Shown here: one piece after another, positions 1 to 64,000 of the stretch
How the letters are laid out: every line of letters begins with the position of its first letter
How positions within the stretch are numbered: position 1 is the stretch's first letter
Assembly: GCA_023138975.1 (NCBI GenBank)
Contig: JAGLON010000018.1
Coordinates: 32,381-96,380, forward strand
DNA length: 64,000 nucleotides
Direction: 5' to 3'
DNA from: Candidatus Zixiibacteriota bacterium
GTDB taxonomy: Bacteria; Zixibacteria; MSB-5A5; GN15; JAAZOE01
Program-made: the position numbers and the translations under genes
The notes under the pieces: model-generated
Seen by the model: the letters and a program-made list of their open reading frames with translations, nothing else
The model's database searches: none
What the model was told of the DNA's origin: nothing

Positions 1-3000
1 TCTCAAATTACAGTAAAGGTGGAGTTTAGTGGAACGAGCACTGATAATATATTATTGCCCACTGATAACACGGCTACTGATAATTATGACAATATGTACC
101 GTCAGGAAATAATAAATTATGATCAAATGCCTTCGGGAGTCAAAACAACTACTGGATCATCACAAGCTCTATCCACAGGGTACGATTATTTAATTATTTC
201 TGCGGATCAATACGTTAGTTATCTGACACCCTTCAGCGATTGGAAAAATTCGTTAGGTTTTTCAACGCAAATTACACCGGTTTCATCGATAGGATCAACC
301 GTTGCTCAGATTAAAGCTTACATAACACAAGAATATAATAACAATGCTATACAATATGTATTATTGGTTGGTGATGAATCCGACATACCTGCCTACACGG
401 GCTATGGATTTTTTAGTGACTACTATTACTCATTAATTGTAGGAACGGACAATTATCCGGATATAGGCATTGGTCGTATTTCGGCCACCAATAGTACTCA
501 TGTTAGCAATATGATTACCAAGAGTATAACTTATGAACAGAATCCACCGGACGGAGATTGGTTAGAAAGCGCCCTTTTGGTAGCCAATTATCAAGATGCT
601 CCAGGTAAATATCAGGGATGTAAAGAGAATATACGAACTGCGTCGGAAACTCAATCCGGGGGTTATTCAGTTCTTTATCCCAATTTCACGACCGCCTATG
701 GGGCGTCAATAGCAAATGGCGGAGATGAGGCCACTAATACGGATGTGATTAATCATATCAATTCCGGTTTCAGAGTCGTTAATTATCGCGGCCACGGTAG
801 TCAAACTACCTGGGCGTACTGGAATATATATGGTGAATATTTCGCGCCCACACAGGTTGATCTAATAAACAATAATACCAAAACCCCTGTGGTATTTAGC
901 ATCGCTTGTCTCAATTCAGAGCTACAATACGGTTCTCCTTGTTTGGCTGAGCTGTTCACAAGACCCGACGATGTGGCGGTAGCATTTCTTGGTGCCTCCG
1001 ATCCTTCATATACAACCGTTAATCATGTTTATGATGAGAGAATATTCTCGGCCATATATGATGAAGGTGTTAATGAAATCGGAAATGTCTCCAATCTGGC
1101 CGCAGTTCACATTATTAGTCAATTCGGAACCTATGGACTTACTAATGCCAGAATGTACCTATGGTTGGGTGATCCAAGTTTAGGAATTATCTATAATCCT
1201 ATATTTGCAGATACCGATGAAGACGGCATTCTTGACGATGGTGACTTCAGCGGTGTTGTCGGAGATAATCCCTGTACCGGTGGTGCTACCACAAACTGCG
1301 ATGACAACTGCCTTACCGTTGCTAATGCCGATCAGGCAGACGGCGATGGCGATGGTATCGGCGATGCCTGTGACGGACCTACACCTAATTTTGTATTTCC
1401 AAATTCATATTTTTCGAATATTGCTCCCAATATGGAAGTCTTTAGTGAATTCCCCGTAACTATGGATCCGGCATCTTTTAATACCAACACCTTTAAGGTA
1501 TTTTCACGATCCAGTGGTTTAACATCAGGAACATATGATTACAACGAATCCCTGAAATGGTACTGGTTCGGACAGGATGTAAACCATCGGGCAGGAGAAA
1601 TTGTTTCATATGTTCTCACCAGTGAAATTACAACCTCTGACGGAATTCCTATTAAACCGTTTGTCGGTACCTACATGGTTCGCACCAGCAGTGAGTCTTA
1701 TGGTACCTTGGGTGAGCATACTATCCTAACAGCAGGTAATAAACCGGTAGGTGCCTTTCCAGCCGATCTGGATGGGGATGGAGATATTGATCTTGCTGTT
1801 CCTAACCATGATTCTCATACTCTATCAATCTATATGAATGACGGTACCGGTTCTTTTGCCGGTCAGGTCAGTTATCCCGCGGGTGGCAATAATCCATGGG
1901 ATGTAACTGCTCGAGATTTCGATGGCGATGGTGACCTTGATCTCGCTACAGCAAATTACGGTACTAATAATGTCTCCGTGTATTTAAACAACGGTAGTGG
2001 AGTCTTTACCGTTTCCGCTACCTATGCCGCCGGTGATCGACCACACCCCATTCTGGCAGAAGATCTTGATGGAGACGGTGATTTTGATCTTATCGCAGCT
2101 AATTTGAATTCTGACGATATTTCCGTCTACTTCAACAATGGTGACGGTACCTTTACCGATCAACAAACAGTGTCTGTAGGTAATGGACCGATAGGCCTGG
2201 CCGGAGCTGACTATGATCGAGACGGTGATATAGACATCTTCACCGCGAATTATAGCGGTAGTACTATTGGCCTTCTTAAGAACAATGGTAATGGTACATT
2301 CGAGACAGCACAACAATTATCTATGGGTGCCAGCGGTCCCTTCAATGTTATCGCTATCGATATGAGCGGCGACGGCCTGGTCGATCTAGCAACAGCCAAT
2401 CGCGGCTCGAATGATGTTTCTGTGATTTTACAAAACTTCAGTGGTGATTTTGGTCCGGCAACGGTCTATGATGCAGGCACAGATCCATACTACGTTTGTG
2501 CTGCTGATATAGACGGTGATTGGCACGTTGATCTGATTTCTGCGAATTTGAATTCAGACGATCTATCAATCTATATGAATGACGGCAGTGGTGGCTTTGG
2601 AACTGAATCACGAATCCCTGCAGGCAACGGACCTCTCTGGGTCTGTGCGGCAGATTTCAATGCCGATGACATGATTGATATCGCTGTCGCCAATGCTTTC
2701 TCTAACAACATGTCAATCTATTATAATGCTATGGAAGGACCATTGTTAACTTCACCGAGTAACGGTTATTCAACTTATAGCCATAGCATTGGTCTCAATT
2801 GGGAAGATTTTACAGGCGCAACAAGCTATGAGGTTGTAGTCGATGGTGATCCGACATTTGGTTCTATCGATCGTCAACAAACAGGCCTAACAATTTCCCA
2901 ATGGTTGATCACACCCAATTTGGGGCACGGCAAGTTTTATTGGAAAGTCCGCGCGCAAACATCAAGCGGCCCATCCAACTGGTCCCAGGTTAGATACTTC

Positions 3001-4242
3001 ACAATTAAGAGTCGACCAACATCCTGTCCTGTACTGTTTACTCATGACGGTACTAACTTCATAAAGGACAATCCGATTCTGACAGCTTGTGAAAAATCTG
3101 GATATGTCGACATAGTAACGGATTATTACCATGTGGCACAATCGGTTGTTCCAGAAAAAGGCACCGCCACATTCCAACTCCGTGAAATGGAAGATGAAAT
3201 CACGTATCTCTATGATCTTGAATTACTGGTAGTTGACCATAGCGTCAACTCAAAAATCGCGTGTTCACCTTCCGGTGATATCACAACGTATGTGACAACA
3301 CTATTACCGACAGCAGCCATTGATAATCTTGGGCGTGATCAGATTGAAGCAATCAGCAATGAAGATGGAGTCATGTTTGAATCAAGTGAAACAGGATGGC
3401 TCGATTTGACATTCGAGACAGGTTCGGATGCGCCTTTGACAGGTGGTATTGTCCTTGACGCACCACCTAAAAAAATCTGCCTCGATCCTGATCCCAATCA
3501 CGAGAAAGCCAATCCAAACGCAGATAACACCGAAGAGAATACCGATGTCCGCGTAGAGTATAAAAATCTTGATGGCGAGTGGAAACAACTACCTTCCATA
3601 CCGCCTCGAGCTATCATCGGTCAGGATGTACTCATGGCACCGATCGAATCCAATCAGATAACGATTCGTGTATCATGGGATAAAAACTATTCTACCGATC
3701 TAATTCAATACTTTATTGTGAGTGATGAAAGTCCGGTCATAACAACTCACCGGATTAGCTATGGAACAACAACACTGAATAAAACGGCCAGAGATTGGAC
3801 TGAATTCGCAAATGATAAACCGCTGGTTCTGACCAAAGGGGACATTTTCGAATTCTCGTTCAATATTGGAACAGCCACAGATGATAATCTTACACGAGAT
3901 TATATCATTCGGGCAGTTGGCCGATATCAGCCTGATTACACAGTATTTACTAGACATGCCCCGGATATGCCGCAATTACATGGCAACTTCCCGAATCCGT
4001 TCAACCCGACAACAACAATCAGCTATGATCTATCGTCAGAAGGTGACGTACGTCTGGAAGTTTTCAACGTGCTCGGGCAGCAAGTCATTGAGCTGGTCAA
4101 TAAGTACCAGCCCCCAGGCAGCTATGATGTAACCTGGGACAGTAGAGATAATAATAATCAACCGGTTTCAAGTGGAATCTACTTCTATCGCTTATCGATT
4201 GGCGAATACAGCGAATCAAAGAAGATGTTACTCCTGAAGTAG
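1..4242 (+). CDS. Secreted multidomain peptidase: C25 (gingipain-like) catalytic domain, Asp/Cys-rich TSP3-like module, ~8 FG-GAP/VCBS repeats, Fn3-like domain, T9SS-type C-terminal sorting domain; 5' end outside window
   Basis: Frame 1 is open from nt 1, with no stop before the GTG at 19 and no signal peptide, so the N-terminus lies upstream. C25-type motifs are present: YDYLIISAD, LLVGDESDIP, NYRGHGS (His) and FSIACLNS (Cys). FG-GAP-like repeats follow the pattern DLDGDGDxDL..N..S.Y.N.G.G.F. The C-terminus reads FPNPFNPTTTISYDL...SGIYFYRL...KKMLLLK. Confidence 0.8.
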   Translation, partial: SQITVKVEFSGTSTDNILLPTDNTATDNYDNMYRQEIINYDQMPSGVKTTTGSSQALSTGYDYLIISADQYVSYLTPFSDWKNSLGFSTQITPVSSIGSTVAQIKAYITQEYNNNAIQYVLLVGDESDIPAYTGYGFFSDYYYSLIVGTDNYPDIGIGRISATNSTHVSNMITKSITYEQNPPDGDWLESALLVANYQDAPGKYQGCKENIRTASETQSGGYSVLYPNFTTAYGASIANGGDEATNTDVINHINSGFRVVNYRGHGSQTTWAYWNIYGEYFAPTQVDLINNNTKTPVVFSIACLNSELQYGSPCLAELFTRPDDVAVAFLGASDPSYTTVNHVYDERIFSAIYDEGVNEIGNVSNLAAVHIISQFGTYGLTNARMYLWLGDPSLGIIYNPIFADTDEDGILDDGDFSGVVGDNPCTGGATTNCDDNCLTVANADQADGDGDGIGDACDGPTPNFVFPNSYFSNIAPNMEVFSEFPVTMDPASFNTNTFKVFSRSSGLTSGTYDYNESLKWYWFGQDVNHRAGEIVSYVLTSEITTSDGIPIKPFVGTYMVRTSSESYGTLGEHTILTAGNKPVGAFPADLDGDGDIDLAVPNHDSHTLSIYMNDGTGSFAGQVSYPAGGNNPWDVTARDFDGDGDLDLATANYGTNNVSVYLNNGSGVFTVSATYAAGDRPHPILAEDLDGDGDFDLIAANLNSDDISVYFNNGDGTFTDQQTVSVGNGPIGLAGADYDRDGDIDIFTANYSGSTIGLLKNNGNGTFETAQQLSMGASGPFNVIAIDMSGDGLVDLATANRGSNDVSVILQNFSGDFGPATVYDAGTDPYYVCAADIDGDWHVDLISANLNSDDLSIYMNDGSGGFGTESRIPAGNGPLWVCAADFNADDMIDIAVANAFSNNMSIYYNAMEGPLLTSPSNGYSTYSHSIGLNWEDFTGATSYEVVVDGDPTFGSIDRQQTGLTISQWLITPNLGHGKFYWKVRAQTSSGPSNWSQVRYFTIKSRPTSCPVLFTHDGTNFIKDNPILTACEKSGYVDIVTDYYHVAQSVVPEKGTATFQLREMEDEITYLYDLELLVVDHSVNSKIACSPSGDITTYVTTLLPTAAIDNLGRDQIEAISNEDGVMFESSETGWLDLTFETGSDAPLTGGIVLDAPPKKICLDPDPNHEKANPNADNTEENTDVRVEYKNLDGEWKQLPSIPPRAIIGQDVLMAPIESNQITIRVSWDKNYSTDLIQYFIVSDESPVITTHRISYGTTTLNKTARDWTEFANDKPLVLTKGDIFEFSFNIGTATDDNLTRDYIIRAVGRYQPDYTVFTRHAPDMPQLHGNFPNPFNPTTTISYDLSSEGDVRLEVFNVLGQQVIELVNKYQPPGSYDVTWDSRDNNNQPVSSGIYFYRLSIGEYSESKKMLLLK

Positions 4243-4259
4243 TAGTTTCATATGCAATG

Positions 4260-4284
4260 AAAAGGCGGTCAATGGCCGCCTTTT
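4260..4284 (+). terminator. Rho-independent terminator of the C25 peptidase gene
   Basis: aaaaGGCGGtcaatggCCGCCtttt lies 18 nt after the stop codon. The A-run and T-run extend the stem. Confidence 0.6.
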
Positions 4285-4527
4285 CAACTTTAGGTACAAT
4301 CATCCACAATACTTTATCTGCCAGGAAAACGTCGTTAAACGATTTATATACTTGCTCGCTATTCACCAATTCAAGCCAATAATAATATTGTAATATAGTA
4401 GTTTTGAATCTACGCCTGTAGCCCAGGATAAGGGATAAAGCATTAAGTAGCGTTATTGCAGAATAAAGACGAACTGACTTGTCGTCGCAACCACCTGCCA
4501 CGCTAAGAGTTATCACAATCGGGTTAA

Positions 4528-4688
4528 TATGGCGGAGAGGCAGGGATTCTCAGTCGGTGGTTTTCGTTAAGTATATAATAGGCCGCAAATTGGGCGTATT
4601 CTAATGCTGTCACTTGTGTTAAGTTAGATCAAGTTGGTTCAAGTTACGTCAAGTTGAGTGAAGTAGATTGTTAGAAAATCGTTAGAAT
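4528..4688 (-). repeat. att-like junction A: 22-nt tRNA-Ser 3'-end core plus conserved ~139-nt arm containing 10-bp-phased iterons
   Basis: tatggcggagaggcagggattc is identical to 36934-36955. The following 139 nt are about 81% identical by hand alignment to 12518-12666, with one 10-nt indel. Confidence 0.7.
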
Positions 4689-4762
4689 AAATTGCCTCGA
4701 CAGCTTTAGAAATTACCAAAATATAGCTGTTTTAGAGTTTATTGTAGTACTTTTATAAACAA

Positions 4763-4911
4763 ATGAAGATTTCAAGATTGCCTCAGATGAGATTGCAGAC
4801 CTTCTCAGTGTTCAGAAAACTACGATCTAACAGTGGACGTATGAAGGATTTATATTGTATTTAAAGCTGTGGCGGTATGTGAGATACGAAGTGATAGATG
4901 TTGAGATGTGA
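4763..4911 (+). pseudogene. Decayed excisionase/AlpA-like HTH_17 DNA-binding gene (frameshift near start plus in-frame TAA)
   Basis: The frame from 4759 translates as TNEDFKIASDEIADLLSVQKTTI*QWTYEGFILYLKLWRYVRYEVIDVEM. This matches the HTH_17 pattern xxEIAxLLxVSKxTIYRWxxEGxIPxxKLGRxxRFxxxDVExW. The TAA at 4828-4830 replaces the conserved Tyr codon. The only ATG (4763) is one frame off. Confidence 0.45.
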
Positions 4912-5049
4912 GTGGAGAAGTGGTCGGATGGAATAATATCAAATGATCGTGTTAGCCCAAAGAGCGTTGGACAGTACAGCGTAATCGCTCAATGCTGTCC
5001 GATCATCAGGAAGATGGTCCCTCGACATTAGAATAGGCAGTGTCGGGCC

Positions 5050-5078
5050 TTGCAAATATAGACAATATTTTATATCTT
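5050..5078 (+). promoter_or_regulatory. Possible sigma70-type promoter of the TPR-CHAT gene
   Basis: TTGCAA (5050-5055), a 17-nt spacer, then TATCTT (5073-5078), 54 nt upstream of the ATG. The context is AT-rich, so a chance match is plausible. Confidence 0.25.
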
Positions 5079-5131
5079 TACTACATATCTATTCTTATTA
5101 AAACAACATGTAATAACGTCTGAGAGGTATC

Positions 5132-7897
5132 ATGAAATCGGCTATCCTAGTGTTTGGATTTGTAGTTCTTTCAGTATTATGTTGTCAACAGGTGAATGCG
5201 CAGAACTGGGAAGAGTCATTGAAAACCGCTGATTCTCTTGCCGAATTGCATAACTACGATTCTGCAATTGTGGTTGGGAACCTGGCATTGATGCATGCTG
5301 AGAAAGAATTCGGCAAGGAAGATACTGTAGTTGCAAACGTATTGTGTCGCTTGGCACTTTATTATGAATCCCTACGTAAATTTGCCGAAGCTGAGCAACT
5401 AATTATACGGTCAACAAAAATAAGAGAGAATATCCTGGGATCAGATCACATAGATGTTGCAAGGCGCTTGAACTCAAGGGCGATTCTACTCTCGAGACAG
5501 GCCAAATATGCTGAAGCTGAACCGCTCTTTGCCCGGGCGTTGGCAATTAGAGAGAAGGTCTTCAGTCCGGACCATGCGGAAGTGGTGAGGAGTATCAACA
5601 ACCTAGCGATTATCTACAAGAAGCTAGGCATGTATGCCGAAGCAGAATTGCTTTATAATCAAGTACTGACAATCGCAAAACAAACACAACATCCACAAAT
5701 GGCTATGTTCCTACGTAACTTGGGGAGTCTTTTTTGGACTCAATGTAGATATCAGGAAGCTGAACCATATCTTATTCATGCATTGACCACAAATGAGAAT
5801 AATTTTGGCCTTGAGCACTGGGCAGTGGCGTCAAACTTGGGTCTACTTGCAAAATTCTACCGTGAGCAAGGCAGATATGATAAAGCCGAGCCGCTTCTCC
5901 TGCGGGCACTGGCCATAAACAAGAAGATCTTTGGTCCAGAGTACCCTGCGGTATCGGAAATCCAAAACGAACTTGCAAATCTTTATGTAGAGTTGGGCAA
6001 AAACGCAGAGGCCGAGGCACTGTATAACAAGGCACTAGCAATCAGAGAAAGAGCTCACCAGAATCACGATCTTGTTGCTGAGACTCTCGAACGAATGTCC
6101 AGGCTATGTCGTATTGAGAAGAACCAATCTGAAGCACTTGAGCTTGCCAAACGTGCCTGTCGGATAAGATTGAAGAACCTCTACGATAACATAGCCTTGA
6201 GTTCTGAAAAGGACGCTCTTGCGTTCTCTCAGAGTTCGAGAAACTCAGTAAACAACTACTTGACTTGCTTCATTGATCTTCAGCCTGCAAATGGTGCTTT
6301 CACCAAGGAAACAGCCAATATAGTCTACAGTAACAAGGGTCTTATTTCCGACGGTATATTTGAAAGGCAAAAGAGCATCGTTCGAGAGACTGATTCTGCC
6401 ACTTTGGCTCTGGCCGAGTCCTTCAAATCTACCAAATCTCAATTATCGAAGCTTTTCGTCAAGGGTCCAGGCGCGGACATACAGGTTTACCGGAAAGAAG
6501 TAGATTCGCTCGAGAGTTTCGCCATTCAATTGGAAGCCAACCTTTCACGCCGAAGCGCCAGCTTCAGACAATATAAAGATAACAGAGATATCAGCGTCAA
6601 TAGACTGGCCTCACTTCTGAGTTATAAGGATATCCTTGTTGAATATTTGAAGTATGACTACTATCAAGTCAAACCTGATAGCAGTATTCCTCGTTACTTG
6701 GCGGTTCTATTAACGAATGAAGCCAAGCCAATTATTGTCAACCTTGGCGATGCTACTGAGATTGAACAGTCAATCGACATGTATCGCAAGCATATGGCAT
6801 ATATCTCGACTGCCGGTTCAGTAGCCACTTTAGCTGACCTTGAGGACTACGGCAGGATTTCGCGCAAGCTCCATCAGCTAATCTGGCAACCGATTGAGGG
6901 GTTTATCGTCGACAAAGAACTAGCGTTGATTGCTCCTGATGCAGCCCTCAATACAATATCTTTTGCAGGTCTGGTAGGCAGCGATGAATCCTATTTGATA
7001 GAGAGTTGTGCTATCCACTATTTGTCAGCCGGGCGAGATATTATTCGTCTGAATGCTCTCTCTGAATCAGGGGTCGGGTTATTTGCTTTGGGAAACCCTG
7101 ACTATGATGCGTCAGCCTCGGATCGCTCAATAGGGCTGCCGGAGTCGGCAAGCGCTATCACGAAAATCGACTATGCTGTTAATAGAAATATTCGTTCAGG
7201 TTGTGGAGAACTTAGTGAGATCGATTTGTCTCCATTACCTGGATCCAATTTGGAAATCCAAAATATAGCAGCAATCTGGGAAGGAACAATGGATGAGCTG
7301 GCAGTCATCTGTTTAGGTAGAAACGCTACCGAAGATAGGTTTAAAGTAAATGCACCCGGCAAGCGTGTTATTCACTTGGCCACACATGGTTATTTCCTTG
7401 GGGGCGATTGTGAATTAGACATGGCGGAAAACAGATATGAATCTAAGATTAGATGGACTGGTGAGAACCCCTTACTTCATTCGGGCCTGTTTTTTGCCGG
7501 TGCTAATCATCATGGAGAGGGTGCTGATAGTGCCGGTGTCGAGGATGGGATATTGACGGCATACGAAGTCTCAGCTTTAGATTTGCTGGGAACTGAGCTT
7601 GTGGTCCTCTCGGCGTGCGAAACCGGGTTGGGGAGGATTCAGTCAGGAGAAGGCGTGTATGGTCTACGTCGTGCGTTTCAAATAGCCGGTGCCGAGACTG
7701 TAATAAGTACTCTGTGGTCTGTGTCTGATCAGATGGCCGCAGAGATGTCGAGCAAGCTTTATGACAGAAAGGGCGTGTCTCTACCAGATACGATTCGACG
7801 AATCCAACTAGAAAAGATTGATGAACTGCGGCGACAGAATAAAGTCGATCACCCGATAAGTTGGGGCGCTCTGGTTGCGTACGGCAATTGGCGCTAA
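5132..7897 (+). CDS. Exported TPR-repeat CHAT-domain (caspase-fold) protease, copy 1
   Basis: The signal peptide reads MKSAILVFGFVVLSVLCCQQVNAQ. Multiple TPR_12-like repeats follow the pattern AEAEPL..RALAI.EK..G..HP.VA..LNNLA.LY. The CHAT dyad is intact: IHLATHGY (His codon 7385-7387) and LVVLSACETGLG (Cys codon 7616-7618). Confidence 0.85.
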   Translation: MKSAILVFGFVVLSVLCCQQVNAQNWEESLKTADSLAELHNYDSAIVVGNLALMHAEKEFGKEDTVVANVLCRLALYYESLRKFAEAEQLIIRSTKIRENILGSDHIDVARRLNSRAILLSRQAKYAEAEPLFARALAIREKVFSPDHAEVVRSINNLAIIYKKLGMYAEAELLYNQVLTIAKQTQHPQMAMFLRNLGSLFWTQCRYQEAEPYLIHALTTNENNFGLEHWAVASNLGLLAKFYREQGRYDKAEPLLLRALAINKKIFGPEYPAVSEIQNELANLYVELGKNAEAEALYNKALAIRERAHQNHDLVAETLERMSRLCRIEKNQSEALELAKRACRIRLKNLYDNIALSSEKDALAFSQSSRNSVNNYLTCFIDLQPANGAFTKETANIVYSNKGLISDGIFERQKSIVRETDSATLALAESFKSTKSQLSKLFVKGPGADIQVYRKEVDSLESFAIQLEANLSRRSASFRQYKDNRDISVNRLASLLSYKDILVEYLKYDYYQVKPDSSIPRYLAVLLTNEAKPIIVNLGDATEIEQSIDMYRKHMAYISTAGSVATLADLEDYGRISRKLHQLIWQPIEGFIVDKELALIAPDAALNTISFAGLVGSDESYLIESCAIHYLSAGRDIIRLNALSESGVGLFALGNPDYDASASDRSIGLPESASAITKIDYAVNRNIRSGCGELSEIDLSPLPGSNLEIQNIAAIWEGTMDELAVICLGRNATEDRFKVNAPGKRVIHLATHGYFLGGDCELDMAENRYESKIRWTGENPLLHSGLFFAGANHHGEGADSAGVEDGILTAYEVSALDLLGTELVVLSACETGLGRIQSGEGVYGLRRAFQIAGAETVISTLWSVSDQMAAEMSSKLYDRKGVSLPDTIRRIQLEKIDELRRQNKVDHPISWGALVAYGNWR

Positions 7898-7925
7898 GAC
7901 TGTACTGGAAAAGGCACCTGCATCA

Positions 7926-8612
7926 CTACGGATCTATTTTAAAAGTATATTTAAGCTTACAGGTTGTTGAATTAGAGCCAGCGCAGGTGACAATCAAGTG
8001 ATATGAACCGGGCTTCATCACCCGGTTAGGGATAATAATCTGCCCCATGCCGCGCTCATCAATCGAGCCAAAAGAGTCCAAGCGCACTACTTCTCCACCT
8101 CGATCGTCGATAACCAATAAGTCATAGAGTCTGCCGGGTGAGTAGTCGGGAACCGCAAAACTTATCGCGGCATCCAGGCCTGCCCCAATAGAGAGCACAT
8201 TAGTTGCAGTAGCGCGGGTTGGTATGAGACGTATCATCTGTACTGGTCGAACATCTCCGGTATCCCCAATCATTACACGCAATCCTATTAGAGTTGGAAT
8301 GACCATCAGGAGTACAAGCAACAGACAGATAGCTGGCTTGAAAACCAAAGGAGCGTCCGGCCACAGATACCGGATCAGTGTCTTCGTTGAAGTAATACTC
8401 TGAGTGGGCTGGGCATGTCGAGCCATTGCCTTTTTTATCTTCGAGCTGTTACGAAGCACTCCTGCATACTTTTCAAATGCGACTACTTCGTTCAGACAGT
8501 GCTCGCATTGCATCAGATGAATCTCCAGACGCTTCTCATCTTCGTCAGAAAGCGCACCCAGTTCATAGGCCGGCAACAGAGCACCCAGATTCTTGTCGGT
8601 GCAGTTTGTCAT
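7926..8612 (-). CDS. Single-pass zf-HC2 anti-sigma factor with extracytoplasmic beta-rich domain, copy 1
   Basis: The zinc-finger motif is HLMQCEHCLNEV and the TM segment is AICLLLVLLMVIPTLIGL. I prefer the start at 8612 (MTNCTDKNLGALLPAYELG). It makes an ATGA overlap with the sigma stop and aligns with the paralogue MKTACVDKSIGSLIHAYELG. Confidence 0.75.
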   Translation of the reverse strand: MTNCTDKNLGALLPAYELGALSDEDEKRLEIHLMQCEHCLNEVVAFEKYAGVLRNSSKIKKAMARHAQPTQSITSTKTLIRYLWPDAPLVFKPAICLLLVLLMVIPTLIGLRVMIGDTGDVRPVQMIRLIPTRATATNVLSIGAGLDAAISFAVPDYSPGRLYDLLVIDDRGGEVVRLDSFGSIDERGMGQIIIPNRVMKPGSYHLIVTCAGSNSTTCKLKYTFKIDP

Positions 8613-9148
8613 ACCTTGTACCCTCCCAGGCTCAGGCATTTTCTGAGCATCGTCCGGCCGCGGTGGAGCAATACATGGCAGTTGCTATTGGAAATAGTCA
8701 TGATTCGGCATATTTCCAAAGTCTTGTACCCTTGGTAAACCAGGCTTAAAACTTGAGCAAACCTGCTGTTCTCGGTTGTTATTTTCTCCAGGCAATTCAG
8801 AATGCTAGCCTCCAAATCGGGATCGACATCCTTGGCTCGAATGTTCTGAAAGTCATTAACGGACTGCTCCGAGGTAATCCGCTTGTTTTCGACCGATGTG
8901 CGACGAAAGTAGCTCTTGATGTTGATCTGCAGCACCCCCCATGCCCATTCATCGAAGCCTACGGTGAAAGTCTCTGCCTTGTATTTTTCAAGTACAGTTA
9001 TACAGGAGTCTTGCACAACATCTTCTGCAGCTTCCCTATCCCTGATTCTATGTGTCGCAAAAAGACTAAATCTTACATGCAGATATTGAAAAATCTTTTT
9101 CTCGGCTGTTTTGTCGCCGTCTCTGGCTTGTTGCAGTAATTGTTTCAT
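8609..9148 (-). CDS. ECF-type sigma-70 family factor, copy 1
   Basis: 179 aa. The region 2-like segment is AAEDVVQDSCITVLEKY...FDEWAWGVL and the region 4 HTH is VYQGYKTLEICRIMTISNSNCHVLLHRGRTMLRKCL. It is a clear paralogue of 25975-26502. Confidence 0.85.
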   Translation of the reverse strand: MKQLLQQARDGDKTAEKKIFQYLHVRFSLFATHRIRDREAAEDVVQDSCITVLEKYKAETFTVGFDEWAWGVLQINIKSYFRRTSVENKRITSEQSVNDFQNIRAKDVDPDLEASILNCLEKITTENSRFAQVLSLVYQGYKTLEICRIMTISNSNCHVLLHRGRTMLRKCLSLGGYKV

Positions 9149-9645
9149 GTTGCTCGATATCGCTCCTACGCCGGAGTTTACGCGCTGAATGCTGGCTGGA
9201 ATAAGACACTCACGAGCCTAAACAACCCTCTACCCTGACCATATATCATTGAAAGACCCACTAAATATAGACCTTGAACCCGATATGTACAATCAAAAGT
9301 TTCATTATATCTGTAAGAATCGGCACCCCTATCACCACACTATACTGTGTGAGTGAGCGTCTCGGAAGAGAACGCCCGAGAACGAACACCCTAATTGGAG
9401 AGGATGCTAAGGACCGTGTCCTGAGTAATAGACTAGCCGACTTATGAATTATGGAAATGGATTGTTTTCACACATATGCATAACTCACGCTTTACCGCCT
9501 AACGGAGATAATAATTAAATTGATGCGCAGTTCGTACAGGATTTTTTGAATATGAGCTAGAATAAGGGAGGGCATCCTATGTAAAAAATAGTCTTTGGAT
9601 AAAAAACGTTCAATTAGAAAATTAAACTAACCAACTGGAGGTTCT

Positions 9646-12264
9646 ATGCGAAAGATAATAGACAAAACTTGTTTAGGAATTGTCCTAATAACAATATTTT
9701 CCCTTTGTTTATTGTTACCGGCTATTGGTCATGCCAATGCACCCGAGGACCCTGTCGTCCAGGAAGAATTATACCAACCTGGTATGGTATTAATTCAATT
9801 ATCCTCATCTGCGATTAATTCTATTGGATATACTATGAGATCTGGAGCTCAATCTGCCACACAGACAGGATTGGTAGACGTTGATGTATTATTACAGGCT
9901 CAAGGTTTAGCTGAGGTTAGCCTTCCATCAGTTCAACCAGCTAATATCGAATTGGCTGCTCAAATGGGACTGGATAGGAGAATTAGGTGTAAAGTTAGTA
10001 CATCTACCGATATTGAATCATTGGCTTCAGATTTAGTTTTACTGGCAGATGTTGAGTCGGCTTCTCCGAATTGGCGACTAGATTTAATGACTGTTCCAAA
10101 TGACCCCTTATATCCACTACAATGGGGCCATGACAATCAAGGACAAATGAATGATTGTGGGTGTGATTGCACTGGCATAGGGACTAAATATTGCTGTGAG
10201 CATGAAAATGGTAGTCCGGTAGGTTCAATTGGTTCAGATGCCGATGTCGATATGGCATGGACTGCGATGGGGTCCTTTGGAGATGAAAACATTATCATCG
10301 CCATTCTTGATACTGGTACCGACCCTCATATCGATCTCAGATTGGTTCCCGGGTGGAATGTGGCCGACAATAATTCCAACACTTCTGATATTCGAGGTCA
10401 TGGCACGGCTACGGCTGGAATTACAGCCGCCATTGCAGATAACAATCGGGGTGTTGCCGGGGTTGCGGGCGGCTGTTCGGTAATGCCTGTTCGCGTTATG
10501 AGTCAATCTGGGGGTTTATTTGCTTCATATATCGCTGATGGAATGATTTATGCTGCAGATAATGGTGCTCATGTTATTTCTATGAGTGTTGGTGGACCTT
10601 ACAGTTCAGAATTTGACTTCGCTTCAAATTATGCATATAACTCAGGCGTATCCTTATTTGCCTCTGCGGGAAATTCTAACTGCAATGGGCTCAGCTACCC
10701 CGCGGGATGCACAAATGTTATTGCGGTTGGTGCAGCAAGTCCTTGTGGCGAGAGAAAAAGATCCAGTAGTATTGTTTCCTGCTTAAGTGGGGGTGTTTGC
10801 GCTGATAATCTCAGTACTTCATGCGATGGAGAACATTGGTGGGGAAGTACTTATGGAAGCGGTTTAGATATTATCGCTCCTACTATATTGCCAACCACTG
10901 CCAGATCAGAAACTCTAGAACGCATCATTCCATCCGGTCCTGAAGAACATTATTCTATGTGGTTTAATGGGACATCATGTTCTTGCCCGTTTGCGGCAGG
11001 AATTGCTGGCCTATTGTTATCTATTGACCCATCGTTAACTCCTGCGCAAGTAAAGCAATTAATAATTGATGGAGCAAATGATGTAACAACTGGTCATGCA
11101 ACAGTGGGTTATGATATTTATACTGGCTATGGAATGGTCAATGCTTTTAACTCAGTAATTGCATTGGCTCTTGATACCGATGAAGACGGCATACTTGATG
11201 ATGGCGACTTTTCGGGTGATCCGAACGACAATCCTTGTACGGGAGGAGTAATCGCCAATTGTGATGATAATTGTGTAGACGATTATAATCCAAATCAGGA
11301 AGATACTGATTGGGACGGTATCGGCGATGAATGTGATAGTTGTCCTGGCTCTCCGCATCAGTGTGGCTCGTGTTATATCCCCCACATACCAGGTGACGTA
11401 AACATGGATGGGGATGTCGACATACTTGATATCGTATATCTAATAAATTTCAAGTACAAAGACGGACCGCCACCAGAACCCTATGAAATAGAGGGCGATT
11501 TTAATTGTGATACACTAGTAAACATTATAGATATTACTATTCTAATTGATTATAAATATAAGGGAGGTGCTGCACCTCAAGATTGCTGTCCTCAGAGTGT
11601 TTTGCTAGAACCGACGCCAATTTTCTTAAAGGTCAAACTTGCGATTATAGAGGCTTCTATCACAGAAAAGTATGACGGCAACACCACTACTATCATGCTT
11701 AATTCTGAGATTGACTTGCAGGGTCTTGAGCTTCGAATCAATTGTGATGAAGGAGCTACAATCACCAACCTGACACCAGATCTCCAACTCTTTGCCTCTG
11801 AAACAGATGGCCAGCGCCAAATTGGGCTGCTCGACACGAAAAACAATGGCTACTTGGCAACCGGGCTCAATTCGGTTATTAAAGTAACCGGTAAGGCTCA
11901 AATTACAGAAGCGATTGGTGTGAACAAGGAAGGAACTGGAGTGGGTATCAAGATCAAAAACGCAGAGAAGGAAGCGATGCTGCCCACAGCTTTTGCCCTC
12001 CATGACTGCTACCCTAACCCGTTCAATCCCGTAACTACTATCAGCTACGACCTACAGGATGCGGTGAACGTAAAATTGGTAGTCTACAATGTCATCGGAC
12101 AGCGCGTCGCGACTCTTGTTAATGAATACCAAGCGGCTGGTAGCTATCAGGTTGACTGGAATAGCAGAAACAAAAGCGGCCAAACTGTCGCCAGTGGAAT
12201 CTATGTCTATCGCTTGACCGCAGGTGAGTTTGTCGAGACGAAAAGAATGATGTTACTGAAATAG
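9646..12264 (+). CDS. Secreted subtilisin-like S8 serine peptidase with TSP3-like module, dockerin-like repeats and T9SS-type C-terminal sorting domain
   Basis: It has a signal peptide and the triad motifs AILDTGTD (Asp), GHGTATAG (His) and NGTSCSCPFAAG (Ser). The dockerin/EF-hand-like pair reads GDVNMDGDVDILDIVYLINFKYK...GDFNCDTLVNIIDITILIDYKYK. The tail reads YPNPFNPVTTISYDL...SGIYVYRL...KRMMLLK. Confidence 0.85.
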   Translation: MRKIIDKTCLGIVLITIFSLCLLLPAIGHANAPEDPVVQEELYQPGMVLIQLSSSAINSIGYTMRSGAQSATQTGLVDVDVLLQAQGLAEVSLPSVQPANIELAAQMGLDRRIRCKVSTSTDIESLASDLVLLADVESASPNWRLDLMTVPNDPLYPLQWGHDNQGQMNDCGCDCTGIGTKYCCEHENGSPVGSIGSDADVDMAWTAMGSFGDENIIIAILDTGTDPHIDLRLVPGWNVADNNSNTSDIRGHGTATAGITAAIADNNRGVAGVAGGCSVMPVRVMSQSGGLFASYIADGMIYAADNGAHVISMSVGGPYSSEFDFASNYAYNSGVSLFASAGNSNCNGLSYPAGCTNVIAVGAASPCGERKRSSSIVSCLSGGVCADNLSTSCDGEHWWGSTYGSGLDIIAPTILPTTARSETLERIIPSGPEEHYSMWFNGTSCSCPFAAGIAGLLLSIDPSLTPAQVKQLIIDGANDVTTGHATVGYDIYTGYGMVNAFNSVIALALDTDEDGILDDGDFSGDPNDNPCTGGVIANCDDNCVDDYNPNQEDTDWDGIGDECDSCPGSPHQCGSCYIPHIPGDVNMDGDVDILDIVYLINFKYKDGPPPEPYEIEGDFNCDTLVNIIDITILIDYKYKGGAAPQDCCPQSVLLEPTPIFLKVKLAIIEASITEKYDGNTTTIMLNSEIDLQGLELRINCDEGATITNLTPDLQLFASETDGQRQIGLLDTKNNGYLATGLNSVIKVTGKAQITEAIGVNKEGTGVGIKIKNAEKEAMLPTAFALHDCYPNPFNPVTTISYDLQDAVNVKLVVYNVIGQRVATLVNEYQAAGSYQVDWNSRNKSGQTVASGIYVYRLTAGEFVETKRMMLLK

Positions 12265-12313
12265 CTAGGTGGGGGAACCGACCGACCGGGTGATATTGCT
12301 CGGCTACGGAAGA

Positions 12314-12355
12314 CCCGGTGGGATACATACTTGTCATCCCACCGGGTTCTTTTTT
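12314..12355 (+). terminator. Rho-independent terminator of the S8 peptidase gene
   Basis: An 11-bp stem, CCCGGTGGGAT (12314-12324) paired with ATCCCACCGGG (12336-12346), is followed by ttctttttt. Confidence 0.8.
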
Positions 12356-12406
12356 ATCAAGTCAGCACGGTTGCCTTCATCCGGAATGACACCAGAAAAA
12401 TGAACA

Positions 12407-12666
12407 ACAATTAAATAGAGTTGTTTTAGAATTAAAACAGAGAGATATTATTCCGTAATCTACTAGCACACATAGAGTTGTTGCGTTAGAGTAATTATGG
12501 CAGAGAGGCTGGGATTCTCAGTCGGTGATTTTGGCTAACTTCTTAAAAGTCAGCAAATTCGACGTATTTTGCTGCTACAACTATAGTTAAGTTAGGTCAA
12601 GTTGGTTCAAGTTGCATTAAGTTCCGTTGAGTTGAGTGAAGTAGATTGTTAGAAAATTGTTAGAAT
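12407..12666 (-). repeat. att-like junction B (attP-like): P'-arm, 22-nt tRNA-Ser core (20/22) and P-arm with 8 iterons
   Basis: 12407-12495 is about 70% identical to 36848-36933 (left of the tRNA). The core at 12496-12517 has two mismatches. 12518-12666 is about 81% identical to 4550-4688. Confidence 0.65.
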
Positions 12667-12750
12667 GAGAGAGTCTGTAATAATTACTTATAATTTATAT
12701 AGGTATCCTACTATACTTGTCAGTTTATATATATTTGCTTTGTGATGACA

Positions 12751-12776
12751 ACACCCACGAGTTTTCTCGTGGGTGT
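12751..12776. terminator. Strong hairpin between island arm and RHS 3' end (plus-oriented or bidirectional terminator)
   Basis: ACACCCACGAG-tttt-CTCGTGGGTGT is an 11-bp perfect stem followed by tttaaaa on the plus strand. It lies 29 nt downstream of the RHS stop on the minus strand, where the trailing sequence is U-poor. Confidence 0.5.
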
Positions 12777-12804
12777 TTTAAAATGAAAACCACGTTACAA
12801 AATA

Positions 12805-15800
12805 CTATTCACTACTATTTCGCCACGGACCATACACAGGAGAATAGGGTGTGTTTTCGTAACCAGCCGGTATATTGTAATTTAGCCATGTGCCAGTTGA
12901 AAGTTGTCTCCCTGTATCAACTCTGATTATTAGAGCTTGACCATGCTTTGATAGCATATATCTTTGACCATAGGGTGTGCCACCCAAATCTATTGCTGAA
13001 TGCGACTGACCTTCGAATATTACTCTTTTGGCACCCTTTGGTAATCCTGAGTTTTCTAAATCCAATGCAAAATCATGACATGAGTAATTTTCTTTTGCAT
13101 CTGCTATGATTACTTCAATTTCAGCATCAGTCATACCGAAGTTTTCTTTAAGTTGCCTTCTTAAATCATCGTGATTACCTTCAATGCCTTCAGCATCAGT
13201 TCCATAGGCGCCTTCTCCAAGTTTCTTATTTGTTAAGATCTTGCCGTATGCCGTATATGCATAGTGAGTCATTAGACCACTGGCAAAACCAGTATGTCCA
13301 CCAATGACTACTCCTCTAATACTGCCTTCACTTATACCCCCTTGGACAGCACCTCCTATAAATGCGGAACTTAACGGATCTGAATCCAAATAAAAGCCCC
13401 ATGCTGATCCTGCAGCGCCCCCAGCCAACGAAGACCAAAATTGACGTCCACCAATCTTCTGTTCGTTCATAACTTGACTTGATGCAGTTGATACTCCTGC
13501 TGAAACAGTAGAACTTATCATAGCATGTGCTCCCGTCCCTGGAGTAGAGGTCCAACCGCCAATCATACCTCCTGTATTATAGCCTAGCCATGCGGCCGCA
13601 GCAGCCTTTCCTCCAGCTTCAACAGCTTCCCATCCCCACTCTCCTGTCTGAATACCGTGAGTAATGTATCCGACGGTGAAACTGACAGCTGCAACAATCA
13701 AATCGTCAATACCAAACCAATAACCGTTTGGATCAACTCCAATAGTTGGGTTATTTCCGGCAAATAAATATCTACTGACGTATTGACCGGCTTTATCAGT
13801 TGAGACAAACTGTCCTGTTTCCGCATTATAAAAACGGGCGCCAAAACAGTACAAATCAAACGATGATTCACCATCCATTTCTTTATCGGTGTATGTATAT
13901 CGCGGATGATAATTGCCTATTGAATGAACAACTTTTGCGAATGGATTATAGTCAATACTCTGAACTACGGATGGATCAAAGCTAAATCTTCCAGACATAG
14001 CCATTCTTTCAGATTGTTGGTGGTCCATAAAGTGATAGTATAAGTGGTTGTCGCTATTATACCGGTATGTGGCAATTCTTCCTGGAAGCCCATTGATATA
14101 ATATTCCTCGACAATATCTCCTTTTTTAAAAGTTGCTACCACCTTTCCCATATCATACAAGTAGTAAATTTCGGTATTTACGTTTTTAATGCAAGATTTC
14201 TTCTCATGACCAGCACTTTCTTCCTGACTCAATTCTGTTTGATCTTTGGTATCAATTCCTGGTTTTATTGTGTTTGATTTTCCACCACCAATTTCAATTT
14301 CATAGGGATCCGGTGGATCGCAATCAACCTGGATTTGATAAGCATAACGCTTAACAATTCTTCTTTCTGCTTCGTCATACTTAAAGTATAGAGTATCGAG
14401 CCGACCATTATACAGGCTCGGATCTAGTGCCGATTCAGTCATAAGATCACGGTAGTCAAATTTTATCTGGTATATACCGCTTTTGGGATCACTCAACAAA
14501 TTACCTACTTCATCATAATGAAGGAATTGACCCAAATTACAACCAGTATATATAGCCAACTTAGAGGAATTAGGCCAATAAGTATACTCTGATGAAACCG
14601 TATTCTCAACTTTACTCATTCGCATACCTAGGGCATTGTAATTGTACTCACAGTTTCTCCAGGTATCTACAACATGATCGGCATTTGTCATCCAGCCGAG
14701 TTCATTATACGAATACTGATACCCATGATTGCGTACCGCTCCAGAGATCGATGTGCTTGATTCTATTGAACTCACTCTCCCATTATGATGCGCAGAGGGA
14801 TCAGAATCTCCAAAGTCCATTGATTGGGCAAAATGAAGAGTATCAGATCCACATCCGGCCAACGTAGTAGCAATATTGCTCAGATCATTTATAGAAGTGA
14901 GGTATGAACGGGAGTTATACTCGTATGAAAATGGTTGTAACGTATCAATATCGTAAACACCAGGCGATACATATTTCTTGTGAAGCCCGAAATTGATAGT
15001 TGTTGGATTAGATGCAGCATTATACAAGTATTGGGCATAGACCTGTCTCGAGCTTCCTGTAATATCACCATTACTAAGCTCGTACAGGCGACCCATTTGA
15101 TCATAGTTCAACTCCGTTTTCCGCTTTCCGGTTGTACTCGGATATCTGGGGTAGAATGTATTACTTACAATATCTCCTCGTATGTTATAAGAATGCCCTA
15201 CCGCCTTCCGGTAGTATAAATTCGGCAGTTTGGTTATAACTAAGTCCGAGTCGTTGGCAGGGAAGCGTATAAATTCACGGTAATATGTACTGTTACCATT
15301 TTCAACCCTAACTAATCTTCCAGGTGCAAGGAGAGTATCATTCATGCTTGTAACGAAATAATCGAAAGTGAACTTAAATTTCACAATTGGATTATGTGAC
15401 GATTGCGGAAAATATCTGTTTTCAGCACGTGCTTTTGTAAAATACACATCTGCCGAACCCATTACGCCTTCTTCAGTTCCCCTCCCATTTCGGTCGTACT
15501 TCATATAGGTGAACTCATTATTGACCAATTGCTTATCATTCTGAGTAAACCGCACGCTTCCATTCCTATCGTAGAGAATACGAATAGTACCATAATCTCG
15601 GTTCCAGGTACTATCTGTATAATCCAATTGATTGAAATAATTCTTTTGTATTTCAACAGCACTTGTACTTGAAAGAGTATCGATTACAATCAATGTATCT
15701 CGACCTCGCAGGTCGGCATAACTTGTTCTAATTGATGTGCGAGGTGTGCTGTTTACTGAGTAATGAACAACTGCTTGAGAGAAATCACCCCATCTGTTGA

Positions 15801-18800
15801 ATCGATTTTCAGCTATTACATTATCAGCATCAATTGTCGAATCAACTATAAGTTCTTGTCCAACATCGACTCTGTGCCCGAATCTCTTAACGCGTTCAGA
15901 AGACAAACTCCAGTCATTCCCGGGATTGGCAGCAGAATCTACGCGAGAATTATACTCTTTAGAATAGGCTAATTCTGCATAAGGGTATTGACCACAATCA
16001 GCACCTGGTCCAGATGCACTGTAGTATTGTGTAGCTTCTGCATGTGCTTGAATTTCATTACTGTAATCCATTAATCCATTTGGTGCTATTTGATCAACAA
16101 AGGGAAGGTAATTTCGGATTACTCGTCCTCTTGCATCTATTTGTCTAGTATCCCCAACTATTACAGAACCACTACCATCTTCACTCTCTTGAATGCGAGT
16201 TTGAACGATTTGTCCCAAACCATCTGAAAACGTTACGCTGGTGGTAGAATCAACATCAGACCTGAACTTTATTGATTTATTCCAGTTTAATCCCGCTGAA
16301 GTTAATACAGTTGAGTATTCAGTCCTGGACAGGACATTTCCTCGATGATTATAGGTAACGCTATCTCTACCAAAAGTATCGGATTTTGAGATAATAGGGA
16401 GATTGTCTGTTCCGGCAATGGCTACACTCCGTCCCGTAACCGGATCGAAGACTGTAGTATTGATTGCGGCATCAAGCGGATGGAATCTGAAATCATCAAA
16501 ATATGCCCAGGCATCCAGTACATCCGTCATGGCTACTCTGAACTGAAAATCGTCCAGCAAATAGGCAACAGATGAAATATCAAAAACACCTTCCACTCTT
16601 GTCCATTCTGTGCTACTAACTTCCGTAAATTTAATAGAGTTATTGGGAATTGAAATGGGATTGTCATACATGTCCCATCCAAAACAAAAGACGACTATAG
16701 TATCTGTCGCTTTCACCCATCCCGAAAAATAGTATCGTGTATCCGTAAGACTATCCGCACTAAAATTTCTTTTAGGTCCCCAATTATAATCATTGCTACC
16801 ACTATTGTCTCTGACTCTAAAGCAATACTTACCTGTGAACGCGTCATCGTCTATGATTTGATGATGATAATCATCAAGCATGACCCAACTATCCCATCCA
16901 TATCCTTGTTCGAAGTCCTGTACCAAGAAATCATTGGGATAGCAATTTACTGCACGGGCCACGATCATTAGTCCATCTTTCCCCAGTTTAACACAAGAGC
17001 TATCGCCCTCACCGTTGACCGAAGAAACCATACTTCCGAATTCATTAAAGCTTTCTCCATTAGGCAACACTTCTTGAATAATCACTTTACCGGTTTCTGT
17101 ATCCTGGTCTTCCCATGTATACGATTGAATTGCCCCCCATGTACCATTCAAGGCAAAATCGACACCATCTTTATTCAGTACTGTTGCAACGCCATCATTA
17201 TCAAGGAAATTAATTCTTTTGGCTACCAATGTGATGGCATTGTCATCTGCTAAGCCAGAATATGCAGGCAAATCAGCAGCATAAACTATCGAATCTACCA
17301 TGAATGAATTGTTGAACTTATATTTTGTCCTAGTTGATACAAGCCGCCCCTTGTCATTCTCGTGCAAATACTTCACATCATTAGCAATAAGGTCTTGCCT
17401 TGTATGGACCGAATCCAATTGTACCCTGTACACACAATCAGGATAGTTAGGCGGTTGATATACTGAATAGTAATTTCGTGTCGTGTCGTTACAAACAGAT
17501 GCATTATCACCTGTCGTAAAGGTGTAATTCAGGTACTCTAAACCATCCAGAAAATACCCGCCGTCTTGTAGTCCATATGTTATTGAGTTTTCTAAATCCG
17601 GGAATGTAAATCCCGGAATTCCGGACACGCTAAAAGTATTATCATCTACGTCATTGTAATAACAATGGACCTCATATCCTTCAGGAGAGCTCTCAGTAGT
17701 GAATGGAAGGGAAACGGTTGATCTTGCAAATCGAGGAATTGAAGTCGACTCATCAAGTATTCCACCAAAATAACTGAAGTTAACCCTGACGGGAGCAGTG
17801 TCATACTGAGTCTCATACGATAGCAAATAATCTACAACCGGATAGGCAGCTTTGCCTGAGAATTGAGTACCGTATTTTCTAAAACAATAGTGTTTAGTTT
17901 CTGAGGAAAGCTTCTGAGCAATATAGAAACTTGAGGGCGTAGAAAAAGCAAGAAAGTGTTGTGTGCTTCCTGGAGTGTCCATTACACTGGAAAGATCATT
18001 AGTGACCCAGGCCCCATTTTCCCAAGTATAAAGCATAGCATGTTTGTTACTATTATCCATGGCCAGGATGTAATTATCTTGTACAGTAAATGCCATGGAA
18101 TTAGGGTATCCATCAGCAGGGTCATCGACATCTTCATCGTCATTTCCGACATATGCTTCTGACAGGAGAGTTGTTGTTGCACTCCATGTAGTATTATTAA
18201 TAAGTCTTTTTGCTTTAAGAACACCTTGTGGTGACATTGTCACTATGAGATTATCCAATACGCGAATTTCACTTTCATCTGGTACTGAGCCAAAATCAGT
18301 TACAACCCATTGAGAGGTTCCCGTCCATTGCCATATTTGAAGTGAATTGTAATGTCTGGTAATTACCAAATTTTGTGAAGACATCATGGTTTCGTAGAAC
18401 TCTGATCCACTATAGTCATCTCCCACATATCGAGCTGGGGTTCGGACCCAACCATTTGCTCCTCTAATCGCTGAGAAAGCATATGCCTTTTTCCAATATG
18501 GGGTCACCGTGTAATCCATTTTATAACGTTCCCAGAATATAGCATTGTCAGTTAACACTCTACCCAATGGTGCTGTTACAGAGTCTACCCAACCGCCTCC
18601 ATGTCTAATAAATGTATCAACCGGATCTGGATGAAGCCATGCAGAACCACTCCAGTCAGCTATTCCAAGGCTGGTATAAATATATGAGGGACTAAAATAC
18701 TCATTTTCAATTGGCCATGCACAGTATTCGCTGGTTTGCGTGGCTCTGGCGCGGCCATCAAATTGCAATAAAGAGGATTCCAACCCTGAGGCAAAGCTTA

Positions 18801-20661
18801 TGCCCTGGGTATCGTGTAGATACTTACCAATAACGGATTTCGTAATTGTTTCCGTGCTATAATTACGACCGAAATGAATGAACGGCATATCCGGTGAACA
18901 AGAATAATTGAGAATGAACATAGGGTCGCCGTTTACATCATGTAGTCCGTTTTGCTCATATAGGACATTTGCAATCCATTGTTCACCATCCCATTTATAC
19001 ATATAACAATGTCTTGTTTGCCATCCATCTCGTTCGTCGTTGAGGATATGCGGATCCATATCATATGCCATGATATAATCATTGCCTGCAAATAGTCGAA
19101 CTCTTTCGCCTACTGGCGTCCAACTGACAGAAATAATTTCTAATTTCCAGTATCCGTTCATCCATCGCTTCACAACTATTCGATTATTAGTTCTGTCAAA
19201 CTTTGCAATCCAACCATCAGGAGATACAACGGGGTAATCTTTTTTACTGGTCGCGGTATGAGTGTCAATATCCCAATCCCAAAATCCATTCCAAGTTCCA
19301 TAGAGATCTTTATTTGCAGAAATACCGCTTGAAGGAGCGCGATCAAGGATGAACGAATTACCCGCAACAGATATTTGATATCGTTCCATTTGCTCAGAAA
19401 GTTTTACTGACAAGTCTGCAAAATTACTATCTGCCTCAATTTCTTTATAGTGAACTTGCATTTCACCGTCAAATGGGTTCGTTATTGCGCTGATCGCCCC
19501 ATAGTTAACATCGGAAATACTTGTATAGTAATCGAAGTGAGTCGGATCGAGCTCTGAATCTCCTAAGATAGAAGTTTTATAAATATCAGATAGCAGTAGC
19601 TTCTTGTATGTTGCACCGCCACTAGGATTAAGAAATGAATAACTAAATCTGACGCCTGACACATCATCATCAGAAGGGCCAGAGACATTGATGCTGTCAA
19701 GCTTATGTGTGCTATAGTATTGAGGCCTACTATCCGGATAGTACTCAAAGCAATCCTCCCTAACAGAATAAGCAAAACGTATGGCCGCACCTCCCGGGCA
19801 GGAAATTGTAGAGATATTTGATTCGCTAGTATATTGAGTACTAGATAACTGCGAAGAGTATCCCGTGTATACTCGTACACTTTTAGTCGTTTGATCATAG
19901 GAATAGTCTATTGCATTAAGATTCTCTGTGTCTTGAACTTTCTGTAAATCCCATTGAGTAGGATACAATGAAGGATAAGCAGAAGCTCCTGGGGAGAAAC
20001 TATTCCACCAACGCAATTGATACCGGGTTGCATTTCTCAACGTTCCATCATCAAAATCGCCGAATTTATATATCAATCCATTATCTTTTATAATCTGCCA
20101 TCCAGTTACAACCGATGTTCCATCTATTGTGCCTGTTGAGCGCGTTATAATCCATGGACTGCCGGTATTGGTAGTATATTGATTGTCCTCTAAAGGGATT
20201 AATTCTGTCGCACCACTTCCAAAATTGTAGTAATACTTATCATCTTCAAGTGAGACCGTATTAAAAGTAACTGCAACAACAGCTTCGGTCGGGATTGAGA
20301 AGCCCATGCCAATGGTTGAAGCTTGACTAACGTTATTTGGCTTATGGATATTGGCGGCAACCGCACCATTATAACTCAATGAGACAGAAACACCCATCCC
20401 ATTTCTCCCCGGTATTGAGACTAAAGGAATAACCTCTTTATGCTGCCCGGAGAATAAATCAACTGTGGCAGCGATATTCATATTACTTCCCGCGGTAGCC
20501 AGATTACTACCCTTAGTAGAAGCCTCTAAGCCCGTTTTATCTATAGGCAAACCCATGCTCTGCGCAAAAGATAATTTTGCTAACAATATCAATATAATTG
20601 CACATAGATAGAGAATTCTATGAAATTTAATACTTGTAACCGACATAATCCATCCTCTCAT
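12805..20661 (-). CDS. Giant secreted SpvB/TcB-N-like plus RHS/YD-repeat cocoon protein with C-terminal polymorphic toxin region
   Basis: 2618 aa with a signal peptide (LYLCAIILILLAKLSFAQS). The TcB/SpvB-like N-terminal motif reads IPLVSIPGRNGMGVSVSLSYNG...GMGFSIP. A CBM4_9-like jelly-roll segment lies around aa 1290-1440. YD repeats occupy the C-terminal third. The RHS core end reads YYHFMDHQQS...FGARFYNAETGQFVSTD...AGNNPTIGVDPNGYW and is followed by a ~302-aa tail. Confidence 0.85.
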   Translation of the reverse strand: MRGWIMSVTSIKFHRILYLCAIILILLAKLSFAQSMGLPIDKTGLEASTKGSNLATAGSNMNIAATVDLFSGQHKEVIPLVSIPGRNGMGVSVSLSYNGAVAANIHKPNNVSQASTIGMGFSIPTEAVVAVTFNTVSLEDDKYYYNFGSGATELIPLEDNQYTTNTGSPWIITRSTGTIDGTSVVTGWQIIKDNGLIYKFGDFDDGTLRNATRYQLRWWNSFSPGASAYPSLYPTQWDLQKVQDTENLNAIDYSYDQTTKSVRVYTGYSSQLSSTQYTSESNISTISCPGGAAIRFAYSVREDCFEYYPDSRPQYYSTHKLDSINVSGPSDDDVSGVRFSYSFLNPSGGATYKKLLLSDIYKTSILGDSELDPTHFDYYTSISDVNYGAISAITNPFDGEMQVHYKEIEADSNFADLSVKLSEQMERYQISVAGNSFILDRAPSSGISANKDLYGTWNGFWDWDIDTHTATSKKDYPVVSPDGWIAKFDRTNNRIVVKRWMNGYWKLEIISVSWTPVGERVRLFAGNDYIMAYDMDPHILNDERDGWQTRHCYMYKWDGEQWIANVLYEQNGLHDVNGDPMFILNYSCSPDMPFIHFGRNYSTETITKSVIGKYLHDTQGISFASGLESSLLQFDGRARATQTSEYCAWPIENEYFSPSYIYTSLGIADWSGSAWLHPDPVDTFIRHGGGWVDSVTAPLGRVLTDNAIFWERYKMDYTVTPYWKKAYAFSAIRGANGWVRTPARYVGDDYSGSEFYETMMSSQNLVITRHYNSLQIWQWTGTSQWVVTDFGSVPDESEIRVLDNLIVTMSPQGVLKAKRLINNTTWSATTTLLSEAYVGNDDEDVDDPADGYPNSMAFTVQDNYILAMDNSNKHAMLYTWENGAWVTNDLSSVMDTPGSTQHFLAFSTPSSFYIAQKLSSETKHYCFRKYGTQFSGKAAYPVVDYLLSYETQYDTAPVRVNFSYFGGILDESTSIPRFARSTVSLPFTTESSPEGYEVHCYYNDVDDNTFSVSGIPGFTFPDLENSITYGLQDGGYFLDGLEYLNYTFTTGDNASVCNDTTRNYYSVYQPPNYPDCVYRVQLDSVHTRQDLIANDVKYLHENDKGRLVSTRTKYKFNNSFMVDSIVYAADLPAYSGLADDNAITLVAKRINFLDNDGVATVLNKDGVDFALNGTWGAIQSYTWEDQDTETGKVIIQEVLPNGESFNEFGSMVSSVNGEGDSSCVKLGKDGLMIVARAVNCYPNDFLVQDFEQGYGWDSWVMLDDYHHQIIDDDAFTGKYCFRVRDNSGSNDYNWGPKRNFSADSLTDTRYYFSGWVKATDTIVVFCFGWDMYDNPISIPNNSIKFTEVSSTEWTRVEGVFDISSVAYLLDDFQFRVAMTDVLDAWAYFDDFRFHPLDAAINTTVFDPVTGRSVAIAGTDNLPIISKSDTFGRDSVTYNHRGNVLSRTEYSTVLTSAGLNWNKSIKFRSDVDSTTSVTFSDGLGQIVQTRIQESEDGSGSVIVGDTRQIDARGRVIRNYLPFVDQIAPNGLMDYSNEIQAHAEATQYYSASGPGADCGQYPYAELAYSKEYNSRVDSAANPGNDWSLSSERVKRFGHRVDVGQELIVDSTIDADNVIAENRFNRWGDFSQAVVHYSVNSTPRTSIRTSYADLRGRDTLIVIDTLSSTSAVEIQKNYFNQLDYTDSTWNRDYGTIRILYDRNGSVRFTQNDKQLVNNEFTYMKYDRNGRGTEEGVMGSADVYFTKARAENRYFPQSSHNPIVKFKFTFDYFVTSMNDTLLAPGRLVRVENGNSTYYREFIRFPANDSDLVITKLPNLYYRKAVGHSYNIRGDIVSNTFYPRYPSTTGKRKTELNYDQMGRLYELSNGDITGSSRQVYAQYLYNAASNPTTINFGLHKKYVSPGVYDIDTLQPFSYEYNSRSYLTSINDLSNIATTLAGCGSDTLHFAQSMDFGDSDPSAHHNGRVSSIESSTSISGAVRNHGYQYSYNELGWMTNADHVVDTWRNCEYNYNALGMRMSKVENTVSSEYTYWPNSSKLAIYTGCNLGQFLHYDEVGNLLSDPKSGIYQIKFDYRDLMTESALDPSLYNGRLDTLYFKYDEAERRIVKRYAYQIQVDCDPPDPYEIEIGGGKSNTIKPGIDTKDQTELSQEESAGHEKKSCIKNVNTEIYYLYDMGKVVATFKKGDIVEEYYINGLPGRIATYRYNSDNHLYYHFMDHQQSERMAMSGRFSFDPSVVQSIDYNPFAKVVHSIGNYHPRYTYTDKEMDGESSFDLYCFGARFYNAETGQFVSTDKAGQYVSRYLFAGNNPTIGVDPNGYWFGIDDLIVAAVSFTVGYITHGIQTGEWGWEAVEAGGKAAAAAWLGYNTGGMIGGWTSTPGTGAHAMISSTVSAGVSTASSQVMNEQKIGGRQFWSSLAGGAAGSAWGFYLDSDPLSSAFIGGAVQGGISEGSIRGVVIGGHTGFASGLMTHYAYTAYGKILTNKKLGEGAYGTDAEGIEGNHDDLRRQLKENFGMTDAEIEVIIADAKENYSCHDFALDLENSGLPKGAKRVIFEGQSHSAIDLGGTPYGQRYMLSKHGQALIIRVDTGRQLSTGTWLNYNIPAGYENTPYSPVYGPWRNSSE

Positions 20662-20832
20662 TTAACTCCCAACAACCAACACATCAAGATATTACTCAGG
20701 GATAGAGCGCCAAGCATGACATTCTAAGGCATCGAATTTGTCAATCCGATGCCTTTTCAATTTAGTGAATATTATTGTGCCAGAACATCATAACACTACT
20801 TGGTGTCCTTCTCAATAATACATTCCGAAGAT

Positions 20833-21138
20833 CTAACGATTGCCATCGTCGATGGGCTCTTCATGTGGAATTGGCCAATCCATCCATTTTGGTGGACAGG
20901 TAGAACAATATGTATAATACCCGCACTTGCTACCATCTTCAAAATATCCCCGCCAATATTGTACAATCACACCATCTGGTCCACGAGGACAGACACAAGG
21001 CGTGCTGGTGAAGACATATGTTGGTTGATAAACAGGGCACCATAATGCTTGTGCATCATTCGGGGTAACAAGAGTAATACCGACTCCAAGTGATAATGCA
21101 AAAGCAAATGTTGCTAGGGCAACCACAAATTTTCTCAT
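20833..21138 (-). CDS. Small secreted Cys-rich protein (6 Cys in ~70-aa mature part)
   Basis: The signal peptide reads MRKFVVALATFAFALSLGVGITLVTPNDAQA. The mature part contains WCP, PCVCP, KCG and YCSTCP. A good RBS (AAGGAG) lies 8 nt upstream. Confidence 0.6.
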   Translation of the reverse strand: MRKFVVALATFAFALSLGVGITLVTPNDAQALWCPVYQPTYVFTSTPCVCPRGPDGVIVQYWRGYFEDGSKCGYYTYCSTCPPKWMDWPIPHEEPIDDGNR

Positions 21139-21182
21139 AGACTCACTCCTTTTCTAATTTTTGGTTATATTTTAAGTAATAA

Positions 21183-21746
21183 TCACATGTGATTTGACAA
21201 AAATCGACTATTAATCAAAGGAATATACCCGGACGAGATAAATACCATAATACCATTATTATTCACTCCAACAATTGTTGGAAAACCGTTTATTAAATTG
21301 CTTTCGAGAAATTCATTCGATATATAATATGAAGGTATAGAATAATTCTCAGTGAAATATCCAGGATCACTTGATAACAAGATTAATTGACAATTGTCAT
21401 CCTTTAGAATACTTTCCCTTAACATAGCCTCTACAAACACCTTACATGGATCGCACCCCTCAGACACAAAACCAATGATAGTACTATAGCCATTAAGTAA
21501 GGAGTCTATATTTACTGTTTTACCTATTGAGTTTGAAGCTGAAATTACCGGCAGGCTTTCACCTATAGAAAATGAAGTTTTATTAAGCAAATCTGAAGGC
21601 GAGATTGTATTAGGACGTAAACTATCTAAAATACTCGTATTCGATGCGATAGTAACTCCGGTTTTCACACCAGCTATCATTATTACAGCAATACCAATTA
21701 TATAGAGTATTACCTTGAACAAAGGTTTTAGTTTTTTATAAATCAT
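21183..21746 (-). CDS. Membrane-anchored thioredoxin-fold (TlpA/ResA-like) thiol-disulfide oxidoreductase
   Basis: It has an N-terminal TM segment (VILYIIGIAVIMIAGV) and a CxxC motif in the typical context IIGFVSEGCDPCKVFVE. Confidence 0.6.
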   Translation of the reverse strand: MIYKKLKPLFKVILYIIGIAVIMIAGVKTGVTIASNTSILDSLRPNTISPSDLLNKTSFSIGESLPVISASNSIGKTVNIDSLLNGYSTIIGFVSEGCDPCKVFVEAMLRESILKDDNCQLILLSSDPGYFTENYSIPSYYISNEFLESNLINGFPTIVGVNNNGIMVFISSGYIPLINSRFLSNHM

Positions 21747-22086
21747 AAATAAATTTCCAGCGCAGAAATTAGAAGAGACACTCTTAGCCGCAAAGAGGTA
21801 CTCTTTTCAGTCAAAGTCCTATTTCTATGTGGGTTATTACGGAAGAGTTTGATTTCTTACAAATTATTCTAATAATTTTACTAATTCTTTCTTCGTCATG
21901 ACGAGAAGTGATTATTTTAGGCTTCGCATGCCATTAGGAGCATAGGTATACAATTGTATGGTAATGTGATACACACATTTTCAATAATTTCATTATCCAA
22001 TCAGTGTAAAATATATGAAAGTAATGTTGTTATTCAGCCTACTAAGACATCAAATAGTTAACAAATGATTAGAAAAACACTCGCTT

Positions 22087-25000
22087 CTAATCCGGTTTTC
22101 CGGTCAATACAAAGCCACCCCATAATAACGGATGCGCAGAACCTTTTTCTGCTCTGGATCTCTTGATAATACCAAGAGCTGATTCTCGGAGCGCATCCCG
22201 CTTTGACATACCACCGAGCCATTGTTTATAAAATTCTTCCATCAACTCAGCGGTTTGTTTGTCAGGAACTTTCCATAGACTCATTAGAATCGATCTAACC
22301 CCCGCATGCTGAAAAGCTCGGCGAAGACTAAATACTCCCTCACCATGCACCAATTCGCCAACACCGGTTTCGCATGCTGATAGAGTTGCAAGTTCAGTTC
22401 CGACAAGGTTCAATCCCGAAACTTCAAAAGCCGTCAGGATACCGTCTTCACCTTGCGGAAGGTTCCCTTCGTCAAAGTTCATTATACGGTTAGCCCCGGC
22501 TAGGATCAACCCTGATTTGAGTAAAGGGTTTTTTATAGCACTATTATCCCCTCCAATTATATCCTCACAAATAAACCCATGGGTTGAAAGATGCAATATT
22601 TTAGGAGGTGTAATAATACTTTTTAAAACTTCTTCATTTGCGTAAGTACCATAATATTCATTAACATCCATACTACTATTTTTTCTAATGCTCTTTACAA
22701 TTGAGTTCGCCTCCTTACGGCTGAACCTCAACCGCGCAAACTCTTCGCTAAAACAATCAGGTAAATCCCTAAATTGTTCTCCTATCGTAACAGAGCTCGT
22801 TTTCGGTGTATCTTCTTTATCAATACTCAAGACACCCAAAATTGACTCATCAAAATCAGGATCGGCTAATACTAGTGCATCCCTCGCGTGAATTGAGAGA
22901 CCTCTGTCAAACATTGCTAAATCACGAACTGATGAAAGATAGCTTATTCCGTATTTTTCAATCACATATGTATCATCGGGAGTAGGGAGTATCTCAAACG
23001 GTAAAAGGTTGAGCATACCATCAGGCGATATATATATATTAGTTTGGCCATCTAGATGAGAAGCCAAAGGTGCAAACAATAGACTATAAAGATTTCTGTT
23101 TATACTTTTTAGGCATTCTTCTGATTCAATTATCTGAGTTGAATAGACATCTTCTTGCGAATTGTATATTGTTTTTCTAGAGAAGCTTATCAGGCTATCA
23201 ATTTTATGTGCTTCTCCGAGATCAATAATATCAATCTTGCCAGAATGAACGAGAATAAAAGCCAAATATCTGGCATTGCCTACTCTTTCAATGTCATTAC
23301 CGGGGATACTAAAATCATATGGATCATACCTGACATATTCCCATAATACAACATCTTCAGAAAGGGATTGTGCAACTTCTGAAATATCTAATCGTTTTAC
23401 TATCAAGTTCTTATTGAATTCTAAACACAATTGCCCCAATTCAGTTTCAAGTGAATCTTGGATATTATACAGGACTTGAATACTATCACGGAAAATACCG
23501 TTTAGGTTACCGCTAAAACTTCTTAAAGCTATATTGGCTATCTTTGTATATATATCAGAACGTTCTTTAAGTTTATCTATAACTTTTTGATTGCTTGAAC
23601 AAAAAGCCGCTTCTTTTTCAGCCATGACTGCATCAATAACAGAGGATTTACCTTGAAGTACCATATTAAAAGCTTCATGTACAATATTCTCATCTTTGTT
23701 TAATAAAGCAAGCGACAGAAACGAATTGTCTATAAGAGGATATTTTTTTATCCATCTTAATTTCTGACTTTCAGATGAAGAAGTAAACACATACTCCATA
23801 AATTTTTGCCGAGCTCGTAATGATTTTTTATAGTTCTCCATGCTAATACTGTATTTGCCGGTGCAAGCATACAGCTTAGCTAAATTTGCTCGCATCTCAA
23901 TCACAATCGGATGTAATGACGTTAATACCCTCTCATTAATAGTTATAGCTTGCATATAGAAGGGTTCGGCTATGATATACTTGCCTTGGCTATAATACAG
24001 ATTACCTAGTCGGTGTAATCCGAAAGCTGTTTGCTTATGTTCAGGCCCATAAACTTTTTGTTTAATGGTGAGCGCCTTTTGTATAAGAGGTTCAGCCTCT
24101 GCATATCTTCCTTGTTTGGTATAAAGGTGCCCTATACGATTCAAAACATCGGCGACAGTAAGGTGTTCAGAACCATTGAGTCTTTCAAAGACATTAAGTG
24201 CTTTGAAAAAATATTGTTCAGCATCAGAATATTCAGATTGTACTACTTTGGAGGATGCGAGGTCGCACATAATTTTTGCTACTGAAGGGTGATCCCCCCC
24301 AAGTGTATTAACGATAATAGTTAAGGCTTGCATAAATAAAGAATCAGCTTCAATATATTTACCTTGTTTGAAATAAAGAACTGCTAGGTTGTTCAAAGAG
24401 TTTCCGACATCCGGGTGTATTGAACCAAGCCTGCTCTTCCGAATTGCTAATGAGCGTTTATGAGCTAATTCGGATTCAGCATAATTACCTTGAACATCAT
24501 AGAGATTACCTAAATCACTTAAATTGAAGGCTGCTTCTAAACTTGTTGCCCCATAAGTATTTTCACAAATATCTAATGCCCGTACAAATTTAGACTCAGC
24601 TTGGGAATATTTATTTTGGTTTTTATATATAATCCCTAAGATGTTAAGATCATTTGCAATCAGTGGGTGTTCAGTACCAAGATATTTTTCTCTGATTGCT
24701 AATGAACTTACAGCATATGATTCGGCTTCACCAAACTGTCCTAAATCTACATTGATAAGGGCTAGTTTATATAAAGTTTTAGCAATATCAACGATTTTGG
24801 GGTCTGTGACATTCTGTTTGATTTTTAATGCCTGTTTGCAAAACTTCTTGGACTTAATAAATTCTCTTTTTTTGTAATGATATTTGGAAAGACACTCTAA
24901 AATAGAAACAATTTCAATATCTGTTCTATCATATCCTGATTCCGCCTGCTCTAAGGCAAGATTCCCAAGAACAATTGCAGAATCAATATTATCTAAATCA

Positions 25001-25110
25001 TAAAGAAAATCAGCCTTTCGTAATAACTCTTGCTGATTTTGTGCTTCAGTCTGTTGACAACACAGGATTGAAATGATAATTAGTACAAATAAAAGAAGTC
25101 TCATCCTCAT
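22087..25110 (-). CDS. Exported TPR-repeat CHAT-domain protease, copy 2
   Basis: The signal peptide MRMRLLLFVLIIISILCCQQTEAQ shares the CCQQ..AQ ending with copy 1. It has many TPR_12-like repeats. The CHAT dyad is intact: ILHLSTHGF (His) and LATLSACETGVG (Cys). Confidence 0.85.
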   Translation of the reverse strand: MRMRLLLFVLIIISILCCQQTEAQNQQELLRKADFLYDLDNIDSAIVLGNLALEQAESGYDRTDIEIVSILECLSKYHYKKREFIKSKKFCKQALKIKQNVTDPKIVDIAKTLYKLALINVDLGQFGEAESYAVSSLAIREKYLGTEHPLIANDLNILGIIYKNQNKYSQAESKFVRALDICENTYGATSLEAAFNLSDLGNLYDVQGNYAESELAHKRSLAIRKSRLGSIHPDVGNSLNNLAVLYFKQGKYIEADSLFMQALTIIVNTLGGDHPSVAKIMCDLASSKVVQSEYSDAEQYFFKALNVFERLNGSEHLTVADVLNRIGHLYTKQGRYAEAEPLIQKALTIKQKVYGPEHKQTAFGLHRLGNLYYSQGKYIIAEPFYMQAITINERVLTSLHPIVIEMRANLAKLYACTGKYSISMENYKKSLRARQKFMEYVFTSSSESQKLRWIKKYPLIDNSFLSLALLNKDENIVHEAFNMVLQGKSSVIDAVMAEKEAAFCSSNQKVIDKLKERSDIYTKIANIALRSFSGNLNGIFRDSIQVLYNIQDSLETELGQLCLEFNKNLIVKRLDISEVAQSLSEDVVLWEYVRYDPYDFSIPGNDIERVGNARYLAFILVHSGKIDIIDLGEAHKIDSLISFSRKTIYNSQEDVYSTQIIESEECLKSINRNLYSLLFAPLASHLDGQTNIYISPDGMLNLLPFEILPTPDDTYVIEKYGISYLSSVRDLAMFDRGLSIHARDALVLADPDFDESILGVLSIDKEDTPKTSSVTIGEQFRDLPDCFSEEFARLRFSRKEANSIVKSIRKNSSMDVNEYYGTYANEEVLKSIITPPKILHLSTHGFICEDIIGGDNSAIKNPLLKSGLILAGANRIMNFDEGNLPQGEDGILTAFEVSGLNLVGTELATLSACETGVGELVHGEGVFSLRRAFQHAGVRSILMSLWKVPDKQTAELMEEFYKQWLGGMSKRDALRESALGIIKRSRAEKGSAHPLLWGGFVLTGKPD

Positions 25111-25288
25111 AAAACCACATTAATATTCCTATAACAAGATAACAATTGGGGAGTATATAATAGCTCAATTTAATACTTGTTAATATAATGCTAAATATAA
25201 CTATAGCAAGCTTAATCTTAATGCCCACAGAAGGTTCATTTACATTTTTAGAAGACTAACATTAGGATTTTATTATTTCCTTATTATT

Positions 25289-25978
25289 TTATTTAGGCTG
25301 AATAGTAAATCTATATTCCTGAATATTTGAGATAGTATTCCCGTTAGGATCACTTATAGTTAAACAGTACCTTCCTTGTTGCAATAAGTTACCAGATATT
25401 AAAAGATGCCCCCGGTCATATTCATCAAAGTTCTTATAGGATTGTTCACTATAAATAATTTTTCTGGAATCATCTTTAATATCAATATAATAACTTTTTC
25501 CTAGAACACTTCCTTCATATACAAAAGAAACTACAATATCCTGTTCGGCCATTGAGATTGGCACTTTTACTGTCTTTGATCGAACAGGGAAAAGCTGTAT
25601 GGACTGAATGGATTTAACGCTTGATATTGAAGTAAAATGCAAACCACGAGAAGCAGGATAAATAAGAAGTAAGACTAATAGTACAGGTATAGCAGGTCTA
25701 AGTATTACTGGAATATTGGGCCATAAATAAGTCCATATCTTATTAAGAAACGATGATTTTACAGAAATGCTATTATCAAGTCGCCGAATCTCATTTTTAA
25801 CGAAAGGATCCTTAAGTATCATTGCAGGGCGAGGACTGAAATCCTTAACTTCAGATGCACAATAGTCACATTTCATAAGATGTTGCTCAAAACACTCAGA
25901 TTTCTCTTCTGAAAGCAATCCCAATTCATATGCATGAATAAGTGAACCAATCGACTTATCAACACAGGCAGTCTTCAT
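25289..25978 (-). CDS. Single-pass zf-HC2 anti-sigma factor, copy 2
   Basis: The zinc-finger motif is HLMKCDYCASEV and the TM segment is AIPVLLVLLLIYPA. The C-terminal beta-rich domain is paralogous to copy 1. It has a 4-nt ATGA overlap with the sigma gene. Confidence 0.75.
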   Translation of the reverse strand: MKTACVDKSIGSLIHAYELGLLSEEKSECFEQHLMKCDYCASEVKDFSPRPAMILKDPFVKNEIRRLDNSISVKSSFLNKIWTYLWPNIPVILRPAIPVLLVLLLIYPASRGLHFTSISSVKSIQSIQLFPVRSKTVKVPISMAEQDIVVSFVYEGSVLGKSYYIDIKDDSRKIIYSEQSYKNFDEYDRGHLLISGNLLQQGRYCLTISDPNGNTISNIQEYRFTIQPK

Positions 25979-26502
25979 TTATTGACCTTTCTGCCATAGA
26001 CACAATCGCTTAACAATCCTCGACACCTATGGAGTATCACATAGAAATTATTTGAGCTTACTTTCAATTGATCACATATTTCTTCCGTGCTATAACCATA
26101 ATTAACTAAACTTAGTACCCGAATATACCTGGGATAAACCTTTGCAAGCTTTTCAAGACATCGAATAAGTATTCGCCTTGCTTCTGGATTCTCTTGCGTA
26201 GGATAAATATTATCAATGTTATCCATTATTTTAACAGCCCTATTTCGGACCGAAAGATCTCTCAAATGGCTACCTATTTTGTTTCTGAGGATCTTGTATG
26301 CCCAAGCCTCAAATTCAATATTAGGCGAAAGATCTTTGTATTTCTCTACTACAGTAACACAGGCATCCTGAGCAATATCTTCAAAACTATCATCTCGTAA
26401 TCTTTGTTGCGCAATTATAGTAAATCTTACACGAAGGTATTTAAACAGTTCCTCTTCCGCTGATTTATCTCCACTAATTGCTTTTGCTAATATTTGTCGC
26501 AA
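25975..26502 (-). CDS. ECF-type sigma-70 family factor, copy 2 (TTG start)
   Basis: 175 aa. MRQILAKAISGDKSAEEELFKYLRVRF parallels copy 1. The region 4 HTH is VNYGYSTEEICDQLKVSSNNFYVILHRCRGLL. The start is TTG, with AAGGAA 7 nt upstream. Confidence 0.8.
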   Translation of the reverse strand: MRQILAKAISGDKSAEEELFKYLRVRFTIIAQQRLRDDSFEDIAQDACVTVVEKYKDLSPNIEFEAWAYKILRNKIGSHLRDLSVRNRAVKIMDNIDNIYPTQENPEARRILIRCLEKLAKVYPRYIRVLSLVNYGYSTEEICDQLKVSSNNFYVILHRCRGLLSDCVYGRKVNK

Positions 26503-26616
26503 TCTGCTTTCCTTTTATTACAAGTTCTTCATCTAAAGATATTCTATTCTAATTCTTAGAATTTCAATTCCTTGCAAGATAAATAGTCAACATCGTTTAC
26601 CTAATCAAGAGTTAAT

Positions 26617-27105
26617 TTATCTCAAAATAGAATCGTCAGAGATCACCTTAAGGTCTCCTGTTTGATCCATTTCCCATTGATCGATAGGAGGATCATCATC
26701 TAAATGATCAGCAGTGGCAGTTACAGTAAAATGCTCAGCATCTCCGGCTATTTCATAACGATAGCGAGCAGATTTCATTATCTCCACACCCAAAGTATCA
26801 AAGGCATAAGGATTATTCCTGTCAGCAAAAATGCCAGCATCCGGAATCCAATATTCATCATGACTTTGAAAATAGGCTCGTTCTGATAAATATATTTGAT
26901 TTAACAAACCTTTGGCCTCTGTTTGTTTACTCCTTGTCGTATAAGCCATATATCTGGGTATTGCCAAACCGGCCAATATTCCGATAATAACAAGAACAAT
27001 TAAAAGCTCTATAAGTGAAAAACCAGTCTGCTTTTTTATTTGTTTTCGCGTAGTATTATTCTTTAGAAAACGCGATATAGTTTCGAACTTTCTTGGTTGA
27101 GACAT
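26617..27105 (-). CDS. Major type IV pilin/pseudopilin with unusually long (30-aa) leader
   Basis: The sequence ...KQIKKQTG|FSLIELLIVLVIIGILAGLAIP has the G-1, F+1 and E+5 positions. An ATG at 27105 has AAGGGA upstream. There is no in-frame ATG/GTG/TTG between it and the cleavage site. Confidence 0.8.
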   Translation of the reverse strand: MSQPRKFETISRFLKNNTTRKQIKKQTGFSLIELLIVLVIIGILAGLAIPRYMAYTTRSKQTEAKGLLNQIYLSERAYFQSHDEYWIPDAGIFADRNNPYAFDTLGVEIMKSARYRYEIAGDAEHFTVTATADHLDDDPPIDQWEMDQTGDLKVISDDSILR

Positions 27106-27583
27106 CTGTATTTCCCTTATATGAAACCGATAATTCAATTGAATAAAGTGAAGAATGCAGGTTCTTTTGTGTTTCTGGTTCTAATATAACCGAGTCATCT
27201 TGTTTTGTAAATATATCTTGAGAAATTTTTATAAAGCTTACTGAAGATCCTTCGCGGTTGATAACTGTACCGTTTCGTACAAAATCTCCTTCTGATAGTT
27301 CATATACAGTTGAATCCTTCAGAGAATAGAAAACCGCTCTGTACGAAGTCGAATCATACAGGACTTTATCACATCTGGCAATCTGGTGTGATAATTCCGT
27401 TAGAAGAAACTCCCGTTCTTCAACTAATACATTTGCTTGTGACCAACTGGCAAGGGTCTTATGAATAAACAGATTTGCCGAGACTAAAACCAGTAACAAT
27501 AACCCTGTAAGGGATAATGCCACGACAAGTTCCATCAGCGTAAAGCCTTTTTGATTATTACTCAGCCGGGATAGCGAATTCAT
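27056..27583 (-). CDS. Minor pseudopilin (prepilin-type N-terminal domain)
   Basis: The leader and mature N-terminus read MNSLSRLSNNQKG|FTLMELVVALSLTGLLLLVLV. Confidence 0.7.
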   Translation of the reverse strand: MNSLSRLSNNQKGFTLMELVVALSLTGLLLLVLVSANLFIHKTLASWSQANVLVEEREFLLTELSHQIARCDKVLYDSTSYRAVFYSLKDSTVYELSEGDFVRNGTVINREGSSVSFIKISQDIFTKQDDSVILEPETQKNLHSSLYSIELSVSYKGNTDVSTKKVRNYIAFSKE

Positions 27584-27923
27584 AATAGAGCCTACATAAT
27601 ATTTTTTCTTTGGAGTGTCTTTTTACTTCCACATTCACTTTCGCAAGATTATCACTGACCGTCACTCTTTTCATCACACTGTATTTCACATTCGACTGAA
27701 TCACTACCAAGTTTTGAGAGATAGTATCATGTGAGACAATAACCATTTCCAGATTGTTTTGAGCAATGCGATTTGCCGTTGAAATCTCATCTACTGAATA
27801 GTTGACCATGAGCTGGCTCAACATGAATATAAGAACTGAAAAACCAAGCATGAAGATAAACGCTCCAACTAGAACTTCAACGATTGTAAATCCTTGCTCG
27901 TTTTTCAAGATTTCGCTATTCAT
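27558..27923 (-). CDS. Minor pseudopilin (GspI/PilV-like size)
   Basis: The leader and mature N-terminus read MNSEILKNEQG|FTIVEVLVGAFIFMLGF. The protein is 121 aa. Confidence 0.7.
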   Translation of the reverse strand: MNSEILKNEQGFTIVEVLVGAFIFMLGFSVLIFMLSQLMVNYSVDEISTANRIAQNNLEMVIVSHDTISQNLVVIQSNVKYSVMKRVTVSDNLAKVNVEVKRHSKEKILCRLYYEFAIPAE

Positions 27924-29301
27924 TAAAACTTCTCGTGAGAATTACTCTATAGTTTGCCGAATCATGATATGTGATAGGAAGGATCGGTGTATAATCCAGA
28001 GCATATCTGTTAATTCTCACATCCTTAAGCCAGTTTATATATGTAGTCGGAGGAATTTCAAACTTGAAGTTGTTGGCAATTACACTCCCGTCAACATTGC
28101 CATGTAAATCGATGTAATCTGAAGAATACACAACGCCGATCACAGTGGCATTAGAGTCTATCTTCAGTACTTCATTATCCCTCTGCCTGAGAGTATCTGA
28201 TGAAATATAGAGAATATTCGCATTGACGGGAATACTTGTAGAGATTCGAATAGAGTAGTCTCCCCTATCCGATAAGGAATTATTGTCTGCTAAAAGAAGA
28301 GATGGATATGCAATTTCGCATAAATCGGTGATATTTAACACGTGTTGAGTTATTGCCTGGGCTGAGAAATATGAATTATCTTTAATGAGAATACTATCTT
28401 CTGCAAATAGTATTCCGCCGGAGTATACTGAACTATCTGATATCCGGATAAACTTCTCAGAGATTATCTCGACCAATCCTTGTATATTGCTTTTTCCTTT
28501 TATTTCTACAAAGCCGCTAACGATAATTGTCAAGGGATCGACATTTCGTCTAATTGAAAAGTCATTAAGCTCCAGATTCCCATGTATCGACAAAACAGTT
28601 TTATCATCAAAATAGCTATCATCAGTTGTTATTTGCATTGAGGTTGACACTTTATGGGCGTTTGGTTCTAAGTTTTGATAAACATAGTGAATATAATCAT
28701 TGATTACTGTAAATTGCTTATATGGAGATGAAATGCTATCGACAATGACTCTTCTGCCTGAATGAAATATTTTGTCAATTATCCCCTTTCCATCTATTTG
28801 TCCTGTTGTCAATTGAATATGAGCCGAATATATATCGCCATTTATGCGAGTTCGTCCAGTGGCAACGATAGGGAATCTACTATCCAGAACCGTTAGTGCG
28901 TTATCTGTAAGACTTCTCTGCAATGCCCCGAGCAATGCATATCTTACTTTTTTTTGACTACCTGAAATGCCTTCTGATCTCAATAGTAAATACCCACCGT
29001 ATGGCCGGGCACTTACAAAGTATTTTCCGACACCTTCAATCTCACTGTGAACAGAATCCTTCATAGTACTTTTAAGATCACGATCATAGGTATTGAGCAA
29101 ATGAACAAATCTATTTATGCCAGATTCTGCTAAATACATCGCTTGAGTGGCATGATGGTTTTTTACATGAACGCCATATCTGGCAATCCCATAGCTAAAC
29201 GCTGAGAGGAACAATATCAGTAGCACTGCAATCATAATCAGTGCCGTTATTAATACCGAACCTTCTTGATTATTTGACAGTTTCATGACATTATTGAACA
29301 A
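27916..29301 (-). CDS. Large pilin-like protein (GspK/PilX-like N-terminus lacking E+5) with beta-helix-like C-terminal region
   Basis: The N-terminus reads KLSNNQEG|SVLITALIMIAVLLILFL. The remaining ~400 aa are rich in short repetitive I/V-x-G/N/D strands. Confidence 0.55.
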   Translation of the reverse strand: MFNNVMKLSNNQEGSVLITALIMIAVLLILFLSAFSYGIARYGVHVKNHHATQAMYLAESGINRFVHLLNTYDRDLKSTMKDSVHSEIEGVGKYFVSARPYGGYLLLRSEGISGSQKKVRYALLGALQRSLTDNALTVLDSRFPIVATGRTRINGDIYSAHIQLTTGQIDGKGIIDKIFHSGRRVIVDSISSPYKQFTVINDYIHYVYQNLEPNAHKVSTSMQITTDDSYFDDKTVLSIHGNLELNDFSIRRNVDPLTIIVSGFVEIKGKSNIQGLVEIISEKFIRISDSSVYSGGILFAEDSILIKDNSYFSAQAITQHVLNITDLCEIAYPSLLLADNNSLSDRGDYSIRISTSIPVNANILYISSDTLRQRDNEVLKIDSNATVIGVVYSSDYIDLHGNVDGSVIANNFKFEIPPTTYINWLKDVRINRYALDYTPILPITYHDSANYRVILTRSFNE

Positions 29302-29776
29302 GCATTAACGTGTCGTGTTCTTTTTCATATTGAAGCACAACATAGGATGGTTTAATGGTAATAAGTTTCCAAAAACTCAATGAATCACCCAGTTCAAGAA
29401 TTGTAGTCGCATCATCTCCTGCAGCCATTAGGGCTTGTGAATGCGGTGGTTGATTTATAAATCCAATAAACCTATGGCCCATACTGGGGCGCGGCGGAAT
29501 CATAGTGGCCTGTGGTCTCTTACTCTTTCTAGTCACAGACGCTTTAACAGGAGTATTTTCTGCTACTTTAATGGCAAAGGGATTAACTTTAGGCGGAATA
29601 TACTTCAAGTCCTGGACTGTGATGGTTTTCTTATTTTCAAAACTTTTTATCTGGTTACTTGGTCTAATCGCATCGTAATCTGCAAGCCAATTCAGATTAG
29701 AACCCCAAACATAAATGAGTAAAACAAACAGCATACCAAGAACCAATCTCTTCCTGCTTTGACTACTCATGGGCAC
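29291..29776 (-). CDS. Bitopic inner-membrane assembly protein (GspC/PilP-like)
   Basis: It has an N-terminal TM segment (LVLGMLFVLLIYVW), a Pro-rich linker, and a small C-terminal beta domain. The call rests mainly on its position in the cluster. Confidence 0.4.
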   Translation of the reverse strand: MPMSSQSRKRLVLGMLFVLLIYVWGSNLNWLADYDAIRPSNQIKSFENKKTITVQDLKYIPPKVNPFAIKVAENTPVKASVTRKSKRPQATMIPPRPSMGHRFIGFINQPPHSQALMAAGDDATTILELGDSLSFWKLITIKPSYVVLQYEKEHDTLMLVQ

Positions 29777-30263
29777 CAGCCTGCATAAGAATTAGCATTC
29801 TAACAATGCTGCCGTCACTGGCATCTGCATTCAGCCCCGCCTTTTGCACATTTACATAATATTTTGTTTCAAACGTATTGAGAAGGTTCATTAATCGTTT
29901 AATCTTACCCGAATACACAACCCGGTACTGGGTATTATTGTTTTTTGGCGATTGACTTGTTTCCAGTTGTGTCAGTTCACAACGATACTTTTCACCCAAA
30001 TCAGTGAAAAGATTAGTATAAAACGGTTTTCGATCTTTGAGAGTCTCAAGGAGTTGTTGTTTATTCTTTAATTGTTCCTGTAGGAGCTCTATCCTCCTAT
30101 CAAGAGAATTTGGATCGTCAGTCAAACTGGATGTAGCTGAAATCACATCATAGTTAATTAGCATCGAATCAATGAATTTGAGATTGATAAAATAACTCAA
30201 AAGCAAAATCACAAGAGAAATTGCAAAGACAGTAAGGTGATATCTGTTTATGTACTGTTTCAT
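29763..30263 (-). CDS. Bitopic coiled-coil assembly protein (GspM/PilO-like)
   Basis: It has an N-terminal TM segment (LTVFAISLVILLLSYFI), then a coiled coil and a small domain. The call rests on size and position. Confidence 0.4.
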   Translation of the reverse strand: MKQYINRYHLTVFAISLVILLLSYFINLKFIDSMLINYDVISATSSLTDDPNSLDRRIELLQEQLKNKQQLLETLKDRKPFYTNLFTDLGEKYRCELTQLETSQSPKNNNTQYRVVYSGKIKRLMNLLNTFETKYYVNVQKAGLNADASDGSIVRMLILMQAGAHE

Positions 30264-31504
30264 TCGCCAACCATCGAAAACTTATACCACGCGGCTTCCT
30301 GCGGATTCCGCTGATTATTTTGCTTACTCATAGACTGAATTTTCATACAGTCATAACCAAAAGCGGAATTGACATACTCCTGGTATCTAAAAATCGCATC
30401 TTCTTTTTCAGCCTTACCCTGAATTGAATAGTAAATCTTCTGTCCATCAACTTTTTCAGTGTATATCTCAGCTAACACTAAATCTTTAGGTTTTCGTTGA
30501 CAGAATTTTGATAGCCCGGCACTTAGCTGATTGGTCTTGATCAAATCTTCTTCATAAACGGATAAATCCTTATCAACAGTTTTAACCTTTTGCTCAAGAG
30601 CGCTGATTTGCATCAGTTTATCTTCGTATTTCATATAAAGCTGTTCAGAATTATCTTTCAGAAGATTTAAGACAAGAGCAGACACGCCAAGACACAAGAC
30701 AAGTATCAGGCATATTGATACTAGTAATTTACAACTCCCAATAGCAGTTGATAGCTGTCTTATATTTGGATGAGTCAGTTCCTTTAAAACAAACTCTTTA
30801 TTTTGCTTTATTAAGATACTTTGAGTAGTGATGAAATTGTTGGATTCAAGTTCAGGAAAGGATTCCAGCCTATCAGTAAGTAACTGTTGTTCATCATGTG
30901 TAAGATTTCCAGTTTTTTCAAAGTAAACAATCTCATTGTTCTTTGTATAACCAAGTAGTATGAATATTTTTCCAATAGATAACTGCCGGCATCGCCCTCT
31001 ATTTTTAACTGATGCATGCTCAGAAAAGATAAATCCAAACAGCGGAAGATATTGAGAGACGAAAACCTTTTCAGCAACAAGTTGTTCACTAATGCTTTTA
31101 GCAAATGACTCATCATATCCATAAACGACATAATAGGAGTTTTCTTTTATGTCATACTTCTGGTACTTCGCCTGTACTTCCTTGCTAAAAAGACTGTTGC
31201 AATCTTTTCTCAAATCATCAAGATTTTGGTTTTCGGCATTACGAATTAGGTTAAAAGCTACCGGCTCAGCTAACAGAACAGTAATTTGCTGTCCACAATA
31301 GAGTTGCTTCTTCTTGATCTCCTGTACGAATTTACTGAGGCTGATGCATGAGTCGCCAGTCAAGTCACCTTCCCGTAAAACGGAGAGCTTACTTTTTCTA
31401 TTGATTGAGAAGAAACAAACATAGTCAAATGATACGACCAGATAATAATCCGTCTCATGAAACGGAGAAAACTCCTGTACAAGATTTTTCACTGGAATAG
31501 CCAC
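30260..31504 (-). CDS. Cytoplasmic domain + TM + periplasmic coiled-coil assembly protein (GspL-like or PilM-PilN fusion-like)
   Basis: 414 aa with a single central TM segment (LLVSICLILVLCLGVSALVL). No canonical actin-fold motifs are recognisable by eye. Confidence 0.4.
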   Translation of the reverse strand: MAIPVKNLVQEFSPFHETDYYLVVSFDYVCFFSINRKSKLSVLREGDLTGDSCISLSKFVQEIKKKQLYCGQQITVLLAEPVAFNLIRNAENQNLDDLRKDCNSLFSKEVQAKYQKYDIKENSYYVVYGYDESFAKSISEQLVAEKVFVSQYLPLFGFIFSEHASVKNRGRCRQLSIGKIFILLGYTKNNEIVYFEKTGNLTHDEQQLLTDRLESFPELESNNFITTQSILIKQNKEFVLKELTHPNIRQLSTAIGSCKLLVSICLILVLCLGVSALVLNLLKDNSEQLYMKYEDKLMQISALEQKVKTVDKDLSVYEEDLIKTNQLSAGLSKFCQRKPKDLVLAEIYTEKVDGQKIYYSIQGKAEKEDAIFRYQEYVNSAFGYDCMKIQSMSKQNNQRNPQEAAWYKFSMVGE

Positions 31505-31507
31505 CGA

Positions 31508-33448
31508 CTAATCCTTCTTAATAATTGAGTCGAGATCTATATTTTGTTCAGAGCCATAATACACATGAGGTGTGATATATATCATGAGTTCTGAAGTGTT
31601 GGTCGTGCTACTTGTACTCCGAAATATCCACCCAATAAGAGGTAGGGAACCCAGTATAGGAAACTTCTTAATTGATTTGCTTTCTGTACTCTGGACAAGC
31701 CCACCAAGAATGATAGTTTCTCCGTTTTTCATTCGCACCGTGGATTCTAAAATACGATGACTAATCGTTGGTGGTACATCAGGATCAAACTTTCCCGAAG
31801 GGGTTGAAAATTCGGGTTTAATATCAACAATCAATTCTCCCGTCTCATTTACATAAGGTGTTACTTCAATCTTCATATTCGCTTCAATTGTCTCAAACCT
31901 TTGAGACGTTTGCGTCGAGCCAGTAGAACTTGTATTAGAGTGTACAGTTTGAGTCTCAAGGAGATAATACTGTGTTGTCCCGACATTAATAGAGGCCGAA
32001 TGCCCACAGAGACTTGCAATTTTCGGTCGAGATCTCACGTTTGCCTTGCCTTCCAATTGCATTATTTGCAATTGTGCGAAGAAATTATCAGACAATGGAC
32101 CAATCTTTGAGATCCCCAACCTATTGCCTAACCAGTCCAATTCATCATTCAGAGTATTACCAGACCCGCTAATAGTGATACTGGGGTAATACGATTCAGC
32201 ATAACTACTATCTGGGCTAAATGAATCATTCATAAGTATATCAAACTTATAACTATCTGTATTCACATAATCAATAACCAGGACATCAAACAGAACCATC
32301 GCCGGAGGGATATCAATTGAATTAAGAAATAACCTCAGCTCATCTATTACTGTTTTTGGTCCCACGGCCACAAAACCATTGTGCTCAATGATAACTTTCA
32401 GGGAAACTTGCTTCGTTAGAAAGGGAGGAACTAATGGTTCGACATCCTTGGCAACAAGGTGCTTCAGAAGGATTAATTCTGAAACAAACATATCCTCGGA
32501 AGTCTTGGCTCCAAAAAAGAATATTCCCTTGTCCTTTTTATATGTGTATTGTGTGTTTCGTAAGAGTGACCCTAACGCTTCATCGAGTGATAAATCTACA
32601 AAATTAGCACTTATACTTCCCTCTATTGTACCCTTGGTAAAAAAACTAGCTCCACATTGATTACCGATTGTGGAAATAACATCTCCCAATGGAGCATTAG
32701 TAACATTGATAGTCACCAAATCTTTATCACATCGTATTGAAAAGCGTGAAGCCTTTCCCCTTCCATTTCCGGATTCCATTTGAGAACTGATGTAATAAAT
32801 ATCTTCTGCCACTCTAAGGATAAAACCGTTAGAGGAAAACAGAACATCGAGACCTTTGTCCAATGGGACATCTATTAGTTTGCCGGAAAGTCGCCCATTT
32901 GTACTACTCTCGATAACAATATTTATTCTGGCTTTTTCTATAAGTTCATCGACAATTCGTTGTAAAGATGCTTGCGATAGGTTATACGAAATCTTTCCCT
33001 TATCAATTTCTATTTCCAGCGGAGGAGGCGGTGGAACAGGCTGGGCTGGCTTATATATTTTTATTATTTCTCCGGTTCGTTCCCAATCCAGATCATACTC
33101 CTTAATAATAAACAGTAAGGCATCATTAAGTGAGACTTGATCAAGCCGTAAAGTAATTATCCCGGTAACAGAAGTGTCAATAAAAACTGATAACTCATAC
33201 GCCCGAACCAATGCTTTCAAGGCATCGTCCAATTGCAACCCAACAAATTCCAATTGCGGAATTATTATCGTGGTATCAAGTATATTGCCGACGAGTCTTG
33301 ATTCCAGGGTATCAACAACATTCCCGCTTGTCATAATTACCTTGTTCGTATCAGCCGGAGTATTATCATTTATCTCATCTTGACACAGAACAAAACCATT
33401 TAGGCAGACAAGTGATAGTATTATGAAACTAAAATAAAATTTATACAT
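31508..33448 (-). CDS. Outer-membrane secretin (GspD/PilQ family)
   Basis: It has a signal peptide. The C-terminal secretin signature reads VRMKNGETIILGGLVQSTESKSIKKFPILGSLPLIGWIFRS...ELMIYITPHV. Confidence 0.85.
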   Translation of the reverse strand: MYKFYFSFIILSLVCLNGFVLCQDEINDNTPADTNKVIMTSGNVVDTLESRLVGNILDTTIIIPQLEFVGLQLDDALKALVRAYELSVFIDTSVTGIITLRLDQVSLNDALLFIIKEYDLDWERTGEIIKIYKPAQPVPPPPPLEIEIDKGKISYNLSQASLQRIVDELIEKARINIVIESSTNGRLSGKLIDVPLDKGLDVLFSSNGFILRVAEDIYYISSQMESGNGRGKASRFSIRCDKDLVTINVTNAPLGDVISTIGNQCGASFFTKGTIEGSISANFVDLSLDEALGSLLRNTQYTYKKDKGIFFFGAKTSEDMFVSELILLKHLVAKDVEPLVPPFLTKQVSLKVIIEHNGFVAVGPKTVIDELRLFLNSIDIPPAMVLFDVLVIDYVNTDSYKFDILMNDSFSPDSSYAESYYPSITISGSGNTLNDELDWLGNRLGISKIGPLSDNFFAQLQIMQLEGKANVRSRPKIASLCGHSASINVGTTQYYLLETQTVHSNTSSTGSTQTSQRFETIEANMKIEVTPYVNETGELIVDIKPEFSTPSGKFDPDVPPTISHRILESTVRMKNGETIILGGLVQSTESKSIKKFPILGSLPLIGWIFRSTSSTTNTSELMIYITPHVYYGSEQNIDLDSIIKKD

Positions 33449-33462
33449 ATCCCTCCGGCATG

Positions 33463-34887
33463 TTAGCTGGCAATTACTTTAAGTATTTCTATGGGGGTAG
33501 TCTCCCCCTCTTTGACTAGCGACAGCCCTGCCTTTTGAAGTGTATAATAACCGTTATTAACGGCATAGCTGAGAATATCAGCCTCTCGACTCCCCTTGGA
33601 GATCATATCTGACAATGTTTCATCGACCGGTAAAAATTCATATATGGCCTTGCGGCCCAAAAATCCGGTGTCCCCACATTTCGTGCAACCTCGGCCGGAG
33701 AAGACTTTTATATCATCTTCGGCTCCAATTTTCCTGGCAGCCGCCTTTTGTTCAATATTCGTAACCTCTTCTTTACAAGATGTACAAATTTTCTGAACAA
33801 GCCTCTGGGCAACTATGAGCTTCAGTGTAGAACCCAATAAGTAACTCTCAGCGCCTAAATCCAACATACGTGTAATCGTGGCAATAGCATTGTTAGTGTG
33901 CAACGTTGATAAAACTAAATGCCCGGTCAAGGATGCTCGAATCGCCTGATCCAGAGTTTCTTTATCTCTAATTTCACCAACCATTATTATATTAGGATCT
34001 TGTCTGAGTATCGCGCGTAGGGCATTTCCAAAGGTCAAGTCAATGTCTGGCCTGATGTGAGTCTGATTGATTCCCTCAAGATTATACTCAATGGGGTCTT
34101 CAATCGTTGTGATATTCACATTAGGTGACCGGAGTTTATTCAACATGGCGTACAAAGTAGTAGTTTTCCCAGAACCGGTCGGACCCGTAACAAGGACCAT
34201 GCCGTTAGCCAGAGCAATTTTCTCCTCAAGGAGTGCCTTATGTGATTGGGGAAGCCCCAATAGGTCCAAATCAAGTCGCAGGCTTTCTTTATCAAGTAGG
34301 CGGAGAACTGCCTTTTCGCCAAAATCTGTCGGCAGAATCGATACTCGGATATCAACGACCTTTGTTCCTGTATTAAACCTGATACGACCATCTTGAGGGC
34401 GCCGTTTCTCAGAGATATCGAGATTCGACATTATTTTGAGTCGGGCGATAATCTCAGCAATAGATTCTTTTGGGATATCTCTATCCAATCGCAATGATCC
34501 ATCAACACGAAATCGACAGGCCATATGTTTTTCAAAAGGCTCAAAATGAATATCTGAAGCCCCGACTGACACAGCTTTATTGATTATCTCATCAATATGC
34601 TTAATTATTGATGGATTATCATTGATCGCATCTTCGGATGGTTGTTGTCCGGTATATTTTGAAATAACTGTTGAACCTAATAAGGTTTGCATCTGCTCAT
34701 CAAACTCTTCTACAGAAAGATACTGTAATGGAATTTGTCTTTTTTCCCTAAATCGTATATAGCTTATTACGGAAAGGTCTGTATTCTTACAGACCAGTAG
34801 CTTTTCAATGGACTCATTATTGAGTTGAGGGCAAATATAATATTTCTCAAGAACCTGCGGATCCCATCCGCCATGAGCTTCCGACAT
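33463..34887 (-). CDS. GspE/PilB-family type IV filament assembly ATPase
   Basis: Walker A is GPTGSGKTTT, Walker B is IIMVGEIRD, and the His box is GHLVLSTLHTN. The tetracysteine motif is CTSC...CTKC. Confidence 0.9.
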   Translation of the reverse strand: MSEAHGGWDPQVLEKYYICPQLNNESIEKLLVCKNTDLSVISYIRFREKRQIPLQYLSVEEFDEQMQTLLGSTVISKYTGQQPSEDAINDNPSIIKHIDEIINKAVSVGASDIHFEPFEKHMACRFRVDGSLRLDRDIPKESIAEIIARLKIMSNLDISEKRRPQDGRIRFNTGTKVVDIRVSILPTDFGEKAVLRLLDKESLRLDLDLLGLPQSHKALLEEKIALANGMVLVTGPTGSGKTTTLYAMLNKLRSPNVNITTIEDPIEYNLEGINQTHIRPDIDLTFGNALRAILRQDPNIIMVGEIRDKETLDQAIRASLTGHLVLSTLHTNNAIATITRMLDLGAESYLLGSTLKLIVAQRLVQKICTSCKEEVTNIEQKAAARKIGAEDDIKVFSGRGCTKCGDTGFLGRKAIYEFLPVDETLSDMISKGSREADILSYAVNNGYYTLQKAGLSLVKEGETTPIEILKVIAS

Positions 34888-34906
34888 GATTACCTCAAAT
34901 GGTGCT

Positions 34907-34934
34907 TTGCAAATGCAATCTTAATATGTATAAT
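34907..34934 (+). promoter_or_regulatory. Near-consensus sigma70 promoter for the platform/peptidase genes in the divergent intergenic region
   Basis: TTGCAA (34907-34912), a 16-nt spacer, then TATAAT (34929-34934), 35 nt upstream of the ATG at 34969. Confidence 0.5.
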
Positions 34935-34968
34935 ATAAATTAATATTCTACAGGGTCAAGAGATTGCA

Positions 34969-36165
34969 ATGCCAAAGTATAGATATATTGGAAAATTAGT
35001 TGATGGACAGAATGTAGAGGGTATGCTAAAAGCAGATTCCCCTGAGGATCTACAAAATATACTCTTAAAAATTGGGGTTTTCCTCACATCTTATACAATT
35101 TCAAAAAGTGTCATCAACCAGTATATTACCAGAAGTCTGCGGAGTAACGATATTACCCGTATGACCCGCCAATTGGCTGCTCTATCCGAGTCCGGTATCA
35201 CATTCAAAGATTCACTGGAATCTGTAAAAGAACAGATTACGGATAAAACGCTAAATGAAATGCTCAATGATATTGCCGCTTCAGTTGATTCCGGTAGATC
35301 AATCGCCGATTCATTTCGACAGTTTCCGGTGTTTTTCGACACCCTTTTTACGTCGATGATTGAAGCCGGAGAAATTTCCGGAACTCTGGATGTATCGCTC
35401 GACCGCATTGCAACTTATCGTGAACGGTCTGACGACACCAATAAGAAAATCCGCTCTGCCCTGTCCTACCCATTATTAGTACTAATGGTCACACTGCTCG
35501 TTGTCTTTGTCCTGGTTATATATATTATTCCAATATTCGCTTCAATGTATGAGAATTTTGGCACCGAGCTGCCTAAATTGACACAATATGTGGTTGCCAT
35601 TAGTGAATGGGCACAGGATAATATTTATGTTTTTCTTATAGCGCTTATCATCGGAGCAGTAGGAATTATTCTTTCTATTTTGAATTCGAGAGTGAGATAT
35701 TTCATCAGTGCCATCCAATTAAGAATACCTTTTGTCGGACGCATTCTAAAAAAAATAATCAACGCTCGCTTTGCAAGAACTCTTGGGACTCTCCTGCAAT
35801 CCGGAGTCCCCACGCTGTTTTCGGTTGAGATTGCGATTAAGACAACCGGAAATGCCTATATTCAACAGAAAATCTCAGATCTGACCATGCTGCTCTCGCA
35901 GGGTAAGTCTTTTACCGATACGATTGGAAATTATCCTGTTTTTTCCAAAACAGTTATTCGCATGGCCGCTGCCGGTGAAAAGACCGGACAACTGGGCAAG
36001 ATGCTCTCAAAAGCAGCAGATTTTTATGAATCCGAAATCGATCACGAAATCGGCACCCTCACGACCCTATTCGAGCCGATGATAATCATATTCCTCGGTG
36101 TTTTTATCGCGTTTATCCTGGTTGCCATGTATTTACCGCTCTTTGATCTCATGAGTACCATGTAA
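34969..36165 (+). CDS. GspF/PilC-family inner-membrane platform protein
   Basis: 398 aa with the typical duplicated T2SSF domains (MIEAGEISGTLD and MAAAGEKTGQLG) and three TM segments. Confidence 0.9.
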   Translation: MPKYRYIGKLVDGQNVEGMLKADSPEDLQNILLKIGVFLTSYTISKSVINQYITRSLRSNDITRMTRQLAALSESGITFKDSLESVKEQITDKTLNEMLNDIAASVDSGRSIADSFRQFPVFFDTLFTSMIEAGEISGTLDVSLDRIATYRERSDDTNKKIRSALSYPLLVLMVTLLVVFVLVIYIIPIFASMYENFGTELPKLTQYVVAISEWAQDNIYVFLIALIIGAVGIILSILNSRVRYFISAIQLRIPFVGRILKKIINARFARTLGTLLQSGVPTLFSVEIAIKTTGNAYIQQKISDLTMLLSQGKSFTDTIGNYPVFSKTVIRMAAAGEKTGQLGKMLSKAADFYESEIDHEIGTLTTLFEPMIIIFLGVFIAFILVAMYLPLFDLMSTM

Positions 36166-36177
36166 AGGCCACAGGCG

Positions 36178-36798
36178 ATGATATACCTGCTGAGCAAGTT
36201 TTCCCTTAATACATGTCAAAAAATACTGGTCTTTAGTCCAAGATATTTTCTGCTTGATTTATTATGGGTTGTTTTAGGCTTCTTGACCTTTTCTTTTATT
36301 CCCAATATAGAAAAGGCAATTGTAACGGGATTGCTATTACTTTTATTCTTTATCGTATGCATTACCGATTTCAATTTCCTGTTGATTCCTGATGTTGTGT
36401 TATTTGGATTTGCCTTAGTCGGAATATTGAATATACTTTTGGGCAATTCAACCTCGGCATTTGATGCCTTTCTTGGAGCTGTTGTTGGATTTAGTCTTTT
36501 CTTTGGAATAGGCTGGCTGGGGAAACTTGCATTCAAGAAAGATGCTCTAGGTGGTGGTGATATCAAACTAGTCGTTGTTTTAGGGCTTTTTATCGGCTGG
36601 CAGGGGATATTTATAATGCTGTTTATTGGATCACTCAGCGCCTTGATTTTGGTTTGTATTATACGCCTAATCAAAAACCAAACCCAACCTCACATTCCAT
36701 TTGGACCGTTTTTGGTATTGGGCAGTATAGTTGCATACATTTGGGGTAATGATCTATTATACTATTTCCTCCAAGCATCCACTTTAATTTTTGTGTGA
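36178..36798 (+). CDS. Minimal A24-family prepilin peptidase (no N-terminal Zn/methyltransferase domain)
   Basis: 206 aa and polytopic. The catalytic Asp contexts are ITDFNFLLIPD and GGGDIKLVVVLG. There are no CxxC pairs at the N-terminus. Confidence 0.8.
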   Translation: MIYLLSKFSLNTCQKILVFSPRYFLLDLLWVVLGFLTFSFIPNIEKAIVTGLLLLLFFIVCITDFNFLLIPDVVLFGFALVGILNILLGNSTSAFDAFLGAVVGFSLFFGIGWLGKLAFKKDALGGGDIKLVVVLGLFIGWQGIFIMLFIGSLSALILVCIIRLIKNQTQPHIPFGPFLVLGSIVAYIWGNDLLYYFLQASTLIFV

Positions 36799-36847
36799 TT
36801 CTGGACAGTAATTTTTAGCCTATCCAAGCTTCCTTGTTAAGATAAAC

Positions 36848-36955
36848 ACAATTAATGAAGTTTTTAGTAGTAAAGCGGAGAGGTGTTTCTTCCTATTCTA
36901 TTGCTGTACATAGTGTTATGGCGTTATAATTATTATGGCGGAGAGGCAGGGATTC
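36848..36955 (-). repeat. att-like junction at tRNA (attL-like): P'-arm plus 22-nt core overlapping the tRNA 3' end
   Basis: 36848-36933 is about 70% identical to 12407-12495. The core at 36934-36955 is shared with 4528-4549 and 12496-12517. Confidence 0.6.
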
Positions 36956-37025
36956 GAACCCTGGAACGAGTTACCCCGTTAACTGCTTAGCAGGCAGCTG
37001 CCTTCAGCCGCTCGGCCACCTCTCC
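36936..37025 (-). tRNA. tRNA-Ser (anticodon GCU), class II long variable arm, CCA encoded
   Basis: The minus strand reads GGAGAGGTGGCCGAGCGGCTGAAGGCAGCTGCCTGCTAAGCAGTTAACGGGGTAACTCGTTCCAGGGTTCGAATCCCTGCCTCTCCGCCA. It has a 7-bp acceptor stem, the anticodon loop CT-GCT-AA, and the T-arm CAGGG-TTCGAAT-CCCTG. Confidence 0.95.
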
Positions 37026-37038
37026 GTTATGAAATGCC

Positions 37039-37066
37039 AATATAATGACATTTTATCATTTTTCAA
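37039..37066 (-). promoter_or_regulatory. Likely sigma70 promoter of tRNA-Ser
   Basis: On the minus strand, TTGAAA (37066-37061), a 16-nt spacer, then TATATT (37044-37039). The -10 element ends 13 nt before the mature 5' end. Confidence 0.45.
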
Positions 37067-37120
37067 CTGATTTTTGGATGTTAGTGAAGATTTTTAAGAT
37101 ATAAATGGAAACTAAAACTT

Positions 37121-38560
37121 CTAATCTTTCTTTTCAGGCTTATACTCTTCATGTATAATAGTGCTTCCCCGAAGACTAAAGTATGAAGGTCCCATGACAT
37201 CTGTGATTTCTTTGTAAATAATGCCAAATTGAAGTACCACTCCGGGATAAACGTTTTTAATGGCGATGATTCTTGCCCGTTGATTTTGTTGAATTCGGCT
37301 CTCTAGTTCTTCCTTTTTTGTATTAAGCTCTTCTTTCCGAACCGGCAATTTCTTTTTGTACTCCTCAAGCTTTTTTAATGCTGCTTCTTTTTGCGGATTC
37401 AATTTGCCGTCCAACTGCATTCGATAGAAAACGACCAATCCCTCATCTACTCGCTCCAAGTTCTCATCTAACTGCTTTAGTTCGAGATTGACAGCGTTAT
37501 ATGTCTTCATTAACTTGGCATCATAAGCAACCTGCAATTCGGTACGGGTCCCAGCTTCCGTCCCCAGACATGTCGCCTTGATTTCGTCTTTTGCTTTAAC
37601 ACGGCCACCGACAATACGTCCTTTTGAACTTGTAACATTAACGTGTTCACCCGCAGTAATCATGCTATTAAAAACTTCTCCACCAATATTAACATTCTGT
37701 CCAGCCACAATTATCTGATCATTAACATATTTACAATGGATATCTCCAACGGCCTGCAATAATCCGCTTTGACTTCCCAGAAAACCGCCCTTGACCATGA
37801 TATTTCCGCCGCTGAGGACCTTGGCATCAGCAACATTTTTCCTGATCTCTACGTCACCCTTAACTATTACCTCAAAATTTGACTCAACATTACCTTTTAT
37901 AATCAGCGATCCGTTATGCTTGATATTTCCGGTTTCCGTATTCACAGCACCCACTGTATGCACTTCATTTACGCTTGTTCGTTTACCAGTCGTGACAATA
38001 GAACCGTCAATATCTGCAAATAAACTAAGACCATCTTCTGAGACTCGAGTATTTGCTCCCGCAGGTAAAGGTATGTCCTTACCCTTAGGGGCAGGAACTG
38101 ATTCACCTAGAACATTTGTCCCCTCTTCTCCATTTCCGACCGGAGTTTTTATTATTAAAAGCTGATCTTTTTCGGCTGAGCGAACAAAATTAATATCTTT
38201 GTAGTCAATTCGACCGTCGTCATCTTCTTTGGGTTTTAGTTTTTGTAATGCTTCAAATTTATATTCTAGAGATGCATCTCTACCGGGTACCGGAGGTACT
38301 CCAAAGGCGACTTCAACGTTTTCATCATATTTGGCTTCGCTTACAATAGAAGCCAGGGCATCGCCATTAATACCAAAAGTGATATTCTTTTGCTCCAAAG
38401 CAGATTTAATATCATCAAGGGAAATCGGTTCTGAGTCATCTGAAGGAAACGGAACACGGACTTTTACACTCATTTTATTGGGAGATGTAACAACACGAAT
38501 AATAGCTAAATTCGTCGTATTTTCTTGTGTTTGCTCACTCTGTTGAGGTTGCGCACTCAT
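37121..38560 (-). CDS. FapA/DUF342-like flagellar-associated protein
   Basis: 479 aa. It has an N-terminal domain, then beta-helix-like repeats (GNIKHNGSLIIKGNVESNFEVIVKGDVEIRKNV...), then a C-terminal coiled coil. It is the last gene of the co-directional operon. Confidence 0.65.
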   Translation of the reverse strand: MSAQPQQSEQTQENTTNLAIIRVVTSPNKMSVKVRVPFPSDDSEPISLDDIKSALEQKNITFGINGDALASIVSEAKYDENVEVAFGVPPVPGRDASLEYKFEALQKLKPKEDDDGRIDYKDINFVRSAEKDQLLIIKTPVGNGEEGTNVLGESVPAPKGKDIPLPAGANTRVSEDGLSLFADIDGSIVTTGKRTSVNEVHTVGAVNTETGNIKHNGSLIIKGNVESNFEVIVKGDVEIRKNVADAKVLSGGNIMVKGGFLGSQSGLLQAVGDIHCKYVNDQIIVAGQNVNIGGEVFNSMITAGEHVNVTSSKGRIVGGRVKAKDEIKATCLGTEAGTRTELQVAYDAKLMKTYNAVNLELKQLDENLERVDEGLVVFYRMQLDGKLNPQKEAALKKLEEYKKKLPVRKEELNTKKEELESRIQQNQRARIIAIKNVYPGVVLQFGIIYKEITDVMGPSYFSLRGSTIIHEEYKPEKKD

Positions 38561-38584
38561 GTGAGGCCTTTCGCCGAATTATTA

Positions 38585-38995
38585 TTATACTCGTATCTTA
38601 CCCGACATCAGTCGCCAATAGGCACGTTCAACAATCAGGTTAATTTCAAAACTCTTAAACGGTTTAGTGATATACTCATCAGCTCCCAGCAACAAAGCAT
38701 CTTTGACACTAAAGGAATCACCGTACGCGGTCATCATAATAATACCCATATCTGAGTGCTTTTTACGGACAATTTTCAATAGCTCAAAACCATTTAAACG
38801 AGGCATCTTGATGTCTGAAATAAGAAGATTGTACTCCTTTGTTTCAAGTTTTTCAAGAGCATCTTCCCCATCAATTGCCGTATCTACCTGATAACCTTCT
38901 TTAGCAAGGATTTTGACCAAAAGATTTCTCAGCATCTCCTCGTCATCAACTGCCAAAATCGAGATTTTACTTTTCATATTGTCAGCCATATTCAC
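38585..38995 (-). CDS. Stand-alone response-regulator receiver (CheY-like)
   Basis: REC motifs are ILAVDDEE, LLISDIKMP, MMTAYG and ITKPF. Confidence 0.85.
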   Translation of the reverse strand: MNMADNMKSKISILAVDDEEMLRNLLVKILAKEGYQVDTAIDGEDALEKLETKEYNLLISDIKMPRLNGFELLKIVRKKHSDMGIIMMTAYGDSFSVKDALLLGADEYITKPFKSFEINLIVERAYWRLMSGKIRV

Positions 38996-39065
38996 TTCAC
39001 ATTAAATTAGTAACTTATATATCTTTTCGGAATTTTCTGAATATTATTGAGAAGTATTTGTGATT

Positions 39066-39512
39066 TCAACATTTGTCTTCAGCAACTTCTACCAATTCTT
39101 GCACAAATTCATCAATTCCTACTGGTTTGTGGAGAACTCTGCAGCCCCCCATTTGTCCGGCTTGTTCAATAAGGCTGTCAGTAGCATTTCCGGTAACAAT
39201 TATTACTGGCAAATGCGGCTTTTTCCTTTTTATCTGCTCTATAGCTTCGATTCCCGAGATTTCCGGCATAACCAGATCTATTGTAATAATATCAAATTTT
39301 CTATCGTCCACCAGATCAATCGCTTCTTGTCCGCTTGATGCCGTATGAACGTTGAATAGAGGGGATGACAGACAAAAATCTCGAAAAACGTCTCGAACAT
39401 TATCCTCATCATCAACAATAAGTATATTTAATGGACGGCCATCTCTTTTTTCTATTAATTTTTCTACAGTATTATTCATGGGTTGCTCCATTATGCCTTC
39501 CAACCGATTCAA
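39066..39512 (-). CDS. Stand-alone response-regulator receiver (CheY-like)
   Basis: REC motifs are ILIVDDEDN, IITIDLVMP, IIVTGNA and LHKP. Confidence 0.85.
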   Translation of the reverse strand: MNRLEGIMEQPMNNTVEKLIEKRDGRPLNILIVDDEDNVRDVFRDFCLSSPLFNVHTASSGQEAIDLVDDRKFDIITIDLVMPEISGIEAIEQIKRKKPHLPVIIVTGNATDSLIEQAGQMGGCRVLHKPVGIDEFVQELVEVAEDKC

Positions 39513-39538
39513 ACAGCCAACATCTAGTATACACCGGT

Positions 39539-40477
39539 TTACATTTGAAGAATTTTCTCACAATCTATTACTAATATTAATTTACTATCCATGCGAATTA
39601 TTCCCTTCACAAACTCTGCTCCGACGGTAGAAGCCTGTGGCGGAATCGGTTCAAGCTTGGCACTTGATACTCGCAAAACCTCGGTAACCGCATCGACAAC
39701 CATTCCAATCAGCTTATTATTATGATCAAAAACGACGATGCGAGTATTTTTATCATCCTCTCTGGATACCAATCCAACCCGATTGCGTAAATCTATAATC
39801 GGAATAACTTTTCCACGGAGATTAATTACTCCATTAACAAACACCGGAGCCTCAGGCATAGCAGTAACCAGCACTGGACGAATAATTTCCTGAACACGAT
39901 GAATGTCAACTCCGAATTCCTCTTTTTCCAGCGAAAAACAGACTAGTTGAAGCTCAGTAGTTTCTGCACCAGAATCAACACTTTTCACTTTTTCATTCAG
40001 TTTTATATCTTCATCCGGGGATTCAACGGGTATTTCGATATTCTCGATAATTTGTTGAGCCTCATCGCTATCAGTAGCTTCTATCTCTTCCTGTGTATCC
40101 GCCATTTCCTCATCGGCAGAAATATCCGGTTCGGCTTCAGGTGAGGGCATAACCTCTTCCCGAATAAATTCCTGTCCATTGTCGTTAAGAGCACTCTCAG
40201 AAACAGGATTTTCTTCAGTGGCGTATTCCGTTTGCGGTTCAATCGGAGCCAATTCGGCAATAACTTCTAATGGCTTCTTATCCCGCATTTCAGCTAAACT
40301 ACTCTGAGCAATACTCTTAGCGATGTTCAAAGTATTTTTTGAAGTTTTCTTCTTTGGTGCGATTTTTTTCTTAGCCGTCGTTTTCTTTTTGGCGGCAGGT
40401 TTGGCTGCCTTTTTCGTAGTTTTTCTTTTCACGGCCGTTTTCTTTGCCGCCGGTTTTTTCTTGGTAATTGTAGCCAT
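39539..40477 (-). CDS. cheW: CheW-domain coupling protein with Lys/Ala-rich histone-H1-like N-terminal tail and acidic linker
   Basis: The C-terminal ~140 aa is a typical CheW domain (FGVDIHRVQEIIRP...VINLRGKVIPIIDLR...IGMVVDAVTEVL). The N-terminus reads KKKPAAKKTAVKRKTTKKAAKPAAKKKTTAKKKIAPKKKTSK. Confidence 0.8.
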   Translation of the reverse strand: MATITKKKPAAKKTAVKRKTTKKAAKPAAKKKTTAKKKIAPKKKTSKNTLNIAKSIAQSSLAEMRDKKPLEVIAELAPIEPQTEYATEENPVSESALNDNGQEFIREEVMPSPEAEPDISADEEMADTQEEIEATDSDEAQQIIENIEIPVESPDEDIKLNEKVKSVDSGAETTELQLVCFSLEKEEFGVDIHRVQEIIRPVLVTAMPEAPVFVNGVINLRGKVIPIIDLRNRVGLVSREDDKNTRIVVFDHNNKLIGMVVDAVTEVLRVSSAKLEPIPPQASTVGAEFVKGIIRMDSKLILVIDCEKILQM

Positions 40478-40479
40478 AA

Positions 40480-40872
40480 TTAATTCACCTGATTAGAGCC
40501 TTCTAATAAACTTATCGACCGTATTACCTTTTGACTTAAATCATAAGCATAATTCAAAGAAGCCTCAATTTTATCATATGCTCCCCGTTGCTCAATAATT
40601 TTTGAAGAAGCTGGCAAGCTGAATAGCAGTGTTTTTTCATTTTTAAATGCATTCATTACATCAACGACCTGAGTCGTCGTTTTATTTATACGGCTTATAA
40701 GCTCTGTGAAGTCCTCTTCAACCCCCTTTAATTTCTTTTTCTTATTCTGGACTCTGGCTACAACAATGGCCAAATTGATAGATAGCATCTTAACTTCACT
40801 ACTTAACTCATCGACTTCCGCCGCCAGTTTCATCGCCTTACTGGTCATATTTTCAAAATCAGCCCCGTTCAC
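40480..40872 (-). CDS. Small coiled-coil protein with degenerate MCP hairpin-tip-like motif
   Basis: 130 aa. EVKMLSINLAIVVARVQNKKKKLKGVEEDFTELISR aligns in heptad register with the MCP tip [34 protein letters not shown]. There is no TM, HAMP or methylation region. Confidence 0.35.
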   Translation of the reverse strand: MNGADFENMTSKAMKLAAEVDELSSEVKMLSINLAIVVARVQNKKKKLKGVEEDFTELISRINKTTTQVVDVMNAFKNEKTLLFSLPASSKIIEQRGAYDKIEASLNYAYDLSQKVIRSISLLEGSNQVN

Positions 40873-41230
40873 AGGATTCCTTATCCAGCAACTTGTTGAT
40901 AGCTTCTTTTAAAGGCTTAAGATCGGATGATTTAATTATATAATCATCGGCCAGCCATGATTGAAAATCAGACTTATAAGTTGTAAAAGCGGTATGAAGG
41001 ATGACTCCGCTTTTATTGAAATTCTGACGCAATTGATTCAAAAATTCCAAACCATTACCGTCTCCGAGCTCAATATCCAGAATAACAACATCCGGCTCAA
41101 AGGTCGTCATTGCACCAAATGCTTCGCGGTCATTGGCCGCTACTTCAACTTTATGCCCTTCGCTTTCAAACTCCTTTTTATACAGAATTCTCAAGTGAAG
41201 CTCATCGTCAACGACTAATATTCTAGCCAT
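40859..41230 (-). CDS. Stand-alone response-regulator receiver
   Basis: REC motifs are ILVVDDEL, VVILDIELGDGNG, ILHTAF and YIIKS. Confidence 0.85.
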   Translation of the reverse strand: MARILVVDDELHLRILYKKEFESEGHKVEVAANDREAFGAMTTFEPDVVILDIELGDGNGLEFLNQLRQNFNKSGVILHTAFTTYKSDFQSWLADDYIIKSSDLKPLKEAINKLLDKESCERG

Positions 41231-43019
41231 CGTGTACCTCCTTGCGCAGGGGCATTTGAATAAACACTAACGGCCCCTCTTTTGAACCGGACTCAAAGCC
41301 CAGTATACCGCCGTGATGTTTTAAAGTCTCCTCGGCAACCAGCATTGAGAGCCTTTTGGTACTGGCTCCGGTGCCAAAGTATTGTTTTAATAATCTATCC
41401 ATATCGGTATTCAACCCATCTTTAGAATGCAGGGCAATTTCCATACGAGCAAATCCCTGATGTTCAAAAGTATTTATATCAGAGCCAACGCTGTCAGAGA
41501 TATCCTGCAATATCAACAGGAATATTTGATAAAAAGCGTGCAAAAGCTGATCGGAATTACCCCATATAGGCAGGGGCTTATCGCATAATGACAAGTTCAT
41601 TTTACTTTTGCCGTTTCCGACCCGAACCGCCATCATATTCATAGTATCATTTACCAACTCATTCATGTCCAGACACCGGTCTTTTGTTTTAGAGGCTTTT
41701 GAGAAATCTAAAACATCGGTCAAAACGGCTTCGGCCCGTTGAGTTTCGGAGATGATAATATTCAAGTATTCTGCGTCTGGTGATCCAGATGGTAAGCTTT
41801 TGAACATCAAGTTAGCAAAACCGCCAATTATAGTTAGCGGGTTTCTTAATTCATGGGCTACCGCTGAAGTAATTTCACCAATAACTGACATCTTTTCCGC
41901 TTCAATGATCTGGTTCTGTGTTTCGGCCAACCGTTGATTCATTGCCTCAAGTTCAATTGCCCGCTCTTTAATGTCTCGATACAAATATGAACGTTCAACC
42001 GCGGATGCGCTTTGATCGGCTATAAGTTTTAAAAACTGACAGTCCTGTTCAGTAATATTTTCGCCGGTTATTGCATTATCAACGACAAGTAAACCTAATG
42101 GGCGATCCTGTGAAATTAAAGGGGTTAAAGCTGCATGGCGCCCTCCGAGACATCCCAGGATACGTTCAGAAACCGGATCTAACTCGATATCATTCGATAT
42201 GATTATTGGCCGTTTCTCTTTCAAGCATCGCGCGAACAACGACCCGTTGGTGGTATCAATACGCAAGCCTCCGATAAGGTCGAACAGGTTCGTACCACTC
42301 GTTTGAGTTTTACTCTGATATAGTGACAGGGTCTCCAAAAGTGTCCGGTCATCTTGCGCTAATGCGCTCCAAATAACTCCTGCTTCTTCAGCATTTGACG
42401 GTCCAACCGCCAGACGGCCAACTAAATATTTTTCATCATCATCAAGCAAAAATAGAAAGGCTCTGTTAAAACCCAGCCCTTGCTGAGCTGTAACACCGGT
42501 CAAGATGACTTTTAGCACCTCCTGAGTATCTAGAGCCGAAGAAACGACTTGTGATATTTGCGCCAGTATCGATAGCTCATCTATCTTTCTCTTTAATTCC
42601 TGACGCTTTTTCACCTGTTCGGAAAAATCCTCAATAATGCCAAAAATACCGGAGACTTCATTATTGTCTCCGAATATAGCATGGCAGGATAAGCAGTAAT
42701 AGGCAAAATGTCCGTTCAAATTTGTTCCTGGAAAGCGATCAATTTTAAATGCTTCCCCGGTTTTGAATAGGTCTATAATCTTATCTGAAATAGGCTGAGA
42801 GAAGAAAAACTCGAGCTGTGACAAGGAAACTCGGCTCGATTTAAAAGAATCGGATAGTCCAAATATCTCCGCTGCTCGGGAATTTATATATTGAAACCGT
42901 GTTCCGCCTCCGATGATGAATAATCCGACAGGACTGGCTCCAAAATACCTTTGCATACTCTCAATAATCTCTGGCCGGCTGTCGGTATATTCTACGGTAT
43001 TTTCTATCGTCGTTATCAT
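41223..43019 (-). CDS. Cytoplasmic PAS-GAF histidine-kinase-like protein (canonical H-box, atypical ATPase-domain motifs)
   Basis: The H-box is AVAHELRNPLTIIGGFANLM. In the C-terminal domain I cannot find a canonical N-box Asn (LLILQDIS), a G1 DxGxG motif (HSKDGLNT) or a G2 GxGLG motif (GTGASTKRL). Confidence 0.7.
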   Translation of the reverse strand: MITTIENTVEYTDSRPEIIESMQRYFGASPVGLFIIGGGTRFQYINSRAAEIFGLSDSFKSSRVSLSQLEFFFSQPISDKIIDLFKTGEAFKIDRFPGTNLNGHFAYYCLSCHAIFGDNNEVSGIFGIIEDFSEQVKKRQELKRKIDELSILAQISQVVSSALDTQEVLKVILTGVTAQQGLGFNRAFLFLLDDDEKYLVGRLAVGPSNAEEAGVIWSALAQDDRTLLETLSLYQSKTQTSGTNLFDLIGGLRIDTTNGSLFARCLKEKRPIIISNDIELDPVSERILGCLGGRHAALTPLISQDRPLGLLVVDNAITGENITEQDCQFLKLIADQSASAVERSYLYRDIKERAIELEAMNQRLAETQNQIIEAEKMSVIGEITSAVAHELRNPLTIIGGFANLMFKSLPSGSPDAEYLNIIISETQRAEAVLTDVLDFSKASKTKDRCLDMNELVNDTMNMMAVRVGNGKSKMNLSLCDKPLPIWGNSDQLLHAFYQIFLLILQDISDSVGSDINTFEHQGFARMEIALHSKDGLNTDMDRLLKQYFGTGASTKRLSMLVAEETLKHHGGILGFESGSKEGPLVFIQMPLRKEVHDG

Positions 43020-43885
43020 CGCCTATCCTTATTGAATTCACCCGAACTAACTGACAGCTCATTCTGGTTGTTACTATCCTGATCAGATAGTATGTTTTCA
43101 ATCTTGTGGAGCTTATGAGTAATAAGAGATATGCGGCGGGCAGCATCTACAATTGCTTGTATACGTCGCGCTGTTTGTTTCGGAATATCGCCTGACTCCA
43201 TTTCTATTAATTGTGCCTGGCCGATAATCGTCGACAACGGATGAGTCATATCATTGCTGATGGAAGCCGCCAATTCTACTATTTCTTGAATTTGGTCGGT
43301 GTCGCCTAAGCTATCTTTGAGTCCCCTCTGCACTTCTTTGGATTCAGCCATACGTTTATTCTTGGCATCTAATTCATGTCTCAGTTTAATCCTCTCAATT
43401 GATAGCGCCACCATATCTGCCACTGCCTCAAAAATTAGTCGCTCGTGCGGCTCAAAGGCGTTTGGACGCATATCACTAAAGCAAAGGACTCCTTCTATCT
43501 CATCCTCAATCTCAAGTGGAAGGATAATTACCGAATTATGATGTTCCCGCACACCTGCGAATCGAGGGTTTTTTCCCGGTATATATAAAGCACGTTTCTG
43601 CTCAACAGCCCAAGCCGCCAATCCTGTCCCTTGGCTGAAATTTAAAAAACTGACAAGATTTACCGTCTCTCCGAGTGATGTAACTTCTTCAAGCGTATCA
43701 CGCTGTTTATTCATAAGAAAAAGAGTCGCAGATTCGTAGGTGATGGTACCGGAAATAATGTTCAGTACCTTCAAAAGTGTTTTACGGCCGGCCGGATTTT
43801 TCCTAAAAGTCCGCGTTATTTCGGACAAAAGGCTGGCATAATCCTTAGACTGATCAGTTTCTGTTTTTACAGTCACGGAGCTCAC
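43016..43885 (-). CDS. GAF + DHp-like protein lacking a catalytic ATPase domain and apparently lacking the phospho-acceptor His
   Basis: 289 aa with a GAF-like N-terminal part. The H-box-like ISNDMTHPLSTIIGQAQLI aligns to xSHELRTPLxxIxG with Asn in the His position. The protein ends ~80 aa later. It has an ATGA overlap with the downstream kinase gene. Confidence 0.55.
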   Translation of the reverse strand: MSSVTVKTETDQSKDYASLLSEITRTFRKNPAGRKTLLKVLNIISGTITYESATLFLMNKQRDTLEEVTSLGETVNLVSFLNFSQGTGLAAWAVEQKRALYIPGKNPRFAGVREHHNSVIILPLEIEDEIEGVLCFSDMRPNAFEPHERLIFEAVADMVALSIERIKLRHELDAKNKRMAESKEVQRGLKDSLGDTDQIQEIVELAASISNDMTHPLSTIIGQAQLIEMESGDIPKQTARRIQAIVDAARRISLITHKLHKIENILSDQDSNNQNELSVSSGEFNKDRR

Positions 43886-44503
43886 TTACCGTCCTTTCAA
43901 ATGAAGTTTAATCTCATTGATAATTTCCACCGCTGCTTTTTCTTCGAGCTTTTTCATGAATTTGTATTTTTTCGGAGCCGACAAATGCAGATTGGGATCA
44001 TCCGGATAATCCTCGGCTACCTGCCATTGTCGCGGCCCGGTGAGTCGAGTTTTCAGCTCCCAGGTACCCACTACTTTGCTGCGATTTAAATCAATTAAGC
44101 TATAAACCCCGTCAACCTGACCCTCTACAATATAACGGCTGAGTAGAAATGGTATCGAAGTGCGCTTTCGCCGGACGATTCTCCGCTCTTCAATTTGCAA
44201 ATAAATAATATACCGCGAACCAACTTCATGCCCCCACTCAATTAGCCGTTCAAGATTAAATCGGTTATCAGGCATTTTCGGAATTGTACTGTCATCTTCG
44301 AGCACTATCACCTGCAGACCAACTTGCAACAGCAAGCGATCGTACAGCTTATCCAACAATGTAAAATCATTGAACTTTGTATCAGGTTTCTCGAAGATAA
44401 CCGACACAGTTCTTCTATTGGTTTGCGCCTGCGCGGTTGACATTAATCCAATTAGGATTAATACCGCGAGAAGTATTAATGTTTTCTTAAGCATCTTTTT
44501 CAT
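43886..44503 (-). CDS. Secreted hypothetical protein
   Basis: The signal peptide reads MKKMLKKTLILLAVLILIGLMSTAQAQ. I recognise no motif. It is tightly packed in the operon. Confidence 0.5.
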   Translation of the reverse strand: MKKMLKKTLILLAVLILIGLMSTAQAQTNRRTVSVIFEKPDTKFNDFTLLDKLYDRLLLQVGLQVIVLEDDSTIPKMPDNRFNLERLIEWGHEVGSRYIIYLQIEERRIVRRKRTSIPFLLSRYIVEGQVDGVYSLIDLNRSKVVGTWELKTRLTGPRQWQVAEDYPDDPNLHLSAPKKYKFMKKLEEKAAVEIINEIKLHLKGR

Positions 44504-45011
44504 CGCCTAATTTACGCGAATAGACATAATTATTAAGCAACTCACGGAGTCTTTCATTGAATGACATCAGATCTTCCGGAAGCTGCTCAATTTCAATTGT
44601 GCTGAGATTATCCGATAATTGTTCGCGCGTTATTGACTCTACTCCTATTAGATAGCCGCCGGAATCAAGCTCAACCCGCTTCACCCGGCCAAGAATATTA
44701 TGAAGAGTTTCGCATCCTTCAAGATGTATCGACATAGACAGTAGTGTATTTTCCAATACCGGTTTTTTCACAAACACCAGCATACCGCCGCCTGATATAT
44801 TTATTATTTCTCCTTCACCTACCGGCCCGTTACCTTCCGGCCAAAACCCGTCTTCATGAGTTTTAATAACTAAAAAAGTAACCGGCTCATCGATATCGAT
44901 GCGGATAAACCGACGCCGATTATCTTCCATAATCCGAAATGGCGAACGTACTTCAAAATCGATCGTAGTTGATGTTGGCAGCCCCTTTCCAGTATTATTA
45001 CCGGTCTTCAT
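44487..45011 (-). CDS. PilZ-domain c-di-GMP-binding protein (short)
   Basis: The motifs are RRRFIR (RxxxR) and NISGGG (D/NxSxxG). Confidence 0.75.
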   Translation of the reverse strand: MKTGNNTGKGLPTSTTIDFEVRSPFRIMEDNRRRFIRIDIDEPVTFLVIKTHEDGFWPEGNGPVGEGEIINISGGGMLVFVKKPVLENTLLSMSIHLEGCETLHNILGRVKRVELDSGGYLIGVESITREQLSDNLSTIEIEQLPEDLMSFNERLRELLNNYVYSRKLGDEKDA

Positions 45012-45781
45012 TATTTTTCTCCTTTACTATTTTTGTATACACCTATGAGATAATTTTCAAATTCCATTTGTTTTTTTCTGGTAAATCCCAGCATTAAAGG
45101 AGGCATTCCAGAAAGTGCACGCTTAGAAAAATGCTCGGCTAGATGTTCGGTATTGAGAAACTGAAACCCGCACTGATAGTTAGAATTAGCAGCTTCACTC
45201 TTCTCCAGCCACCGAAGTTGGCTGAATACAAATAATGGTCCTTCAAATGAATCGATATCAAGATTTAGCAAAAAGTATGAGTTTATTGGAGCCTGCATCG
45301 GGATTGAGAGCAAAATGCCACCGCCAGACACATCAAACGTCTGGCCGCGGCGCCATTTTAAATTACTCAGTTGCCCGGAAGTCAAGCTTAAGTCTGAAAT
45401 CGGTACATAAACTGTTTCAATCGCCAACGGCAACCGCTCATTTCCCCTCCGATTAGCGGTAACTATTTGCTCATCGATAACAATCTCTAACTGATGATTA
45501 TTATCAGCAATAAACGCAGCAGCAGCCTCGAATAGAATGTTCTCTAATACAAACGCGATTACTACCCCACATGAATCGCGTAGATATCCAAAATCAGGCA
45601 AACAACGCGGTAATGTTATTTGAAGGCGGTTATTTTCAATTTTCAATACTTTGGATGTATAAACTGCATCGTTATGACTATCAGCTTTTCGAATCTCAAT
45701 ATCTTTTTGGAGTAAAAGCGGAAGCTCCTCCAACATAATTTTGGTATCAATCGCAGTCGGATTAAGATTCGGAGTTGTCAT
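45011..45781 (-). CDS. PilZ-domain protein with N-terminal extension (YcgR-like architecture)
   Basis: The motifs are RRGNER (RxxxR) and DVSGGG, within a 256-aa protein. Confidence 0.7.
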   Translation of the reverse strand: MTTPNLNPTAIDTKIMLEELPLLLQKDIEIRKADSHNDAVYTSKVLKIENNRLQITLPRCLPDFGYLRDSCGVVIAFVLENILFEAAAAFIADNNHQLEIVIDEQIVTANRRGNERLPLAIETVYVPISDLSLTSGQLSNLKWRRGQTFDVSGGGILLSIPMQAPINSYFLLNLDIDSFEGPLFVFSQLRWLEKSEAANSNYQCGFQFLNTEHLAEHFSKRALSGMPPLMLGFTRKKQMEFENYLIGVYKNSKGEK

Positions 45782-45782
45782 T

Positions 45783-46535
45783 TTAAAGAATCCCTTTTTG
45801 GCGCATAATTAATTGTTCTGTAAACAGTTCCGTCACCAATGCATTTTGCAGACGGCTTTCAAATCCCTGAGAGTTGTGAGGCAAATTTGCCCGCTCTGCT
45901 TTTCCGAGATGCTTGGGCAAATCATCTTTTAGCAAAAATTCAAGCCCTGCCAACCAGTGTTTCTTTTCATCCTGCCGCACATAACGACAAATTGCAACCA
46001 CCACGCTGGGCAAATTGGCCAAGCCGCATTTCGAGCAGTCCAATAGCAGCAAATTGTTTACTTTGATCTGACTCATGCTCTGAAGCAGTACTCCTCCCGC
46101 GGAAACATTTAATGATCGAACCTTATGCAAACCCTCCCCATTCAAAGAAACCGGTTCATCAATCGGCTTTACGATAATCTTGTAGGTAATGGGCAAAACC
46201 ATATCTAACCGAACGAATCTACGGCGTTGGAGTCTTTCAACTTTGCCCAGATTTACAAGCAGCATCGTATCGGGCGCCTTTGGTTTAGCCTCCTGCAGAG
46301 TTGCTTTGAACGAATATGCGGCGTCAGCCCTTGTAAACCTTACTTGTACGACTCGGTTGTTGGCTAAAAGAGAATCACCATACTGAAAAGCTGGATTACT
46401 AATAATCAGCTTGTCAGCTTTAATATCGGAAACACGACAGCTATAAACGCCCTCTTTTCCGGGTTCGCCAATTGCCAGATGCAATTTCTCCCATATCTTA
46501 ATAACATTATTGGTCTTTGTGGTTTTGGCGGGCAT
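45783..46535 (-). CDS. PilZ-domain protein with N-terminal extension (YcgR-like architecture)
   Basis: The motifs are RRRFVR and NVSAGG, within a 250-aa protein. Confidence 0.7.
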   Translation of the reverse strand: MPAKTTKTNNVIKIWEKLHLAIGEPGKEGVYSCRVSDIKADKLIISNPAFQYGDSLLANNRVVQVRFTRADAAYSFKATLQEAKPKAPDTMLLVNLGKVERLQRRRFVRLDMVLPITYKIIVKPIDEPVSLNGEGLHKVRSLNVSAGGVLLQSMSQIKVNNLLLLDCSKCGLANLPSVVVAICRYVRQDEKKHWLAGLEFLLKDDLPKHLGKAERANLPHNSQGFESRLQNALVTELFTEQLIMRQKGIL

Positions 46536-46536
46536 A

Positions 46537-47733
46537 CTAAGATTTAGCCTCCGCCAGATTCTTTTTACCCTGCTTCATTGCCATTTCAAGTATCTTCCGT
46601 GCTAATGCTGTCCGAGAACGATCACCTCGTATTTCATGGATAAAAGCCTGCCCCGTTTTAATAGTCGTATTAAAATACTGACGAGCCGTGTCGTGATCTC
46701 CAACTTGGCGGGAAAGCTCACCAATCAGATAGGCTGCCTGCAGTGTTTGATTCCCATGTGCGATCTGTTTTCCGGATTCAAAGGCGCCGATATAATACTT
46801 CACAGCCAAACGCATCGCTTCATGCTCATTTGGAGGGACACCATCCCAAACTCGTTTTAGCGCTGATAGGAACTCACCGAGGCTGGAGTAATTATGAAAT
46901 GTCTCACCGCTTCCAACGTCAACGGATATTCCCGCCGATGTTTTTGATTCGGCCAGAAGGTTCGATAATTTCGTGACTATCTTATTCCCGGTATCTTCTA
47001 ACATCTTCAATTCATCTATACACCCGGTATAGTTTTCTCTTTCATCAGCATTGCCGCTTAAATCACACTGTGCTATTACTGCATCATTCAAGTAGCCAGT
47101 GTTACGAGTCAGCCCGCCTATCCAGTTGTTTAAGTCCTCTATTCCACGCTGAATATCATCTATATGAGATGGAGCCGGTTTTCCTGGGCTGCTATCGCTA
47201 TCATTGCCAGCATTGATATACCTGAACAACCATGCGATTCTCAGATAGAAACGACCCAGGTCAAGCTCCGATGGGTGATCATGAAAAAGCTCATCATGAG
47301 CCGCCAGCATCAACTTTAAAATGGCCGTTTCATCGGGATAATTTTCTTGGTCAAGGACATTAGCCACAAGCTTGATAAAAGACTCAGGCTCGGATAACTC
47401 TTCAAGATGACGTTCTTTAGTAATCTTTAATTTATAGGCCCGAAAATTATTATCCTTGCTCCATTCCCTGAAGGAGTTATTGAACTCGCGTGTATAATAA
47501 CAGTGCGAACAAGTTGCGGTAAAATAGAGTAAAGGATGATACCTCTGATACCTTGGATTTCTCCATTTAATTATCGTAGGGCAAAAATCCGTTTGGCGTT
47601 CGCCCTCGGTATAGGCACCGACTCGAATAGTTTCAATCTCATTCACCGTTCCGCAGACCGGGCATTCCACTTTGGTTAAAAATATTGGTGAATCCATGGA
47701 CATTGTCGTTATCCTTTCCTCATTTATTTTCAC
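46537..47733 (-). CDS. DUF2225-like protein: N-terminal zinc ribbon plus helical TPR-like region
   Basis: The zinc-ribbon elements are CPVCGTVNE...FCP...TCSHCYYT. They are followed by ~280 aa of helical repeats. Confidence 0.5.
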   Translation of the reverse strand: MKINEERITTMSMDSPIFLTKVECPVCGTVNEIETIRVGAYTEGERQTDFCPTIIKWRNPRYQRYHPLLYFTATCSHCYYTREFNNSFREWSKDNNFRAYKLKITKERHLEELSEPESFIKLVANVLDQENYPDETAILKLMLAAHDELFHDHPSELDLGRFYLRIAWLFRYINAGNDSDSSPGKPAPSHIDDIQRGIEDLNNWIGGLTRNTGYLNDAVIAQCDLSGNADERENYTGCIDELKMLEDTGNKIVTKLSNLLAESKTSAGISVDVGSGETFHNYSSLGEFLSALKRVWDGVPPNEHEAMRLAVKYYIGAFESGKQIAHGNQTLQAAYLIGELSRQVGDHDTARQYFNTTIKTGQAFIHEIRGDRSRTALARKILEMAMKQGKKNLAEAKS

Positions 47734-47740
47734 TCGGTAC

Positions 47741-48229
47741 TCAGGCGTTACCTGTTACCGATAGTATTTCCAATTCGTCTTCGGTTATTGGAAGTTGCTC
47801 CAGCAGCTCACGTTGCGGTTTACCCTTAGCAAGAAGCCGACGGGCTTCTCTATAAATAGCTCGGCGGTTTTCCCGGCGATTGCCGACAATGACCGTTTCC
47901 GGCGGAAAAGGTAGTTCAAATGTATTAGTTTTGATTTCCGGACGATCTGAAGCCTGTGCTGTTTCACGAAACGAAACAAATTCGGGATCATGAAGAGTTT
48001 TAGAGTCAGGCGAAATGGGAGTTCGGGGCAAAATTGGCCGAGGTGTGGGCAAAGATATCCGAACCGGTTCCGGAGCAATTACATGCTCCTGAGCTTTTAT
48101 CTTTTCTTCTGCGGAAAGCTCTTTTCTTGTGCGGCGTTTTTGTAAAAGCACGTAAACCAGAGCGGCAACAATAAGGTATCCAGCCAGGTTTAGTCCAAAT
48201 TCAATTAAAGTTTGTGATGAAAAATCCAT
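47741..48229 (-). CDS. Small membrane-anchored hypothetical protein
   Basis: It has an N-terminal TM segment (LNLAGYLIVAALVYVLL), a Pro-rich middle and a basic C-terminus. The RBS is AAGGGGA. Confidence 0.5.
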   Translation of the reverse strand: MDFSSQTLIEFGLNLAGYLIVAALVYVLLQKRRTRKELSAEEKIKAQEHVIAPEPVRISLPTPRPILPRTPISPDSKTLHDPEFVSFRETAQASDRPEIKTNTFELPFPPETVIVGNRRENRRAIYREARRLLAKGKPQRELLEQLPITEDELEILSVTGNA

Positions 48230-48246
48230 TTTTCTATCCCCTTAAA

Positions 48247-48537
48247 TCATCCTGAAACATCTAAATGTTCCACCGGTGCGCCATTGTCTTTTTTCCGACC
48301 TTTTTTTCTCTTCTGCTGCCTGTCATGTCTTTCTTTTTCCTCTTCTTCTCGTCGAATAATGACCATGTCCATTTTTTCACTGGCGCGAGCTTTCTCCATT
48401 TCGGCGGCGGTTTTCTCTTTGAGTGCGTCGGCGACGACTTTTTGGCCAACTTCGCCGTGCGCTTTCTGAATCTGGTTCAATCGTTCTACCGCCTGGGTTT
48501 TAGCCAGGTTGTCTTGTAAGTCGATAGGACGTACCAT
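48247..48537 (-). CDS. Small highly charged hypothetical protein downstream of fliA
   Basis: 96 aa with a strong RBS (GGAGG). The C-terminus is Lys/Glu/Arg-rich. I recognise no family. Confidence 0.5.
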   Translation of the reverse strand: MVRPIDLQDNLAKTQAVERLNQIQKAHGEVGQKVVADALKEKTAAEMEKARASEKMDMVIIRREEEEKERHDRQQKRKKGRKKDNGAPVEHLDVSG

Positions 48538-48568
48538 AACGCCTCCTTCCGCCGATGTTTACGACGGC

Positions 48569-49435
48569 TTACGCGAGACCGAATTTCTCGCGAACCATAC
48601 CACGCAGTTTTAATACCGCTTTAGTATGAATCTGAGAAACACGAGACTCGGAGATCTTCATTACTTCCCCGATTTCCTTTAATGTCAATTCCTCGTAGTA
48701 GTACAGGGCAATTACTAATTTTTCCTGTTCTGTCAATCTATCTATAGCCAAGACCAGAAAAGCTTGCAGCTCACTGCGTTCAAGCTTCTTCAAAGTCGTA
48801 TTGGCTTTTTTGTCCTCAACCGTCTCTATTCTTGGCACTTGACGATTATCATCTTCACGGAAAATCATCTCATCCAATGATAAGAGCGTCGTTTTCGAGA
48901 CATCCTCCAGAGCATAATGCAAATCCTGAACGCCTATATTCAGCATCTTGGCCAACTCTTCATCCGTAGGCGCACGCCCCTCTTTATTCTCAAATACCAA
49001 TAGAGCGCGCTCGATCTCACGGGCTTTAGCACGAGTTGAACGCGGTACCCAATCGAGAGACCGCAATTCATCAAGGATTGCTCCCCTAATTCTCGGAACC
49101 GCATAAGTTTCAAATTTGACGCCTCGATCCGGATCAAATTTCCGAAACGCTTCGGTTAGCCCGATTACGCCCGTATTGATTAAGTCGCATAATTCTACCG
49201 AGCGAGGGAAGTTTATCGCCATACGCCCTGCAACATTCCTGACTAAAGGCAAATAGCGGTTTAATAATCGGCGCCGGATGGAGGGGTCCTGATTCTTTTG
49301 ATATCGGGCCCATTCTCGACGAGCTTCTGCATCGCGCCGAGCTTTCTCAGCCTGCACTTTGGTCGTCACTTTTGCTTTCACGTTAGCAGCTGCTGCTTTC
49401 TTCGGTTTTCTCTTTTCCTTGAGTGTGCTAATCAT
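48569..49435 (-). CDS. fliA: Flagellar sigma-28 factor FliA with ~45-aa basic N-terminal extension
   Basis: Region 2 reads DLINTGVIGLTEAFRKFDPDRGVKFETYAVPRIRGAILDELR. Region 4 reads LTLKEIGEVMKISESRVSQIHTKAVLKLR. It sits directly after flhG. Confidence 0.9.
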   Translation of the reverse strand: MISTLKEKRKPKKAAAANVKAKVTTKVQAEKARRDAEARREWARYQKNQDPSIRRRLLNRYLPLVRNVAGRMAINFPRSVELCDLINTGVIGLTEAFRKFDPDRGVKFETYAVPRIRGAILDELRSLDWVPRSTRAKAREIERALLVFENKEGRAPTDEELAKMLNIGVQDLHYALEDVSKTTLLSLDEMIFREDDNRQVPRIETVEDKKANTTLKKLERSELQAFLVLAIDRLTEQEKLVIALYYYEELTLKEIGEVMKISESRVSQIHTKAVLKLRGMVREKFGLA

Positions 49436-49442
49436 TTGTCTG

Positions 49443-50291
49443 CTATTCCTTTATATCGGCCCCTACGGGCGTGAAGCTTAAGGGTTTCCGAGTAGTTTTT
49501 TTCTCGATTAATTCTTCCGTAAGAGTCCCGGCAAGCGTTAAAAACTGACTTGTTATCGGGCTTTCGGGGTAAAGGTCCACAACACTTTGCTGCCTGGCGA
49601 CAGCATCAATCATAGCGTCATCGGCCCCTAGCCAGCCGAAAAATGTGGGAATACTATTGAGAAATTGATTGGTCAGTGTGGCAAACTTCTGGTATATGTA
49701 ATCAACCTCTTCTTTCGCGTCTTCCTTGTTGACTAAAAGGGATAGGTTGAGCTGTTTATTATTGGATACCAACACTTTATAGAGAGCGTACGTGTCGGAA
49801 ATTGCAGTTAATTCAGCAGTTGTTACCAGGACCACTTCGTCCATTGCATTAAGGATTAAATTGGTATGTGGAAGAATACCAGAAGCAGTGTCAAAGATAA
49901 TAAAGTCATAATCGCTCAATAATTTACGAATATCCGATAGAGTTAACGCTAATTTCTGCAACTCAGGCAATAATCCAGAGTTTTGTAGTCCTGAAGCGGC
50001 CAAAAGATCCGGGCCAGCCTCTCCGAAAATAATTGCCTCTTGAACCTTCTGTCTATTCAGACAGATATCATTCAATCCTAAATCGTTATTTATATTGGCC
50101 AATAAATGCTGATTGCCCAATTGGAAATCGGCGTCAACAATAAGTACTTTTCGATGGCGTGCGAGGCTCACAGCCAGGTTATAGGCGATAACCGATTTTC
50201 CGACGCCACCTTTGCCCGATGCAATAGCAATCATGCGAGGAGAATGCGGTAGTGTGGAGGCATTCAGTAAATTCTCAATTCTGTTCTTCAT
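49443..50291 (-). CDS. flhG: FlhG (MinD/ParA-like flagellar number regulator ATPase)
   Basis: The deviant Walker A is IASGKGGVGKS. It sits between flhF and fliA. Confidence 0.85.
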   Translation of the reverse strand: MKNRIENLLNASTLPHSPRMIAIASGKGGVGKSVIAYNLAVSLARHRKVLIVDADFQLGNQHLLANINNDLGLNDICLNRQKVQEAIIFGEAGPDLLAASGLQNSGLLPELQKLALTLSDIRKLLSDYDFIIFDTASGILPHTNLILNAMDEVVLVTTAELTAISDTYALYKVLVSNNKQLNLSLLVNKEDAKEEVDYIYQKFATLTNQFLNSIPTFFGWLGADDAMIDAVARQQSVVDLYPESPITSQFLTLAGTLTEELIEKKTTRKPLSFTPVGADIKE

Positions 50292-51437
50292 CTAAACTTC
50301 CTCCCCTATTCCAAACAGGCTTTGGATCAAGTGTCGATGATCCGGAATAAGATCAATATCTCCGGCACGTCTCCCGTTACCGAGCATCGAAACCGTGAGA
50401 CCATATTGAATAGATGTGGAAATCAATCCGCCTAATCGGTTGGTTTGATCGGTCATAGTGAAAGCCATTTCAGTGAGACCGAGCGGACGATAAGCCCGGA
50501 GCATATCGAATAAATCAGACGTCCTGCACCACGCGGGAAAAACACCAATTACTCGACTGGCTTCAATGCGAGCCAGTTTCTCAGCATAAATCGCGATATT
50601 GGTTTTATCATTTGGGTTCAATGCTGGGGTGTCGATAAAAGTGATTTTATCTCGTCCTTCACGATCAAGCAATGAACGATCTATCTCCCGAGGCATCTCA
50701 AATCGGTCAACGTCGAGAATATCCGCATACGTTTGTAATTCTTCAGGAGCGGAAATCTTCATTTGATCAAGTGAGGTTAAACTCACCGGCAGATGTCGCT
50801 GACTAACCAGATAACCAGTTAAGCGACCCATCAGTGAGGTTTTCCCAGATCCCGCCGGCCCTACCAAAACTATTTTCTGTCCCGGGTGAAACGCGTACGA
50901 ATCACGAGCCTTGGGCAGGTGGCTGAAAATCAATTCGACAGCAAGTGCGCAAATCGTATCATAATCGCTATCATCCGATAACCGGTCAGCAATTTTGTCG
51001 ATAATGTCATTGGCCATATTTTCCGGCAAATCAGCCCGAAGCATGGCCGTAAACACCCGTCCCAAAGCGCCGTCATAAGTAGCTTTCCGAACCGGCATCT
51101 GAAAAACATCCAGTAGAAAGTCCAACTTTTGAGCTATTTTCTCAGACGGGATATTCGCCGCCGGAGAAACTAAAGGTTGTAGTGCGGGAGCAGGCATCGG
51201 GATCGAAGTCGGCTCGGGAGCCTGATACAAGTGCTCCATTTTCTTTGTGACCACGGAGCTTGACTCTCCACCTTTCTTATCAAGACAAGCAGTGACTTCG
51301 ACCTTGCCGCCGTCAACCGATGATCGATTGGGATCGACCTTTCGGGTTTTTAGGATGACGGCATCTCCGCCCAAGTCCATGCGGACTCGTTTTAACGCGC
51401 CCGCTACCGTATCTGCGGTATAAGATTTAACTATCAT
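50292..51437 (-). CDS. flhF: FlhF SRP-type GTPase
   Basis: The GTPase motifs are G1 LVGPAGSGKTS and FIDTPA. It lies downstream of flhA. Confidence 0.85.
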   Translation of the reverse strand: MIVKSYTADTVAGALKRVRMDLGGDAVILKTRKVDPNRSSVDGGKVEVTACLDKKGGESSSVVTKKMEHLYQAPEPTSIPMPAPALQPLVSPAANIPSEKIAQKLDFLLDVFQMPVRKATYDGALGRVFTAMLRADLPENMANDIIDKIADRLSDDSDYDTICALAVELIFSHLPKARDSYAFHPGQKIVLVGPAGSGKTSLMGRLTGYLVSQRHLPVSLTSLDQMKISAPEELQTYADILDVDRFEMPREIDRSLLDREGRDKITFIDTPALNPNDKTNIAIYAEKLARIEASRVIGVFPAWCRTSDLFDMLRAYRPLGLTEMAFTMTDQTNRLGGLISTSIQYGLTVSMLGNGRRAGDIDLIPDHRHLIQSLFGIGEEV

Positions 51438-53502
51438 TTGGCATCTCCACCATTCCGCTCGAGACTAACTCGATATCGCGGTGAACTTCATTGTATGAGA
51501 TAACGGACAGCTGAGGCAGCGACACTTCCATGAGGCGCCGGAAAGCTAACCGTACATTTGGCGAGGTTAAACAGATCGTGTGATGACCGGCGGCCGACAA
51601 TGTATCTGCCTGACGAACAGTTTCACTAACTAATCTGTCAGTAACTTCGGGAGCCATAACGAGCATGATTCCCTGTTTAGTATTTTGTATTGATCCGGCC
51701 AGCATCTGCTCGACCTGAGGCGACAACGTAAAGCAGTAAATTTTATTGTTCTCATCTTTGAGCATATCGGAAATCCGGCGACGCAATGAAATGCGGCAGT
51801 ATTCGGATAACACTTCCGGATCTTTTATCGTCGCGCCAAAATCGGAAACTGTCTCCATGATTGTGGCCAGATCGCGAATCGGAATCCTTTCGGATAACAG
51901 CATCTGCAGAATCTTGTGAACCATCGGCAGCGTTAGCATCTCGGGTACAACACCTTCGACCAATGCCGGATGATCTTCCTTCAGAGTATCGAGCAAATGC
52001 CTGATATCCTGACGAGAAATAATTTCACTGGCATTGGCTCGGATAATTTCGGTCAGATGAGTCGACAGCACCGCAGTTGGTTCAACCACGGTATAACCTT
52101 TGGCCTCGGCGGTTTCCTTTAGATTTGGAATAATCCAGCGAGCCTTCAAATTGAAAGCCGGTTCAACCGCGTCAAAGCCCTCAATATCGTCTTCGATATA
52201 TCCCGGATTAATTGCCATCAGATGGTCCGGCATAAGCTCAGCCTTGGCCGCAATCAATCCCTTAATCTTAATAGCGTATTCATTTGGTTGAAGCTGAACA
52301 TTATCGCGAATGCGAATGGCCGGTACGATAATCCCCATGTCGATAGCCTGCTGGCGGCGAATAACACTAATTCGTTCAAGCAAATCGCCGTTCTGATTGG
52401 TATCGACCATAGGAATAAGACCGTAGCCGATTTCGACTTCAAGAGTATCCACTTTCAGGAGATCTTCAGTCCGTTCTTCGGAGGTTCCTTCTTCGGTAGA
52501 CTCCTCTTCCTTCCGATCCTCTTCTTCCTTCTGCTTCTTGCTCTTTTCAATTATAAAAGCAACTGCGCCCAGTATCGTACCAAGGGCAACAAATGGTACC
52601 GTCGGCATACCCGGTACGACACCTAACATAAATATCACACCGGAAGCGACCATGATAGCCCGCGGCTGCATCCCGAGCTGTTTGGTTAAATCTTTACCCA
52701 TATTGTTATCAGCCGCCGAACGGGTCACAATAATACCGGATGCGGTGGAAACAATAAGGGCTGGAATCTGGGTTACAAGACCATCGCCCACGGAGAGCAA
52801 CGTGTATGTTTTCAGCGCCTGAAGAGCCGTCATGTCGCGCATCAGGATACCGACAATAAATCCGCCGATAACATTGATAACGGTGATTAATATTCCCGCA
52901 ATCGCGTCGCCCCGAACAAACTTGGAAGCACCGTCCATCGCTCCGTAGAAATCAGCCTCTTTGCTGATCTCCGATCGCCGAGTGCGGGCATCGGCATCAC
53001 TTATCAATCCGGCATTCAAATCGGCATCAATGGCCATCTGTTTACCCGGCATCGCATCCAGAGTAAATCGGGCGGCAACTTCGGAGATTCGTGTGGCGCC
53101 TTTGGTAATTACGACAAACTGAATAATGACTAAGATCAGAAAGATGATGAAACCGACTACGTAATTTCCTTTTACGACAAAATTACCAAATGAGTTAATA
53201 ACGTCTCCGGCATATCCTTCACCCAGAATCAATCGAGTCGAAGCAACGTTTAATGACAGTCGTATCAATGTGATAATGAGCAGCATTCCAGGAAAAACCG
53301 AGAGGTCCAATGGGCTGGTGATATAGAGGGTCGAAATAAGAATGACGATTGAGAAGGCAATGTTGAACGCCAGCGCAAAATCAAGAAATGAAGCTGGAAT
53401 CGGTAGTACTAAGACCGCGATTACAGCCACAACCAGAATCGCCATGGCGATATCGCTATGGTCCGCTATTTTCTCCAGAAGGGTAGCTTTTTGCTCAGGC
53501 AT
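51427..53502 (-). CDS. flhA: Flagellar export gate protein FlhA
   Basis: 691 aa. The conserved N-terminal TM region includes FPGMLLIITLIRLSLNVASTRLIL, followed by a cytoplasmic domain. Confidence 0.95.
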   Translation of the reverse strand: MPEQKATLLEKIADHSDIAMAILVVAVIAVLVLPIPASFLDFALAFNIAFSIVILISTLYITSPLDLSVFPGMLLIITLIRLSLNVASTRLILGEGYAGDVINSFGNFVVKGNYVVGFIIFLILVIIQFVVITKGATRISEVAARFTLDAMPGKQMAIDADLNAGLISDADARTRRSEISKEADFYGAMDGASKFVRGDAIAGILITVINVIGGFIVGILMRDMTALQALKTYTLLSVGDGLVTQIPALIVSTASGIIVTRSAADNNMGKDLTKQLGMQPRAIMVASGVIFMLGVVPGMPTVPFVALGTILGAVAFIIEKSKKQKEEEDRKEEESTEEGTSEERTEDLLKVDTLEVEIGYGLIPMVDTNQNGDLLERISVIRRQQAIDMGIIVPAIRIRDNVQLQPNEYAIKIKGLIAAKAELMPDHLMAINPGYIEDDIEGFDAVEPAFNLKARWIIPNLKETAEAKGYTVVEPTAVLSTHLTEIIRANASEIISRQDIRHLLDTLKEDHPALVEGVVPEMLTLPMVHKILQMLLSERIPIRDLATIMETVSDFGATIKDPEVLSEYCRISLRRRISDMLKDENNKIYCFTLSPQVEQMLAGSIQNTKQGIMLVMAPEVTDRLVSETVRQADTLSAAGHHTICLTSPNVRLAFRRLMEVSLPQLSVISYNEVHRDIELVSSGMVEMPNDS

Positions 53503-54574
53503 TTGCTACACCTCCATTGGATTTAACCCGATAAATGTATGCCAAAACCTCTGCGACAGCTTTGAAAAGCTCGTTGGGGATATAAGCACCGACGTCAACT
53601 AACTTGAACAGTGAACGAGCCAGCGGTTTATTCTCGACAATCGGAATACCCTTTTCTTTGGCGATTTTTTTAATTTTCTGAGCTATTAAACGCTGCCCTT
53701 TGGCAACAACCTTAGGGGCTGACATTGTATCTACATCATATTTAAGAGCAACCGCGTAATGAGTCGGGTTTGTAACCACCACATCCGCTTCCGGGATTTC
53801 CGACATCATGCGCCGCTGAGCCATTTCCCTCTGAACCTGCTTGATATGGCTCTTCAATTGCGGATTTCCGTCCGTGTCCTTCATCTCCTCACGGACTTCC
53901 TGCTTGGTCATTTTCTGGTTATTGGCAAAATCCCACCGTTGATAGGCGAAATCGAACATAGCCAGGATAAACAGCACAACGCATATTTTTATCGCCAGCA
54001 TCAAGGCGAGTTTCCCTAATATCTGACCATATTGCCCTGCGGTTTTATCACCGATGGTAATAAGGTCAGGCATCCAGCCGTCAATTGTCTGGTAGGCTAC
54101 AATCGCGATGACCACCGTCTTAATGACATCACGAATCAGGGTAATCAGTGATTTCTTTGAGATTAAGCGCCCGATGCCTTTGATTACATCGAGTTTATCA
54201 AACTTCGGCTGCAGGGATTTAAATGATACCATCCAGCCGGTTTGCACAACATTGATACCAAATGCGAAGACCGCAATCAGTAGAATTGCCGGAGCTGCTA
54301 TCTGAGCAAACGTCGCGATGCGGTCAGCAAAGATTAATTGCACTTTATCAGGAGTTATCGCAATCGCTGGAGCATTGCTGAGAGTATAACGCATTATACC
54401 GCTCATACTGTCATACATCATCGGACCCAGCAAATAAAGAGACACAAAACCAAAACAGACGATGACGACAGAATTGAGTTCCATCGAACGCGCCACCTGT
54501 CCCTCTTCGCGAGCTTTATTTAGCTTGCGCGGTGTTGCTGTCTCTGTTTTTTCTTGTGCTGGTTTATCCGCCAT
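53495..54574 (-). CDS. flhB: Flagellar export switch protein FlhB
   Basis: The N-terminus reads EKTETATPRKLNKAREEGQVARS. The NPTH autocleavage site is present (VVTNPTHYAVAL). Confidence 0.95.
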   Translation of the reverse strand: MADKPAQEKTETATPRKLNKAREEGQVARSMELNSVVIVCFGFVSLYLLGPMMYDSMSGIMRYTLSNAPAIAITPDKVQLIFADRIATFAQIAAPAILLIAVFAFGINVVQTGWMVSFKSLQPKFDKLDVIKGIGRLISKKSLITLIRDVIKTVVIAIVAYQTIDGWMPDLITIGDKTAGQYGQILGKLALMLAIKICVVLFILAMFDFAYQRWDFANNQKMTKQEVREEMKDTDGNPQLKSHIKQVQREMAQRRMMSEIPEADVVVTNPTHYAVALKYDVDTMSAPKVVAKGQRLIAQKIKKIAKEKGIPIVENKPLARSLFKLVDVGAYIPNELFKAVAEVLAYIYRVKSNGGVANA

Positions 54575-54577
54575 TTT

Positions 54578-55405
54578 TTATATCGATCCGCTGACGTTAT
54601 AAAGTTTCATAAGATTCATAAGCTCAGTATTGATGCCGAGATTGACTTTTTGGAGGATCATTGAGAAAGCCGGTAAAGACAGACCAAAGACTAGTAATCC
54701 CACAAAAATTTTCAAAGGGAACCCGACGATGAAGATGTTCATCTGGGGCATTGTCCGGGCCAAAACACCCATCGCTATTTCCAAAAGAAATATTGTTATC
54801 ATTACCGGAGCGGCAAATTTGACCGCCAAGACAAATACAAAAGAGCTGTATTTTAACAGCCATTCGCCGATATCCGCCGATGGTGTCGCCATTCCCAAGG
54901 GAATTAATTGAAAGGAATTTACAAGACCGCTGATAATCATATGATGCCCGTTGATTATCAGGAAAATCAGTGTCCCCAGCAGAAACCACAACTCACCTAA
55001 AATCGACACTGGACTGGTTGAATTGGGATCCATAACGTTTACCATCGAGAATCCGATTTGATAACCGACAATCGAACCTGCCAATCTGGCGGCTATAAAA
55101 ATGAAACTGAATACGGTACCGATTAAAACACCGACAAACATTTCCCTGAAACACAGAATCAGCAAATCAACAAGATTAGCTGTTTCTGGGAGTGGAGTGG
55201 AAATCATAATCGGTAACAGCACGACCGTTAACCCGAGTGACATTGAGACGGTAAACTTTTTGGGGATGGCGCGATGCGAAAAGACCGGAGCGGTCAGCAT
55301 AATTCCACCGACTCGCATCATCAACAATATGAAAAGTTGAATTTTTTCCGCACCTAAATTAATAAAATCAAACAAGCTTCTTCCACCCGCATTAATGGTT
55401 ATCAC
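54578..55405 (-). CDS. fliR: Flagellar export protein FliR
   Basis: A polytopic 275-aa protein in the fliPQR-flhB order. Typical sequence includes LLMMRVGGIMLTAPVF. Confidence 0.9.
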   Translation of the reverse strand: MITINAGGRSLFDFINLGAEKIQLFILLMMRVGGIMLTAPVFSHRAIPKKFTVSMSLGLTVVLLPIMISTPLPETANLVDLLILCFREMFVGVLIGTVFSFIFIAARLAGSIVGYQIGFSMVNVMDPNSTSPVSILGELWFLLGTLIFLIINGHHMIISGLVNSFQLIPLGMATPSADIGEWLLKYSSFVFVLAVKFAAPVMITIFLLEIAMGVLARTMPQMNIFIVGFPLKIFVGLLVFGLSLPAFSMILQKVNLGINTELMNLMKLYNVSGSI

Positions 55406-55558
55406 TTTCCTTTATGCAACCATTGTGCCGAAGTGAAACACCTTATGCGAAGGATTTATCTTGTTGGCTTTTAATGACTTAGAGTCGATGCAGAGGGGCC
55501 GACTCTGGGTTGAGCCGACCCGATGGGAAGAGAATGCCCGTAGGCATAGGAATATTTT

Positions 55559-55828
55559 TCACGCAACCAATCCAGGGATGGACTCAAATATCCTGGTCGT
55601 AAAATCAACTAGCAGATTTATCATCCAAGGCAGGAAAACTAAAAGCGCTGTCGCAACGGCAATAATCTTTGGAATAAAGGTTAAAGTCATTTCGTGAATC
55701 TGCGTTACCGCCTGAAAAAGTGAAATGATTAACCCCACAGTCAACCCAAAGGCCAACATCGGTGCAGAAACCATAAGAGTCAGGATAATCGCTTCACGCC
55801 CTAGAGCAAGTACAAATTGAGTATTCAT
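55559..55828 (-). CDS. fliQ: Flagellar export protein FliQ
   Basis: 89 aa with two TM segments. It contains QAVTQIHEMTLTFIPK. Confidence 0.9.
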   Translation of the reverse strand: MNTQFVLALGREAIILTLMVSAPMLAFGLTVGLIISLFQAVTQIHEMTLTFIPKIIAVATALLVFLPWMINLLVDFTTRIFESIPGLVA

Positions 55829-55839
55829 ATTTCGTCTAC

Positions 55840-56619
55840 CTATCTAAATGATTCCACCAATGCTTTGACAATCAGATACCAACCATCAACCAAAACGAAA
55901 AGTAATATTTTAAACGGGAGCGCTACCATGATTGGTGGCAACATCATCATACCCATAGACATCAGAACCGATGCGACCACCATATCTATGATTAAAAATG
56001 GTATAAAAACTACGAACGCTATCTGAAATGCCGTACGTAATTCGGATAAAACAAAGCCCGGGATTAGCAAACGTAACGGTATGTCGTCTTTATTCTGAGG
56101 TCGCTCCATACCGGATAATTTGACGAACAAGGCAAGATCTTTTTCACGGACTTGCTTGAGCATAAAACTTTTTATCGGCTCTATCCCTTTATCAAATGCG
56201 ATTTCCTGAGTTATTTCGCCATCCAAATATGGTTTTAATCCCTGATCATAGGCTTGATTTGCCACTGGTGTCATCACAAAAAATGTTAGAATTAGCGCCA
56301 ATGATATAATTAACTGATTAGGTGGCATTTGGTTAGTACCAATTGCTTGACGTAGAAACGACAGCACTACCGCAATTCGAATAAACGACGTCATCATAAC
56401 CAATATTGAGGGTGCCAAGGTCAGCACCGTCAACATCAAAACAATTTGAAGACCTGTTGTTAAATCCTGTGGATTTTCTGTTGGTTCTACTCCGAACGAT
56501 ATTTTCGGCAACGATGACTGAGCCTCAGCCGTTGCAACTATAAGACTACTGCTCAACAGGACAAATATTCCGATCCAGAAGAGCATTTTTGCCTTATTGA
56601 GGTCACGCACTGTTTTCAT
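55840..56619 (-). CDS. fliP: Flagellar export protein FliP
   Basis: It has a signal peptide plus the conserved segments LTLAPSILVMMTSFIRIAVVLSFLRQAIG and PFKILLFVLVDGW. Confidence 0.95.
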   Translation of the reverse strand: MKTVRDLNKAKMLFWIGIFVLLSSSLIVATAEAQSSLPKISFGVEPTENPQDLTTGLQIVLMLTVLTLAPSILVMMTSFIRIAVVLSFLRQAIGTNQMPPNQLIISLALILTFFVMTPVANQAYDQGLKPYLDGEITQEIAFDKGIEPIKSFMLKQVREKDLALFVKLSGMERPQNKDDIPLRLLIPGFVLSELRTAFQIAFVVFIPFLIIDMVVASVLMSMGMMMLPPIMVALPFKILLFVLVDGWYLIVKALVESFR

Positions 56620-57163
56620 GCGATCCTCCCTGGGTACTTTTGGCCCCGAATAGCTTTCCTGTCGCGCTGCTTAAGAGTTGTGAGAAACCGACTTCAGATT
56701 TCCGGGATTGAATCCGGTTTTCTTCGGGCAGGTCGTCCCAGTTGCATTCGGTCAGCATACTGATTGTATTGTCAGTAACGCCCACCAGCACTGCCCGGTC
56801 AGCCATTTTCAAAAGACAAACCGACTTTTTTGGCGCAATGTACGTTTGCTCGATGACCGTAACGGTTTTAAAACGCCCGCCGCCGCCCAGCCGTTTTCCG
56901 GATAGTTTTTTCAACATAAAAACCGTTCCGTATATCACACAAATGATGATAATTAGAGCCATCCCGATTCGGGATAATGATGGTAATATGTCTTCGGTAA
57001 CCGAAGGTACCAAAGGTGCGGCGACTCCAACAGAATCTAGTTCTTCAAAGATCCCGCTTTCGACCGCCTGAGATTGCCCCGTGTCCGTATCCGCCGACGC
57101 TTCCCATGCGCCCAGCAGGACGAAGGCAAGGCATATCATCCAGGTTACAAGTTTGAACTTCAT
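56603..57163 (-). CDS. fliO: FliO/FliZ-like flagellar biosynthesis protein
   Basis: A single-TM protein immediately upstream of fliP, overlapping it by 17 nt. The call rests on position and topology. Confidence 0.6.
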   Translation of the reverse strand: MKFKLVTWMICLAFVLLGAWEASADTDTGQSQAVESGIFEELDSVGVAAPLVPSVTEDILPSLSRIGMALIIIICVIYGTVFMLKKLSGKRLGGGGRFKTVTVIEQTYIAPKKSVCLLKMADRAVLVGVTDNTISMLTECNWDDLPEENRIQSRKSEVGFSQLLSSATGKLFGAKSTQGGSHENSA

Positions 57164-57190
57164 ATCTTCCTCTTCTCTGCATTTTCATTC

Positions 57191-57913
57191 CTATAGCTGA
57201 GCCATGCTCTTGAGCCGCTCTTCCGGCGACATCAACAAAGTTACGCGCACGCCGAAGTTTTCATCGACAACGACGACCTCACCTTTGGCGATAACGACAT
57301 TGTTCACAAGAAGATCAACCGGTTCACCAGCGAGCTTGTTTAACTCAACAACTGAACCCGGTCCTAATGTGAGCAAATCTGAGATAGCCATTTCGGTGCG
57401 GCCTAACTCGATCGAGACTTGCATTTTGACGTCCAACAGCATTTCAATATTACGACTGTTCTCATTAGAACTACCACTCGGACTGAGCTGTTGAAACTCA
57501 ACCGGATTAGCCGCTGGCTGCTCCATCTGTACTCCGCTCAGATCGGGGAATTCGTCCACCGAACCTTCGCTTTGACTGTCTTCACCGCTCTCTTCTTCGA
57601 GCATTCTCAACATTGCCGCTTCGGCATCATCTTCTGAAGCATCGTTTTCATTAACGACTTTGTCGACTTCCGGATCGTCACCTCCGGTTTCGGCATTTAC
57701 CAAAGCATCAATATCATCCTGCCCCATTTCACTGACAGCATCAGCATCAATGCCTCCTCCCTCAGCCTTTTCAGCTTCGGCGGCACCGTCTGCTCCTTCT
57801 GCGTTTTCAGCTTCAGCAGCGTCTTCATTTTCCTCTGAGGGTGAATCTTCCACGCCGCTCACCGACCCTTGTTCCTCATCCAATGAGCCGTCCGGTTTAA
57901 TTTCATCCGGCAT
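57191..57913 (-). CDS. fliN: Flagellar switch protein FliN with long acidic N-terminal extension
   Basis: The C-terminal SpoA domain reads [59 protein letters not shown]. The N-terminal ~150 aa is Asp/Glu/Ala-rich. Confidence 0.9.
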
Positions 57914-57919
57914 TCCAGA

Positions 57920-58915
57920 TTACTCCTTTCCTAATTCTTCTAAAACGTTCGTTACAATAAATCCCTTTTTATTACCGACTGTACCCGGACGCGCGGTGAA
58001 TTTTATGCTGTTTTTCACCATAATGTCGACTTCACGGGTAATTTTATTATCGGTTGTAATGACATCCCCGACTTTCATGTCGATAAAATCACGGATACGA
58101 ACCGATGTTTTAGCCAATAGCGCTTGCACCGGTACCTTCAAGCGCATCAAATTATCCTTATTAATTTCCTCATCTGCGCTTTGGGTTTTTCTTTTAGTCG
58201 CGTCAATCCAGTTTTGGGCCGACAGTTTTCCTATTATATTTTCAAGGGCAACATATGGGTAACAAATTGTGATCAAGCCGGTTGACTGTAAAAGCTTCAA
58301 CTGGAATGATATAACTATTACCGTTTCGCCGGGAGGTACAATCTGGACAAACTGTGGGTTTGTCTCAAGGCTGGCCTGCTTAATCTTGATCGGGCAGATA
58401 TGCGCCCAGGCATCCTCAAGCTCCTTGTAAATAACTTTCACAATACGATTCATGAGTGAGCGCTCAATACCGGTTAATTCACGACCGGTATCTACAACTT
58501 TTCCCTGACCGCCAAACATACGCTCGATAAAAGCGTAAGTTAGCGTCGGGTTGAAATCAACAATACAAGCGCCCTCAAGCGGCTCTCCGGTAAACGTAAA
58601 AGTGCACGATGGAGAAACCAGCGACATGACAAACTCGCTATAAGTAATCTGATCAACGGAGACCAAATCGACATCAAGCATCGCCCGATGGATATTAGAG
58701 AGCACCGATCCGATATGCCCGGCAAAGTTATCGTGCATATTCTCCAGAGTTCTCAGCTGATCTTTTGACACTCGGTTTGGGTGCTTAAAATCATACACTA
58801 CAACCGAGCGTAATCGATCCTCTTCCTTCTCCTCCGGTTGCTCTGTTAAATCATCGCCCGCCGAAACGGTTGACAATAGAGCATCAATCTCATCCTGTGA
58901 AAGTATCTTTGCCAC
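57920..58915 (-). CDS. fliM: Flagellar switch protein FliM
   Basis: The N-terminal CheY-binding peptide is ILSQDEIDALLS. It has a typical middle domain and a C-terminal SpoA-like domain. Confidence 0.95.
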   Translation of the reverse strand: MAKILSQDEIDALLSTVSAGDDLTEQPEEKEEDRLRSVVVYDFKHPNRVSKDQLRTLENMHDNFAGHIGSVLSNIHRAMLDVDLVSVDQITYSEFVMSLVSPSCTFTFTGEPLEGACIVDFNPTLTYAFIERMFGGQGKVVDTGRELTGIERSLMNRIVKVIYKELEDAWAHICPIKIKQASLETNPQFVQIVPPGETVIVISFQLKLLQSTGLITICYPYVALENIIGKLSAQNWIDATKRKTQSADEEINKDNLMRLKVPVQALLAKTSVRIRDFIDMKVGDVITTDNKITREVDIMVKNSIKFTARPGTVGNKKGFIVTNVLEELGKE

Positions 58916-58927
58916 AACAAAACCTCT

Positions 58928-59539
58928 TTACTGTAGTACAAATTCCGTAAAATAAACCGCTTCAACATCATCGGTCTTTAATAATTTCTGAACCCGTAGT
59001 TTAATGAGTTTACGGAGTCGTTGACGTTGCTTAAAATCACTTAATTCCGGAATTGACTGCGATGATAATATTGTTATCAAGGCATCCCTGACGACAATAT
59101 TTTTCTCCCTGAATTTTGACGAGGCTTTTCCGGTTTTAAGCTCAAAACCGATGCTTGTCGCCAAAAATCGAGTTCCGCCGGTCCCCGCCGGGTTAACGAC
59201 AATATTATTTATCAAAATCATATTGGCATCGCCAGCTTCTTCTTCGCCGCCATGACCGCCGCCATGGCCGCCGGAATCTTCTTCCGGTTCGGCTTCAGCA
59301 TGCGCATCTTCTTCGCCATGACTGTCACTGTCAGCAGTTTCGCCTTCAACTTGTTCGGTTTCTTCCCCGCCTGACAACATCGGTTTAACTATTTTGGCGG
59401 TTACAAACCAAGCCGCAATAATCATCACGACGACAATCCCGCCAAGAATTCCGTATTTCTTGATTGCCGATGAGCCGCCGGATTTTGACGATTCTTCGTT
59501 CTCGTCAACCTCGACCATTGTGCTGTCTTCATCAGCCAT
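58928..59539 (-). CDS. fliL: Flagellar basal-body-associated protein FliL with acidic/His-Gly-rich insertion
   Basis: I prefer the start at 59539 (MADEDS), with GGGAGA 6 nt upstream and no overlap with flbD. It has a TM segment, and the conserved core reads ILINNIVVNPAGTGGTRFLATSIGFEL. Confidence 0.85.
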   Translation of the reverse strand: MADEDSTMVEVDENEESSKSGGSSAIKKYGILGGIVVVMIIAAWFVTAKIVKPMLSGGEETEQVEGETADSDSHGEEDAHAEAEPEEDSGGHGGGHGGEEEAGDANMILINNIVVNPAGTGGTRFLATSIGFELKTGKASSKFREKNIVVRDALITILSSQSIPELSDFKQRQRLRKLIKLRVQKLLKTDDVEAVYFTEFVLQ

Positions 59540-59549
59540 AATTTTCTCC

Positions 59550-59759
59550 CTATATGACAGCTTCCTTCGGGGTTTTAATCCCCGAAGCAAGCCACTTAAA
59601 TTCCGCTACTTTTTCTATAACTAAATCGGATGATTCCTGAACCATGATTTTCTTGCCGCTGACAAGAGTGATAATCGTATCCGGCATTTCCTCGACAAAC
59701 TCAATTAAATCCGAGTTTATCACCAGGTCATTACCATTTAGTCTCGTTACTTTAATCAC
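59550..59759 (-). CDS. flbD: Flagellar protein FlbD
   Basis: The sequence reads MIKVTRLNGNDLVINSDLIEFVEEMPDTIITLVSGKKIMVQES. It lies downstream of flgE. Confidence 0.9.
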   Translation of the reverse strand: MIKVTRLNGNDLVINSDLIEFVEEMPDTIITLVSGKKIMVQESSDLVIEKVAEFKWLASGIKTPKEAVI

Positions 59760-59774
59760 GATTCAAAAACCTCA

Positions 59775-61736
59775 TTACCGTTTCAGATTAACTAATTCGT
59801 CAAGCATATTATCAGATGTCGTAATCACTCGGGCATTAGCCTGAAAACCGCGCTGAGCAGTAATCATATTGGTGAATTCCATGGCGATATCAACATTCGA
59901 CGATTCCAGGGCGCCGGAACTAACGGCACCGGCAATTGTCTCACCTGCAGTACCGTGAATAGCCGCACCAGAGTTGGCTGAGACCTGATAAACATTTCCA
60001 CCGCTCTTCAACAGACCGGATTTATTATTGAAATCCGCCAGGGTCAGTTGGGCCAATACTCGCGAGATACCATTAGAAAAGATACCGTTAATAGTACCGG
60101 CTGAGTCAAAACCGATTTTCTCAAGAATACCCATCGAATAACCGTCTTGCTGAATCGCCGATGCAGTGTGGGCGGAGTTAAACCCCGTTAAGCCGCTGAA
60201 ACTTGAGGACTGGCCTGCACTAATAATCATATCTACTACCTCTGCTCCGGTACCAGGATCAAAACGAAGCGAGTTGGCGCCGCCGTTATAATTAAAACTG
60301 AGCAATGAGCCATCCTGATTAAACCGAACGGAACCCGATCCACCTTCCAAAATAGTTTCGTTATTGGGTAAATCTACTTCCCAATCCCAAAGATTCAGAG
60401 TTGTCGAACGAGTGAAGGTAATAACTGTCGAATGTTTACCACCCTGAGAGTCATATGTAATGATAGAAGTTGAATGCTGAGTCGGTAACGTCTCAAAACT
60501 AAGTGTTCCAGTGCTAAATCCACCAGCTGACTTTTGAATTGTTATCCCGCCTCCGCCGACACCTTCTATGGCATTGGCCAAACCGGTAGTTGAATCAACT
60601 AAAACCGTTAAACCGATACCAGCTTCGGCAGGTTTATCGTAAGGTGTAAAAACATCAAGTGCGGTAAAGGTATGATTCTGACCGTTGTTAGCGATAGCCA
60701 CACCGGCATCCGCGGTACCAAATAAACGGTTTACCATGTTACCATTAGCCGCGTCAGTAGCAATTGATGCAGAAGTCTGAATATTAAAATCACCACCATT
60801 ACCGGCATAAGATCGAGTCATAACTAATTGTACATTATTAGGATTTGTCGTATCCAGAGTACAGTCCACACCAGCCAGATCGTTTATAGAATTGACAACA
60901 TCCTGAATGGTAGATTGAGCATTCAGATTAATAATGCTATTGATTGCCGTCCCGTCGACAGTAATTGTTAAGGCGTAATCATCGACACCCATTGCTGCCA
61001 GAGTTGTTGTTGGGGTCATTGCACCGAATAAATTCGCGCCTGTAAAGACGGAATTAACAGCCTGACCGTTACCGCCGTTGTCGCTAATAGTAATACTATG
61101 CTCACCGCCAGCGCCATTGTCAGCCGTTCCGGTAATAGTGTCAATCCCGGTCAAACCAGAATTAATAGTGTTTGTATCAACTCGCGACTCGGTCGCGTCA
61201 CTATCGAGGTTGTTGGCCAGGTATAGCATCGAGGTAGCATGGGCCGGATCCTGCTGACCAAACGGTAAAGTAATATCACCGATTGTTGCCAGAGCCGGAA
61301 TACGACCGGTTTGATCGGCCATTCTACCTTGGACTTTCATACCCGTGGCCGGGTCAACCAAAGAACTTTCGGCGTCAACACCAAACGCTCCGGAGCGAGT
61401 GTAATACTCACCCTGACCGTCGGACAGGATGAAGAATCCTGAACCCTGAATCGCAAGATCAGTAATCTGACCGGTAGTCTCGAGTCCGCCCTGTGTAAAC
61501 AGAGTGTCAACGGTGGCGACTTTCATACCCAGACCGATTTGAACCGGGTTGGTACCACCGGAGATTGCCGATGGACGTCCCGCGCCCTTAATAGTCTGAA
61601 CCAACGCATCCTGAAACAGCACACGGCCGCTCTTGAACCCGGTTGTATTGACATTTGCAATATTGTTACCAATCACATTCATTCTCACTTGGTGGTTACG
61701 TAATCCGGTTACTCCGGAAAAAAGTGAACTCATCAT
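59775..61736 (-). CDS. flgE: Flagellar hook protein FlgE (large, with inserted middle domains)
   Basis: The N-terminus is SLFSGVTGLRNHQVRMNVIGNNIANVNTTGFK and the C-terminus is MITAQRGFQANARVITTSDNMLDELVNLKR. Confidence 0.95.
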   Translation of the reverse strand: MMSSLFSGVTGLRNHQVRMNVIGNNIANVNTTGFKSGRVLFQDALVQTIKGAGRPSAISGGTNPVQIGLGMKVATVDTLFTQGGLETTGQITDLAIQGSGFFILSDGQGEYYTRSGAFGVDAESSLVDPATGMKVQGRMADQTGRIPALATIGDITLPFGQQDPAHATSMLYLANNLDSDATESRVDTNTINSGLTGIDTITGTADNGAGGEHSITISDNGGNGQAVNSVFTGANLFGAMTPTTTLAAMGVDDYALTITVDGTAINSIINLNAQSTIQDVVNSINDLAGVDCTLDTTNPNNVQLVMTRSYAGNGGDFNIQTSASIATDAANGNMVNRLFGTADAGVAIANNGQNHTFTALDVFTPYDKPAEAGIGLTVLVDSTTGLANAIEGVGGGGITIQKSAGGFSTGTLSFETLPTQHSTSIITYDSQGGKHSTVITFTRSTTLNLWDWEVDLPNNETILEGGSGSVRFNQDGSLLSFNYNGGANSLRFDPGTGAEVVDMIISAGQSSSFSGLTGFNSAHTASAIQQDGYSMGILEKIGFDSAGTINGIFSNGISRVLAQLTLADFNNKSGLLKSGGNVYQVSANSGAAIHGTAGETIAGAVSSGALESSNVDIAMEFTNMITAQRGFQANARVITTSDNMLDELVNLKR

Positions 61737-61835
61737 AAGAGTACATCCTCCTTATGTGCGTTCCGACCCCTCCGTCTTAACGGAGTCCAGTCGTTCGCTT
61801 TGTTATTGTTAATCCGTTTTTTCATCATTTCTTCT

Positions 61836-62237
61836 TCACAAAATCACCGCGCTGTCAATCGATGTAAACACGCCATCCCGAAGATTCTCCCGGTCAAACG
61901 CGGTAATAACTGTTCGATTTGGTACCGACACGACATAGGCCGCGTCGTCTGAAAGTATCAGAGATTCGCGAGCGCCTTTGGCCTCGGCTTTGTCAATTGC
62001 CTCGGATAAAGCGTTCAGTTTCTCATTGCTGAGATTGACCCCGCGTGAATGTAAACGAGCCTTGGCATGAGCCGAAAAATGTACCCGTTTCTCCCGATTA
62101 ACCACTTCATCCAAAGTCGTCTTGAAGTTGACCTTGGAGACGTTATTAGTCGGGCGGTTGAGACGTTCAGGCATCACGTTCGTCCGGTTTACTTTCACCG
62201 GTAAATTCAGACTCTGATATGCGGATACTTTTAACAT
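61836..62237 (-). CDS. Small flagellar operon protein (TIGR02530-like) between flgD and flgE
   Basis: The sequence VHFSAHAKARLHSRGVNLSNEKLNALSEAIDKAEAKGARESLIL and its position are typical of this family. Confidence 0.6.
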   Translation of the reverse strand: MLKVSAYQSLNLPVKVNRTNVMPERLNRPTNNVSKVNFKTTLDEVVNREKRVHFSAHAKARLHSRGVNLSNEKLNALSEAIDKAEAKGARESLILSDDAAYVVSVPNRTVITAFDRENLRDGVFTSIDSAVIL

Positions 62238-62241
62238 TATC

Positions 62242-62916
62242 CTAACCCTCGTTTACTTCATTGACTGCGGCCAGCGGTATATTCTGACCGTTGATACTCA
62301 GGAGAGCATAGCCGTCTTTATAAATAATGCCTTTGACTTTACCTTCCATGAATTGCGATGGTGTAAATTTATTACCGTTGCCGTCAAGAGCGGTAATTTC
62401 AATGGTATACATACCCGAAACGACCTGTACACCGGAATCATCGGTGCCGTCCCAGTTAATAACATGATCCCCTTTATCCATCCCGCGCTCAGTAATTGAC
62501 CTGACCACATTCCCGTTGGAATCCTTGATATTGATGGTCATTTCCGAGGTTGTGCGGTCGAGATTTACCGCGATATCAGCCGCTCCCGCGGTTTCCAGAT
62601 AAACCTGCGATGAGTCGGCTCGTACCGTACGGCCGATAAGCGATGTGGCCATCGTATTGGAAATCGTCTGCGACAACAGATAGTCCCAGTTGAGACTGTC
62701 GGTCAAAGATTGGTTCATGTTCTCCATTTGCTCAAGGGATGAAAACTGAGCCAACTGAGCAACAAAGGCTTCGTTTTTCATCGGCTCGGTAGGGTCCTGA
62801 TGAGCAAGCTGAGCTACTAATAACTGCAAGAATTCATCTTTACCCATCTCCTTTTTAGGGGGCGCAGCCTGACCGAAATTAGAGCTGTCAACATATGTAA
62901 TATTGTCTATTGGCAT
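62242..62916 (-). CDS. flgD: Flagellar hook capping/assembly protein FlgD
   Basis: It contains EFLQLLVAQLAHQDPTEPMKNEAFVAQLAQFSSLEQ plus an Ig-like C-terminal domain. Confidence 0.95.
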   Translation of the reverse strand: MPIDNITYVDSSNFGQAAPPKKEMGKDEFLQLLVAQLAHQDPTEPMKNEAFVAQLAQFSSLEQMENMNQSLTDSLNWDYLLSQTISNTMATSLIGRTVRADSSQVYLETAGAADIAVNLDRTTSEMTINIKDSNGNVVRSITERGMDKGDHVINWDGTDDSGVQVVSGMYTIEITALDGNGNKFTPSQFMEGKVKGIIYKDGYALLSINGQNIPLAAVNEVNEG

Positions 62917-62928
62917 CTATTTGCCTCC

Positions 62929-63999
62929 CTACGCCAGGTAATTCACCATGACATTATCAAAACTCTCGTCGGTCATGGTCAATCCCTTTTGAAGTTCCTG
63001 ATTGAATCGATTAAACTGATGCTTCTGCTGTTCCTGACCGCTAAAATGTCCCTGTTGATAATATTGGCTGCCCGAAAAAGCCGAACCTCGATTCGATTCA
63101 TTAACATGTAAATGAAGAGAATCAACTTTTATTCCGGACGCTGACAATTGGGATTCCAATTGCCCCAGATTCCGTTCCACAGCCTGTTTGGCCTGCATGG
63201 AATCAAGGGTCAGGTTCACGGTTACAACACCGCGATGGCTGACTATTGATAACTCCATCTTACCCAATTGAGCTGGTAATAACTGAATCTGTATTTTCTG
63301 TCCGGGCTGATTCATCTTTAATTGCTCAAGACTATTATTCAGGTTGTAAAACCTGACCTGAGGATTATCCTGAGCCACTTCCGGTTTTGCGATAGAAGCC
63401 GCTTCCGAAGCAAAATCTACCGAGGCGACCGAATGATTTTCTGCTGTCTTTGACACCAGGTTAAGCATGTCAAAGTCAGATTGTTTACTGGTCAGATTAT
63501 TCTGATTCATAAAAGAGTTCTGTTTTGAGTTGAAGGTCGGAATGATTTTCTCATTGCCAGACTCAACCTCAGCAGTCCCCTTTGAGGTGAACAGATCACC
63601 CAGCGCCTTTTGCGGTGCAAGCTTAGCCGAACCGCTTAATTTAGTAGCGGCCTTAGGAAGGACGGTCTGAGAAGTCGGTAAATTCCCATCATCAATGTTT
63701 TCAATAATCAGTGATTTTACACCCAGATTGCCGAGCAAATCTGTTAGCATTTTCTGATTGCCTGCGTTGACGGTTTCTTTACCAGTCAACACTTCGGGAA
63801 TACCACTTCTGTTTTGAATCCCATTCAAATTTCCGGCGATATCCAATTTTAGCCGGACCGAAACATCCTCCCCGGCCGCTGTACGAAGTTGGGCGTCCGC
63901 CACAAGGCGATTGCCAACCTGCTCGACCGTCCGAAGTCGCATCGGTATCAACATTGCTTTCTCATCTTCGACTTCCATTTCAGGCATCAGAGCATTCAA
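62929..63999 (-). CDS. fliK: Flagellar hook-length control protein FliK (N-terminus beyond window end)
   Basis: The C-terminal Flg_hook domain reads IQLLPAQLGKMELSIVSHRGVVTVNLTLDSMQAKQAVERNLGQLESQL. The ORF is open to the window edge. Confidence 0.8.
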   Translation of the reverse strand: MNALMPEMEVEDEKAMLIPMRLRTVEQVGNRLVADAQLRTAAGEDVSVRLKLDIAGNLNGIQNRSGIPEVLTGKETVNAGNQKMLTDLLGNLGVKSLIIENIDDGNLPTSQTVLPKAATKLSGSAKLAPQKALGDLFTSKGTAEVESGNEKIIPTFNSKQNSFMNQNNLTSKQSDFDMLNLVSKTAENHSVASVDFASEAASIAKPEVAQDNPQVRFYNLNNSLEQLKMNQPGQKIQIQLLPAQLGKMELSIVSHRGVVTVNLTLDSMQAKQAVERNLGQLESQLSASGIKVDSLHLHVNESNRGSAFSGSQYYQQGHFSGQEQQKHQFNRFNQELQKGLTMTDESFDNVMVNYLA

Positions 64000-64000
64000 T

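Follow-up and report, generated by a model that had tools for sequence, protein, structure and literature searches.

The 64-kb window (the whole stretch of DNA that was analysed) carries a single tRNA gene, tRNA-Ser(GCU), which was detected with ARAGORN and on which Rfam agrees. It anchors an array of islands, copies of the tRNA 3' end and adjoining arms:

1-4242, (+) strand: gene for a C25 peptidase with FG-GAP and a T9SS tail (Pfam), cut at the window edge with its frame open at base 1 and followed by left arm L1
4433-4527, (+) strand: left arm L1, diverged, with in-register identity to L2
4528-4549, (+) strand: core copy 1, 22/22 match
4550-4688, (+) strand: right arm R1, the end of island 1 far from the tRNA, adjoining core copy 1
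4550-12495, strand not given: island 1, 7.9 kb, 44.3% GC (Pfam; GC)
12397-12495, (+) strand: left arm L2, the end of island 1 near the tRNA, matching L3 and L1
12496-12517, (+) strand: core copy 2, 20/22 match, at the middle attP-like junction
12518-12666, (+) strand: right arm R2, the end of island 2 far from the tRNA, adjoining core copy 2
12518-36933, strand not given: island 2, 24.4 kb, 38.3% GC (Pfam; GC)
36839-36933, (+) strand: left arm L3, the end of island 2 near the tRNA, 72% identical to L2
36934-36955, (+) strand: core copy 3, including the last 20 nt of tRNA-Ser(GCU)
36936-37025, (-) strand: intact tRNA-Ser(GCU), anchor of the array (ARAGORN; Rfam RF00005, 58 bits)

The repeated core is a 22-mer made up of the last 20 nt of tRNA-Ser(GCU) and 2 flanking nt. 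It has three direct copies, starting at 4528, 12496 and 36934 and all on the (+) strand, where none is expected in shuffled sequence. Core copy 3 spans the last 4 nt of the T-loop, the 3' half of the T-stem, the acceptor 3' strand, the discriminator base and CCA, plus TA. Core copy 1 matches the 22-mer completely and core copy 2 differs by two substitutions, of which the A-to-T change corresponds to the T-stem variant CCCAG of the tRNAs in the related Zixibacteria loci L003, L016 and L017. Direct repeats of the tRNA 3' end bound the islands, as an earlier note on this DNA had claimed for the copies at 4528 and 12496, which it placed in the same orientation as the tRNA end.

Right of core copies 1 and 2 lies a shared arm, which in both cases begins at exactly the same T-loop base. 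In the alignment of R1 and R2, 113 of 139 aligned pairs are identical (81%) with a single 10-nt indel, and the local alignment score of 127 is far above that of shuffled sequences (19.7 ± 2.5); the similarity of about 81% proposed previously was thus reproduced. R2 contains a core-adjacent 10-nt block, TCAGTCGGTG, six 10-bp-phased YYRAGTT units and one TTGTTAGAAA/TTGTTAGAAT pair, and R1 is built in the same way minus one 10-bp unit. Perfectly kept are the 10 nt next to the core, a 17-nt part of the repeat array and the final ~30 nt, which bear the motif pair; the spacers between these blocks vary. Allowing up to 2 mismatches, the pair TGTTAGAA-N3-TGTTAGAA was confined to R1, R2 and the integrase-side arms in the relatives L003, L016 and L032. 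In the integrase-bearing relatives it is located on the integrase side of the core, whereas in the window it occupies the opposite arm. No right-arm homologue was detected elsewhere in JGI metagenomes, IMG/VR or any retrieved locus. DNA pattern scans gave no match to the core/right-arm junction AGAGGCNGGGATTCTCAGTCGGTG in JGI metagenomes and IMG/VR, and none to a distal right-arm 20-mer or a left-arm block in IMG/VR. The TCAAGTT-array pattern had 14 metagenome matches, all of them unrelated simple tandem repeats without an adjoining core or arm, and no viral match.

A second arm lies left of the cores. L2 and L3 share 68 of 95 aligned pairs (72%; 69% of columns) with a score of 45, compared to 18.5 ± 2.4 for shuffles, which agrees with the value of about 70% given before for the arms beside the 12.5-kb copy and the intact tRNA. 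The earlier note had seen no such arm beside the copy at 4528. A diverged arm, L1, is nevertheless present: its bases 4438-4527 are 58% identical to L2, in register and gap-free, and 0 of 2568 composition-matched segments of the window reach 0.58 (0.34 ± 0.03, maximum ~0.44). In the repeat search, the repeat shared by 4528 and 12496 extends 42 nt left of the core (repeat family D1, from 4486). The formal statistics that had been suggested for the junctions place the arm similarity far above shuffles and above composition-matched controls. Since L1 lies beside the 4528 copy, the layout proposed before for this site (flank, core, arm) gives way to a third attP-like junction, so that all three junctions (4528, 12496 and 36934) are attP-like in sequence and the array probably extends beyond the left edge of the window. 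The C25 peptidase gene then probably belongs to a further unit at the left, as its tRNA-proximal gene, and not to the host flank.

Similarity of the left arms to the integrase-side arms of integrase-bearing islands is weak (0.42-0.48 in register, empirical p 0 to 0.02). In register, L3 shows an identity of 0.54 to the arm beside the tRNA of L017 and of 0.45-0.47 to the integrase-side arms of L003, L016 and L032. A promoter-like TTGACA-17-TATATT element, conserved in the integrase-side arms, has been lost from the left arms of the window. The outer part of L2, up to 12437, is collinear with the spacer between the S8 peptidase gene and the tRNA in L017.

Beyond the arms no DNA similarity links the units, and their cargo is wholly different. 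Island 1 encodes a TPR-CHAT protein, a zf-HC2 anti-sigma factor, an ECF sigma factor and an S8 subtilase with a T9SS tail. According to Pfam, island 2 carries secretion or pilus genes (three pilins, a secretin, a T2SSE ATPase, a T2SSF protein and a prepilin peptidase); further genes encode a Rhs-like protein of 2618 aa, two small ORFs, four unknown ORFs and an ECF sigma/anti-sigma/TPR-CHAT trio. Each interval thus contains one ECF sigma/zf-HC2 anti-sigma/TPR-CHAT trio, as had been noticed before and as Pfam bears out. The paralogs are only 30-39% identical and arranged differently, and a recent duplication was rejected on account of this low identity. The C25 and S8 peptidases have a C-terminal domain and an internal segment in common. 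The GC content of island 2 (38.3%) is lower than that of the flanks (~44%), whereas island 1 is host-like (44.3%); tetranucleotide correlations do not discriminate.

No integrase was found between 4.5 and 37 kb: Pfam analysis of all large ORFs gave no PF00589 domain and tblastn with the integrases of L003 and L016 returned only noise. This supports the previous statement that neither interval encodes a recognisable integrase. A decayed excisionase-like gene had also been proposed. Neither an excisionase gene nor a remnant of one was recovered, tblastn with the HTH_17 protein of a relative again giving only noise, and across the 64 kb there is no remnant of either an integrase or an excisionase. 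The islands show no trace of conjugation or relaxase genes, and by Pfam they lack phage structural, replication and packaging genes; only secretion, pilus, sigma-factor, peptidase and Rhs-like genes are present.

The order RR2-RR1-FapA-tRNA-Ser is conserved across Zixibacteria, while the DNA after tRNA-Ser differs in every relative and the genes left of the tRNA in the window are missing there in most of them. In four relatives from separate assemblies (L003, L016, L033/L034 and L035/L036) a tyrosine integrase gene directly follows tRNA-Ser(GCU), and these share a conserved integrase-side arm; this tRNA 3' end is a hotspot for integration in the relatives. None of the relatives has the genes of island 2 after the tRNA. 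L017 has the S8 peptidase gene 238 nt from tRNA-Ser with island 2 missing in between, and the S8 block of the window (9634-12437) matches L017 over 2813 nt at 85.4% DNA identity, compared to 67-72% for the chromosomal flank. Because the S8 gene abuts the tRNA in L017 at an identity above that of the chromosome, island 2 is an insertion. No other close homologue of S8 was found among 5.8 billion proteins. The status of island 1 is less clear, since only the S8 gene and the left arm are common to L017, and island 1 may be composite. Within 9.8 kb L017 has no second core copy, and the S8 unit is not demonstrably bounded there. In L003, L016, L032, L033 and L035, neither a second core copy nor a right-arm homologue was found within the 8-11 kb covered. 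The right arm is therefore not tied to an integrase-bearing element, and no known element combines an integrase gene with both arm types. No relative in the collections is closer than 66% in FapA identity, and therefore no true empty site or single-island allele of this genome was seen. The empty site predicted earlier, in which the C25 gene is directly followed by the tRNA, was seen in no relative; the observed state is the S8 gene followed by the tRNA (L017).

A tyrosine integrase that is 74% identical to the L003 integrase, P0222 (MCK5125567.1), is encoded elsewhere in the same MAG. It originates from the same sequencing run as the window and presumably lies on the same contig, since the longest contig recorded for it and for the proteins of the window has an equal length (507,995 bp). 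No relatives of P0222 were found in IMG/VR viral contigs. Integrases of this family are encoded directly after the same tRNA-Ser in related Zixibacteria, and we infer that a member of the family made the junctions of the window.

These observations are best accommodated by a tandem array of integrase-less islands that grew through successive rounds of site-specific recombination at the tRNA-Ser(GCU) 3' end, a reading to which we assign a probability of about three in four. Each unit would be bounded by a composite site of ~260 bp, the right arm of which combines the 10-bp-phased repeats with the TGTTAGAA pair. A unit whose tRNA-proximal end consists of S8 and the left arm would first have come to adjoin the tRNA. 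Island 2 would then have integrated at the tRNA-proximal site, leaving left arm-core-right arm junctions inside the array, and the recombinase would be a tyrosine integrase of the family found after tRNA-Ser in the relatives. Against this reading count the position of the paired motif on the opposite arm, the weak resemblance of the left arms to integrase-side arms, the lack of right-arm homologues elsewhere, the S8 unit without a second core in L017 and the host-like GC of island 1. The tandem site-specific elements, the attP-like middle junction, the missing integrase and the choice between decay and mobilisation in trans put forward in the earlier note find independent comparative support; its layout of the 4528 site and its excisionase do not.

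A serious competitor, which we rate somewhat below an even chance, is that the islands arrived through site-specific integration with their own integrases, that these genes were later deleted and that the islands are now fixed, their arms being decaying remnants. The left arms without the element kept in the integrase-side arms, the low identity of L1 to L2 (57%), the two substitutions in the middle core and the host-like GC of island 1 would fit such decay, as would the lack of a distal repeat in L017 and of any integrase or excisionase remnant in 64 kb. Against it, the R1/R2 blocks are perfectly conserved while the spacers vary, the outermost core is intact (22/22) and an integrase of the family is present in the same MAG. 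Furthermore, an integrase-less S8 unit with 85% identity at the same tRNA, in genomes whose chromosomes share 67-72%, is more easily explained by movement. Under the favoured reading the units might still be capable of excision or movement, whether in trans or in cis, a suggestion to which we give less than an even chance. Going further, the locus could be a working array of operon-sized cassettes that never had an integrase and are moved in trans between lineages by one tRNA-Ser(GCU)-specific tyrosine integrase, which we consider unlikely. Each cassette would then be bounded by a complete attP-like site and would be inserted, excised and exchanged between Zixibacteria lineages. If this were true, the array would be integron-like in function but with modules of 8-24 kb, and the S8 unit, which two divergent genomes share at this tRNA (85%), would be a travelling cassette.

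Local copying of a core-arm unit together with its trio through unequal or illegitimate recombination that involves no integrase is very improbable. It would account for the presence of one trio and one core-arm unit per unit and for the segments common to C25 and S8, but the differently arranged trio proteins are 30-39% identical as opposed to 81% DNA identity in the arms, the units share no DNA beyond the arms, the right arm starts at the identical T-loop base in both copies, and in relatives this site has been occupied independently with the help of integrases. Hardly credible is that the arms represent a generic repeat of intergenic DNA or a structured RNA that lies near tRNA fragments by chance, or that the layout is an assembly artefact: the MAG was built from short reads, the arms are AT-rich with simple 10-bp repeats and the repeat-array pattern alone matches unrelated simple repeats in metagenomes, but within 64 kb the arms occur solely at the three core copies, the structured-RNA reading was rejected because the folding energy is ordinary (z -1.4 to +0.6) and Rfam finds the tRNA alone, the copies (57-81% identical) are too divergent for assembly collapse or chimeras, and in the stretches that overlap the window, the L3-tRNA side included, an ENA scaffold and a Logan contig agree with it at 100% identity.

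Streptococcus, Dehalococcoides and other bacteria already provide established cases of tandem accretion and of integrase-less islands flanked by att sites, and the locus involves no new mechanism. The array resembles the CIMEs of Streptococcus and the tandem accretion of ICEs and IMEs (Pavlovic 2004; Bellanger 2011), which, according to the review PMC5704250, have lost integration and transfer genes, kept att sites and form tandems at the 3' end of their target gene (tRNA or other). Correspondingly, islands 1 and 2 retain cores and conserved arms at both ends, as attL and attR at the sequence level, and lack integration and transfer genes by Pfam and tblastn. Unlike in Streptococcus, the visible array has no integrase-bearing partner and comprises at least two, probably three, consecutive units that are all integrase-less; the host belongs to the uncultured Zixibacteria, and no trace of conjugation or relaxase genes is left. 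In Dehalococcoides, several tandem islands likewise follow a t(m)RNA gene present in a single copy, ssrA, with additional sequence conservation around the repeats, and fifteen islands without an integration module were read as possible cis-mobilizable elements (PMC3146451). Their recombinase is the serine recombinase DsiB, carried by most islands (PMC3146451), whereas the family associated with the present locus is a tyrosine integrase carried by none of the visible units, and the conserved flanks are long, two-sided, attP-like arms.

As in classical tRNA islands and lambda-type prophages, the core is the tRNA 3' end from the T loop onwards and restores a functional tRNA, short arm motifs are repeated within an attP-like site of ~260 bp, and the tyrosine integrase family targets a single tRNA. 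Identity blocks from the T loop to the 3' end in tRNA-integrated elements were reportedly described by Williams in 2002. Sublocations of tRNA integration are mentioned in PMC3146451. Island 2 sits at the tRNA 3' end, terminating in L3, core and tRNA-Ser(GCU), and is missing at the same site in relatives; no integrase of its own lies beside either end. Unlike in classical elements, the defining integrase gene is missing, and so are phage and conjugation genes. The resemblance to integron arrays, in which recombinase-less units between recombination sites can be serviced by one outside integrase, is functional only: there is no adjacent intI or other integrase in the window and no palindromic attC, the units are of operon scale (8-24 kb), and each junction consists of a core derived from the tRNA and arms with direct repeats.

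At this locus one sees how an uncultured phylum gathers large accessory modules at one tRNA gene, namely secreted proteases, ECF sigma/anti-sigma/CHAT trios and a pilus- or T2SS-like machine with a Rhs-type toxin. Its three attP-like junctions, together with a candidate arm-type motif and an integrase of the same genome that may be the cognate one, form an unusually complete natural substrate set, which could serve to test the movement of integrase-less islands in trans.

The features on which the analysis rests are listed in their order along the window.

4528, same orientation as the copy at 36934: core copy 1, 22/22 match
4550-12495: island 1, with TPR-CHAT, zf-HC2 anti-sigma, ECF sigma and an S8 subtilase with T9SS tail (Pfam)
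5132-9148: ECF sigma/zf-HC2 anti-sigma/TPR-CHAT trio of island 1
12496, same orientation as the copy at 36934: core copy 2 (middle core), 20/22 match
12518-36933, first part: island 2, with a 2618-aa Rhs-like protein with DUF6443, two small ORFs and the CHAT/anti-sigma/ECF sigma trio
22087-26502: trio of island 2, gene orientation different from that in island 1
12518-36933, rest: island 2, with three pilins, four unknown ORFs, secretin, T2SSE ATPase, T2SSF and prepilin peptidase
36934, plus strand: core copy 3, the 22-mer TATGGCGGAGAGGCAGGGATTC at the intact tRNA
36936-37025, minus strand: tRNA-Ser(GCU), sole tRNA gene in the window; Rfam agrees

The three cores in one orientation that the earlier note had claimed were recovered, and no copies are expected in shuffled sequence. 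In tRNA sense, the core spans the last 4 nt of the T-loop, the 3' half of the T-stem, the acceptor 3' strand, the discriminator base and CCA, plus 2 flanking nt. An A-to-T change in the middle core gives CCCAG in tRNA sense, which is the T-stem variant in the tRNAs of three related loci (L017, L016 and L003), where CTGGG in the opposite strand of the stem compensates for it; the second change would make the terminal acceptor pair G-U. Two independent assemblies break in or at tRNA-Ser (L002 ends at window 36997, the L004 contig at the tRNA 3' end), a pattern that population heterogeneity or site repeats would give.

To the right of both partial cores the sequence is not tRNA but a common arm. 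R1 (4550-4688) and R2 (12518-12666) are identical at 113 of 139 aligned pairs (81%) with one 10-nt indel, and their local alignment score was 127 compared to 19.7 ± 2.5 in shuffles. The left arms of the middle core and the intact tRNA (L2 and L3) are 72% identical (score 45 compared to 18.5 ± 2.4). Both shared arms had been described before, and the formal statistics proposed at that time place their similarity well above shuffle scores. The claim that no left arm lies beside the core at 4528 did not hold. When the 90 nt beside each core were compared in register and ungapped, using window segments of similar GC as empirical null, a diverged left arm (L1) was detected that is 58% identical to L2 and 44% to L3. 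The null was 0.34 ± 0.03 with a maximum of ~0.44-0.46, and the L1/L2 value was reached by 0 of 2568 segments; in a repeat search of the window, the 4528/12496 repeat extended 42 nt left of the core. Of the layout proposed earlier, the 12496 junction with both arms stands, while 4528 as the outer flank-core-arm end falls, since L1 is present. All three junctions can be read as left arm-core-right arm, the last one as left arm-core-tRNA, and because left arms adjoin the 4528 core and the other junctions alike, the array would not end at 4528. The window edge truncates the C25 peptidase gene, with which a further unit probably ends. A complete site of left arm, core and right arm measures ~260 bp, the size of an arm-type attP (lambda-type sites).

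The gene order RR2-RR1-FapA-tRNA-Ser(GCU) is kept across the phylum, and the DNA after the tRNA 3' end was different in every genome compared; the nearest relatives have FapA identities of 59-66%, and these are comparisons between lineages, not at allele level. In four relatives from separate assemblies (L003, L016, L033/L034 and L035/L036), a tyrosine integrase of 375-380 aa (family of 147 homologs below 1e-40) starts ~110 nt past the tRNA, behind a conserved arm that holds TTCTAACA motifs and a TTGACA-17-TATATT element. Given this position directly after the tRNA, tRNA-Ser(GCU) appears to be the dedicated target of one integrase family. In L033 (JGI Ga0598260_0000222), ~9 kb (424-9802) with a second integrase (308 aa) and many small ORFs replaces FapA between the response regulator and tRNA-Ser, so that both sides of this tRNA are occupied by mobile DNA.

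In L017 (GCA_044344285.1), the S8 subtilase is the gene adjoining the tRNA, at a distance of 238 nt. The S8 block (window 9634-12437) is 85.4% identical to L017 over 2813 nt, with homology taking in the outer part of L2, compared to 67-72% for the syntenic chromosome across the tRNA. No other close S8 homolog was found among 5.8 billion proteins (next best 45% over 56% of the length). As S8 and left arm lie beside tRNA-Ser in L017 without island 2, island 2 is an insertion exactly at the core. These identities indicate that the S8 unit, which lacks an integrase in both genomes, passed between lineages at a later date than the split of their chromosomes, and the middle core with its L017-type T-stem variant fits this picture. 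Two direct copies of ~130 nt (...gagttgatatga.ccaaaacgtta.tctgaggaaacaaacccatttttccagcaaatgtggacacatgccggtcatcaaa...) were seen by eye at L017 15860-16150, between hslU and the MmeI_N-like gene that comes after S8. The L017 state, the hotspot relatives and the arms make tandem site-specific integration at the tRNA 3' end, as proposed in the earlier note, the best reading. We put the probability at about three in four that integrase-less islands were accreted in tandem at tRNA-Ser(GCU) by this tyrosine integrase family; island 2 would have inserted at the core, between the left arm of the S8 unit and the tRNA.

The left arms show 0.42-0.48 in-register identity to the integrase-side arms of relatives (empirical p <=0.001 in five of six comparisons, 0.02 for L2 against L003), and distant relatives without the integrase showed no comparable left-arm likeness, which weakly suggests a consistent in-register relationship. 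In the window and the relatives' loci examined, TGTTAGAA-N3-TGTTAGAA is confined, at <=2 mismatches, to R1, R2 and the integrase-side arms of L003, L016 and L032. The last (Logan SRR13892605_145493, 1-11268) is an integrase-bearing island of the family from the same metagenome/MAG. It begins within the T arm of a CCCAG-type tRNA, followed by an integrase-type arm, the integrase P0222 (MCK5125567.1, 74% identical to that of L003), a 1178-aa SIR2 protein, Ser/Thr kinase, PP2C, VWA and a DUF87/TrwB-like ATPase, and looks like a defence island. P0222 and the window's genome share run and MAG accession series, and P0222 and the window's own proteins are both recorded with a longest contig of 507,995 bp; the genome therefore most likely encodes a cognate integrase outside the window. 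In relatives' loci, JGI metagenomes and IMG/VR, right arms of this kind were found on no element that carries an integrase. In the islands, no ORF examined has an integrase domain, and tblastn of the 64-kb window with the relatives' cognate integrases and HTH_17 protein gave no match, in agreement with the integrase-less islands described earlier; the decayed excisionase-like gene was not confirmed.

There are two views of the present state of the units. They may still be mobilisable in trans or in cis, as the right arms are conserved in blocks, the outer core is intact, the S8 unit has travelled without an integrase and the integrase is probably resident in the genome. They may also be decayed fossils: L1 has diverged, the left arms no longer hold the promoter-like element, the middle core carries two substitutions, and no bounded unit was found in L017. 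An origin of the array by local duplication is poorly supported: the repeat search of the window found no DNA similarity between the islands outside the arms, and the trio proteins are 30-39% identical between islands, so divergent that the two trios look like old paralogs.

The right arms start beside the core with an identical 10-nt block, TCAGTCGGTG, and contain 10-bp-phased YYRAGTT units, five in R1 and six in R2, which explains the 10-nt indel. A terminal pair, TTGTTAGAAA followed by TCGTTAGAAT or TTGTTAGAAT, has a spacing of 11 nt. Conservation is block-wise, with variable spacers. A generic repeat is a poorly supported reading of the arms, which in the 64 kb lie only beside the three cores. 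So is structured RNA: folding energy of the arms was ordinary on both strands and Rfam gave no match to them, and thus the arms look like protein-binding DNA. Misassembly of the layout is likewise poorly supported, as ENA ERZ23498442 scaffold_5 (465 kb), the MAG scaffold that holds the window, and Logan copies are identical to the window where they overlap.

The locus layout agrees with cis-mobilizable elements and tandem accretion, in the sense in which these were described for the ICEs and IMEs of streptococci (PMC5704250). A closer match are the ssrA islands of Dehalococcoides, which lie in tandem, are bounded by 20-bp t(m)RNA 3'-end repeats with insertion in the T loop, and include 15 islands without an integration module (PMC3146451). 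The recombinase is of the tyrosine class here and of the serine class in Dehalococcoides; the present locus further differs in that none of the units across at least 37 kb of array bears an integrase, in its long two-sided attP-like arms, present at every junction, and in phylum (Zixibacteria). An integron was rejected, with no integrase in the window, as was a prophage, the locus holding secretion, pilus, sigma-factor, peptidase and Rhs-like genes instead.

Island 2 has a GC content of 38.3%, compared to 43-44% for island 1 and both flanks. Its Rhs-like gene (12805-20661, minus strand; many YD/Rhs-like repeats, glycine-rich C-terminal region) looks like a Rhs-type polymorphic toxin. Its stop codon lies just 138 nt from R2, so the usual downstream immunity gene would be missing or severed by the island boundary. 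At 26617-36798 lies a compact cluster of pilus- or T2SS-like genes, with STN and FecR_C-like parts at the N-terminus of its secretin; an entire secretion or pilus machine appears to be cargo. The last gene ahead of L1 encodes the C25 peptidase, that ahead of L2 the S8 peptidase. The two share an internal segment (window 1210-1373 and 11173-11336; 64% aa, 70% nt) and, at 59% aa, a T9SS C-terminal domain (C25 residues 1320-1407 and S8 residues 785-872), so that two units end with related secreted-protease tails. Gene content also bears out one sigma/anti-sigma/CHAT trio per island, and none was seen in the relatives' integrase-bearing islands. The trio may recur in these islands as a signalling or protease module.

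Follow-up and report, generated by a model that had tools for sequence, protein, structure and literature searches.

Why should an ECF sigma factor and its membrane-bound anti-sigma factor be encoded beside a caspase-fold protease that carries a signal peptide, and why should this arrangement occur twice in one stretch of DNA? The window analysed here, 64,000 nucleotides from a Candidatus Zixiibacteriota bacterium, carries two such trios (Table 1). We tentatively favour the reading that they represent an envelope signalling module conserved in FCB-group bacteria, a split version of the DdvS/DdvA system in which the CHAT protein would be both sensor and site-1-like protease. In this scheme a single-pass CHCC zinc anti-sigma factor with a small outer beta-sandwich would tether the sigma factor to the membrane, and a separately encoded TPR-CHAT cysteine protease would reach the same compartment by means of a Sec signal peptide. 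On sensing a signal through its TPR superhelix, the CHAT protein would make a site-1-like cut in the extracytoplasmic part of the anti-sigma factor, its putative substrate, and so open it to intramembrane proteolysis, presumably by a site-2 protease. The freed sigma factor would then act on its own operon and, at most loci, on a divergent gene for a large T9SS-secreted protein, which in copy 1 is an S8 peptidase.

Organisation of the two trios

Both trios lie where the preliminary description placed them, with paralogy in all three proteins: pairwise comparison of the two copies gave 30% identity for the CHAT proteins (E 6e-124), 31% over the full length for the anti-sigma factors (E 4e-34) and 40% for the sigma factors (E 2e-46). 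Direct inspection of the letters confirmed the ATGA stop/start overlap between sigma and anti-sigma genes, in copy 2 as well as in copy 1, and the 28-nt gap (7898-7925) across which the CHAT and anti-sigma genes of copy 1 converge; the copy 2 CHAT gene runs in the same direction as its sigma/anti-sigma pair, 178 nt away. All quoted sequence features were found, namely the HLATHG and LSACETG motifs, the CCQQ..AQ ends of the leaders and the N-terminal strings, and the S8 peptidase gene is indeed divergent from the copy 1 sigma gene, with a 497-nt intergenic region between them.

Profile searches matched CHAT, TPR_12 and the sigma domains in both copies, with zf-HC2 weak in copy 2. The two sigma factors carry Pfam Sigma70_ECF, Sigma70_r2 (E 4e-10 in copy 2) and Sigma70_r4_2, and pass the NCBIfam ECF superfamily model TIGR02937 with 44.9 bits in copy 1 and 63.8 bits in copy 2 (cut-off 42.9). 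Against PDB, a profile of the sigma family matched SigW (best), SigH and RpoE chains.

Table 1. Features of the two modules and their surroundings (window coordinates).
Feature	Position	Strand	Remarks
TPR-CHAT copy 1	5132-7897	+	921 aa; open reading frame; Pfam CHAT E 2e-55, TPR_12 E 2e-59
Anti-sigma copy 1	7926-8612	-	228 aa; open reading frame; Pfam zf-HC2 E 1.7e-6
ECF-type sigma copy 1	8609-9148	-	179 aa; Pfam and NCBIfam matches
S8 subtilase	9646-12264	+	872 aa; dockerin and T9SS C-terminal sorting domain; Pfam Peptidase_S8 E 8e-41, FlgD_ig, Por_Secre_tail
TPR-CHAT copy 2	22087-25110	-	1007 aa; Pfam CHAT E 1e-66, TPR_12 E 2e-70
Anti-sigma copy 2	25289-25978	-	229 aa; Pfam zf-HC2 E 1.2e-3, under gathering score
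ECF-type sigma copy 2	25975-26502	-	175 aa; TTG start
Bipartite motif TGTGGT-N15-TCTTACAG	9311-9339	-	sense; 162-191 nt upstream of copy 1 sigma start
Antisense motif copy	9051-9078	+	inside copy 1 sigma CDS, codons ~24-33; PWM 17-18 bits
Antisense motif copy	26405-26432	+	inside copy 2 sigma CDS, codon position as in copy 1; PWM 18.6-19.2 bits
Sigma-70-like hexamer pair TGTACA-16-TATATT	9264-9291	-	consensus scan; between motif and sigma start

The anti-sigma factor and the TPR-CHAT protein

The copy 1 anti-sigma factor, whose start at 8612 agrees with both the orthologue alignment and the ATGA overlap, has a cytoplasmic zinc-type domain with putative ligands C4, H32, C36 and C39. In the secondary structure of its AF2 model this is followed by a membrane-spanning helix covering roughly residues 89-115 (nt ~8268-8348), a linker of only about 8 residues and an extracytoplasmic eight-stranded beta-sandwich (124-227), the outer part comprising about 105 residues. 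The CHCC residues, together with R133 in a loop of the outer domain, do not vary among 28 diverse members of the family, and orthologue alignment shows the CHCC residues to be kept in copy 2; RsiW is a weak match of the anti-sigma profile. As the modelled outer domain is a generic beta-sandwich for which we found no specific structural match, it seems unlikely that the anti-sigma factor senses the signal by itself.

The copy 1 TPR-CHAT protein consists of a signal-peptide-like segment (residues 1-23, ...VNA|QN), about eight TPR pairs, a helical middle and a CHAT domain (576-919) with His752 (nt 7385-7387) and Cys829 (nt 7616-7618) as catalytic residues. By eye, a hydrophobic signal-peptide-like leader is present in all nine orthologues examined despite their divergence, and likewise in three more, so that the earlier proposal of export to the extracytoplasmic compartment is supported and, as far as N-terminal sequence can indicate, likely; Pfam searches found no T9SS C-terminal domain on the CHAT proteins. 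An AF2 model (pLDDT 81, pTM 0.77) had Csx29, DdvA and separase as its top full-length Foldseek matches, with E about 1e-14 to 1e-12 for DdvA (8rw5, 8rot) and Csx29. DdvA and Csx29 were also the sole matches of a CHAT-domain profile among PDB sequences, that to DdvA being marginal (E 0.002). The His752/Cys829 dyad and its surrounding motifs are invariant across 24 homologues, which argues that catalysis is probably under selection.

We infer, in line with one of the two options in the preliminary description, that the CHAT protein may act as a site-1-like protease, which stands as the best reading. The short anti-sigma linker counts against it: with about 8 residues, compared with about 50 in DdvA, the geometry of cleavage would need to differ. 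The same linker, which makes a juxtamembrane cut by a large protease awkward, lends something to an unlikely alternative in which TPR-CHAT is a non-cutting partner or co-sensor, RseB-like or securin-like, whose TPR groove would hold the beta-sandwich and shield it from another site-1 protease, its own protease serving for autoprocessing or some other target. TPR arrays are protein-binding modules, and the bulky TPR-CHAT part in the DdvA structure has been proposed to block RseP sterically (PMC11506125). Against such a partner stand the invariance of the catalytic dyad and motifs and the lack of any other conserved site-1 protease in the loci examined.

Conservation and neighbourhood of the module

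The anti-sigma family comprises at least 299 clusters. Fifteen loci, from Zixibacteria and one Ignavibacteriales MAG, were informative, and in 12 of them a TPR-CHAT gene adjoins the anti-sigma gene, at anti-sigma identities down to 29-37%. The trio thus also occurs outside the source genome, and this synteny supports the functional coupling proposed earlier, which at the level of the module we regard as very probable. An adjacent CHAT gene is missing from the anti-sigma loci L008, L020 and probably L009; at L008 a PRTase-CE gene lies upstream, a weak hint of defence.

Divergence is correlated among the sigma factor, the CHAT protein and both halves of the anti-sigma factor (Mantel r 0.56-0.83). 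Two module clades can be distinguished, A with a convergent and B with a co-directional CHAT gene, and the window copies fall into different clades; the CHAT domains of clade-B loci L005, L006, L018, L019 and L021 share 44-53% identity with that of copy 2. By these sequence comparisons the three genes have diverged jointly within two ancient clades, and copies 1 and 2 are not recent duplicates. To describe them as retained together through duplication is therefore misleading, since the copies belong to anciently separated clades and each has closer relatives in other organisms.

The sigma gene is usually divergent from a large T9SS cargo gene. The S8 subtilase of copy 1 has equivalent divergent T9SS-CTD genes in L001, L002, L004, L018, L019 and L021; from its position and domains it is likely to be regulated cargo of the module, and the T9SS cargo gene would more generally be its output. 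Such neighbours bear on a possible, though clearly less probable, reading in which the CHAT protein is itself on the output or accessory side of the ECF system, being produced alongside the sigma factor or under its control. It would have other periplasmic substrates, its task being for instance the maturing, trimming or quality control of T9SS cargo, with the anti-sigma factor inactivated otherwise. The constant neighbours of the module are T9SS-CTD proteins, C25 and S8 peptidases among them. In eight loci (copy 2, L005, L006, L011, L012, L018, L019 and L021) the CHAT and anti-sigma genes share one orientation, and in seven of them the CHAT gene lies directly downstream, at 10-180 nt, where it is probably part of the sigma operon. 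Two of four sampled distant TPR-CHAT homologues have no nearby sigma gene, which also counts against the favoured reading, as does the TPR-CHAT family being far larger than the anti-sigma family. A dedicated maturase is, however, hard to reconcile with a cargo that varies widely in type (S8, C25, beta-helix, FG-GAP, sulfatase) while CHAT stays conserved, and the DdvA fusion ties TPR-CHAT to an anti-sigma factor specifically.

Comparison with known systems

The preliminary description knew of no characterised ECF pathway with a CHAT protease, a statement that is outdated in view of DdvS/DdvA (PMC11506125) and Csx29/Csx30/CASP-sigma (PMC10028731). In Myxococcus xanthus DdvA, a single chain unites a CHCC zinc anti-sigma domain with a transmembrane helix and a periplasmic TPR-CHAT part (PMC11506125, PMC6061681), for which CHAT cleavage followed by RseP has been proposed; fused homologues were reported only from Myxococcota and one Comamonas (PMC11506125). 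The window modules share with DdvS/DdvA an ECF sigma factor co-transcribed with a single-pass anti-sigma factor with a CHCC zinc-binding cytoplasmic domain, and a separase/craspase-type TPR-CHAT with its His/Cys dyad on the predicted periplasmic side; Foldseek placed DdvA among the top full-length matches with E 6e-14 (PDB 8rot, 8rw5). They differ in that inhibitor and exported protease are separate genes, the latter with its own signal peptide, and the outer part of the anti-sigma factor is a small beta-sandwich, so that the protease would have to cut a different protein instead of a partner within its own dimer. T9SS cargo genes, in place of a CBASS/CRISPR island, form the neighbourhood and probably the regulon; the taxa are Zixibacteria and Ignavibacteriales rather than Myxococcota, and the similarity of the CHAT sequences is marginal.

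Csx29, with the best structural match over the full length (8eey_B, E 3e-14, TMt 0.58), belongs to the type III-E CRISPR craspase. It cleaves Csx30, which inhibits the ECF-like CASP-sigma; this is the sole case in which cleavage of such an inhibitor by a TPR-CHAT protease has been demonstrated experimentally (PMC10028731). Csx29 is cytoplasmic and activated by RNA-guided Cas7-11, whereas the window CHAT proteins carry a signal peptide; Csx30 is soluble and not a ZAS anti-sigma factor; and no Cas7-11 or CRISPR genes were seen among the window ORFs examined. Both characterised CHAT-sigma systems serve phage defence, which could suggest an abortive-infection or suicide module, as raised in the preliminary description, in which a caspase-like protease would either bring about cell death or switch on defence genes, on the model of DdvA-controlled CBASS/CRISPR or of craspase. 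We consider this very improbable: PADLOC gave no meaningful match for any of the six proteins, the conserved neighbours are T9SS-secreted hydrolases and adhesins with no defence genes among them, and the protease is predicted to be exported, away from cytoplasmic targets.

The proposed logic, in which a single-pass anti-sigma factor receives an outer cut from a signal-activated protease and then an intramembrane cut, is that of RseA/DegS/RseP in E. coli and RsiW/PrsW/RasP in B. subtilis. There, however, the site-1 enzyme is a serine protease (DegS) or membrane metalloprotease (PrsW) and not a caspase-fold cysteine protease, and it is not as a rule encoded beside the sigma gene. In actinobacterial ECF54, compared here by description, the sigma gene likewise adjoins CHAT-domain and subtilase genes, together with a carboxypeptidase, and proteolytic control has been proposed (PMC8999054; PMC7826278); ECF54 is described as having no anti-sigma factor, whereas the FCB-group modules always include a ZAS anti-sigma factor.

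Cis-motif and candidate promoters

A bipartite motif occurs upstream of the sigma gene, in the same orientation, in 13 of 15 sigma orthologues. Its occurrence at 9311-9339 is the best PWM match in the window (21.6-23.4 bits, depending on PWM version), compared with about 0.2 matches at 17 bits or more in shuffled windows, and may serve as an ECF-dependent, autoregulatory promoter, presumably recognised by the module's own sigma factor, or as an operator. No sense motif was found upstream of the copy 2 sigma gene. Whole-locus scans likewise found none at PWM scores of 15-17 bits or more upstream of clade-A CHAT genes, including copy 1; the only candidate in these regions is a weak sigma-70-like hexamer pair, as would suit a sensor made constitutively better than an output. 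The earlier option of CHAT as an ECF-controlled effector is accordingly weakened for copy 1, but the co-directional CHAT genes of clade B fit an output equally well. The hexamer pair between the motif and the copy 1 sigma start is conserved by eye between the window and L001, which is weak evidence.

An unexpected observation is that the motif recurs in antisense within the sigma coding sequences. The copy at 9051-9078 points toward the S8 gene and is the reverse complement of ..VRF...A..H/R codons. Over 16 sigma genes the mean antisense score was 14.0 bits, far above the 5.0 bits predicted from codon constraint by synonymous-codon resampling, and under the same null the copy 2 occurrence had P = 0.003.

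Organisation and conservation of the module

The ECF sigma factor, the zf-HC2-type (ZAS) anti-sigma factor and the signal-peptide-bearing TPR-CHAT protein that are encoded twice in the window very probably operate as one functionally coupled module. Such coupling had been suggested in the preliminary description, and the idea proves sound when the neighbourhoods of anti-sigma homologues of between 83% and 29% identity are inspected: a TPR-CHAT gene adjoins the sigma/anti-sigma pair in 12 of the 15 informative loci, three further loci being too short to judge. Conservation of the trio beyond this genome, named beforehand as one point on which the idea could fail, thus holds. In the loci from other genomes and metagenomes, numbered L001-L021 and found through anti-sigma or CHAT homologues, the CHAT gene is convergent and lies 30-50 nt past the anti-sigma gene in L001, L002 and L004, is co-directional in L005, L006, L011, L018, L019 and L021, and lies two genes upstream in L012; no adjacent CHAT gene is present in L008, L020 or, within its contig, L009. 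Since L006 belongs to an Ignavibacteriales MAG, the module is not limited to Zixibacteria.

The ORF map reproduced exactly the gene coordinates first described for both copies (see table), and the ATGA overlap of sigma stop and anti-sigma start in both copies, as well as the 28-nt gap between the convergent genes of copy 1, can be read directly in the sequence. Pfam searches confirmed TPR_12 and CHAT domains (E 2e-55 and 1e-66), ECF sigma domains in both sigmas, and zf-HC2 with E 1.7e-6 in copy 1 and E 1.2e-3, under the gathering score, in copy 2. The pairwise paralogy of the two copies likewise stands, with identities of 30%, 31% and 40% across the three protein pairs.

Proteins identical to the copy-1 anti-sigma and CHAT proteins occur in a candidate division Zixibacteria MAG. 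An exhaustive profile search of 1.84 billion representative proteins placed 299 clusters (50% identity) in the anti-sigma family at E <= 1e-30, and nearly all of the best-scoring 150 of these have lengths of 220-235 aa and are matched over their full extent, which argues for a coherent and sizeable family and no one-off. Pattern-based locus scans returned two genome loci and six metagenome loci only; one of their matches, L013, was a spurious histidine kinase match and was discarded.

Coordinates of the features discussed, in the window unless another locus is named
Feature	Position	Strand	Remarks
Peptidase_C25 protein	19-4242	+	1407 aa
TPR-CHAT, copy 1	5132-7897	+	921 aa
Anti-sigma, copy 1	7926-8612	-	228 aa; ORF call runs to 8639, orthologue alignments begin at Met 8612
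Sigma, copy 1	8609-9148	-	179 aa
Antisense motif, copy 1	9051-9078	+	
Sense motif, copy 1	9311-9339	-	
S8 peptidase	9646-12264	+	Divergent from copy-1 sigma
187-aa ORF and 2618-aa protein	12805-21746	-	Downstream of CHAT copy 2, same strand
Exact motif site	21835-21861	+	
Hairpin and T-run	~21889-21918		
TPR-CHAT, copy 2	22087-25110	-	
Anti-sigma, copy 2	25289-25978	-	
Sigma, copy 2	25975-26502	-	
Antisense motif, copy 2	26405-26432	+	
Pilus-like cluster	26617-36798		Type II secretion / type IV pilus-like
Three N_methyl pilin-like genes	26617-27923		
Secretin	31508-33448		
Secretion ATPase (T2SS-type)	33463-34887		
Exact motif site	34765-34791	+	
T2SSF	34969-36165		
Prepilin peptidase	36178-36798		
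Motility/chemotaxis genes	37121-64000		
Inverted motif pair, L004	8098-8130		
C25 peptidase, L004	13152-15698		Flanks the module
C25 cargo, L021	1-4658		Divergent
PRTase-CE gene, L008	785-1606		
Sigma-like/TPR-CHAT locus, L014	1-9543		MAG contig JAPLKY010000206
TPR-CHAT surroundings, L016	8095-13045		
Gene downstream of CHAT, L017	8785-9236		

The identity matrices of sigma, anti-sigma N-half, anti-sigma C-half, TPR region and CHAT domain all intercorrelate (Mantel r 0.56-0.83, P <= 0.01). Such co-divergence is what co-inheritance would be expected to produce, and alone it is no proof of physical interaction. Two module clades can be told apart by their CHAT domains: clade A (copy 1, L001, L002, L004), in which every CHAT gene is convergent, and clade B (copy 2, L005, L006, L018, L019, L021), in which every one is co-directional. 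The copy-2 CHAT domain is 44-53% identical to the clade-B domains of other organisms and only 32% identical to that of copy 1, so that this genome holds two old module types. The duplication of the trio assumed at the outset is consequently no recent one, each copy belonging to a separate old clade.

Features of the three proteins

Both sigmas are ECF (group IV) factors, with Pfam matches to Sigma70_ECF, r2 and r4_2 and with NCBIfam TIGR02937 above its cut-off in both copies; no more specific NCBIfam subfamily model reached its cut-off for either. The family profile matches full-length SigW, SigH and RpoE in the PDB, where a single sigma sequence gave no match. Four cysteines (C49, C119, C147 and C171 in copy-1 numbering) are invariant in 15/15 sigma orthologues, including both window sigmas, which is unusual for ECF sigmas and may mean that the sigma itself holds a metal or redox site.

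The anti-sigma carries a CHCC zinc site, C4 with H32, C36 and C39 (H-x3-C-x2-C), that is invariant in 28 diverse family members, as are P93, R133, Y163 and G202, and its profile matches the RslA-type structure 3hug_B and RsiW. In the AlphaFold (AF2) model, N-terminal helices are followed by one long helix (89-115) on the hydrophobic segment, and ~8 linker residues connect the latter to a beta-sandwich of eight strands (124-227). From this we infer a single-pass protein whose C-terminal domain would be extracytoplasmic; for the beta-sandwich, Foldseek found nothing but generic Ig-like and cupredoxin-like matches. The putative binding and inhibition of the cognate sigma is supported by the ATGA translational coupling and the co-divergence of the two proteins.

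In the TPR-CHAT protein the dyad of His752 (HLATHG) and Cys829 (LSACETG) is invariant in 24 homologues of 31-81% identity. The best full-length Foldseek matches of its AF2 model (pLDDT 81, pTM 0.77) are Csx29 (8eey_B, E 3e-14), DdvA (8rw5/8rot, E 6e-14 to 1e-12) and separase (9hma), with which the model shares a TPR superhelix packed on the CHAT domain. A CHAT-domain profile run against the whole PDB matched Csx29 and DdvA only, each at E ~0.002; a single-sequence CHAT-domain search gave no match, and searches with the full-length sequence or profile were swamped by kinesin-light-chain TPR matches. With its dyad and TPR-CHAT fold, the protein can be classed as a predicted CHAT protease of the separase/craspase type (clan CD, caspase-fold).

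All CHAT orthologues examined have leaders in which a short positive stretch precedes 12-18 hydrophobic residues and then a cleavage-like site of small residues; this site reads ..VNA|QN and ..TEA|QN in the window's two copies. In Bacteroidota, signal peptidase I substrates typically carry a Gln at +1. These leaders make a strong case for export to the periplasm, and since the CHAT proteins all lack a T9SS sorting domain, they should remain there. A lipoprotein reading of the leader was considered because of Cys residues at the end of the hydrophobic region and, though possible, was rejected as the default, the -1 residue being Leu and a canonical lipobox absent.

T9SS cargo and the four-gene unit

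The S8 peptidase described as divergent from the copy-1 sigma is indeed so placed, and its C-terminal end is a T9SS sorting domain: Pfam gives FlgD_ig at 37.2 bits, above cut-off, and Por_Secre_tail at 25.8 bits against a cut-off of 27 at the extreme C-terminus. On these sequence features it qualifies as a predicted T9SS cargo. The gene divergent from sigma encodes a large T9SS-CTD protein with a variable head in seven loci, with T9SS-CTD domains also recorded for the cargo of L001, L002, L004, L018, L019 and L021. The head is an S8 peptidase in copy 1, S8 with FG-GAP in L018, C25 with FG-GAP in L021, a beta-helix in L001, FG-GAP in L002 and L004, and of unknown type in L019; in L009 a sulfatase takes the divergent position. 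The working unit is therefore made up of four genes: the cargo, which is the probable output, and, divergently from it, sigma, anti-sigma and CHAT.

The setting of copy 2 differs: a type II secretion / type IV pilus-like cluster adjoins it, with copy 2 at the cluster's downstream end and an interval of 114 nt between the last pilin-like gene and the copy-2 sigma. Downstream of CHAT copy 2 follow a 187-aa ORF without family match and a 2618-aa protein whose sole Pfam match is DUF6443, and for copy 2 these may take the place of the regulated cargo.

A motif upstream of and within the sigma gene

A bipartite motif, T(G/A)T(T/G)(T/G)(G/T)-N14/15-(A)T-TCTTAC-A, precedes 13 of 15 sigma genes in sense orientation, its 3' end lying 82-243 nt before the sigma start codon; in all but one of the 13 loci the distance is about 80-165 nt. 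The scoring matrix was built from nine sites, and those of L018-L021 were found afterwards as a four-site test set. The copy-1 site is the best match in the window, at a threshold that gives ~0.2 matches in shuffled windows; copy 2 has no upstream sense site. The spacer of 14-15 nt fits the range of 14-17 nt quoted for ECF promoters (PMC6061681).

The same motif occurs in antisense orientation within the sigma CDS at a constant position, codons ~24-34, as the reverse complement of the conserved ..VRF...A..R codons. It was recognised by matrix score in both window copies and in L005, L006, L008, L009, L010, L018, L019 and L020. In the codons concerned (GTA AGA TTY = VRF), Val is nearly always GTA and Arg nearly always AGA, even in GC-rich loci. 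When synonymous codons were resampled within each of 16 sigma genes, the mean antisense score was 14.0 bits as against 5.0 in the resampled genes, with P <= 0.1 in 14 of the 16; the Fisher combined P of 8e-17 is somewhat inflated, because close orthologues are not independent. The two exceptions that lack an intragenic antisense site have ARF in place of VRF. In one of them, L004, an intergenic antisense copy overlaps the sense copy as an inverted pair, TCTGTAAGA-N8-TCTTACAGA, and it looks as if an antisense copy were required somewhere in the locus. The antisense site faces the divergent cargo gene, whose start is 264-882 nt away; the distance is 264-567 nt in 7 of the 8 loci measured.

We prefer to read both copies as candidate promoters for the sigma, the sense copy serving its own operon and the antisense copy the cargo gene or an antisense feedback transcript. 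They might possibly be paired operators at which a different DNA-binding protein forms a loop, as happens in gal. Pairing of the upstream motif, as RNA, with its intragenic complement is unlikely: sigma-70-like hexamers lie downstream of the upstream motif, which would leave the motif outside that mRNA, and the fixed 14-15 nt spacing suits a promoter better, neither point being decisive. A strict sigma-70 consensus scan confirmed 5/15 sigma upstream regions and 2/5 CHAT upstream regions, so that claims of housekeeping promoters are tentative. Under the preferred promoter reading, the antisense motif, if functional, would be an unusual regulatory site, kept by codon choice inside the regulator's own gene.

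Two exact TATTAC-N14-TCTTACA sites (TTATTACGGAA-N9-TTCTTACA, with the geometry of the sigma motif) occur in the window, against 0.07 expected by chance. The one within the pilus-like cluster falls inside the secretion ATPase CDS, at its 5' end, and faces the divergent T2SSF gene, a layout that is the same as that of the antisense site of the sigma genes. The remaining site, situated in the interval from CHAT copy 2 to the 187-aa ORF, is followed by a hairpin and T-run and may give rise to a short transcript.

Known systems and the role of the CHAT protein

The view that CHAT proteases are absent from all characterised ECF pathways is outdated, given DdvS/DdvA (PMC11506125) and the craspase (PMC10028731). 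DdvA of M. xanthus is one polypeptide with a cytoplasmic CHCC zinc anti-sigma domain, a TM helix, a linker of ~50 residues and, in the periplasm, a scaffold together with the TPR-CHAT. The authors of the DdvA study propose that a signal induces CHAT to cut at the linker and that RseP acts next, and they find fused homologues in Myxococcota and one Comamonas only (PMC11506125). In the type III-E craspase, cleavage by Csx29 of Csx30, the binder and inhibitor of the ECF-like CASP-sigma, was shown experimentally (PMC10028731). The CHAT, subtilase and carboxypeptidase genes found in the context of ECF54 accompany an actinobacterial group without anti-sigma (PMC8999054; PMC7826278), in contrast to the always co-transcribed ZAS anti-sigma of Zixibacteria and Ignavibacteriales described here. 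Our full-text literature search found a periplasmic TPR-CHAT protein together with a sigma in one system only, DdvS/DdvA, and found no literature joining 'CHAT domain' with 'type IX secretion'. Control of an ECF sigma by a CHAT protease through the sigma's inhibitor is thus already known in kind; the split architecture, the taxonomic spread, the link with T9SS cargo and the motif embedded in the sigma CDS are new.

The likeness to DdvA extends to the type of CHCC zinc site; the signal-peptide-like leaders of all CHAT orthologues would fit a periplasmic location of the TPR-CHAT as well. The anti-sigma and TPR-CHAT that are fused in DdvA are, however, separate genes in 12/12 loci that have both, on opposite strands in clade A. 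The craspase is cytoplasmic and is associated with Cas7-11 (gRAMP) and a CRISPR array, whereas the large ORFs of the window encode the C25 peptidase and the DUF6443 protein instead of Cas7-11, and the CHAT protein has a putative signal peptide. DdvS/DdvA controls an antiviral island (CBASS/CRISPR); here PADLOC returned nothing meaningful for the six trio proteins and the 187-aa neighbour, and the conserved neighbours include T9SS cargo and no defence genes. We have accordingly dropped the suicide option raised in the preliminary description, and regard a defence or suicide system as highly improbable.

The module has the parts of DdvA spread over two proteins: the zinc anti-sigma domain, TM helix and small outer domain are in one, and the second is a free exported TPR-CHAT. 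That two proteins are fused in one lineage and separate in another is a classic sign that they act together. On this ground we favour a mechanism in which the TPR-CHAT would be both the periplasmic sensor and a site-1-like protease on the anti-sigma, with intramembrane proteolysis next and release of the sigma thereafter. Site-1-like cleavage is favoured by the conservation of both adjacency and leaders, by the invariance of the dyad and by the unremarkable outer domain of the anti-sigma; it is weakened by the very short anti-sigma linker, by the three loci without CHAT and by a TPR-CHAT family far larger than that of the anti-sigma, and we would put its likelihood slightly short of even. That CHAT is instead a co-expressed output, or an accessory acting on other periplasmic substrates, seems to us unlikely. 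Whole-locus scans at PWM >= 15-17 bits turned up no motif copy ahead of the clade-A CHAT genes, where a weak sigma-70-like hexamer pair is all that is seen; this suggests constitutive synthesis of CHAT as opposed to an output role. Less likely still is a CHAT that partners the anti-sigma without cleaving it.

Because protease and substrate are separate proteins, the cleavage proposed for the site-1-like reading can be tested directly in vitro; the same step is unproven for DdvA. With a split form in hundreds of clusters from Zixibacteria and their relatives, the control of ECF sigmas by caspase-fold proteases would be far broader than thought, extending beyond phage defence to ordinary envelope and secretion physiology such as T9SS-secreted proteases and adhesins. 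The full picture, a widespread and undescribed FCB trans-envelope pathway with a free periplasmic caspase-fold site-1 protease for a dedicated anti-sigma and a sigma gene that embeds an antisense target promoter for cargo or a feedback transcript, is doubtful when taken as a whole. In that picture, the regulator and its target's promoter would be passed on together in a single DNA segment.

Other neighbouring genes and distant CHAT homologues

The gingipain-family C25 protein upstream of CHAT copy 1 has FG-GAP repeats and a T9SS sorting domain; a C25 peptidase also flanks the module in L004 and is the divergent cargo in L021. Beyond the pilus-like cluster, the window holds ordinary motility and chemotaxis genes, encoding FapA, CheW, a GAF histidine kinase, FlhA (FHIPEP) and the FlgE hook protein. 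A gene with a PRTase-CE domain, which occurs in some defence-system contexts, lies upstream of the CHAT-less sigma/anti-sigma pair of L008 and is the only defence-flavoured neighbour seen.

Four distant CHAT homologues were sampled, of which those in L014 and L016 are accompanied by a sigma or sigma-like gene and those in L015 and L017 have none nearby. In L014, from a Krumholzibacteria MAG, a sigma-like gene is found with an unrelated 318-aa single-pass protein without zinc motif, two tandem TPR-CHAT genes and a T9SS-CTD protein, apparently an analogous arrangement of non-homologous parts. The tandem TPR-CHAT genes of L016 lie by a CHASE2-SpoIIE phosphatase and a convergent operon of ECF sigma, 258-aa protein and PrsW protease ~3 kb away. 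The proteins encoded directly downstream of CHAT in L016 and L017 have a common N-terminal segment that looks FecR-like by eye.

Follow-up and report, generated by a model that had tools for sequence, protein, structure and literature searches.

The ECF sigma factor, anti-sigma factor and TPR-CHAT genes of module 2, one of two such modules in the 64 kb of Zixibacteria DNA analysed here (the window), are a real functional unit. From their architecture and co-variation we favour, with modest confidence, the idea that their products form a single device for signalling from envelope to cytoplasm, a split-gene counterpart of the DdvA system. The features under discussion are listed in Table 1.

Table 1. 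Positions in the window of the genes, domains and sequence motifs of modules 1 and 2
Feature	Position	Strand	Details
ECF sigma factor gene, copy 2	25975-26502	-	175 aa, TTG start; Pfam Sigma70_r2 E=3.7e-10, Sigma70_ECF 33 bits
Sense motif copy inside the sigma ORF, copy 2	26406-26431	-	TGTAAGATTTACTATAATTGCGCAAC; pattern scans; codons 24-33, R-V-R-F...Q-Q
ATGA overlap, sigma stop/anti-sigma start	25975-25978	-	AATAAATGAAGACT; read off the sequence
Single-pass anti-sigma factor gene, copy 2	25289-25978	-	229 aa; zf-HC2 E=0.0012
Zinc-binding anti-sigma motif H33-x3-C37-x2-C40 (with C5)	25859-25882	-	Alignment of 25 family members
Predicted transmembrane helix of anti-sigma, residues 96-118	25625-25693	-	AlphaFold2 helix over the hydrophobic stretch PAIPVLLVLLLIYPA
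Periplasmic eight-strand beta-sandwich of anti-sigma, residues 125-228	25295-25606	-	AlphaFold2 strands (predicted)
AT-rich spacer between anti-sigma and CHAT genes	25111-25288		178 nt; coordinates
Exported TPR-CHAT (caspase-fold) protease gene, copy 2	22087-25110	-	1007 aa; Pfam TPR_12 1.5e-70, CHAT 1.2e-66
CHAT domain, residues 672-1004	22099-23097	-	Pfam CHAT
Predicted catalytic residues of CHAT copy 2	His844 22579-22581, Cys913 22372-22374	-	Invariant dyad
Paralogous ECF sigma gene, copy 1	8609-9148	-	40% identity to copy 2; Pfam
Paralogous anti-sigma gene, copy 1	7926-8639	-	31% identity to copy 2, full length; zf-HC2 28.5 bits
Paralogous TPR-CHAT gene, copy 1	5132-7897	+	31% identity to copy 2; convergent with its anti-sigma gene
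Intergenic motif copy	9312-9336	+	TGTAAGAATCGGCACCCCTATCACC; on the other strand from sigma 1 and upstream of it; points towards the gene at 9646 (S8 peptidase)

Module 2 is encoded entirely on the minus strand, with the sigma factor gene first, then that for the anti-sigma factor and TPR-CHAT last. The ORFs reproduce this co-directional arrangement as given in a preliminary description, together with the overlap of the first two genes, whose stop and start have ATGA in common since the sequence reads AATAAATGAAGACT, and the 178 nt gap before the CHAT gene. The gap becomes 184 nt if translation of TPR-CHAT begins at Met3, the start chosen in the public annotation (1005 aa). No terminator-like sites were found in this spacer and an Rfam search with it gave no match; promoter-like sites in the scanned region did not rise above the shuffle expectation, and it has no conserved sequence in common with the spacers of about 200 nt at the related loci L001, L009 and L047. 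The neighbourhood is also as first described, with pilin genes (26617-27923) upstream and, downstream, a membrane Trx-like protein (CDPC), a secreted Cys-rich protein and a 2618-residue DUF6443 protein, the gene for which had been called the RHS gene. The co-directional layout is the family norm, and it is module 1, the CHAT gene of which is convergent, that is unusual. The same convergent layout is found at locus L051, the CHAT protein of which is the sister of that of module 1 (bootstrap 100). Since the CHAT genes of module 1 and L051 lie on the opposite strand, co-transcription is not required.

The sigma factor of module 2 scores 63.8 against the NCBIfam sigma70-ECF model TIGR02937 (cut-off 42.9) and its nearest relative, at 61% identity, belongs to the syntenic locus L001. 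For the anti-sigma factor, Pfam zf-HC2 passes its threshold with copy 1 but gives only a weak match to copy 2. The family, which comprises 258 clusters of 50% identity at E<=1e-30, has a profile that matches the ZAS anti-sigma factor RslA (3hug_B, E=5.6e-5), and amongst 25 members His33, Cys37 and Cys40 are invariant and Cys5 nearly so. In the AlphaFold2 model of copy 2 residues 150-228 have pLDDT values of 80-90; Foldseek returned only generic Ig- or cupredoxin-like matches for the beta-sandwich. The TPR-CHAT protein consists of a signal peptide, about ten TPR pairs of the kinesin-light-chain type, a helical/beta middle region and the CHAT domain (Pfam TPR_12/TPR_10, with CHAT at 225 bits). 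Signal-peptide-like N-termini are present in nearly all of the trio CHAT proteins. The AlphaFold2 model (pLDDT 86.7, pTM 0.84) matches separase, Csx29 and DdvA with Foldseek E values of 1e-11 to 1e-13 and, by sequence, DdvA (8rot_B, E=0.01) is the sole match to the CHAT domain in the PDB. Cyanobacteria and other phyla have members of the wider TPR-CHAT family that occur without sigma factors.

His844, Cys913 and the motifs that surround them do not vary among the 16 trio proteins and 47 wider homologues compared, which argues for selection on catalysis. The same invariance speaks against TPR-CHAT being a non-proteolytic partner that protects or gates the periplasmic domain of the anti-sigma factor, in the manner of RseB and RseA, with the cut made by another protease. 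Such a partner would fit the co-variation and co-localization evidence too, and in DdvA the dyad adopts a resting state and mutating it gives no phenotype (PMC11506125). On balance, we consider a non-proteolytic role to be unlikely.

That the trio is a functional unit had been claimed in the preliminary description and is upheld by the data. A TPR-CHAT gene is present at all 24 non-redundant loci that have a complete short anti-sigma factor and enough downstream DNA, in many and varied genomic surroundings, while the roughly 40 loci with a long TPR-fused anti-sigma factor all lack one, so that its presence tracks the short beta-sandwich type perfectly. The trees of the three families, the congruence of which had been suggested as a check, agree at resolved nodes and have supported clades in common, and Mantel tests on the three protein distance matrices give r values of 0.71-0.81 (p<=2e-4; phylogeny not fully corrected). 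One strong conflict between the trees disappeared once the TPR repeats were excluded, after which only a small rearrangement of three closely related members remained. The trio-type sigma factors fall largely into one clade (23 of 25, bootstrap 94). The trio is distributed mainly in uncultured Zixibacteria; in one relative (L108) the sigma gene is followed directly by TPR-CHAT, without an anti-sigma gene.

Membership of a unit might also mean that TPR-CHAT is the output of the sigma/anti-sigma pair, in which case some other envelope signal would free the sigma factor, and this would induce the exported protease to attack proteins in the periplasm that are foreign or damaged. The position of the CHAT gene, downstream and in the same direction of transcription in 22 of the 24 trios, suits this idea, as do a sense candidate promoter within the sigma ORF, which would drive the protease gene, and the members of the family that occur without sigma factors. 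In partial Mantel tests, however, in which phylogeny was not fully corrected, the anti-sigma C-domain co-varies with CHAT when sigma is controlled (r=0.62, p=2e-4) and not with sigma when CHAT is controlled (r=0.06); the N-domain co-varies with sigma given CHAT (r=0.45). Co-variation of the periplasmic domain with CHAT is expected of partners that touch and not of a mere target gene. The perfect correlation of CHAT with the short beta-sandwich anti-sigma factor and the fused DdvA precedent, where TPR-CHAT is on the sensing side, also tell against an output role, which we regard as somewhat unlikely.

Judged from the sequences, modules 1 and 2 are old paralogues from different clades, each nearer to loci of other MAGs. 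They are sisters in none of the three trees, and module 2 clusters with L001 (bootstrap 84, 70 and 100 for sigma, anti-sigma and CHAT, respectively). The earlier rejection of a recent in situ duplication is thus sound. A recent local duplicate, or an accidental adjacency of the genes, is refuted by the identities of 31-40%, the different clades and the retention of the trio at 24 of 24 loci; nothing was found in support of either, and we find them hardly credible.

The age of the paralogy had previously been argued from the lower GC content of module 2. The difference itself is clear, both in the six 60 nt lines originally compared, which were reproduced exactly (0.35, 0.40 and 0.367 versus 0.50, 0.50 and 0.467), and in the whole modules, where GC is 0.356 in module 2 (7th percentile) and 0.461 in module 1 (91st percentile) relative to all 4.4 kb windows of the 64 kb (mean 0.417, sd 0.034), and GC3 is 0.24-0.28 and 0.44-0.53, respectively. 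The old paralogy stands on the identities and separate clades; as an argument for it, low GC is weak since the pilus genes and the syntenic L001 block (0.33-0.40) are low as well. Nor is low GC specific to the module: it extends at 0.32-0.39 over roughly 21-33 kb, including the adjacent pilus operon, versus 0.42 for the whole window, with the lowest 4.4 kb window of all starting at 22901, and in other MAGs the GC of the trio matches that of its flanks. These regional values and the low GC3 could point to a horizontally acquired island of about 21-33 kb carrying pilus and trio, the pairing of which with module 1 would be coincidental. However, L001 has the block in identical gene order and also with low GC, even though its sigma factor is only 61% identical, so the block is old and not a recent import. 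In other Zixibacteria, too, several family loci lie close together (L009 and L020 on one contig). We hold such an island to be quite improbable; the best explanation is that module 2 has been inherited along with the pilus, Trx-like and large DUF6443 gene block.

TGNAAG-N16-17-A(A/C)C is probably the cognate promoter of the released sigma factor. An antisense copy of this candidate lies upstream at 49 of 86 non-redundant loci, and in most family loci it is directed towards an adjacent gene whose product is secreted (dockerin- or T9SS-tailed). The internal site shows synonymous-site constraint across 90 family sigma genes and its variable base is that of the intergenic copy at 42 of 49 loci; the likeness between internal and intergenic copies is limited to two blocks. 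An nhmmer model built from the intergenic copies found 31 internal ones, that of module 2 only weakly (E=4.9). Additional matches lie 5-262 nt upstream of co-oriented ORFs, and the window contains no intergenic copy for module 2. The candidate -35 element, TGNAAG, resembles those of Bacillus subtilis SigX, SigW and SigM (TGTAAC/TGAAAC/TGCAAC).

In the signalling device that we favour, the ECF sigma factor would be kept inactive by the cytoplasmic zinc-finger domain of the single-pass anti-sigma factor, which would display its small beta-sandwich in the periplasm. The third gene product, a putative cysteine protease of caspase/separase fold with an intact His-Cys dyad, would share this compartment because it is predicted to be Sec-exported. 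Binding of a periplasmic protein signal by the TPR superhelix would lead the CHAT domain to cut the periplasmic part of the anti-sigma factor in trans, as a site-1 protease, and an intramembrane site-2 protease and cytoplasmic proteases would complete the degradation. The sigma factor thus released would read TGNAAG-N16-17-A(A/C)C promoters, and the internal sense copy in its own ORF may drive the anti-sigma and CHAT genes, giving feedback. Counting against this reading are the weak internal motif and missing intergenic copy of module 2, locus L108 with its sigma and TPR-CHAT genes alone, the opposite-strand CHAT genes of module 1 and L051, and the DdvA dyad mutants without phenotype.

Regulated intramembrane proteolysis of anti-sigma factors is established for RseA, with DegS and RseP, in the control of RpoE and for RsiW, with PrsW and RasP, in the control of SigW. 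As there, we infer that a separately encoded, ligand-sensing periplasmic site-1 protease cuts a single-pass anti-sigma factor and licenses site 2. The trio differs in using a caspase-fold cysteine protease with a TPR sensor, instead of a serine protease or metalloprotease with a PDZ domain, and in encoding it within the sigma/anti-sigma cassette. Within the Zixibacteria ECF family to which the trio belongs, a sister architecture combines a sigma factor with an anti-sigma factor of about 760 aa. It has related sigmas, the zinc-finger N-domain, the promoter motif and divergent secreted-protein neighbours; however, it lacks a CHAT gene, its periplasmic TPRs are of another type and fused to the anti-sigma factor, and its sigmas form a separate group.

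In Craspase (type III-E CRISPR), the TPR-CHAT protein Csx29, together with Cas7-11, cleaves Csx30, which is bound to an ECF sigma factor (PMC10028731). The proposed trio mechanism similarly ties a TPR-CHAT protease to sigma release by cleavage of an inhibitor, and Csx29 (8eey_B) is the best full-length structural match of TPR-CHAT copy 2 (TMt 0.51). Craspase, however, is cytoplasmic, RNA-guided and cas-linked, whereas the trio protease has a signal peptide and the inhibitor is a membrane ZAS anti-sigma factor. Searched against the PADLOC defence models, the three trio proteins and two neighbours gave no hit, and the scanned ORFs included no identified CBASS or CRISPR (cas) gene.

The closest parallel is DdvA of Myxococcus xanthus, in which TPR-CHAT is fused to the anti-sigma factor; DdvA-like proteins have been reported only in Myxococcota and one Comamonas (PMC11506125). 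Its authors propose CHAT-mediated self-cleavage followed by cleavage by RseP, of which the RseP step has been demonstrated and CHAT cleavage is still unproven (PMC11506125). Both systems have an ECF sigma factor, an N-terminal zinc-finger anti-sigma domain, one transmembrane helix and a periplasmic TPR-CHAT region with a His-Cys dyad, and the likeness extends to the unique sequence match in the PDB and a full-length structural match. The ddv operon includes a C25-type peptidase, and genes for C25/S8 peptidases are found beside module 1 and many other loci of the family. In Zixibacteria, as opposed to Myxococcota, TPR-CHAT is a separate protein with a signal peptide, the anti-sigma factor has its own small beta-sandwich and the sigma factor is not specifically DdvS-like. 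The trio probably corresponds to the fused DdvA anti-sigma factor split into separate genes, and such a split makes it simpler to test whether a sigma factor is switched on by a caspase-like protease.

Module 2 consists of three open reading frames on the minus strand (22087-26502) in the order sigma, anti-sigma, CHAT, as the preliminary description had it. The sigma 2 stop and the anti-sigma 2 start share the ATGA overlap noted there, and the 178 nt gap ahead of CHAT2 was likewise reproduced; the public gene call, which gives a CHAT2 of 1005 residues, makes it 184 nt. Pfam and NCBIfam support the identification of the products as an ECF sigma factor, a zinc-finger anti-sigma factor and a TPR_12/TPR_10 plus CHAT protein. 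A promoter and terminator scan over 21.7-26.7 kb gave sigma-70-type counts no higher than those of shuffled sequences and placed no terminator in the cassette interior. The 178 nt spacer has no conserved sequence in common with the spacers of about 200 nt at L001, L009 and L047, three related loci from other genomes, and no Rfam family was found in 20.5-27.5 kb. The genes downstream of CHAT2 encode a thioredoxin-like protein, a Cys-rich protein and a DUF6443 protein; the same three follow the trio at L001. Terminator-like sites were not found between CHAT2 and these genes, and NCBIfam has no model for the thioredoxin-like or the Cys-rich neighbour.

Features of modules 1 and 2 and their surroundings (positions along the whole stretch)
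Feature	Position	Strand	Description
CHAT1	5132-7897	+	Convergent with sigma 1 and anti-sigma 1
Sigma 1 and anti-sigma 1	7926-9148	-	Same protein types as module 2
Intergenic motif copy	9312-9336	+	Faces S8 peptidase gene at 9646
DUF6443 protein	within 12805-21746	-	2618 residues; described earlier as an RHS gene; downstream of CHAT2
Cys-rich protein	20833-21138	-	Secreted, 101 residues; downstream of CHAT2
Thioredoxin-like protein	21183-21746	-	Membrane-anchored, CDPC motif; downstream of CHAT2
TPR-CHAT 2 (CHAT2)	22087-25110	-	ORF, 1007 residues
Anti-sigma 2	25289-25978	-	ORF, 229 residues
Sigma 2	25975-26502	-	ORF, 175 residues
Internal motif copy, module 2	26406-26431	-	Inside sigma ORF, sense, weak score

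Taking an ECF sigma factor to be a protein of about 170-200 residues with regions 2 and 4 only that matches ECF models, we place sigma 2 in this class (group IV). It has 175 residues and scores 39.9 bits against Sigma70_r2 (cut-off 24), 33.2 against Sigma70_ECF (21.1) and 63.8 against TIGR02937 (42.9), with region 4_2 under its cut-off (18.6 versus 25.7). No NCBIfam subfamily reaches cut-off, the best being TIGR02989 (68 versus 124.6). Anti-sigma 2 is a class I, or ZAS, protein with an H-x3-C-x2-C zinc motif in its N-terminal domain. His33, Cys37 and Cys40 are invariant in the family and Cys5 nearly so, and the family profile matches the ZAS protein RslA (3hug_B; E = 5.6e-5). The zf-HC2 model gives 19.3 bits for copy 2, below the cut-off of 22.2, and 28.5 bits for copy 1. 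The AlphaFold2 model of anti-sigma 2 has a helical N-domain, a transmembrane helix (residues 96-118) and a beta-sandwich of eight strands (125-228); pLDDT values are 80-90 over residues 150-228, and a conserved L-x-P-x-R-S loop occupies residues 129-134. Foldseek returned only generic Ig-like and cupredoxin-like beta-sandwich neighbours for this model.

CHAT2 carries a CHAT caspase-like domain (Pfam CHAT, 225.6 bits) preceded by a TPR superhelix. The dyad, His844 and Cys913, is invariant among the homologues compared, and the N-terminus resembles a signal peptide, as in nearly all CHAT proteins of such trios. The AlphaFold2 model (pLDDT 86.7, pTM 0.84) matched separase, Csx29 (TMt 0.51) and DdvA in Foldseek over about 950-1300 columns, and the sole PDB sequence match of the CHAT part is DdvA (8rot_B; E = 0.01).

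To survey the family we used sigma relatives at 30 loci from species-representative genomes, almost all labelled Candidatus Zixiibacteriota, and at 68 metagenome loci, together with contig look-ups. Two architectures emerged. In type A the sigma gene is followed by an anti-sigma of 212-250 residues and a TPR-CHAT protein of 860-1190 residues; in type B the anti-sigma, at about 760 residues, is fused to a periplasmic TPR region, and no CHAT gene is present. The proposal that the trio is a functional unit is borne out by this distribution. A TPR-CHAT gene is present at all 24 non-redundant loci where the short anti-sigma is complete and the downstream DNA long enough (co-directional in 22, convergent in two) and at none of about 40 type B loci, and a clade with bootstrap 94 unites 23 of the 25 type A sigmas. 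A search that started from the CHAT protein led to one more trio, L109, whose sigma is more divergent; homologues of CHAT with 35% identity or less occur on their own. Type B (L005, L016-L018, L020-L026, L028-L035, L037-L038 and many metagenome loci) is a sister architecture in the same Zixibacteria ECF family, with the same motif upstream and divergent secreted-protein neighbours of the same kind. The short anti-sigma family is large in environmental data: an exhaustive profile search gave 258 clusters at 50% identity (E <= 1e-30), nearly all of 220-240 residues. By comparison, a word-indexed search badly undercounts the family, with 22 sigma and two anti-sigma matches.

Several variants were seen. 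L009 has two tandem trios (10001-19922), and the type B pair of L020 lies about 28 kb away on the same 4.46 Mb contig (JAWLBI010000001.1), so that several family loci are clustered in one Zixibacteria genome, as they are in the window. At L011 (11756-14733) a normal sigma/anti-sigma pair is followed, after a 587 nt gap, by a TPR-CHAT gene split into three ORFs, possibly a pseudogene. L108 (4444-8198) has an ECF sigma gene, 15 nt and then a TPR-CHAT gene with a signal peptide, with no anti-sigma ORF between them; it may be a two-gene variant.

Congruent phylogenies had been named beforehand as a check on co-inheritance, and the trees agree at their resolved nodes. Distance matrices correlate at 0.78 for sigma and anti-sigma, 0.71 for sigma and CHAT and 0.81 for anti-sigma and CHAT (all p <= 2e-4), and supported clades are common to the three trees. 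The full-length CHAT tree showed one strong conflict. It is lost on restriction to the 526 non-TPR columns, where only three close relatives are slightly rearranged; we rejected it as real incongruence and treat it as an effect of repeat alignment or local recombination. Partial correlations, in which ancestry is only partly corrected, resolve the anti-sigma into two parts: its periplasmic domain co-varies with CHAT when sigma is controlled (partial r 0.62, p = 2e-4) and not with sigma when CHAT is controlled (0.06), and its cytoplasmic domain co-varies with sigma (partial r 0.45). These values use p-distances, the C-domain being too divergent for the Kimura correction. Contact of the N-domain with sigma and of the C-domain with the protease would give such a pattern. 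The N-domain co-variation and the translational coupling (ATGA overlap) are indirect evidence for the predicted binding and inhibition of sigma 2 by anti-sigma 2.

The modules are old paralogues and not a recent duplication, as had been suspected; they share 40% identity in sigma, 31% in anti-sigma and 31% in CHAT. Neighbour-joining trees were built from 20 non-redundant trios, and none of them makes modules 1 and 2 sisters. Module 2 falls with L001 in each of the three (bootstrap 84, 70 and 100), and the sigma tree also places L009 with it (bootstrap 100). L001 (GCA_024449895.1) has the gene order of window positions 12.8-34.9 kb: pilus genes, sigma, anti-sigma, CHAT and proteins of 191 residues, 101 residues and the DUF6443 type. 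Low identity, separate tree positions and this synteny therefore indicate that module 2 is old and that its neighbourhood was inherited along with it.

The argument put forward beforehand had been one of composition. The six hand-counted 60 nt lines agreed exactly on recount, and the modules do differ in GC, at 0.356 for module 2 and 0.461 for module 1 (the 7th and 91st percentiles of 4.4 kb windows across the 64 kb), as well as in GC3 (0.24-0.28 versus 0.44-0.53). The low GC is regional, at 0.32-0.39 over about 21-33 kb compared with 0.42 for the window and 0.45-0.50 past 46 kb; the block at 21000-33000 takes in the thioredoxin-like gene, the trio and the type IV pilus/secretin genes. The syntenic block of L001 is also low (0.33-0.40), and at nine other loci the GC of the trio matches that of its flanks. 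For these reasons the difference, though true, is a weak argument about origin.

Module 1 is laid out differently. Its CHAT1 and anti-sigma 1 genes converge with 28 nt between them, an arrangement at odds with the 22 co-directional trios. The only other convergent locus, L051, has a CHAT that is sister to CHAT1 (bootstrap 100), and the inversion is therefore inherited and not an assembly artefact. On one side of module 1 lies the gene of a C25 peptidase that has FG-GAP repeats and a T9SS tail (19-4242), and on the other that of an S8 subtilase whose tail region is of dockerin and T9SS type (9646-12264). Genes akin to these lie divergent to sigma at L002, L007 and L109, and the ddvS-ddvA operon of M. 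xanthus includes a C25-type peptidase (PMC11506125). The 889 nt upstream of CHAT1 (4243-5131) contain no ORF of 100 residues or more and no copy of the family motif.

That motif, TG[T/A/C]AAGa-N16-17-A[A/C]C, occurs at 49 of 86 non-redundant loci, on the opposite strand upstream of sigma. Divergent ORFs, at the loci that have them, often begin 33-100 nt downstream of it; they encode secreted proteins whose tails are of dockerin or T9SS type and whose domains are TSP_3/SGL, FG-GAP, M28, PKD or Fib_succ_major. The motif is similar to the -35 elements of the B. subtilis sigma factors SigX, SigW and SigM. A model built from the intergenic copies finds 31 sense copies within sigma ORFs; module 2 has the internal copy only. 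Of nine other matches, most are intergenic and lie 5-262 nt upstream of co-oriented ORFs. We discarded a reading of the motif in the sigma direction, since the ORFs that these extra copies precede are always co-oriented with the motif as read from TGNAAG to AAC. The idea that the upstream motif is a continuous inverted repeat or an invertible switch was also discarded: likeness between the internal and intergenic copies is limited to the two blocks, with identity at about the random level between them. With moderate confidence, we regard TGNAAG-N16-17-A(A/C)C as the candidate cognate promoter.

The internal copy is under synonymous-site constraint. At its site in codons 24-26, T is the last base of the preceding codon in 72 of 90 genes (25% elsewhere), A is the last base of the Val, Glu or Ala codon in 77 of 90 (29% elsewhere) and arginine is encoded by AGR in 80 of 81 (33% elsewhere). 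The variable base of the motif is the middle base of codon 25, and it is identical in the internal and intergenic copies at 42 of 49 loci. If functional, a promoter copy within the sigma reading frame would be an unusual overlap of coding and regulatory information.

How might the protease act? As an exported caspase-fold protein, putatively competent for catalysis and with a TPR sensor, it would share a compartment with the anti-sigma beta-sandwich, and the pair appears to co-evolve. The shared compartment, the co-evolution and the DdvA precedent lead us to interpret the trio as a DdvA-like device split in two, whose CHAT protease would act in trans as a site-1 protease; a signal-dependent cut in the periplasmic part of the anti-sigma would then be followed by site-2 cleavage. 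That the protease is instead an output of the sigma/anti-sigma pair we consider unlikely, and that it is a protective partner in the manner of RseB less likely still. Combining the split-device reading with the motif gives a broader proposal, which we put forward tentatively and hold to be somewhat doubtful as a whole: a separately encoded periplasmic caspase-like protease would be the trans-acting trigger of an ECF sigma pathway that is widespread in Zixibacteria (hundreds of sequence clusters) and has a cognate promoter inside the sigma reading frame, and the specificity base (T/A/C of TGNAAG) would be the middle base of codon 25 (Val/Glu/Ala), shifting with the external target promoter. Were this so, sigma specificity, the sigma gene's own codon and feedback expression of anti-sigma and protease would form one co-evolving unit. 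The pathway would also give a first regulatory handle on the surface and secreted proteins (T9SS- and dockerin-tailed peptidases and others) of an uncultured phylum.

The nearest parallel is DdvA of M. xanthus, a ZAS anti-sigma to which a periplasmic TPR-CHAT region is fused; signal-induced self-cleavage and then cleavage by RseP have been proposed for it, and the RseP step alone demonstrated (PMC11506125). In DdvA-type proteins the zinc-finger domain, transmembrane helix and TPR-CHAT region form one polypeptide; here there are two genes 178 nt apart, and the CHAT protein has a signal peptide and no anti-sigma domain. Since the defining fusion is absent, the trio is not a DdvA-type anti-sigma. 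Further features of that type are a CHAT active site without the three-helix motif, a dimeric arrow-shaped assembly and control of a CBASS/CRISPR-Cas defence island; PADLOC, run on the trio and two downstream neighbours, found no defence-system model and only a generic TPR match. Type III-E craspase combines Cas7-11, a CRISPR array and a cytoplasmic protease. The neighbouring genes scanned were of pilus, thioredoxin-like, Cys-rich, DUF6443 and peptidase types, and because the ORFs scanned with Pfam (up to about 35 kb) include no cas genes and the protease is exported, judging by its signal peptide, the trio is not a craspase.

Our searches of the literature on CHAT with ECF sigma factors and on Zixibacteria sigma factors found no account of the trio, and the main text of the 2021 ECF classification paper does not mention CHAT. 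A natural split would make the proposed cutting of an anti-sigma by a caspase-fold protease testable with two separate proteins, for which at least 258 anti-sigma sequence clusters and two diverged copies in one genome are available. The cassette appears to follow a known signalling logic, that of regulated proteolysis driven by a site-1 protease, with a caspase-fold protease probably taking the place of DegS or PrsW; if our reading is correct, the site-1 proteases known from ECF signalling gain a further class of enzyme.
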